From a bacterium (GTDB lineage: Bacteria > SAR324 > NAC60-12): a stretch of 33,684 nucleotides of DNA. Under the pieces are notes generated by a model, which was given only the letters and a program-made list of their open reading frames with translations, was not told the origin of the DNA and did no database searches. The position numbers and the translations under genes are program-made. Below are positions 1-33,684 of this stretch, one piece after another. How positions within the stretch are numbered: the first letter of the stretch is position 1; each line of letters starts with the position of its first letter. The stretch is taken from the NCBI GenBank assembly GCA_965233585.1, contig CBDDTI010000493.1, positions 1-33,684 on the forward strand. The letters are read 5' to 3'.

Positions 1-2416
1 TCCAAGGCCAGCTCCATGGACAGCTAAAAGGATGTCCTAAGCTCCGCCAAGCTGCCACACAACTGGAGAGATCGTGGATATCGTGGTGAATAATTTTGAC
101 ACCTTGTGACAGCACATCGTTCAGGTTGATTTAGTCATTGACAATGATTGACAATGATTTTCTTCAGCTTTGGACAAGTCTCTGCGTTATGGAACTGGCG
201 AAACTGCTCTATCCAAGGTGTACCATGAGCCAAACCCTCCACCTCCTTCACACGCAGAGTATCTGCAAATTTGCCGCGGACAAACTCCAGCACCTCAGAG
301 AATCTACGAGCATTCTATGAGCATCTGCAGTCTTGAAATTGCATCAAATTCTCTCAAATTGCCCTGCAAAGTCCTACTACTATTACTATCACACCTTCGG
401 CCACCCCATCTGCCTGGTGATAGTTTTGGATCCTGCGCCCATCAGTTGCTGGCCTCTGAATCACTGCGAGCCGCAGGATACCTGCAAGTTGAACTTGATT
501 GATTCGCTTTCTGAGGAACTCAGCCCTGAGAAGCCTGCCTGATATTGCGACAAGCAAAAACAAACATGGCATAAGAAAACTGCTCGGCCTGCATCACTGG
601 ACACAGGCATAGCTGCCATAGTTGGAGTAGACTCATGGATCCACTGTTTCACCTGCGTTATACTGGTGCATGGAAGTTGGGGTGTCTGCAAGAAAGAGCG
701 AAGTGAAGGAAGACCCAGGATCACCTGTTCATAGCTTCGCCCATAGTACTTCGCCAGTGACATGGCTGGACGGTCAGAAATCCATTTCAGAAGACCGGCG
801 TGAATGCCGTTGGGACTCCAATGCATTTTGACTTTCTCGGTGTCAAAAGGGAAATCATGTTGCAATATGGACCAACTCGAAGGTTCTGTGTGGCCTCTGA
901 AGTTGCCATCGATATCCCTACCTTTTGCAGTGGAGATAGCAAAATCTATGTCACCATGCGGGAATACAAGCGCAACATCAACTTCATTCTGGTCCAACCG
1001 AAGGAAAACCTTGGCATAGTAAATCAAAGGAATCCACCAATGCAAGTGGTGCCATGGATTTGCTTCCCATGACATGGTGATGGGTACCACCATGAGAATG
1101 CGCTCGGATGCATCGTCTGCTTCTGGTCGATAACCTTGATGATTCAAATACAGCCAGAAACGCCCATATTCAGTGCAAAACGGTCCGTGTGGTCCGTGCG
1201 GTCCGTGCGGTCCGTGTGCCTTGGAGTCGCTGGGAGATGGCAAAATCTGTATGTATTGCAACATGTGTGGTCCACACTGTGAATGCCATGGCGATCCCGT
1301 TCCAGCTGAAGTCCGGAACAGTGAAGATCTGCGAGCCCAGGCAATACGTTTCTGAAGTTTTGACGAAAAACTGATTTCACGCACTCGAAAAACTCCGTCC
1401 GATTCCTTGAGGAAGTTCCACACAAGCCTCGCATAAAATAGAGCAGCGTCTCGTACACTGAAACCCCACATCTGCGTGTCCAAGCAATCTTGGGCAAATG
1501 TGGTAAGCTGGAAAATGCTTTCATGAAGTGACATGACCTTGCTCAACTCCTTTTCCAGAATGCAACCGTGAAGCAAACCAATAAGAGATGCAAGGTCGCC
1601 CGGCATGCACTGTGAAGAAAATGCGATTCTCAAAAGCGTATCTGCTTCAAGACTCCTCTCATCTTGTTCTCTGCAATTTTGCAAACTCAAGGCTTGATGC
1701 TCCCACAGGCTACCATTGAATAGCACTCGAGGAAAATACAGGCTTCCCACACCGGTCTGCAAAAGTTGTGCGCCTGTGCGCGAATAGTACTCTGCCGCTT
1801 CCACACATCGACAAAAATCCCTTTGACCCCAGGCAGCTGTGTAAATCCTGGTGAACCCAGCCCACATGCGAACTTCCCGTCTTAACATAGCCTGCATCGA
1901 TACCTGCATCGCTCGCATAGATCGATGCATAGATCGATGCAGTGCATGCAAAGATACAAAGTACGTCAAAGTGGCTCCGAACGCTGTTTCCATTGAAGGG
2001 AGTTCACCTTCAACAGTCCAATTCCTCACGCGGTCTAGGTGGATTTGTGCATGCTTCCAAGACTCATGCACCAGAAAGGTTGCGGCCACCGGAGATCGCA
2101 AACCTTTCTGGGTGTAAGCAAGAACCTGGTGCAAAAGATATGCTGAGATTGGTGGTAGTTTCTCAATGATTTGTTTCAAGGGTCCGAGGTGTGCAAGCGG
2201 AGCAGAACAGCATCTTTCGACATCGTCGAAGATGTCGAAGCATTGATGCTTGCGGCTACCATAGCAACAAGTAGCACGCGTGTGGCCGGAAGCCCAGCAG
2301 TCTGCGTTGGAATGGACGTACTGTGCATCTTGGACCCGAGCAAAGCCGTGTACTATGAGCATTGACACGATCCAGACCCTTTGCCATGGATATACAATAT
2401 ATACTCTGTTCATCAC
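1..2416 (-). CDS. Glycosyltransferase family 61 (DUF563)-like protein, spliced, running off the window start. Inferred exons: 2416-589, 481-414, 293-183 (or 186), 36-<1
   Basis: The 651-aa ORF has a hydrophobic N-terminus, a Cys cluster and NPWHHLHWWIP. Manual splicing at AG|GC...AG|G sites continues the frame into ILRLAVIQRPATDGRRIQNYHQ, VLEFVRGKFADTLRVKEVEGLAHGTPWIEQFRQFHNA and DILLAVHGAGLG. The R..RR..N, EQ..F and HGAGL motifs are typical of GT61. Confidence 0.8.
1181..1218. repeat. 9-bp tandem repeat (GGTCCGTGY) x4 encoding (HGP)n inside the GT61 ORF
   Basis: cggtccgtgt ggtccgtgcg gtccgtgcgg tccgtgtg, translating as HGPHGPHGPHGP. Confidence 0.85.
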
Positions 2417-2699
2417 TGTTCTTTAGAGTCATATCCCAGCAGAACCATGGGCCAAAACAGGAGACACGATGGCGCAGTCACATGGGGCGTGGGTTAAGTG
2501 GACCGAGTTTGGTCACTGTACGCCTGCGGGACTGCTCTCCCCAGCTCTCCCCTACCTTCATGGACCTTCCCTTGCAAATCCTTTTGATATCTTTTGATGT
2601 ACAATTGACAAACCCTTTTATTTCGTAGAAGGTGCTGCAATGCAAGAGTTTACCAGCCGGAGCCCAGGCAAAAAGGTTCTAGAATCTGCTAGTCCATTG

Positions 2700-5600
2700 A
2701 GTTGACAACACACGGGCAGTGCTCCTTGCAAAAGCGGGAGACAGGCCAACTTTCAAGTGACAGGTAGGGGTGAGACAGGTAGACAAACGAGATGGCAAGC
2801 TGGGTCGGGCAAGCTGGGTTGGACAAAGTAGAAACCCAAACTCAGCATTGCGCCAGAAAGCAGAAGTGACGAAAGGATGCCATGCAAGCAAACGAGTAAA
2901 AGTTGCAACCACTACTCCCACCACGTCCCGGCCAATAATTTCCTTACATTGCGGAAGGTTCGTGTCTCTGCTTGGGGCCACATGAACAAACAAGAACAGT
3001 CATGACAGAAGCAAAAGCAACAGGAGCAATCGACTCTTGCTCAAGTTTCAGATATCACATCGCGGTTTATTCTCAGTCGCAGAACACCTCCACTTGGCAC
3101 GAGCCCCTTTGGGGATCAGAGAAGGATTTCTTGCCAGCTGGCTAGGAAAAGACCAGAAGTTGGACAGATGGCCTTTTATTTTTTTTTCTAAACTTGAAAG
3201 TTCAATGATCTTCTTGGACTGCCTTTTGGCAAGACCCTGCGCTTGTATCATTATCAGGCCGAGCAATGTCGGCGCCAAAAATTCAGCTTTTGCTGAATCT
3301 TTGAGCTTGCAACATCCTAGAATATCCTAGAGCAATACTAAATAGTGGTCCGAAAATATGCTTGGTAGACTTCTCTTATCAATCGAGAAACTGCCAAGCC
3401 TGCTTCAAGTCACATCAAAATACATCAAACACTTTTGTTGTGAATAAGGGAAACAAGATTAAATTTTAATAAATCAGTACTTGTACGAGGTGCGGGATCT
3501 GTTTGGTAACAGTCAACTGTAACAGTGTCCACAATCGAACCGTATGGAACCTCACTTGAGACTGGCAAGGCCAGCATTGGCAAGCTCTGATTCTACCTGA
3601 AGAAAACAAACACACATTGACAAACGACTTGTCTCCAAACATCTTCAAACGACTCAAGTCAGATACAGCCAAGCCAATCAAGCCAGACATATGCCAGTTA
3701 TGGAAGGGTTATGGAAAAGTGTTGTCGGATGTTGTCGGATGTTGGCGGATGATGTCGGATGTTGTCGGATTGAGGTGGTAGGAGGAGCATCAGTGTGTGC
3801 ATGAAGATCTACAGAGCACGTCAGGCGAAAATTGTCGTGGAAAAGGAGCTTGGACCCGTGCTGCTTCAGAGATGGCTGTCCGCCTCGGCAACAGCCACAT
3901 ACACTCCACACCCATATCCCAGAAGTCAGACTGGCGGCTTCAACGACCATTAACAGTTCTTTAATTCCCCACTGAGGCAAGGTCAAAGATGCCACCGATC
4001 GACTGCTACGAGTAGACCTGAAAAAAACAGGTTTCAGGAGAGTCTGTTCTGAATCGGATCAAGACCAACTCCTGCAGGTCCTTCTTTTTTAACACAAGAA
4101 CAAATGATTCATGTTGATTCATTTTGTCATATATATCATATATGTTCGAATTATGTTCCATACTGTATGTTATTCTCCAACATTTTGGCACCTTCGTGTG
4201 CTTCTTGATGGTCCACACTGTCCGGGCTCAACCACCTCATTGCGACATGGCAAAGGCGTGTCTTCGCCCTGAAAACAGATGAAAACAGCACATTCAACAG
4301 GTTGAAAAAAAACACGCCAACCCCAAAAACACTCGAATAAAAAGGGACACCAGGCTATGGGGACTCCCAAGGAAATATCCCAAGGAAATATATATATATA
4401 TTGTATATATATATATATACATAATAATTATATATTAATTATACTGCACATGATGCCTAGTATGATATGCTATTAGATTGTAGACAAAGCCTGTTTTTCA
4501 TACTGCATATGACATATCATGCATATATAAACCATATATAATACACATATAATGCATATTCTGCATTCTCTTGCTCGGTTTTTTGTCTGTCAATTCGAAT
4601 GGTCAAATTGCTGCGCCTCCACAAATGCGCTGGCACCGCTATTCTTATTGGCCTAAAAGACAGGACACATGGTTGTACCATGTTGTACCCAACTGTACCC
4701 AACTCCACTGCGAGAAACAAGGCCAGAAAGCCTCGTCCAGCTTGGCAGTCTCAGTCGGTCTGACCGCCTCATAGAGAAACTCGCTACCCCCAGCCCTAAA
4801 AAAGCGTGAATGCAACGTTGAATGCGTGAATCTCTTTGTCAAATTTGTCAACGTCCGGTACTCAACTACGTACATTCGCTGTGTGACGTGTGTTGCCTTA
4901 CCGTGGCGAGCGCTTTGTTTAGGGTTCCTGGCATTCTTTCCAGTATGGCGAAATCTTTCCCACGACCTCAATTTTTCTTTAAGTTCAGGCTGCTCCATGT
5001 CTCCGTGTACAACACACACTCAACGCTCGGTCTTTTCGCTTTTCAAACGTGGCATCCCTGTCTGGTGTTCCAGTCTCCATGTTACACTTTCCAACTGGAT
5101 CAATTGAGAGAAGTTTATCTGCAAGTCAGGACTGAGGAAGGTTCTTGTAACCGGCAATTTCTGGAATGGCCACAGCTCTGTGGACACTGATTGCTGGAAC
5201 CTGTCGTCAAGATACGCTAGTGCAAGGTGAAATGGTTGTTCTGCAGAAGCCTTCTCATTGTTGTAGGGATCGAAAATGCCATCATCACCCTTCTTCGGCA
5301 GCGCATCTGCAGAGAGGAAACAAAACAACTTTGAAGCCCAAATCGAAGAATAAGAAGCATCATGAAATCACTGGCTAATCAATCCTTCCCTTTCAAAAGG
5401 AGCCGCATAGATCCCAAAGCAGTGTAGCTTCGGCCAAGACACTTGAGCCAAAGCGTCCAAGCCAATAAGACCTTCAAGAAACAGGGCTTGGCTCAAGCGG
5501 CTCAAGAGTGCTACTTCGCAGCTTCCAAAAACGTGAGTCCGATGTGTGACGTGCGTTATCTTTTTCTTCAGCCGTCGATATATAGATTCATTAGACTTAA

Positions 5601-8408
5601 TAGCAAGAGCACCTTCTGCACCGATTCTCTCGGATAATGGCATCCTGGCTACAGGATTGCATGCGCACAGGAGGGGTTTGGTGTTCGCAGATCAAAAAAG
5701 CACCCGATGGCTGATGCATAGCTGCTATGGTCGGCTGTTTCACGCTGATGGAATTGGGGGGCCGCAGAACCAGGCAGCCAGGATAAGCCAGCGGACCTGC
5801 CACGCCAAGTTTGCCTTGACCTTAGGTCTTCGAAACCAAACAACAAAGTACTTCTCTCTGCCTATCTCTCAGATTCTCTCTCCCTACCTCCCTTCCTTCC
5901 TCGCTCGCTCGCTTGCTCTCTCTCTCTCTCCCTCTTTCTCAAGATGTCAACTCTGCGCATTTCCAAGCTCTCGACCGTCATCGAGTCAGCAGAGATGAAG
6001 TTGCTTTTCGATGCAATATTTTTTTCATGTGTTCTCGTCTGCTTTGGCGCACATACAGTTGACAAGATTGATGCTGGTAAAATAGAGAGAGAGACAGAGA
6101 CTGTGCGTGCGTATGTGTGTGTGTGTGTCTGTCCAAAACTCGTTCTATCGATGTGCCCAACAAGTAGTCCTCAGTAGACATCAGTAATTTCCCTTGACTT
6201 GCTGTGGGCTACATGTGTGCGAGGCGCAAGCTAGCTCTTTCTAGGCTATGCTGCGGTACAGTACAAGCAGTCAATTTCTGGATCCGACTCTTGAGATTTG
6301 GTTGTTTGCCACGCATTGCGACGTCAAGTTCTGGTAGGACTTGTTTTCCTCTCTGGCGTCTTGCATCCATCAAAGGACAGCACCTAGGGGAAATGCCTGG
6401 TTAATTTGAACCAGCTAAAAATCTATTTGGTGGGTTTGCCCACTTACATCGTTAACATGGGTGACTTATCACCATCAGTGTCTTCACGCGGCCTAAGCGA
6501 AGCGAAAATGAAGCGACTGGAAGATGTGGCCAGGATTCACAATTCATCACAATTCCATGGAGTTCATTAAAGTTCCATGACTTTTTCGAAAAACTGTATA
6601 ATGAATTGTCATGAATTGTCATGAATTGTCATGAATTGAAGGAAGTCCAATGAATTCGGTGAGAAGCTCCGCGAATGCCTGGTGCCACATGGTGCCACAC
6701 ACCTGCCTGGCCTGGTCCACTGAGTCCACTGAGTCCACTGAGTCCACTGAGTCCACTGGGCACAACGGACTGCCAAAAGCTGCCGAGCTCCGTTCACTTT
6801 GGAGCCGCTCGCCTGGCACGTTTTCAGTCACAAGATCGCCTCGAATGAGTTCATGTTAGATCTCTATTACTCTATACATATCTTTACAATTCTCCATAGG
6901 GTATATAAACATACAATATGTATATATATATATAGTATTAGTATATATATATATAATTATAATATATATATACGTATATATAGTCACACATAAAAATGCA
7001 TGTGTAGCTAGCAATCAGATTGAGACTTGGAGGCTAGGTCAATGGAATAGCACACAACTTCTTGCATGATTGAGTATGCAGATTAGGATGCTAGCCACTA
7101 GGGGGGCAATGGACGAAAGGTTGGTGTCAAGTGTCAACTCGAAAATGTCCCAAGCGATTCAGCTGATATCATGAAAAACTATGGAAAAATATAAGATTGC
7201 TTTCTTCACACCTGTCCCATCATGTTAGGAAGGGACCTCCCGCCTCAGCCTCATTTGCAGCCTTCTCGATTCTGGCTTTGTGCTCCCTGTGCGATCTGAA
7301 CACACAGGCTCAAAGATTGAAAACTGCCAGAAATTGCTGCATAGATCAGGAAGAGTCAGGAGAGAATATCTTGCAGTATCTTGCGTCTTCTCGAGACCTC
7401 TTGGAATTGCAGGGGATCTTTTTCTTTCTGTCACCACTGTAGCTCTCTGTAGTACGGTTGAGAAAGGAGCAAGGAACAGTAGTAAAGTACCCGGAACTTG
7501 ACTTCCATACACATTTGTGCCGAGTCATGTTGATGTATGTGGGCACCTCTACACAGAACACAAGGAACATAGCGTTCCATGAAATATTCGTATTATGTCC
7601 GTATTATATTCGTGCAATTCGTATATCTGTCACTATACACATGTTCGTTCAATGTGTAGGGTCTGTGCTCAAATGTTAGCAGCCTCAACGTTGCAACAAT
7701 GGACTCTTTCATCGAGCCACCTGCGTAAAGTTCTAAGATGTTCAAAGTGCTAGGTGTAAACCCGAATCGCTTGGATTTCAAAGTTGGACATCGACGTTGT
7801 CTTATTTTCGGACTGCCATTTCTTGCATTGTTTTGCCATGAGCACTTGCAGCAGGAGTCAAAATGACAACACAATGAGAGTCATGGAAACTCAGTGACTT
7901 GGAGTACTTGGAGCTCGGGGTCTGGCTCTTCAGCATGGCTAACATGAGGAATGCACATCTGCTTGCTGCGGCCAATACTGCGTGAGGCCTCAGGAAATCA
8001 AATTCATTTGGCGATGAAAGTTTAGTTGCACTAAACGCAGCGTGTTCATTGTTTAGTTTGTCATGTATGTTCCAAGAATACACTGCTGCACTATGCTGTG
8101 CATGATATGTGTCTCATTGTTTCTACACTTTCCCAGCTTCAAAGGTGTCCTCTATGCAAATCACATCTCAGCGTCAGGCTTTAAACAGCTCTCCCAGAGC
8201 GGCTGCGCAAGCTTCGGCCCCTTTCATAGTGTGCTGAGCAGATTCTATATAAATAGTGACACTATTAAATAGTGACGAGGGTGCCGCCCGTTCAACAGTG
8301 CGCATAACGGGACTGGGTCAGTGCCTGCTCAGGCTCCAATTTTAGCAGAATAAGCATTGTCGTCGTGACCGTGCCATTGTTTAGTAGACCAAGGTCATCC
8401 TTCTTTGC
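2700..8408 (-). CDS. Multi-exon host gene(s), product unknown; boundaries approximate
   Basis: Series of short open segments between microsatellite-rich introns. Examples: 8408-8325 AKKDDLGLLNNGTVTTTMLILLKLEPEQ (AG|G...AG|GC); ~5310-5120 DALPKKGDDGIFDPYNNEK...SPDLQ; ~4080-4018 DLQELVLIRFRTDSPETCFFQ; ~3325-3180 DILGCCKLKDSAKAEF. Confidence 0.5.
3720..3770. repeat. 10-bp tandem repeat (GTTGTCGGAT) x5
   Basis: Directly visible; lies in a putative intron. Confidence 0.85.
4388..4442. repeat. (AT)n microsatellite
   Basis: Directly visible. Confidence 0.85.
6601..6638. repeat. 10-bp tandem repeat (ATGAATTGTC) x~4
   Basis: Directly visible. Confidence 0.85.
6715..6758. repeat. 9-bp tandem repeat (GTCCACTGA) x5
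   Basis: Directly visible; explains the spurious TES/WTQ/VDS ORFs. Confidence 0.9.
6901..6982. repeat. (AT)n-rich microsatellite
   Basis: Directly visible. Confidence 0.85.
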
Positions 8409-9042
8409 CTAGCAGAGAATCGAATTCAAACATATTCAAACTGTCTTTGCAAACATGAGTGACAAACCATAAAAACATCAGTCTTGCAAGACCACAATGT
8501 ATAGATTGATTAGATTTAATCTTATAAGAATCTCTGCCAGCCTTACTCTGGAAATCAATGATTTAGTTATTTCGTCATTGTTTTTTCATTTTGGTTTTTT
8601 TATCATATTTACATTTTTTTTTATATGTTGTTCCTTCTTTTTGGAGTTTTCATTTTTTTAAACTAATTCTAGTGATTTAATTTGAGGCTGGGCCCCATCA
8701 GAGGATACAAGCGTTATTGAGTCATTGAGTTCAACTGTGATTTGTACCATAGTATACAGTAATCAAGCATACTTGCTTCTGCTACTTCATCAACTCCTAC
8801 TATACAAATACATTAACTGTAAATATGCAAATATAATTCACTAGCCAGCTGTAACTCACTGAGCAACTCACCAGCTTTGGTAATCAAGAATCAATCACTA
8901 CTAAGTAACAAGAAATTAAATGACAATGACACGTAGCAGGTAGCAGCTAGCAGGCAGGAGCAAGCTGCAACGAGCAGGGTGTCCCCAGCAAGAAATCACA
9001 GCCGGTCCAGCCTACCCCAGCCGGGCCCCAGCCCAGCCCAGC

Positions 9043-9483
9043 CAATGATAAAAAGAATGATAAAGCAGAAACAAATGAAAAAAAATGATTAAAAAAATGA
9101 TAAAGCAGAAACAAATGAAAAAAATGATAAAATGATAAAGCAGAAACAAATGAAAAAATGAAAAAATGAAAACCAAAACAACAAAAATGAAAAAAATGAA
9201 AAAATCATGAAAAAATGAAAAAATGAAAACATGAAAAAAATTAAAAAAATGAAAAAAAACACTCGAGGAAAATCGACATTTTCCAAATTTTGGAGTTCAC
9301 CCAGCAAACAGCCCCCACCTACCCACCCACTACTAGCCAGCCAGCCCACCCACCCGCACCACCATCCCGGCCCTACCAGCCAGCCCAGCCAGCCCACCCA
9401 CCCCCACCATCCCGGCCCTACCAGCCAGCCAGCCCACCCACACCACCATCCCGGCCCTACCAGCCAGCCCAGCCAGCCCACCC
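9043..9483. repeat. Left part of a low-complexity repeat: (AAAAATG)n tract followed by a C-rich minisatellite (CACCATCCCGGCCCTACCAGCCAGCCC...)
   Basis: The same minisatellite unit resumes in the same orientation at 29931. Confidence 0.85.
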
Positions 9484-9641
9484 AAAAAATGTAAAAAAAG
9501 TTGATTCAGTGAAGTTTTCTAAACTAATATCATAGCAGTATAACAAATCAAAATTTATTCATTAAAAAAAAATAACAGTCCAAAAAGCCAGTTTATATAT
9601 TGTTAATTGCTTCACTTTTCTCAACAGTATCAACACATAAT

Positions 9642-9830
9642 TACCTCATTCAATTTTTAAAAATCATAGCAGTCAAAGCATACTTACCTCATTCAATTTT
9701 TCAAAATCATAGCAGTCAAAGCATACTTACCTCAGTCAATTTTTCAAAATTATAGCAGTCAAAGCATACTTACCTCATTCATTCTTTCAAATTCATCAGT
9801 CAAAAGCATTATTACCTTATTCATTTTACA
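9642..9830. repeat. Subterminal 43-bp tandem repeat x~4.5 (TACCTCATTCAATTTTTCAAAATCATAGCAGTCAAAGCATACT)
   Basis: Units start at ~9642, 9685, 9728, 9771 and 9813; mirrored at ~29587-29772. Confidence 0.9.
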
Positions 9831-9835
9831 AAATC

Positions 9836-10150
9836 CTATCCATCAACCGTTCCTAAATTCCTTTTATGCTTCTCTGTTTTTAAATGTCTTGAATAACAGT
9901 GTGCCTTCATTGATGAATTACATACATTACAAAAGGCAACTTTATCACGATAGTTTTGTATTTGTTCCTGTTTCTTTTTTCTATATTCTTCATCTTCTTT
10001 ATATTTAGTTCTTCGTGTTTCATTCACTTTATCTTTATGTTTGTCATAGTTCTTTCTCTTGTATTCCAAGCATGTCTTACAAGTCTTCAATCCATCTTCA
10101 AAATTATCAATTGGTAAATCTTTAACACAATATCTACAAAATTTATCCAT
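9836..10150 (-). CDS. 104-aa zinc-finger protein (N-terminal CxxC..CxxC, charged helix, C-terminal C2H2)
   Basis: CRYC...CKTC and CNVC...RHLKTEKH; intact ORF, mirrored at 29261-29575. Confidence 0.75.
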   Translation of the reverse strand: MDKFCRYCVKDLPIDNFEDGLKTCKTCLEYKRKNYDKHKDKVNETRRTKYKEDEEYRKKKQEQIQNYRDKVAFCNVCNSSMKAHCYSRHLKTEKHKRNLGTVDG

Positions 10151-10343
10151 TACATATAAATATGATTATCTTCTTAAATGTCTTTTCCAAGAATTCCTAT
10201 AACAACCAAAAAACAAAAACAAACCAAGCGAAGAACAACATAAAAAAAAAACAATAGACAACAATAAACATTATTCCCTACCCTTTAATAACCCTATCTT
10301 ACAAATCCATAATTCAAAATAAATAAATCTTATTAGAAATATG

Positions 10344-10907
10344 TTAGTAGTAAATATCTTCAATAATTATCAATTCAAAATGAAATGCTTGTATTCCTAT
10401 TATACTATCTTTATCTTGGTCTTCTTCTATGTCGGTATTTATTTCTTCATCTGCTTTATTCAATACATCTTCTATATTATCTTCATCTACATATTCATCA
10501 AAGTCATGCATGAAGTAAATTTCTCTATAACTAAATTCATTGTCTCCATATTCTTTATCTGGGAGTTTTGCTACTATTTGGACTTCAATATCAAGTTTAA
10601 CTCTAAAATTTAAATTATCTTCTTCTACTTCTTCATAAATCAAAGATAGTAATTCTTCTTTTTCTTCTGTTATGATGTTTCCTATACTTTTTAAACCAAA
10701 TGGCACTCCCTCTCTCACAATACAGTATTCAATTACATATTTTTTTCTTGGTTTCAAATGTCTTGCTATTTTAGGACCAAATCTTGATATTTTATGTTTG
10801 TTCCGTATTCTCTTCAATGCTTCACTATGCTTTATTGTCAAATATTTAGGGTCTCCAATTTTATAAGGAACGATCTTACGCAACGCATCAACAGGCAAAC
10901 CCTTCAT
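10344..10907 (-). CDS. 187-aa hypothetical element protein (basic N-half, acidic C-half)
   Basis: Intact ATG-initiated ORF divergent from pPolB; mirrored copy at 28498-29062. Confidence 0.7.
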   Translation of the reverse strand: MKGLPVDALRKIVPYKIGDPKYLTIKHSEALKRIRNKHKISRFGPKIARHLKPRKKYVIEYCIVREGVPFGLKSIGNIITEEKEELLSLIYEEVEEDNLNFRVKLDIEVQIVAKLPDKEYGDNEFSYREIYFMHDFDEYVDEDNIEDVLNKADEEINTDIEEDQDKDSIIGIQAFHFELIIIEDIYY

Positions 10908-11033
10908 ACAATTCGTCTTATAAAAACTTATATAAATAACTTAGTCTTTCAGTATATATTCCAAGATTAAAATGTAGAATTCTTTGAAAAACTACTTAAA
11001 GATAAATCAACTAAATAAAATATATACTATTAT

Positions 11034-13809
11034 ATGATGAAAAAGGTTATAAACTATTTATTCAGGAATGATTTAGCAGAAATACCAAAACGAGGAAGAA
11101 GAGAATTAAAGTCAATAATAATAGATGATAAGAAATTCAGATACAACAAAGACAAACCAATATCTAGTGTCTTAACAAAGAAACTACTGACGGTCAAGAA
11201 AACTAATGAATACAGAAGTTATGCTTTAAACAAGGCAAAAGATGCGTTCAGCGAAGGAAGAGTGAGACAAATACTAACCAAACACGCAATCAGAAATAAA
11301 TTTAGGGTCAGAGATATTCAATCAGCATTTAGAAGATACGCTAATTCAATAGTTTTAGAAAATAAACACTTTCAAGGAGAAAGGGGATTAGAAATGATTT
11401 CGCACCAAAAACAAAGACTATCATATTTTTTAAGAAATAATAGAAGCATGAAACTTAACATAAGAACGGAAGGATTATTTGAAAAACCTGAATTTGATGA
11501 TGGAGGAAATGAATTAGGAAGTCAGGAACTTGTATATGCCCTACCATCAACCCGCTTCAATATTAGTAATGAGGATGAACTGACGCAAGCATTAAAGACA
11601 GTGTTAAACAAATCTTATTACAAATACAGAATTTAGAAGCATCAGCATCCAATTTAAGATTTAAGAAGATTTTGAGAATAACCATTCACTATGACAAATA
11701 TGACCCAACAAGAGCAGGGAGATACATAGAATTACCTGAATGGATTAAGCTAAAAAAGGCATGGATCAACATAAAGAACAGAGACCAAAAATGCTTCAAA
11801 TACTGTATTCAATCCGTAGTCTATGACAAAATAAGCAGACACCACCCAGAGGAAATGTTCCACTATAATAAACTGAAAGATGATATTTTGAACTGGGATG
11901 CGTCATTGGATAAGTTAGTTAGACTAAACAAATATGAAGGAAATGAAAAGATTAAAGATTGGGAAACTCGTTTCAGATATACATGCACCAACCCATATAT
12001 CAAATCTAAAACTGATTTGAATTTGCTGACTGATAAGGGTGTATATCCCTATGACTACATGAACTCATGGGAGAAATTCGATGAAACAAAACTACCAAAG
12101 AAAGAATATTTTTACAGCAAATTATATGAAGAAAACATAGCTGACAAAGACTACACCAGAGCAAATATTGTATGGAAACATTTTAACATTAAAAACCTTG
12201 GTGAATATCATGATTTGTATTTGATGACTGATGTATATTTACTGACTGATGTTTTTGAAAATTTTAGGGACATGTGCTTGAACTATTATGGATTAGACCC
12301 AGCATATTACATCACTTTACCTAACTATTCTTGGAATGCCTTTTTATCATTGACAGGAGTTAGACTGCAACAAATACACATAAAAGAAATGTATGAGATG
12401 ATTGAACATGGATTAAGAGGAGGAATGACACAGTGCTCCTTCAAGAAAGTAGGGGCAAACAATAAATACATGAATGAAGATTATGATAAATCTAAACCTT
12501 CATCATACATAAGTTATTTAGATGCTAATAACCTTTACGGATTAGCAATGTGTAAGAAACTGCCATATGGTGATTTTAAATGGCATTGCGGTAGAATGGA
12601 TGAAAAGAGAGTATTGAAATATTGTGATGATGATGACATAGGATACATATTAGAAGTTGATTTAGATTATCCAAAAGAACTACATGATTTACATAAAGAC
12701 TATCCATTAGCACCTGAAATCATGAGTATCAATGAGAATATGCTTTCAAAAGTCCAGAAGGATATACACAAATACTTTTATGGAAAAGATGCCAGTGATG
12801 AAAAGACAAATAAGTTAGTATTAAATGTAATGGATAAAAAGAAGTATGTTTTGCACATATCAGCATGGAAATTCTATCTGCAACACGGATTACGTCTTAA
12901 AAAAGTCCAGAGAGCAATAAGTTTCAAACAAGCAAACTTCTTAAAACCATTCATTGAATTCAACACTGAAAAGAGAAAGAATGCCAACAATGACTTTGAA
13001 AAAAATTGTTTAAGTTAATGAATAATAGCGTATACGGCAAGACCATGGAGAATGTAAGAAAGCATGGTGATTTTGAAATTGTCAATACGCCTGAACGCTT
13101 CCAAAAACTGGTAAATAAACCGCTATTCAAGCACAGACATATCATAAATGAAGACCTTGTAATTGTTGAAAAAGATAAACACACAGTGGAACTAAGCAAA
13201 CCTATCTATATGGGTATGTCTATTTTAGACTATTCTAAAATTCACATGTATTCCTTCTATTATGATGTTTTGAAACCAAAATATCAAGATAGTATTAAAT
13301 TGGTCTATACTGATACTGATAGTTATGTAATCAAAGTTGAGACTGATGACTTATATGAAGACTTTGTGGAGATAAATGAATACATGGATTTCAGTGATTA
13401 TCCAGCAGAACATCCAAATCATGATAAATCAAACAAGAAGGTATTAGGGAAATTCAAGGATGAAATGAACGGTAAAATAATTACTCACTTTATAGGATTG
13501 AAACCAAAGGCATATTGTTATAAAGTATATGGTGATGAGAAGGAACACAAGAAAAGTAAAGGGGTAGTCAAGCATAAAGTGAGCAATCAGTTAAGTTACA
13601 AAACGTATGAAGGGACATTGAATAGAAACTGTAAAGAAGAAGTCAGTTTTAACACTATCAGAAGTAAGAACCATCAAATTTATAGCATTAATCAGACTAA
13701 ATATGCTTTAAGCAACTACGACAATAAACGCTACTGGTATTCAGATTTTGAAAGCCTCCGGTTTGGACACTATGCCATAGAATATCTACATAACGAAAAG
13801 ATGATTTAA
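11034..13809 (+). pseudogene. Protein-primed family B DNA polymerase (Polinton-type pPolB), left copy; two frameshifts and a ~1-kb in-frame deletion
   Basis: Motifs GRYIELPEWI, KGVYPYDY, YLMTDVYLL, GLRGG, YLDANNLYG (motif A), KLMNNSVYGK (motif B), YTDTDS (motif C). Frameshifts near 11597 and 13003; deletion junction at 11900/11901. Confidence 0.93.
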
Positions 13810-14385
13810 GATATATGGATATAAATTCAACAACTGAAAAATTATGTCAAAGAATGGCAAGACATAGAAGAGCTTATAAATATTGTTTATAAACAATACA
13901 AACCCCCACAAACACCATCCTAACTCAATGAAATCGTTTGATGAGTTCGGTCTTGAAAACTGCAAACTAGTTCTTATTGCAGAATACCCATGCCAAAACA
14001 GAAAGCAACTCGAAAAGAAAGAAGGTGGATATATTGAAAATGATAAGAACGGTCTTAACAGATGTATTGCTGGTCGGACTTGAATGGAAGATTGCGGCGC
14101 CACAGGAGAGCATCACCTTCAACAGTAAAACATATCAGAATAGAGAATATTGAAAAATACAAAGAAAAAGACAAACGGCATCATGAGAACAATAAAAATA
14201 AAATACAAGAAAAAAAGACGAAACACTACAAAAATGAGGAGAAATATTGCGAGAAGAACTCAAAGCATAGAGAAGGAAACAGAGAAACATTGAGGCAAAC
14301 ACAAAGAAAAAGATACCAAAGAGAGAAAGATAAGATAAATGCAAAAAGAAGAGAAAGGCAAAAACAGAAGAAAGAACAACAACTA
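13802..14385 (+). pseudogene. GIY-YIG endonuclease remnant with charged coiled-coil tail
   Basis: STTEKLCQRMARHRR...FDEFGLENCKLVLIAEYPCQNRKQLEKKEGGYI...NRCIAGRT resembles GIY-YIG proteins of large eukaryotic DNA viruses and polinton-like viruses. The N-terminal GIY/YIG motifs are eroded and there are internal stops. Confidence 0.7.
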
Positions 14386-15331
14386 CTAATCAACCAAAAG
14401 CAGCTCATGCCTATTATACCTTTTACTCATTTCATTCCATCTAGTTTATAGTATCTGTTATTCATCATATCAGGACCAACTAAAATCACTTTGTATTTCC
14501 TTTCACTCCACTGACTTCTAGTTTCCTTCCTTGATACATAGTTGCCCTTTCCTTTATCAAATATCTTAACATAATCTCCTTCACTTATGTTTGGATATTT
14601 TCTGTTATGCTTTTCTTTCAGTATCAGATTTGTTCTGACCTGAATTACGTTATCAAGATTGTGCGCATTATTTGGTGTTGTCTTGGTGCTACTGTGGATT
14701 TGGTTGTTGTATCTATTCAATGATGGCTTTAGCACTTCCTCCAATGTTTTGGTTTTGTAATGCCTCAATCTATCCCCAATCATTTTTTTGACCGTGCGTA
14801 TCATCCTTTCTGCCTGATTTGCATGCGTCTTTGTTATTACGTGTCTGTTATACCTTCCTGCTTAAAAAATGTTTGCAGTTTCTTGCTGTTCAACGCTCCT
14901 TCGTCGTCGCTGTAAATCGACAAAGGCTGACCTAATACCTTGAAACACTCCATGACTGCTTTATAAACGTCATCACCATCTTTATTCTCGATAGGGACTA
15001 TGTGACATTTTTTGCTGAATATATCTATGCATATTAAACCATATCTTAATTGACTTTTGATTTCAGAACCTACGTCTCGCAACAAACTGGTAACATCCAT
15101 CAAGTCAATTTGGAATTCATACTTGGGAAACGGAGCAGTGTAGGAATTGTAGTTCTTGTAGTTTCTTGTTTGCTTGTTCGGCTGCGCCCTCATCCATGTA
15201 GATACCATCTCCGAAGTTATGCCTACATCGACTTTCCTAACCTTTTCGTATAAGTCCCTCACCGAACCGAAGCCCTCGTCCACGTCGTAGTATATTCTTT
15301 CCAATACCTTTTCTTTTTCCAATCTTGCCAT
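14386..15331 (-). pseudogene. RVE (retroviral-like DDE) integrase, Polinton-type, left copy; frameshifted
   Basis: FQIDLMD, YGLICIDIFSKK, IYSDDEGAL, AERMIRTVK and an SH3-like tail GDYVKI...WSERKYKV...RHELLLV. Lesions: +2 near 14840 and a 5-bp duplication near 14430. Confidence 0.92.
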
Positions 15332-15390
15332 TAAAAATATTTAGATTATAATTTTATGATATGTTCTTGCATCATAAAATCATAGTGAAC

Positions 15391-15741
15391 TCAAACCAAG
15401 AACCTTTGGCACTTCTTCGTTTTCTTGTGCTTTGCCAAGTTTGATTTACAACTTAAGTCAGAACCGCATATATCGCATACGCACGGTTGTTTCGTTCTCT
15501 CTTGGTAATATCTTTGGAAATACTTTTCGTCGTTCGGTTTTCTGTTGTAATATCCGTCATCTTGTTTTCTCCATTCAGCATTGGTGTTTTTGTTAACTGA
15601 TGAGTTTGCTTAGTAGCTTTCTTCAGATGAAGATGTTTCGCTGTCAATGAGTTCTTTGTTGCCAAAACCGTTCCAAATAAAGTCAAAGGTTTGATTTGTC
15701 ATCGGGATTTCAACTCCACTACTTACCAGGTAACAAGGCAT
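15391..15741 (-). pseudogene. C2H2-type zinc-finger protein, left copy with an in-frame stop
   Basis: Same 351-bp length as the intact copy at 22804-23154; AAA>TAA at ~15610. Confidence 0.75.
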
Positions 15742-16074
15742 ACTGCAAATATAGTTAATTATATATCTCAATATTTGTCTAAGTTTGTTTATACTATGTA
15801 TATCAGTTTGTGCTTGTGGCATCTCGTACAAGTCCTTAACACAACCCCAAAACAGTTTCGACATCAAAGTTTATAGGTTTGAGCATTTTACCCTTCCAAC
15901 TCCACCGGTTGACTTATTTTTAGTGACACCCAGTCCTAAACCCTCAAAAATCCAAACCCAAACATGCTTAGCGTTCAAAACAGTGAGACTTGGGCTTTGT
16001 CCCAAGCCAATCCAAAAACCAAACCAATTTTCCACCAAACCGCACCAGTTTGTCCCAAAAAAAGGAGCCTGTTT

Positions 16075-16470
16075 TTCCAAAAACGGAGCTTCCCAAAAAC
16101 GGTGACGGATTTCCCCAAAATCGGTGGCAGATTTTCCCAAAATCGGTGACGGATTTCCCCAAAATCGGTGGCAGATTTTCCCAAAATCGGTGACGGATTC
16201 AGTGGCAGATTTCCTCAAAGTCTGTAACGGATTTTCCCAAAATCGGTGGCAGATTTTCCCAAAGTCGGTGACGGATTTCCCCAAAGTCGGTGACGGATTT
16301 CCCCGAAAACGGAGCCAGTTTTTATCAAAAACGAAGCAAGTTTGTTCCAAAATTGGTGGCTGATTTTCCCAAAGTCCCTGGCTGATTTCCTCAAAGTCGG
16401 GTGACTGGTTGCCTCAAAATCTGTGACGGATTTCCCCAAAATCGGTGTTAGATTTTCCCAAAAATTGCCC
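16075..16470. repeat. 22-bp unit array (AAAATCGGTGGCAGATTTTCCC / AAAATCGGTGACGGATTTCCCC) near the inner end of the left arm
   Basis: Alternating 22-mers are directly visible and explain the overlapping ORFs in all frames. Confidence 0.9.
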
Positions 16471-18126
16471 GCAAATCTCCACAAATCCTCAAATACCGAA
16501 CCAGCTTTCCCAAAAGCGAACCAATTTATTGCCCAAAACCGGAGCCATTTTTTTGGCTCGAACAGAGCCAGTCTTTCCCTAAAACGTATTTTCTGTTGTT
16601 GCTTCAATTTAGGATAAGCACACACAGTCCAAAAGGATAAGAAAACCAGAAAGAAGAACTGTATTCCACAAATTTTCTCCGGATTTTCCTTCGATTTTCC
16701 ATCTAAAACTATTTTCCCTCTTGTCATTGGCAAAAGTCAAAACGACAACGGCGCTTGCGTGCACAAAGCCATCCGTCAAACCAATCACCACTTCCATGAG
16801 TTTTTGCCACTCCATTTTGTGTTTGTGCCACGTTTGGGTGAAACTCTGCGCTGAACAGCTCTGTGGCTTCTGTACCAGCCGCTCACCGTTCGGTTGTGGC
16901 AAATTGCCTCTTCAACTCGTTATTTCCCAGTTTGATATGCCGCCTTTGTATCTTTATATCATCATCCCCTTTACAAGAATAACAATTAAAATCCCACAAT
17001 GACAAAACCAAAGTGCAAAGCTTGCCACAACAAAACATATTACGCATCTTACAATGGAGAAGATGCAAATGCACGGAGCATGGAATGACACCGTCCAATG
17101 CTCACAGTGGGGCCAGAAAGAGCCTCACAAAGCAAAACTGCTTCAAGATGCACCATTTAGCAAACAAAAGCACTGCCACACTGCACACGTTGCTCAAAAA
17201 CAAGCCAGCCTCTATGGAATGAGGTATCCATAGCAGTCCAACCTGAATGATTGGTTGACCCCTGCAATTTTGCAAGGCGTTTGTAACAAGCAAATAACAA
17301 TATTGACATGGCTGATTGCAAATCACCAATTGTCTCAGCAAGATGCCAGCCTCTACGGCACAATGTAGCCATAAGGAGTGTCTTCAACAAGGCACTCGTC
17401 ACAAGGATTAACACGTTCTACTGAGGGGAGGACTTGGAGGCACCGCGTTCAATGGAAGCTTCTTCGTCTTCATTGCTCCAGTTGCCGTCCTGCGGAGAAG
17501 GCATTCAAACTAGAAAGAACTCACCAAACACAAACTGGCAGGTCATCGACGCAACTGCAACTAGCAAAGAAGTTGCTGGCACAGACAACGGCGCGTCCTC
17601 TTGGCTAAATATTTCTATCTTCGACGGTGCAATGGCTAGTTCTTCTTCTTTCTTGATCGCCTCAGAGCAAAACAAGCTTTCAATCACTACTTTGTTTGTC
17701 TTCTACTCAACGTCAACTAAGGCACAGCATTGCACATGAACGCAAAACCATGAACTCACAGCACATGTTGTAGATGCGGACGCTCCGCTTTACATGTGTC
17801 ATTTCTCTTCTGAAAAATTCCCACAACAAGATGAAAGAAATTCCGTTTGAGGTCTGCACCTTCTTCAAATATGCCTGACGACGTTCAAGTTGAGATACAC
17901 AACATCTTATCCAAATTCAAATCCAGACCAAGCATGCACTAAAAAGCGTTCAACAAATACATGTCGGGAATGCGATATTTTGAGGCACTGGGTCGATTGG
18001 GAAAGGATTGCCGACGAGTTCAAAGCCACCCTTGTCGTCCTGCAAGGTCAGCAACCAAGACATTCAAATTCAACCTCTTCTAGCCTTGTGCTACTGGCTT
18101 GTGCTACTGGCATTTACTTACCAAAG

Positions 18127-19420
18127 GGCACAGCAAAGGAACAAGGGCATGGCAGAAAACATACAAAGTCTTTCGTCTAAAACCTCTCCATGAATGAAAG
18201 TAATATTTTGTAAATATCGCTCAACAAACCCTGAGGAATAAATATGCTAGCGTTTTATGTATAAAACATTTACTTCCCTCAAAAGAACATGGCAAAGGAA
18301 CAAGCAAAGGGCAGAGAAACAACATCTTGCGTCTAAGTCCTTTCGAAGTTGAATATTGGAAGACATCCAAATAAACAACAATGTAATCCCCCAACAGTCC
18401 TGAAACAAAACGTGACAAGGCAAAGGATGCCAAAATGAAATCTCTTGATGAAGTTTCGGCTGAACAAACCACCTGTATTTTAACCTAACACTAGTCAGAG
18501 GATCTTCGAAGGGAACAATGGCATCAACTGTTGCAGTGGCTCTTGCAAATAACAATGCTTTTGACGCTTGAGTGGGAGAAATGATGGAACACAACCCTAC
18601 CTTTATCAACAGGACCAATCCAGACCGGTTTTAGCACACGAACCGCGCAAAGCAACACATGAAAGGAACACATATAGGGATGACAAGGCTGCTTGTTCAA
18701 CACTTGCTGTATCGCTCACAAGGTGAGATGTTGAGGTGGGAACAGGGAAATGGACATACCAAAGCAACAAGGGTATGGCAGAAAACATACAAAGTCTTTA
18801 GTCTAAATCCTCTCTTTCAAATTGAGGAAGATGTTTGGAATACATCTTTTAACAAATCCTGAGGAATGAACAACCCTGTTATCTACCCCCAAAAAGTCCT
18901 GAGCCGTGTCAAGAACATAAAAATGACACAGTAGTATTTTGCATAGCGGGCTTGCCCTTAATCACGCTTTTAGTTTGGGGCATGGCAGAAAAACATACAC
19001 ACCTGACAAAATTTCACAGCAAAGGAACAAGGGCATGGCAGAAAAACATACAAAGTCTTCAGTCTAAATCCTCTCTATCAATCGCAGGAAGATTATTGGA
19101 ACATATGTTTAAACAAATCCTGAGGAATGAACAACCCTGCAATCTTCCCCCCTAAAAGTTATGAACCCTACCAAGTTCGTGGGGCATGGCTTTTCGTCAA
19201 TAAAAGTTCTTCCTACACCTGACAAAAGGGCACGGCAAAGGAACAAGGGCATGGCGGAAAATCATACCAAGTCTTTAGTCTCAAACATGTCTATCAATTT
19301 GAGGAAAATGTTGGTAAGATATCATTCAACAAATCCTGAGGAATAAGCAACCCTGCAGTATACTCCTGAGAAGTCCTGAGCCCTACCAAGAAGATACAAT
19401 GTCACGGTAGTGTCTTGCGT
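18127..19420. repeat. Five degenerate direct repeats (~110-200 bp) in the central spacer
   Basis: CAAAGGAACAAGGGCATGGCAGAAAACATACAAAGTCTT..TCTAAA..AACAAATCCTGAGGAAT recurs at ~18127, 18290, 18758, 19016 and 19229. Confidence 0.8.
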
Positions 19421-20179
19421 GCGGACTGCAGTATCTTGCACAGTGGACTTTCCCACAATCATTTGTTTGGGTTTGGGAGGAACATTACATAGACGCCCTT
19501 TCTTAACGCCCATCCTCTTTTTATGCTACACCCAAACTGACCATTCATTCTTAGCCACAACTAGACAAAGGGAACTGCAAAAAAAACAACAAGGAAGAGG
19601 TCTTCAACCCTTAAGGATTTGATGCTAGGGTGGGAGATTGTTTGACATCGTTAGCGTCAATGACTAAAAACGGTTGATAAAGGAACAGCTGGCATGACAA
19701 GAAATTCCATGGCTTCTTGCATCCAGAGGTGACTGATGTGTGGGGGCAGTCGGAGATTACATCAAACAAACCCATTCCTTTTCGCAGTTTCATCCGACTG
19801 AGCACAAAACTAAGCCCAACAAATCAAGAGCAAACACGAATAGCAACCCAAGAGTGGAAGGCTTTTCACTTTAAGGTGGGTCATGAAAAACCTCTCCCCA
19901 AACCTGCAGAGCAACGACTTTGCTGAAACAAAACCCGTTTTTACACAGCCAAACAGTCATTGCACTTCTTTGCAGTCCTTGCGGATTTGTCTCACCCAAA
20001 CAGCTGGTGGTGCAGTCGCAGTGCCACCTTGCAGGGAAGAAGTATATGGATGCTTGTTTTGTTTTATCTATCAACTTCATGATTGTGCACCTATATAAAT
20101 CTCAACAAGTTTATTCAACCTCTATCAACCTCCTGTTTGGAACAGTGTAAGCAAACAGAACAACAAAAAAGCAAAAGAG

Positions 20180-21572
20180 CTAGTTTGTGAAACACCGTCC
20201 TGATGTTGGCAAAGGAATGTTCTGGAGCTCATGGGCAATCAGCAGCTTCGTGTGATAAGACGATGGGATGACAGCCCATTTTTTATCTGCGCCAGTGAAG
20301 ATGGTGGGTAAACCGAAGGTGATGGAATTCTTGTCGATGAACCCGCCCAGGTTCTCCTCCGCAATCATTTTAGCACCTTCGTCCACCTTCACATCCTCCA
20401 CCAAAGAGAAGCCTTCCTTGGCGATGTTCTCGAGGTGAGCCCTCGCCGCTGCATTTTTCACACAGGAAGGCAGCCCGGGACATCGCACAACTGCAAAGGG
20501 GTCGAAGTTATCCTTCTTCCGAATGAGGCTCTCCAAAGCCTGCTTGGTGGTGAAAATGTCCCCGCCGAAGTACTCATAGAACATCTCTGCCAAGTCTTTG
20601 TCCATGCCCCAATCATCCTTCAGCATCTTGAGCATGTCTGACTCTGGCACTTCGCCGATGACAATGACTTTGCCTATGTCCCTGAGGTCTAACCCTGCAG
20701 CTTGCAGGCGGAAGGGATACCCAAACTCTGAGGAGATGAGGACTACGCTCGACAGCATGTCTTGCTTTGTCCATTTTGTTATCGCGGCCAAAGCTGACTT
20801 GGCTTCGCGCCTCTCCCCACTATCCTGTCCATTTGTCAAGCCGGGTAGTGCAAGGTTTGCCTCGTCGACCACAATTGCAGTTTTTTTTTGATTTTTTGCC
20901 CACCATCTTTAGAAATTCATCCAAAGCAGACCTGACCTTTTCCGTTTTATCTGCAACAAGTCGCACAAATGCATCCTTCACAGAATTGGAGATAGGAACT
21001 GCTGCAGGACCGAGGCCTTCAAAAGCCACTAAACCTGCAGAAAAAATCGCCGAAAGTGCAGGAAGGACCACTGCTTTGAGGTCCTGCCCCTCTTCAGTCC
21101 TGTTAGCAACTTGTAGCAATGCATGCAGCAAATTTGCTCCAGGTTTGTTTCTCATGTCCTCTGAGAGGACCACCAAGTTTGAGCTACACCTTTGCAGCGC
21201 AGCTTCTTTGAGAAATGATTTTCCCAAATTCTTGCCACCCAAGACACAGGTGAGCACTCCTGTCTGCTCCATTGACAATATCAATTCCTCTATTGCCTTA
21301 CTTCTGTCGACATTTTTTTTGGAATTCATGTGACCGTTTGCAAGCGCGACAATTCTCTCCATATAGGTCTCGGCATCAGTCTTGTTCCTAGTGGCGGCTT
21401 GTTGCACCGCTACCCAAAAACCTTTTGCCTCACCCGAGTCAACACTAGGTAGAACGCGCAGCTTCACTGATCGCGGTTGATTTCTTGTTGCCCCTGTTGT
21501 CAAAAAGCATGCAACCACACTTGCTCAAAGGACACATGCGAGTGCACCACGCCATTTGCGTGAGCCGGACAT
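20180..21572 (-). pseudogene. Intronless P-loop NTPase (archaeal-ATPase/STAND-like), interrupted
   Basis: Walker A LGGKNLGKS. Removing one A from the A9 run at 20881-20889 joins the two ORFs through KTAIVVDEAN (Walker B), followed by VVLISSE. An in-frame upstream ATG at 21572 gives MSGSRKWRGALACVL*ASVVACF, a hydrophobic leader with one TGA. Confidence 0.8.
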
Positions 21573-22279
21573 CTCATGAAGTGTAGTCAAGAGTATTCAA
21601 ATAACTTGAAAAGGTTCATCAAATTGCAACAAATCATGCGAAAGGTTGACCATGCAAAATCTCTGAGCGTCTTTACACATCTCTGTGCACGTATCGGGAA
21701 CTAAGGTTGATATTACTGACTGCGCTCATACCACTGATAGTTTGAACACTAAGTTCCGTGACTACAATGAGGTTTAACGAGAAACAAATTCCAGCGTGCC
21801 CGAAAAACAGTGAATATTGTAATGTCCAAAGTTTGCAGTTGTCAGCGGAGAAATTCTAACACTTGCAGTGGCTTGAAGAGAAAGGACGGCACAGACAGAA
21901 ATACAAAACGCGTGAAAAACAAATCCAACTTGTTTGGTTATAAAATCCACAGGTTTTGGAAATGATATCATGAAACCCATGCAGTCTGGAAATGAAATCC
22001 ACCGGCTTAGGAGATTGCATCCAAAGGCTTGGAAACTAAATCCATTTGGAAATGACATCCTTGAAAATGAAACGAGAAAGCACATGTGTTCAAGCGTGCG
22101 AACATAATCTTAGTCCAATTTTGCTGTTTTTTCCAAATTCTATTGTTTCATTCGGATATGGAGCGCGCCTGTGTGTGCTTATCCTAAATTGAAGCAACAA
22201 CAGAAAATACGTTTTAGGAGAAGACTGGCTCTGTTCGAGCAAAAAAACTGGCTCCGCTTCTGGGCAATAAATTGGTTCG

Positions 22280-22500
22280 GTTTCTAAGGAAAATCAGCCA
22301 CCGATTTTGGGGAAATCCGTCACCGACTTTGGGGAAACCAGCCATCGACTTTGGGAAGCTCCGTTTTTGGGAAAAACAGTTTCCGTTTTTGGGAAAAACA
22401 TGCTCCGTTTTTTGGGAAAAAACATGTTCCGTTTTTGGGAAAAACATGCACCGTTTTTGGGACAAAGTGGCTCCGTTTTTGGGAAAAAGCGGGTCGGTTT
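22280..22500. repeat. ~21-22 bp unit array (CCGTTTTTGGGAAAAACATG..) near the inner end of the right arm
   Basis: Directly visible; a different sub-unit is expanded than in the left arm. Confidence 0.85.
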
Positions 22501-22803
22501 GGGGGGGGAAAATTGGCTCGGTCTTTGGATTGGCTTGGGACAAAGCTTAAGTCTCACTGTTTTGAACGCTAAGCATGTTTGGGTTTGGATTTTTGAGGTT
22601 TTAGGACTGGGTGTCACTAAAAATAAGTCAACCGGTGGGAAGTTGGAAGGGTAAAATGTTCAAACCTATAAACTTTGATGCTGAACCTGTTTTTGATTTT
22701 GTGTTAGGTACCTTTATGAGATGCCACAAGCACAAACTGATATACATAGTATAAATATATTTAAACAAATATTAAGATATACAACTAACTATATATACAC
22801 AAT

Positions 22804-23154
22804 ATGCCTTGTTACTTTGTAAGTAGTGGAGTTGAAATCCCGATGACAAATCAAACCTTTGACTTTATTTGGAACGGTTTTGGCAACAAAGAACTCATTG
22901 ACAGCGAAACATCTTCATCTGAAGAAAGCTACAAAGCAAACTCATCCGTTAACAAGAACACCAATGCTGAATGGAGAAAACAAGGTGACGGATATTACAA
23001 TAGAAAACCGAACGACAAAACATATTTCCAAAGATACTACCAAGAGAAAACGAAACAACCGTGTGTATGCGATATATGCGGCTCTGCCACGAGCTGTAAA
23101 TCAAACTTGGCAAAACACAAGATAACCAAAAAGTGCCAGAGGTTCTTGGTTTGA
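22804..23154 (+). CDS. 116-aa C2H2-type zinc-finger protein
   Basis: YYQEKTKQPCVCDICGSATSCKSNLAKHKITKKC; intact ORF directly upstream of the integrase. Confidence 0.78.
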   Translation: MPCYFVSSGVEIPMTNQTFDFIWNGFGNKELIDSETSSSEESYKANSSVNKNTNAEWRKQGDGYYNRKPNDKTYFQRYYQEKTKQPCVCDICGSATSCKSNLAKHKITKKCQRFLV

Positions 23155-23212
23155 GTTCACTATGATTTTATGATACAAGAACATATCATAAACTCTAATC
23201 TAAGTATTTTTA

Positions 23213-24148
23213 ATGGCAAAATTGGAAAAAGAAAAGGTATTGGAAAAAAAAAATTACGACGTGGACGAGGGCTTCGGTTCGATGAGGGACTTATACGAAA
23301 AGGCGAGGAAAGTCGATGTGGGCATAACTTTGGATATGGTATCTACATGGATGAGGGTGCAACCGAACAAGCAAACACGAAACTACAAGAACTACAATTC
23401 CTACACTGCCCCGTTTCCCAAGTATGAATTCCAAATTGACTTGATGGATGTTACCAGTTTGCTGCGAGACGTAGGTTCTGAAATCAAGTCAACTAAGATA
23501 TGGTTTAGTTTGCATAGATATATTCAGTAAAAAATGTCACATAGTCCCTATCGAGAATAAAGATGGTGATGACGTTTATAAAGCAGTCATGGAGTGTTTC
23601 AAGGTATTAGGTCAGCCTTTGTCGATTTACAGCGACGACGAAGGAGCGTTGAACAGCAAGAAACTGCAAACATTTTTAAGGAGGAAGGTATCACACACGT
23701 AATAACAAAGACGCATGCAAATCAGGCAGAAAGGATGATACGCACGGTCAAAAAAATGATTGGGGACAGATTGAGGCATTACAAAACCAAAACATGGGTG
23801 GAAGTGCTAAAGCCCTCGTTGAATAGATACAACAACCAAGTCCACAGTAGCACCAAGACAACACCAAATAATGCGCACAATCTTGATAACGTAATTTCGG
23901 TCAGAACAAATCTGATACTGAAAGAAAAGCACAGCAGAAAATATCCAAACAGAAGTGAAGGAGATTATGTTAAGATATTTGATAAAGGAAAGGGCAACTA
24001 TGTATCAAGGAAAGAAACTAGAAGTCAGTGGAGTGAAAGGAAATACAAAGTGATATTAGTTGGTCGTGATATGATGAATAACAGATACTATAAACTAGAT
24101 GGAATGAGTAAAAGGTATAATAGGCATGAACTGCTTTTGGTTGATTAG
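23213..24148 (+). pseudogene. RVE integrase, right copy; frameshifted
   Basis: Same motifs as the left copy. Lesions: -2 near 23487 and -1 near 23676. The two copies give a 939-bp (312-aa) consensus. Confidence 0.92.
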
Positions 24149-24731
24149 TAGTTGTTGTTCTTTCTTCTGTTTTTGCCTTTCTCTTCTTTTTGCATGTATC
24201 TTATCTCTCTCTCTTTGGTATCTTTTTCTTTGTGTTAGCCTCAATGCTTCTCTGTTTCCTTCTCTATGCTTTGAGTTCTTCTCGCAATACTCCTCCTCAT
24301 TTTTGTAGTGTTTCGTCTTTTTTCTTGTATTTTATGTTTATTGTTCTCATGATGCCGTTTGTCTTTTTCTTTGTATTTTTCAATATTCTCTATTCTGATA
24401 TTTTTTACTGTTGAAGGTGATGCTCTCCTGTGGCGCCGCAATCTTCCATTCAAGTCCGACCAGCAATACATCTGTTAAGACCGTTCTTATCATTTTCAAT
24501 ATATCCACCTTCTTTCTTTTCGAGTTGCTTTCTGTTTTGGCATGGGTATTCTGCAATAAGAACTAGTTTGCAGTTTTCAAGACCGAACTCATCAAACGAT
24601 TTCATTGAGTTAGGATGGTGTTTGTGGGGGTTTGTATTGTTTATAAACAATATTTATAAGCTCTTCTATGTCTTGCCATTCTTTGACATAATTTTTCAGT
24701 TGTTGAATTTATATCCATATATCTTAAATCA
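24149..24731 (-). pseudogene. GIY-YIG endonuclease remnant, right copy
   Basis: The 66-aa ORF at 24450-24650 is identical to 13883-14083. Confidence 0.7.
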
Positions 24732-27700
24732 TCTTTTCCTTATGTAGATATTCTATGGCATAGTGTCCAAACGGGAGGCTTTCAAAATCTGAATACCAGT
24801 AGCGTTTATTGTCGTAGTTGCTTAAAGCATATTTAGTCTGATTAATGCTATAAATTTGATGGTTCTTACTTCTGATAGTGTTAAAACTGACTTCTTCTTT
24901 ACAGTTTCTATTCAATGTCTCTTCATAAGTTTTATAACTCAACTGATTACTCACTTTATGCTTTACTACTCCTTTACTCTTCTTATGTTCTTTATCATCA
25001 CCATATACTTTATAGCAATATGCCTTTGGTTTCAATCCTATAAAGTGAGTAATTATTTTACCGTTCATTTCATCCTTGAACTTGCCTAATACCTTCTTAT
25101 TTGTTGTGTCATAGTTTGGATGTTCTACATTATAATCACTAAAATCCATATATTCATTAATCTCTTTGAAGTCTTCATATAAGTCATCAGTCTCAACTTT
25201 GATTACATAACTATCAGTATCAGTATAGACCAATTTAATAGTATCTTGATATTTTGGTTTCAAAACATCATAATAGAAGGAATACATGTGAATTTTAGAA
25301 TAGTCTAAAATAGACATACCCATATAGATAGGTTTGCTTAGTTCCACTGTGTCTTTATCTTTTTCAACAATTACAAGGTCTTCATTTATGATATGTCTGT
25401 GCTTGAATAGCGGTTTATTTACCAGTTTTTGGAAGCGTTCAGGCGTATTGACAATTTCAAAATCACCATGCTTTCTTACATTCTCCATGGTCTTGCCGTA
25501 TACGCTATTATTCATTAACTTAAACAAATCTTTTTCAAAGTCATTGTTGGCATTCTTTCTCTTTTCAGTCTTGAATTCAATGAATGGTTTTAAGAAGTTT
25601 GCTTGTTTGAAACTTATTGCTCTATGGACTTTTTTAAGACGTAATCCGTGTTGCAGATAGAATTTCAATGCTGATATGTGCAAAACATACTTCTTTTTAT
25701 CCATCACATTTAATACTAACTTATTTGTCTTTTCATCACTGGCATCTTTTCCATAATAGTATTTGTGTATATCCTTTTGGACTTGTGAAAGCATATTCTC
25801 ATTGATACACGTTCTTTTGAATAATCTAAATCAACTTCTAATATGTATCCTATGTCATCATCATCATCACAATATTTCAATACTCTCTTTTCATCCATTC
25901 TACCGTAATACCATTCATTCATGTATTTATTGTTTGCTTCTACTTTCTTGAAGGAGCACTGTGTCATTCCTCCTCTTAATCCATGTTCAATCATCTCATA
26001 CATTTCTTTTATGTGTATTTGTTGCAGTCTAACTCCTGTCAATGATAAAAAGGCATTCCAAGAATAGTTAGGTAAAGTGATACAATATGCTGGGTCTAAT
26101 CCATAATAGTTCAAGCACATGTCCCTAAAATTTTCAAAAACGTCAGTCAGTAAATATACATCAGTCATCAAATACAAATCATTATGTTCACCAAGGTTTT
26201 TAATGTTAAAATGTTTCCATACAATATTTGCTCTGGTGTAGTCTTTGTCAGCTATGTTTTCTTCATATAATTTGCTGTAAAAATATTCTTTCTTTGGTAG
26301 TTTTGTTTCATCGAATTTCTCCCATGAGTTCATGTAGTCATAGGGATATACACCCTTATCAGTCAGCAAATTCAAATCAGTTTTAGATTTGATATATGGG
26401 TTGGTGCATGTATATCTGAAACGAGTTTCCCAATCTTTAATCTTTTCATTTCCTTCATATTTGTTTAGTCTAACTAACTTATCCAATGACGCAGTTAAGA
26501 AAGCAAAACTATCTTTAAACTGACAAGCGCCAAATGAAAAGGTTATAAACTTTTCGCTGTTTTGTGCTATTGCATCTATTCTTTTGTTTTGGTTTAGTTC
26601 TATGTTTAGTTCATTTGCTTTTGCTATGATTAAGTGCGCGTCATAGTTTTTAAGATTGTGAAAGAAGATAGGGATTTTAAAATATCTATATAAATGAATA
26701 ATCCAGATTACATTTTACATGCGCTGCGCCTCTGTATTTGCCTGTGAAGTGGCAGTGGTCGCGAACCTTTTCATCGTCAGGTTGGAATTTCTTATTACAT
26801 ATCGAGCAGCGGGTTGCTTGTTTAAATTCTGTCTTTTGTTGAAAAGTTAGTTTATCCATTGGTTCATTGACATTCATTTTTGCAAATATATCTTGCTCAA
26901 TTTCCGTCAGTTTCTCTACAAAGTGTTTCATACAATCCTCACCCCTGTATAAATACGGTTTGCAAGTATTATCAATCCTGCTTACAACATTCAACATATA
27001 ACCGCAAGGTTTATGTTCCTGATATGTGCCTTTTATACCATTTTTAGAGTTAGTCGTTAGACATTCAAAATCACCATAGATTACAAAAGGACGAGGCAAT
27101 TTAGTATTATGCTTTTCAAATTCTATATAGGTGTCTTTATCTGGCATCTTTGTTTGTTGTCCTTCTGATGCCATACATCCGTTTTCAAGATGTTTCTTAT
27201 ATACCTTTTCTGATTGAAAGGGATTTAAACAATGGTGGCAGTAAAACTTTTTATTTGTGTTGCTACTGCTTTGACCGTTTAATAATCTACATTTATTTTT
27301 AACTAATACGTAGTGATAATTATTATCTTCATCATAGATTTTTAGTAAATCAATTTCGTATTTAGCATTTCTATTTTTAGTGCCTCTATGCAATATAATC
27401 TTATTATCATTTAAGCTGTCATCGGGTTCAAACACATTTATTGAAACTGATTTATTGTTCTCTTCAAATCTGTCAATGTCCCTATTGCCAGTTGGAAAAT
27501 GTACACCATCTCAGTTCAAAATATCATCTTTCAGTTTATTATAGTGGAACATTTCCTCTGGGTGGCGTTTGCTTATTTTGTCATAGACTACGGATTGAAT
27601 ACAATATTTGAAGCATGTTTGGTCTCTGTTCTTTATGTTGATACATGCCTTTTTTAGCTTAATCCATTCAGGTAATTCTATGTATCTCCCTGCTCTTGTT

Positions 27701-28371
27701 GGGTCATATTTGTCATAGTGAATGGTTATTGTCAAAATCTTCTTAAATCTTAAATTGGATGCTGATGCTTCTAAATTCTGTTGTAATAAGATTTGTTTAA
27801 CACTGTCTTCTAATGCTTGCGTCAGTTCATCCTCAGTACTAATATTGAAGCGGGTTGATGGTAGGGCATATACAAGTTCCTGACTTCCTAATTCATTTCC
27901 TCCATCATCAAATTCAGGTTTTTCAAATAATCCTTCCGTTCTTATGTTAAGTTTCATGCTTCTATTATTTCTTTAAAAATATGATAGTCTTTGTTTTTGG
28001 TGCGCAATCATTTCTAATCCCCTTTCTCCTTGAAAGTGTTTATTTTCTAAAACTATTGAATTAGCGTATCTTCTAAATGCTGATTGAATATCTCTGACCC
28101 TAAATTTATTTCTGATTGCGTGTTTGGTTAGTATTTGTCTCACTCTTCCTTCACTGAACGCATCTTTTGCCTTGTTTAAAGCATAATTTCTGTGTTCATT
28201 AGTTTTCTTGACCGTCAGTAGTTTCTTTGTTAAGACACTAGATGTTGGTTTGTCTTTGTTGTATCTGAATTTCTTATCATCTATTATTATTGATTTTAAT
28301 TCTCTTCTTCCTCGTTTTGGTATTTCTGCTAAATCATTACTCAATAAATAGTTTATAACCTTTTTCATCAT
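24724..28371 (-). pseudogene. Polinton-type pPolB, right copy. Retains the vOTU-like region, C2H2 finger, exonuclease and endonuclease-VII-like insert but lacks motif A
   Basis: Motifs NIKNRDQTCFKYCI...HYVLVKN, CHHC..KKHLENGC, FVIYGDFEC (ExoI), CSIC..VRDHCHFTGKYRGAAHVKCN, FFHNLKNYDAHLI (ExoII). Stops at 27973 and 27511, a 4-bp insertion at ~26690, and 102-bp and 43-bp deletions. Confidence 0.94.
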
Positions 28372-28497
28372 ATAATAGTATATAATTTATTTAGTTAATT
28401 TATCTTTAAGTGGTGTTTCAAAGAATTCTACATTTTAATCTTGGAATATATACTGAAAGACTAAGTTATTTATATAAGTTTTTATAAGACGAATTGT

Positions 28498-29062
28498 ATG
28501 AAGGGTTTGCCTGTTGATGCGTTGCGTAAGATCGTTCCTTATAAAATTGGAGACCCTAAATATTTGACAATAAAACATAGTGAAGCATTGAAGAGAATAC
28601 GGAACAAACATAAAATATCAAGATTTGGTCCTAAATAACAAGACATTTGAAACCAAGAAAAAAATATATGTAATTGAATACTGTATTGTGAGAGAGGGAG
28701 TGCCATTTGGTTTAAAAAGTATAGGAAACATCATAACAGAAGAAAAAGAAGAATTACTATCTTTGATTTATGAAGAAGTAGAAGAAGATAATTTAAATTT
28801 TAGAGTTAAACTTGATATTGAAGTCCAAATAGTAGCAAAACTCCCAGATAAAGAATATGGAGACAATGAATTTAGTTATAGAGAAATTTACTTCATGCAT
28901 GACTTTGATGAATATGTAGATGAAGATAATATAGAAGATGTATTGAATAAAGCAGATGAAGAAATAAATACCGACATAGAAGAAAACCAAGATAAAGATA
29001 GTATAATAGGAATACAAGCATTTCATTTTGAATTGATAATTATTGAAGATATTTACTACTAA
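28498..29062 (+). pseudogene. Right copy of the 187-aa hypothetical protein; 1-bp deletion near 28635
   Basis: Starts MKGLPVDALRKIVPY at 28498; the C-terminal part matches 10344-10907. Confidence 0.7.
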
Positions 29063-29260
29063 CATATTTCTAATAAGATTTATTTATTAGAATTATGGAT
29101 TTGTAAGATAGGGTTATTAAAGGGTAGGGAATAATGTTTATTGGTGTCTATTGTTTTGTTTTTTTTTAATGTTGTTCTTCGCTTGGTTTGTTTTTGTTTT
29201 TTTGGTTGTTATAGGAATTCTTGGAAAAGACATTTAAGAAGATAATCATATTTATATGTA

Positions 29261-29575
29261 ATGGATAAATTTTGTAGATACTGTGTTAAAGATTTACCAA
29301 TTGATAATTTTGAAGATGGATTGAAGACTTGTAAGACATGCTTGGAATACAAGAGAAAGAACTATGACAAACATAAAGATAAAGTGAATGAAACACGAAG
29401 AACTAAATATAAAGAAGATGAAGAATATAGAAAAAAGAAACAGGAACAAATACAAAACTATCGTGATAAAGTTGCCTTTTGCAATGTATGGAATTCATCA
29501 ATGAAGGCACAATGTTATTCAAGACATTTAAAAACAGAGAAGCATAAAAGGAATTTAGGAACGGTTGATGGATAG
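29261..29575 (+). CDS. Right copy of the 104-aa zinc-finger protein (C>W in the C-terminal finger)
   Basis: Differs from the left copy at CNVW (vs CNVC) and AQC (vs AHC). Confidence 0.72.
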   Translation: MDKFCRYCVKDLPIDNFEDGLKTCKTCLEYKRKNYDKHKDKVNETRRTKYKEDEEYRKKKQEQIQNYRDKVAFCNVWNSSMKAQCYSRHLKTEKHKRNLGTVDG

Positions 29576-29586
29576 GATTTTGTAAA

Positions 29587-29772
29587 ATGAATAAGGTAAT
29601 AATGCTTTTGACTGCTATGAATTTGAAAGCATGAATGAGGTAAGTATGCTTTGACTGCTATGATTTTGAAAAATTGACTGAGGTAAGTATGCTTTGACTG
29701 CTATGATTTTGAAAAATTGAATGAGGTAAGTATGCTTTGACTGCTATGATTTTTAAAAATTGAATGAGGTAA
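29587..29772. repeat. Subterminal 43-bp tandem repeat, right arm
   Basis: Reverse complement of 9642-9830. Confidence 0.9.
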
Positions 29773-29930
29773 TTATGTTTTGATATTGTTGAGAAAAATG
29801 AAGCAATTAACAATATATAAACTGGCTTTTTGGACTGTTATGTTTTTTTATTGAATAAATTTTGATTTGTTATACTGCTATGATATTAGTTTAGAAAACT
29901 TCACTGAATCAACGTGTTTTACATTTTTTT

Positions 29931-30365
29931 CACCCACCCCCACCATCCCGGCCCTACCAGCCAGCCAGCCCACCCACACCACCATCCCGGCCCTACCAGC
30001 CAGCCCACCCACCCCACCATCCCGGCCCTACCAGCCAGCCAGCCCAGCCAGCCCAGCCAGCCCAGCCAGCCCAGCCAGCCCAGCCAGCCCAGCCAGCCCA
30101 GCCAGCCCAGCCAGCCCAGCCAGCCCACCCAGCCCACCCACCCCACCCACCCCACCCACCCCACCATCCCGGCCGTACCAGCCAGCCAGCCCACCCACCC
30201 CCACCATCCCGGCCCTACCAGCCAGCTCACCTAACTTCTCTTCCACCTCCAGCCCTACAATGCCCAGCCCACTCAAGCTCAGATAAGAGGAGAAGGAGAA
30301 GGAGAAGGAGGAGGAGAACAACTGTGATAAAATCTAACAACCCTCACCTGGCAGGTGGGGAATAA
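29931..30365. repeat. Right part of the split C-rich minisatellite, with (CCAGCCAGC)n and (GGAGAA)n, ending in the palindrome CACCTG-G-CAGGTG
   Basis: Same unit and orientation as 9330-9483. Confidence 0.85.
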
Positions 30366-30662
30366 TGAAACAAATGAATATCCATTTGGTGAATACAAAT
30401 TCAATGATAATATTGATGAAAAAAATGAAAGTACATTTGGTGACTACAAATACAATGATCATATTGATGAAAAAAGAATGATAAAGGAAATGAAAAAATG
30501 ATAAAATAATTGAAGTAATATTAAAATCATCTGTCCCTGCTAGAGGCTGAAAGATTTTTATAAATTTAATCTATCTTAATATGATTTAATTAGTATAGGC
30601 AATATAAATAAGTCATGATGAGTCTGGCATGTGGCGTGATATGCTTCCAAATGCTGCTGTGC

Positions 30663-33600
30663 CTCGTGTTCCGCTGCCGTAAGAATCGCTGCTATCAGCT
30701 CTTCATCCCAGTCAGCGGCAAGAAATGCTGTGAGCAGGTCCTTGTTGCAGAATTCTACTCGAATTGATTCAACACGTAACTGAATGATCAGAATGATCAG
30801 AATGTAACAGCGGGGGGTCTAAAAATGACGAACAACAAAAAACGGTCTCATGATGTACGTCTTATGCAAGCTTCAAATCATTTCACATCAGCTCCTCATG
30901 TAAGTCTCGATATAAATCCTGCTCAGCTCCTCATCATGTCTTGAGCTCTACAATCTCTACAACTCCGACTCCGTATGTCCTTGGCGCTGTTGTCGCCAGC
31001 TGCTTCCAGAGGCTTCTGGAGAAACACACCACGAATTGCCGGCCTCAGATTGCCGGAACATGCCGGAACCATTGCAATCGTCCATGGCGTTTGAGTGATG
31101 ACCTTTGAAACTCGGCTGGGTATGGCATGTGGCATGGGTTGTAAAGTTTGGTGCAAAACTGAGAAAATCCTACACTGGAAACTAGCCTTCGAAACAAGAA
31201 ACAATAAAAAAGAATTAAAACACCGTCCACATAAGTTAACTTGATATAACTTACTGTAATAAGTTCCAATATATAAGTTTATATAAGTATATAGTCTCGA
31301 AATGTCTCGAAACGACCGAAGAAACAGAACGAGCACTGGGCGATCCACTTCAGCATGCGCACGAGCTCCTGTCGTCTGGCCTCTGGTGCCTTGGGACTTC
31401 GAAGCTTCGAACATCTTTAGACATTTCAAATATATTCAAATATACTTATCAAATCAATTTTCAAATCTATTCAAAATTATTCATAACATCAAAATCATCA
31501 AATATCATCGAATATCCCGAAGGTGTACTCACTTGACACTCTCGACACTCCTTTTGACACCGCTTTGAGACACGTTTGACACGCCATTCCCAGAGCTTTC
31601 GCACCTTGAGCGAGGTAGGGGACGGCAAGGCCACACACTTACGCCTCGGACTTGGCCATCGCCATCCAAACAGAATTCTCCAAGCAGCAAACATATTCTC
31701 CAATACTTTGACTGCTTTGACTGCTTAATGACTGTTTAATGACTGTTTAATGACTGTTTTGACTTGCTTCAAGGTTGGCCGCCCAACTCATAGGGCGAAA
31801 ACAGGCGCTGATCATCTGGCCTGATTTTGAACTGCTCATGCTGCTGATATTCCAGCAAAGACAATTTTCTCGCGAAAGTTAACCAAACATAACCAAACAA
31901 TTCTTACAAGAATTGGGGATGCGGATGTTTCATCTTGGGTCACCCACTGCAGCAGCCATGCCAACACCTGAAGCTGTTGTGCAATGGCCAGAATGGCATC
32001 AATAGCTATACTCTCTTTGCTCTCCATGCACTGTAGGTTCTAGTTGGGAAAAGGTTTTGCAAGATCAGTGGACTGAGGGCTGCAGCTTTGTGACCGTATT
32101 TGTCAAAGCACAAATCCTCGATGTCCTGCATACTTTACATCAGGACCCAATGCACTAGCCAAAATTGTACAAAGAAGCCGAGAATTGAGTGCATTGTGAG
32201 TCTGTAAAAGTCTACAATGCATAATTCAACATTCTTCAACTCTCCAGCTCACGGCATAATTACGCCTGAAGCCATTCCGCAACCATGCTCTTGGAGAGCA
32301 TCACCGTGTCATCTACAGTTGTGGCCAATCGAATCATGACCTTGGAAAACAATGCACGTTGAAGAATACGGTCATGACATGTCATGACAGGACCGTCATG
32401 ACCGATTCCAATTCCGTCACGCTCCGTCTGTGCTACGGCACGCTCAGGATATCTCTTTTGCCAAGAACCAGACCACGTAATCCACCGCGTTTTTGGCTAG
32501 AGCAGCAAACTTATCCTTGAGATCTCTGCAAAGCGCCTCCCGTAATTGAAAAAATGTGACATGGCTGAACCCCGTGTCCAGCAAGCTAAAACATCATGCT
32601 CTGCCTTTCGCTGCTTTGCATTGGCTATCCCCAAAAGTCTCAAAAGAGCCTCTCCAGCAGAAATATGAGATCTTGACAAAGCCTGACAAATACACAAGAG
32701 AACACGAAACAACAGCCGCTTGATGTTCCTTGTAAGGAGTACTTCAAATTAAGCAAAGCTTGGGCGAACCTCAGCTCCAGCCTTCGATGACAAGAGATAA
32801 GCTGCACCATCCTGCAAACCCCAGTGCTTGTGCAAGGTCATTCTTGGTGGTCAGCTATGTGGTTTATGTCGGCAGTTTCTTGTCTGAGTTTAGCACCATG
32901 CACTGTTCTGCAAGCTGTGTAAGTTGCGAATCTGTAGCTACTTCACAGAATGCCTGGCGATTGGTATTGAGTCGCATCGATTGGCAATGTGGCAATGTTC
33001 AAATTCAATCAAATTCATGGAAGCAAAGATTGACCCCATGAGCTGACTCACGCATCAACCCAACGCTTAAGCCCACCTGAAGGAGTAGGTGAACGATGTC
33101 TAGACCCAGCAATTCCTGTTTCATCGGGCATCGTTCGAACGCAGTGATACATTAGGCGTGTATGCACAAAGATTGCCCATCAGGCCATTGACGGACCGTA
33201 TGGCCGTATGGACCGTTGATCTCCTTCTCAATGGCTTTTTCAACAGCTTCTTCAAGGTGCTGTGCGATGCTCTTTTTCTGTTGCTCCGTCAGATCCTCAC
33301 GCAGTGTCAGAGTCACGCAGCTTCAAAAACCATGGTGACAACCAGACCAAATCTAAAGCCAAATCAAACGTATGCTGACAGAACCAAGGACATCAAAAAG
33401 ACATCAAAAATATAGGAAATGAAAGAAGTTGAAGCTTCTACACCCGCGCGCACCCCACTGCTATCATGGCCTCTGCCTGAAGCACTTTGCGCAAGGGCTG
33501 GCTGCTGGGCAGCTCTGGTCGCCGCAGTGCAACTGCCTTGCACAAAGATTCCCAAGAAAATTCGACGCGGCGAGGTGTCTGATACTGACTGATACTGACT
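30663..33600 (-). CDS. Multi-exon host gene, product unknown; possibly the 5' part of the gene continuing at 8408
   Basis: Exon-like segments with AG|G and AG|GC borders: 32340-32266 VMIRLATTVDDTVMLSKSMVAEWLQ; 30740-30663 DLLTAFLAADWDEELIAAILTAAEHE; ~33300-33190 DLTEQQKKSIAQHLEEAVEKAIEKEI. Confidence 0.5.
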
Positions 33601-33684
33601 GACACTGACTGATAGTCTTCACTCTGGCCAAATACCCCAGTGCCCCTGTCAGAACTGGTCCTCTGGTATGGCGATGCTGTGTAG

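Follow-up and report, generated by a model that had tools for sequence, protein, structure and literature searches.

The locus and its inverted arms

The window, by which we mean the whole 33,684-nt stretch of DNA that was analysed, contains an element of 20,446 bp in which two inverted arms surround a unique centre. Its features are as follows; C315 and C606 are two further contigs of the same bin.

9479..9484, target-site duplication CACCCA, left copy, 6 bp, within a host minisatellite
9485-29930, whole element, 20,446 bp, edges exact to 1 nt
9485..16627, plus strand, left arm, 7,143 bp, 27-37% G+C; outer terminus AAAAATGTAAAAAAAGTTGATTCAG..., six genes, inner 22-bp array
9636..9835, subterminal 43-bp tandem repeat, 4.7 copies; mirror copy 29576-29783
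9836..10165, minus strand, zinc-ribbon-like ORF, 109 aa (DZR E 0.0012, below cut-off); right copy 29246-29575, plus strand, 98% identical
10344..10940, minus strand, 198-aa ORF specific to the palindromic family; right copy 28465-29062, in pieces
11019..13809, plus strand, left polymerase pseudogene (N-terminal extension and protein-primed family-B polymerase), three reading frames
14059..14451, plus strand, K/E-rich ORF, 130 aa; right copy 24077-24474, minus strand
14427..15340, minus strand, left rve-type integrase (PF00665), two frames, split near 14850
15409..15741, minus strand, C2H2 zinc-finger ORF; right copy 22801-23136, plus strand
16083..16463, 22-bp tandem array at the inner end of the left arm, ~17 copies; also in C315 and C606
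16628..22168, unique centre, 5,541 bp, 42-48% G+C
18121..19366, non-coding repeats of ~216-261 bp, conserved in the centres of C315 (inverted) and C606
20180..21524, minus strand, centre gene, Orc/Cdc6-like AAA+ ATPase (PF01637 / AAA_22), two frames overlapping at 20820-20908
22169..29930, minus strand, right arm, 7,762 bp, reverse complement of the left arm
22291-22488, 22-bp tandem array of the right arm, ~9 copies
23204..24148, plus strand, right integrase pseudogene, three ORF pieces
24724..28386, minus strand, right polymerase pseudogene spanning residues 1-1260 of an intact relative, with 2 in-frame stops and 2 frame changes
26494..27506, minus strand, 1.0-kb block without left-arm counterpart, polymerase N-terminal part with an endonuclease-VII-like motif
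29931..29936, target-site duplication CACCCA, right copy, 6 bp

An earlier sequence-only reading had described the two arms as reverse complements carrying the same six genes, and repeat search, BLAST, MAFFT and ORF comparison all bore this out. The repeat search returned 25 or more collinear inverted pairs spanning 9484-16627 against 22169-29930. In BLAST, the left arm matched the reverse-complemented right arm in four stretches (2.4 kb, 0.58 kb, 3.5 kb and the final 115 nt), at 97.7%, 98.8%, 93.6% and 93.9% identity, respectively, and the MAFFT alignment gave 96.3% identity at aligned positions with 1,460 gap columns, most of them in one ~1.0-kb block present in the right arm only (26494-27506). 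Because the same block is found in C315, C606 and the 12-kb metagenome contig L022, its absence indicates a deletion in the left arm. Identity between the arms was 97.4-99.6% within the outermost 3 kb and decreased to ~93% where the arms meet the centre. From the outer to the inner end, each arm carries the zinc-ribbon ORF, the 198-aa ORF, the polymerase, the 130-aa ORF, the rve integrase and the C2H2 ORF.

The same reading had claimed that neither arm possesses terminal inverted repeats of its own and that the replication/integration module itself constitutes the inverted repeat, and both statements proved correct. The terminal motif occurs inside the element at 9485 and 29920 only, which places the end sequences exclusively at the outer ends of the unit. 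Local alignment of the outer 400 nt with the reverse complement of the inner 2 kb reached a best score of 25, as compared with a maximum of 28 in 30 shuffles; neither this alignment nor the terminal-motif search detected end repeats belonging to a single arm.

The element integrated as one unit, with a 6-bp duplication around the whole palindrome. Both flanks belong to one host satellite, in the same orientation and in register. When the flanks were joined minus one CACCCA, the rebuilt empty site equalled satellite unit 9372-9431 at 60 of 60 bases, whereas the other offsets tried (0-6, 8, 9) left 12-25 mismatches. No empty-site allele was found in the bin. The inverted ends and the duplication agree with the terminal inverted repeats (TIRs) and 5-6-bp target duplications of Polintons/Mavericks, as judged from the window copy, the only one with both outer ends, at a site in repetitive DNA.

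All polymerase and integrase copies in the window are broken, and stops, frameshifts and the 1-kb deletion mark this copy as dead. Compared with an intact relative of 1,261 aa, the left polymerase is missing residues ~315-611, and its ORFs show DANNLYGLAM, NSVYGKT and YTDTDS, which we take to be polymerase motifs. The window pieces are 91-95% identical to the uninterrupted polymerases P0049, P0058 and P0048 (1,259-1,262 aa) from other public assemblies; an intact polymerase was found in none of the seven sequences compared with P0049 (window, C315, C606, L022, L025, L042 and L035). PF03175 was recognised in 7 of 24 aligned members of the polymerase family (best E 2.9e-13) and an endonuclease-VII-like insert in 13 of them, while the window's own pieces scored below Pfam significance for PF03175. 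The integrase matched PF00665 with an E-value of 6.3e-7 and 30.0 bits, just below the gathering score of 32.6, and its alignment conserves QIDLMD, YSDD and NQAER, presumably containing the catalytic D, D and E. The element thus appears to encode both the protein-primed family-B polymerase (PF03175) and the rve (DDE) integrase typical of Polintons/Mavericks. Searches of the PDB by sequence (C657 polymerase, C606 integrase) and with the polymerase profile returned nothing meaningful, and integrase and polymerase-piece queries found no relatives in IMG/VR or among GTDB genomes. The 198-aa ORF matched no Pfam family, and its Atlas look-up gave no lead (best score 0.82).

The bin holding the contig is rated 92.5% complete and 2.1% contaminated, yet ~6.9 Mb of eukaryote-like contigs lie inside it, which is of practical interest. 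A dinoflagellate host (Symbiodiniaceae, coral symbionts) is supported by the named relatives of the centre protein, which come from Effrenium voratum, Symbiodinium sp. CCMP2456 and gene models prefixed Skav and symbB, and by the presence of the centre DNA in coral metagenomes (20 runs from 12 studies). The dinoflagellate spliced-leader 21-mer had no match in the window at up to 3 mismatches or in the 12-Mb bin at up to 2. Its 12-mer tail occurred 7 times against 1.4 expected, three of the seven being one repeat family, and spliced-leader relics were rejected as a host marker because they carried no information here. tRNA and Rfam scans of the window gave no matches, Pfam found nothing at E ≤0.01 on the flank ORFs, and the Atlas look-up of a 653-aa flank ORF produced no lead (best score 0.83).

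The centre and the absent virion module

The same bin also contains ordinary relatives of ~21.6 kb, C657, C322 and C581, which carry a double-jelly-roll capsid protein and an A32 ATPase. In C657, the A32 packaging ATPase was identified by Pfam (E 2.5e-11), and a 475-aa protein was predicted to fold as a double jelly roll (pLDDT 83.7) whose best matches to viral structures had E-values between 4.4e-22 and 5e-16 and, where named, were major capsid proteins. A profile built from 39 capsid proteins recovered the three relatives at E 4.9e-133 to 6.2e-132, whereas its best scores on the palindromic elements were E 5.6 for the window contig and 5.9 for C606, with nothing below E 10 on C315. In tblastn with the relatives' ORFs of at least 90 aa, the palindromic elements matched only the polymerase, the integrase, the zinc-finger ORF and one short ORF, so none of the relatives' virion ORFs gave a match. 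The palindromic elements therefore seem to lack the Polinton virion module, as judged by the capsid profile and by tblastn with the relatives' ORFs, and likewise the major capsid protein that would mark a Polinton-like virus (PLV). The shared genes are homologous: the palindromic family and C657 have 58-63% amino acid identity in the polymerase and 37-46% in the integrase, and their zinc-finger ORFs are related. The ends of the ordinary relatives were set by homology limits alone; BLAST found no inverted repeat of at least 400 nt in them, and short-word BLAST and local alignment no short terminal one (best score 25).

In place of the virion module, the window has a gene with the Walker A motif GGKNLGKS and the Walker B motif VVDEAN, of which the lysine K105 (Walker A) and the residue D232 (Walker B) do not vary among 40 ATPase sequences. 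PF01637 was recognised in 28 of these 40 family members and AAA_22 in 12. The C606 protein matched PF01637 at 2.3e-6 and 28 bits, under the cut-off of 33.2, and Pfam gave nothing at E ≤0.01 on the window's two pieces. The predicted model of the centre protein (pLDDT 78.3) best matched the archaeal PAB2304/SSO1545 and Orc/Cdc6 structures, followed by CED-4/Apaf-1 and TnsC. The two motifs and the fold matches point to an AAA+ core with a helical lid, and the whole-length Orc/Cdc6 matches suggest a winged-helix-like C-terminal part. The likeness to PF01637 'ATPase_2' (Pyrococcus PAB2304, Sulfolobus SSO1545) and Orc1/Cdc6 is one of fold (Foldseek E 4.5e-7 to 7e-6, target TM-score 0.36-0.51), with 10-14% sequence identity. 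Three of the 40 relatives, dinoflagellate paralogues, bear a Crinkler N-terminal domain, a feature more suggestive of a conflict-system family than of a replication initiator.

The ATPase gene is present in all three centres, ~0.65-0.75 kb from one arm and pointing away from that arm. The non-coding centre repeats are likewise common to the window, C315 (inverted) and C606. A centre of plain host DNA caught between two insertions was ruled out by this common gene and these repeats. The sequence-only reading had proposed that unrelated cargo replaced the virion module. The loss of capsid genes agrees with the profile and tblastn results, but the cargo is not arbitrary, being a conserved though very divergent AAA+ ATPase gene common to all three elements. 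The ATPases of the window, C315 and C606 are just 28-42% identical, as compared with 80-93% for the arms, a disparity that a simple vertical history does not explain.

Recurrence and the origin of the palindrome

All three loci of the palindromic family in the bin (window, C315 and C606) consist of inverted arms around a related centre, with arm-arm identities of 98.1% over 3.4 kb in C315 and of 93.7% over 2.7 kb plus 87.7% over 0.67 kb in C606. In both, the inverted repeat ends at the equivalent of window 15784-15800. The C606 right arm is without its last ~750 bp. L022 contains a complete arm with a terminus of the same type, along with 2 kb of DNA homologous to the centre, and the centre is shuffled in L035. 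When we asked whether other arm copies are also paired in inverted orientation and what lies between them, the three bin loci thus gave pairs around an ATPase-bearing centre, so the window is not a one-off rearrangement. Six of the 13 metagenome loci (L038, L041, L044, L056, L058 and L065) hold arm fragments beside DNA without a window match, L058 having no window match of at least 200 nt, and for this reason many copies cannot be shown to be palindromic.

An assembler might have joined two haplotypes or loci head to head through a shared repeat, and several observations are in line with such an artefact. The contig comes from a bacterial bin with eukaryote-like contigs, contigs from public runs do not span the arms, and both C315 and C606 begin inside the left arm at window 12449-12456, a shared start which indicates that the assembler broke in the arm repeat. 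Among the pieces listed, the left outer (9484) and left inner (16627) junctions are unbridged and several pieces stop at 16595, the uncovered parts being uninformative; each of the four runs has a listed piece with its end at 20820 or its start at 20851, both positions lying where the ATPase gene is frameshifted. However, the arms differ by 3.7% and a 1-kb indel and so do not represent a fold-back chimera of one sequence, one satellite continues in register on both flanks, and three contigs with different centres share the design. Moreover, the centre recurs in the 20 coral-metagenome runs, and two runs from different studies contain contigs crossing from the centre into the right arm; among the pieces listed, which are short contigs, two of four runs bridge the right inner junction by 41 nt. 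We consider an artefact most improbable. The summed run depth on the arms is ~10-40x that on the ATPase gene, a ratio that is not a copy number.

Host rearrangement, in which fold-back repair partly duplicated an ordinary insertion in inverted orientation, independently at each locus, is hardly more credible. Dinoflagellate genomes are repeat-rich and plastic, and the centres are indeed rearranged between copies (inverted in C315, shuffled in L035). Yet the same inner boundary and the same centre would have had to recur at three loci, it is the palindrome as a whole that lies between the two copies of the 6-bp duplication, in an otherwise uninterrupted satellite, and the arms show a signature of purifying selection between them, which is unexpected for dead DNA duplicated in place.

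This signature emerged from the comparison of the arm genes. In the tree, the arms of the window are sisters (support 100/99), as are those of C315 (100/100), whereas those of C606 are not, C606L grouping with C315 (100/100). The dS between arms was 0.21 in C606, with dN/dS 0.08, and 0.11-0.14 in the window, with dN/dS 0.24-0.26. Between elements, dN/dS was 0.06-0.17 both for the integrase, compared over 306-309 codons, and for the C-terminal part of the polymerase, compared over 357-420 codons, indicating that the family spread through working genes; higher values, up to 0.28, were obtained for the window right arm against C315 and L021. The divergence in C606 and the window implies that the arms were not identical at insertion and that homogenisation is at best occasional; part of the divergence seems to have accumulated under selection, and recombinant or separately derived arms are possible. 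To some extent, the arms appear to behave as the ends of one molecule, those of the window and of C315 being sisters and those of the window losing identity inward from the termini.

The sequence-only reading had proposed either a composite of two half elements or a new family with giant TIRs. As a composite, two copies of a short capsid-less polymerase-integrase element would have inserted, or been joined, on either side of a host AAA+ ATPase gene and inverted relative to each other; the outer ends would then have moved the whole, as happens with bacterial composite transposons. The host-like G+C of the centre (42-48% against 27-37% in the arms) speaks for this, as does the wide occurrence of the ATPase family in Symbiodiniaceae gene sets, with some members fused to the Crinkler N-terminal domain. 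The C606 arms have different nearest relatives and diverged under selection, and the deep divergence of the ATPases is what repeated capture would produce. Against it, neither arm has an inner terminus or its own end repeats, and an rve integrase would therefore be unable to excise and insert one arm by itself. Neither arm is a complete element with two ends, as a composite transposon would require, and the bin contains no solo arm with two termini. The common end of the repeat in C315 and C606 and the common layout of all three centres imply one origin or a very regular process, not chance pairs. We therefore regard a composite as unlikely and favour the giant-TIR family over half elements, because all three loci have the same architecture and the 6-bp duplication surrounds the whole unit.

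Relation to known elements and possible mechanism

The window probably contains an integrated, degraded copy of a distinct Symbiodiniaceae family of the Polinton/Maverick type, with TIRs of 6.3-7.8 kb that hold the whole replication/integration module. As deduced from sequence, this module comprises a ~1,260-aa polymerase with an endonuclease-VII-like insert, the rve integrase and four small ORFs, and the centre of 5.5-7 kb would consist of 22-bp arrays, non-coding repeats and the Orc/Cdc6-like ATPase, without the virion module of the relatives.

Polintons/Mavericks (polintoviruses) are said to have been described as self-synthesising DNA transposons by Kapitonov and Jurka in 2006 and Pritham et al. 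in 2007. The family resembles them in its protein-primed family-B polymerase and rve integrase, its TIRs, its 6-bp duplication, its length of ~20 kb and its G+C content below that of the host. In contrast to their TIRs of hundreds of bp, those found here enclose the polymerase and integrase, which are hence duplicated; major and minor capsid proteins, protease and A32 ATPase are absent, and the centre has the Orc/Cdc6-like ATPase and repeat arrays instead. Capsid-less Polinton descendants are reportedly treated in reviews by Krupovic and Koonin as cytoplasmic/mitochondrial linear pPolB plasmids and transpovirons. These, too, lost the capsid module and kept protein-primed replication and inverted ends, but they have no rve integrase or chromosomal integration, and their short end repeats lack the polymerase. 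A linear pPolB plasmid would be a free molecule with a terminal protein and no integrase, whereas the copy described here is integrated and encodes one. Some linear replicons expand their terminal repeats by end replacement, as in defective adenovirus genomes with long inverted terminal duplications, poxvirus ITRs and the linear plasmids and chromosomes of Streptomyces. They share with the family an inverted terminal region at both ends, with genes inside and ends that are more similar, but are free molecules, while the element is known only as integrated by an integrase with target duplication.

Elements of the Maverick/Polinton type are very abundant in Symbiodiniaceae. The self-synthesising model of Polintons/Mavericks is mentioned in a preprint (10.64898/2026.07.28.741278). 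Bellas et al. (2023; PMC10120064) describe a 'Dino group' of Maverick-Polinton-like viruses endogenous to dinoflagellates, and a high copy number of such elements is given for Symbiodinium and Polarella (PMC11957031). C657, C322 and C581 represent the Dino group here and share with the palindromic family the host group, the bin and homologous polymerase, integrase and zinc-finger ORF. They differ in having polymerase and integrase at opposite ends, around a virion module of double-jelly-roll capsid protein, A32 ATPase and fibre-like protein with an S74 domain. Bellas et al. found their elements via the capsid gene (PMC10120064); large surveys of this kind would miss capsid-less derivatives. 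Giant-repeat, capsid-less Polinton derivatives were not described in the main texts of the openly accessible Polinton and dinoflagellate literature searched, and the palindromes treated in the preprint are 52-nt terminal ones. The palindromic family seems to depart from known Polintons/Mavericks in its giant gene-bearing TIRs and the loss of the capsid, and this departure recurs.

We propose that an ordinary element exchanged one of its ends for a mirrored version of the opposite end, by arm replacement or TIR expansion as in other linear, protein-primed or hairpin-ended replicons, which would have removed the capsid genes while total length stayed near 20 kb. The homology limits of C657 (9671-31244, ~21.6 kb) indeed define a size similar to the 20,446 bp of the window element. 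Such an end replacement duplicates the replication/integration genes and frees the centre for cargo, and the family may thus illustrate a route from a virus-like element to a capsid-less transposon or plasmid-like element. Replication would start by protein priming from the termini with their A/T runs, and the element's own integrase would perform the insertion. The two arms may occasionally serve as repair templates for each other, beginning at the ends and proceeding inward. The family offers testable material on what keeps the long ends of protein-primed elements alike and on why selection maintains both copies of the genes. The ATPase could act as an accessory DNA-binding factor on the adjacent 22-bp repeats or be conflict-type cargo; one cargo gene family in three very divergent versions suggests cassette exchange, possibly linked to genetic conflict in coral symbionts.

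A bolder reading, which we put forward tentatively and with considerable doubt, is that of an undescribed class of self-synthesising elements. Both giant ends would carry working polymerase and integrase genes under selection, and the virion module would have been exchanged for a fast-evolving ATPase cassette, flanked by iteron-like 22-bp arrays and swapped between similar vehicles. The cassette of such a class could be an initiator-plus-origin replication/partition system that ensures persistence without a capsid or, alternatively, a Crinkler-family conflict gene spread through Symbiodiniaceae populations. Any packaging would be borrowed from capsid-bearing relatives of similar length in the same genome.

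An integrated element with two inverted arms

The DNA on both sides of the element is one CCAGCC/CCCACCC minisatellite in identical orientation. For an empty-site test, the last 29 nt of the left flank were joined to the right flank after removal of 0 to 9 nt, and the junction was compared with the satellite unit at 9372-9431. Only one offset, at which the element's last T and exactly six bases (CACCCA) were removed, gave 0 mismatches in 60; all remaining offsets gave 12-25 mismatches in 60. The single perfect offset therefore delimits an element of 20,446 bp (9485-29930) with a 6-bp target duplication, which integrated as one unit. A target duplication of 6 bp is typical of Polintons/Mavericks.

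The termini are A/T runs of the AAAAAATGTA type, with five A at the left and seven T at the right. Such reiterated ends, which are used by protein-primed 'sliding-back' initiation elsewhere, suggest that the element could start replication in the same way. The copies in L022, a metagenome locus found with the integrase, and in C315, another contig of the same bin, end in ...TACATTTTT(T), followed by a C-rich CCCCA-like tract. Ends adjoin C-rich tracts in three of three cases including the window, a sample too small to claim a target preference. On either side of the insertion, the C-rich satellite is bordered by A-rich AAAAATGA-type repeats (9044-9258 and 30365-30475), and the target region is thus a compound satellite. 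Separately, a dispersed repeat family in contigs C39, C70, C176 (three copies), C220, C243, C347 and C575 ends in ...AATAATTGTTTTATTATACATTTTT, followed by CAC...; as it shares the last bases of the element's terminus, it may mark where a related or derived element ends.

The inverted repeat described in the sequence-only reading is real and lies where that reading placed it, and its count of six genes per arm, with the same set in both, is correct. The element is laid out as follows:

9485-16627, left arm, 7,143 bp
16628-22168, centre, 5,541 bp
22169-29930, right arm, 7,762 bp, mirror image of the left arm

The arms are 96.3% identical at aligned positions. Identity drops inward, from 97.4-99.6% over the outermost 3 kb through 95.6-98% midway to about 93% next to the centre. 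Their G+C content is 27-37%, compared with 42-48% in the centre and 39-50% in the flanks. Within the window, a 1.0-kb block (26494-27506) occurs in the right arm only; C315, L022 and C606, a third contig of the bin, also hold it, so the left arm underwent a deletion. The arms had further been described as lacking end repeats of their own, which we confirmed: the terminal motif (AAAAATGTA / TACATTTTT) is confined to the two outer ends, and no significant inverted match of the outer 400 nt was found at the arm's inner end (score 25 against a shuffle maximum of 28). Thus, a single arm does not amount to a separate element.

Recurrence and divergence of the arms

Within the bin, the arm identified three loci at family level (C493, which is the window, C315 and C606). 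The ordinary capsid-bearing relatives C657, C322 and C581 matched the arm in their polymerase, at no more than about 67%. The arms of C315 are inverted (1-3406 against 12873-9449, 98.1% identical), as are those of C606 (1-2695 against 15565-12862, 93.7%, then 5856-6515 against 12863-12199, 87.7%). The two blocks of C606 are separated by 3.2 kb (2696-5855) containing a tandem array of ~2.3 kb (2930-5240, period about 214 bp) inside the left-arm integrase. In both contigs the inverted repeat stops at the equivalent of window 15784-15800. Both start within the left arm, the left ends lying beyond the contig, and the right arm of C606 lacks its last ~750 bp; C315 would be about 20.8 kb long if symmetrical. 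Palindromy holds in all three loci long enough to judge, and the window is not a one-off, as inverted arms surround a related centre in C315 and C606 as well.

With the integrase as query, 45 metagenome loci were found, and a subset of 13 was compared with the window. L022 (12 kb) carries a complete arm with the terminus, flanked by unrelated DNA, and 2 kb of sequence homologous to the centre, and L035 an arm plus rearranged centre pieces. L021, L023, L025, L042 and L043 are arm pieces, L038, L041, L044, L056 and L065 are arm fragments abutting DNA without a window match, and L058 had no match of at least 200 nt to the window. The polymerase of L042 contains a 3.5-kb insertion (3118-6661). In L049 and L050, 6.8-kb contigs from other metagenomes, a distant polymerase (37-39% amino acid identity to that of C657) is immediately followed by a co-oriented integrase (36%); polymerase-integrase adjacency therefore exists beyond the window's family.

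In an arm tree built from 3,049 aligned columns, the two arms of the window pair as sisters (100/99), as do those of C315 (100/100); the left arm of C606 groups with C315 (100/100), apart from its own right arm. Between elements, dN/dS for the integrase and the C-terminal part of the polymerase is 0.06-0.17 at dS of 0.1-0.55, reaching 0.28 for the window's right arm against C315 and L021. These low values indicate that the family diversified while polymerase and integrase both worked. Between the two arms of C315, differences are few and near neutral (dS 0.006-0.021, dN/dS 0.43-0.72), as expected from decay after insertion. The arms of the window differ at dS 0.11-0.14 with dN/dS 0.24-0.26, and those of C606 at dS 0.21 with dN/dS 0.08; in two of three elements, most of the arm difference thus accumulated under selection, while the copy was still alive. 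We read this to mean that both gene copies were maintained and that the arms were made alike only occasionally, either by end-inward repair between arms, which fits the identity gradient of the window arms, or by arm exchange through recombination among co-resident elements. The sequence-only reading had considered a giant terminal inverted repeat and a composite of two half elements; divergence of the arms under selection is what most weakens the 'true TIR' reading, and because of it the composite model stays in play.

Polymerase, integrase, central ATPase and capsid genes

Relatives of the polymerase number in the thousands (7,946 of 8,000 scored candidates at E <=1e-5). Full-length relatives have about 1,250 aa, many with precomputed PF03175 and PF02945; when 24 aligned members were scanned, PF03175 was found in seven and an endonuclease-VII model in 13. 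In the window's subfamily, P0049, P0058 and P0048 are uninterrupted (1,259-1,262 aa, 91-95% identity). Compared with P0049, the polymerase is broken in all seven sequences (window, C315, C606, L022, L025, L042 and L035). The left-arm gene of the window is spread over three frames and lacks residues ~315-611, and the right-arm gene has two in-frame stops and two frame changes; the window copy is a fossil. The polymerase gene of C657 is split into ORFs of 437 and 888 aa. The integrase matches rve slightly below the Pfam cut-off, keeps the expected acidic residues and is uninterrupted in L022, L021 and the right arm of C606. At window 14844, the frame-change site of the left integrase, all covering contigs are two letters shorter than the window in three of four public runs; these contigs may derive from other copies.

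C606 6515-9398 is collinear with window 15800-19482, and non-coding repeats of the window's centre are present, inverted, in C315. All three elements encode a homologous centre protein ~0.65-0.75 kb from one arm and reading away from that arm; the gene is intact in C606 (477 aa), split between two frames in the window and fragmented in C315. Among 40 relatives, PF01637 was found in 28, AAA_22 in 12 and a Crinkler N-terminal domain in three, and the lysine of Walker A and the aspartate of Walker B do not vary in 40 sequences. The best structural matches of its AlphaFold model (pLDDT 78.3, pTM 0.77) were PAB2304, SSO1545 and Orc/Cdc6 proteins (E 4.5e-7 to 7e-6; TM-score on target 0.36-0.51), followed by CED-4/Apaf-1, NLR proteins and TnsC. 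The centre protein is an AAA+ ATPase and does not belong to the packaging ATPases of the A32/FtsK type. The three elements carry deeply divergent versions with 28-42% mutual identity; that of the window is 62-87% identical to the database relatives P0263-P0265, and that of C606 86-93% identical to P0182-P0187. In each of four public runs, a listed contig piece ends at 20820 or begins at 20851, within the frame-change zone of the window's ATPase, and the frameshift may reflect either a variant or a mistake in assembling the window contig.

The capsid-bearing C657 element spans about 21.6 kb (9671-31244), by the limits of its homology to C322, with this layout:

One end: integrase
Middle: A32 ATPase (E 2.5e-11), cytosine-methylase-like ORF, S74-chaperone-domain protein, 475-aa protein
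Opposite end: zinc-finger ORF and polymerase

The 475-aa protein has 603 relatives and a predicted double jelly-roll fold (pLDDT 83.7). Among its best viral structure matches (E 4.4e-22 to 5e-16), those with a name are major capsid proteins from giant viruses and one ascovirus; capsid proteins of virophages and adintoviruses rank lower. A 39-protein capsid profile matched C657, C322 and C581 at E 4.9e-133 to 6.2e-132, and its best E on C493, C315 and C606 was 5.6. Together with the ORF comparison, this tests the term capsid-less against the major capsid protein and all virion ORFs that the relatives carry, none of which was found in the palindromic elements. In addition, none of 14 metagenome loci of at least 4.5 kb had ATPase, capsid, A32 or fibre matches.

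A 6.1-kb segment with the packaging ATPase and the capsid gene is inverted between C657 (17600-23722) and C322 (9286-15345) relative to the polymerase and integrase ends, and the integrase-side end is likewise rearranged between them. C322 (1-24063) and C581 (429-24517) have 24 kb in common at 99.4% identity including flanks, being the same locus or alleles. C581 also contains a direct duplication of ~10.8 kb (16093-26804 against 41210-55876, 97-99% identical) spanning the polymerase end.

Host and proposed origin

The bin (12.0 Mb, 747 contigs, with C493 entire as the window) is rated 92.5% complete and 2.1% contaminated; its eukaryotic DNA escapes marker-based contamination scores. Among its 645 contigs of at least 5 kb, 564 (6.85 Mb) have a low, eukaryote-like cover of long ORFs and 81 (4.73 Mb) are dense. 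Since the bin is rich in such low-ORF contigs, and the window flanks are ORF-sparse, contain microsatellites and gave no Pfam matches for their ORFs, the window contig is eukaryotic DNA co-binned with a bacterium. An open frame of 653 aa in the left flank (461-2422, minus strand) has neither a Pfam family, a paralogue in the bin nor an Atlas lead. Among the relatives of the centre protein, those with names belong to Effrenium voratum and Symbiodinium sp. CCMP2456 or are gene models with the prefixes Skav and symbB, which we take to be Fugacium kawagutii and Breviolum minutum. Furthermore, 51-67% of sampled 31-mers of the centre are also present in 20 public runs (12 studies), mostly labelled coral metagenome. 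The dinoflagellate host proposed from sequence is thereby borne out, and it belongs to the Symbiodiniaceae. Spliced-leader relics, searched for as a host marker in the window and the bin, gave no signal.

Maverick-Polinton-like elements are described as abundant in Symbiodinium and Polarella in PMC11957031 and PMC10120064, according to which a large survey found elements via the capsid gene and end-repeat annotation was tuned to short, high-identity matches. PMC12721341 describes another, different dinoflagellate PLV, one that lacks an rve integrase. Our searches of the openly accessible literature brought up neither giant repeats that carry the polymerase nor forms without a capsid. Overall, the sequence-only reading was largely right, and the finding is real.

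Inverted copying of one end to restore a terminus occurs in adenovirus defective genomes, poxvirus ITRs and Streptomyces replicons. By analogy, an ancestor with polymerase, integrase and ATPase near one end may have lost the opposite end including the virion module. An inverted copy of the first end would then have supplied a new terminus. The product would keep two identical replication origins and integrase sites. At 20.4 kb, it is near the 21.6 kb of the capsid-bearing relatives, and packaging by these could be imagined in principle; the termini of the two groups are unlike. Beside the ATPase gene, 22-bp arrays resemble binding-site arrays and are a putative target of the ATPase, or else the ATPase might be conflict-type cargo.
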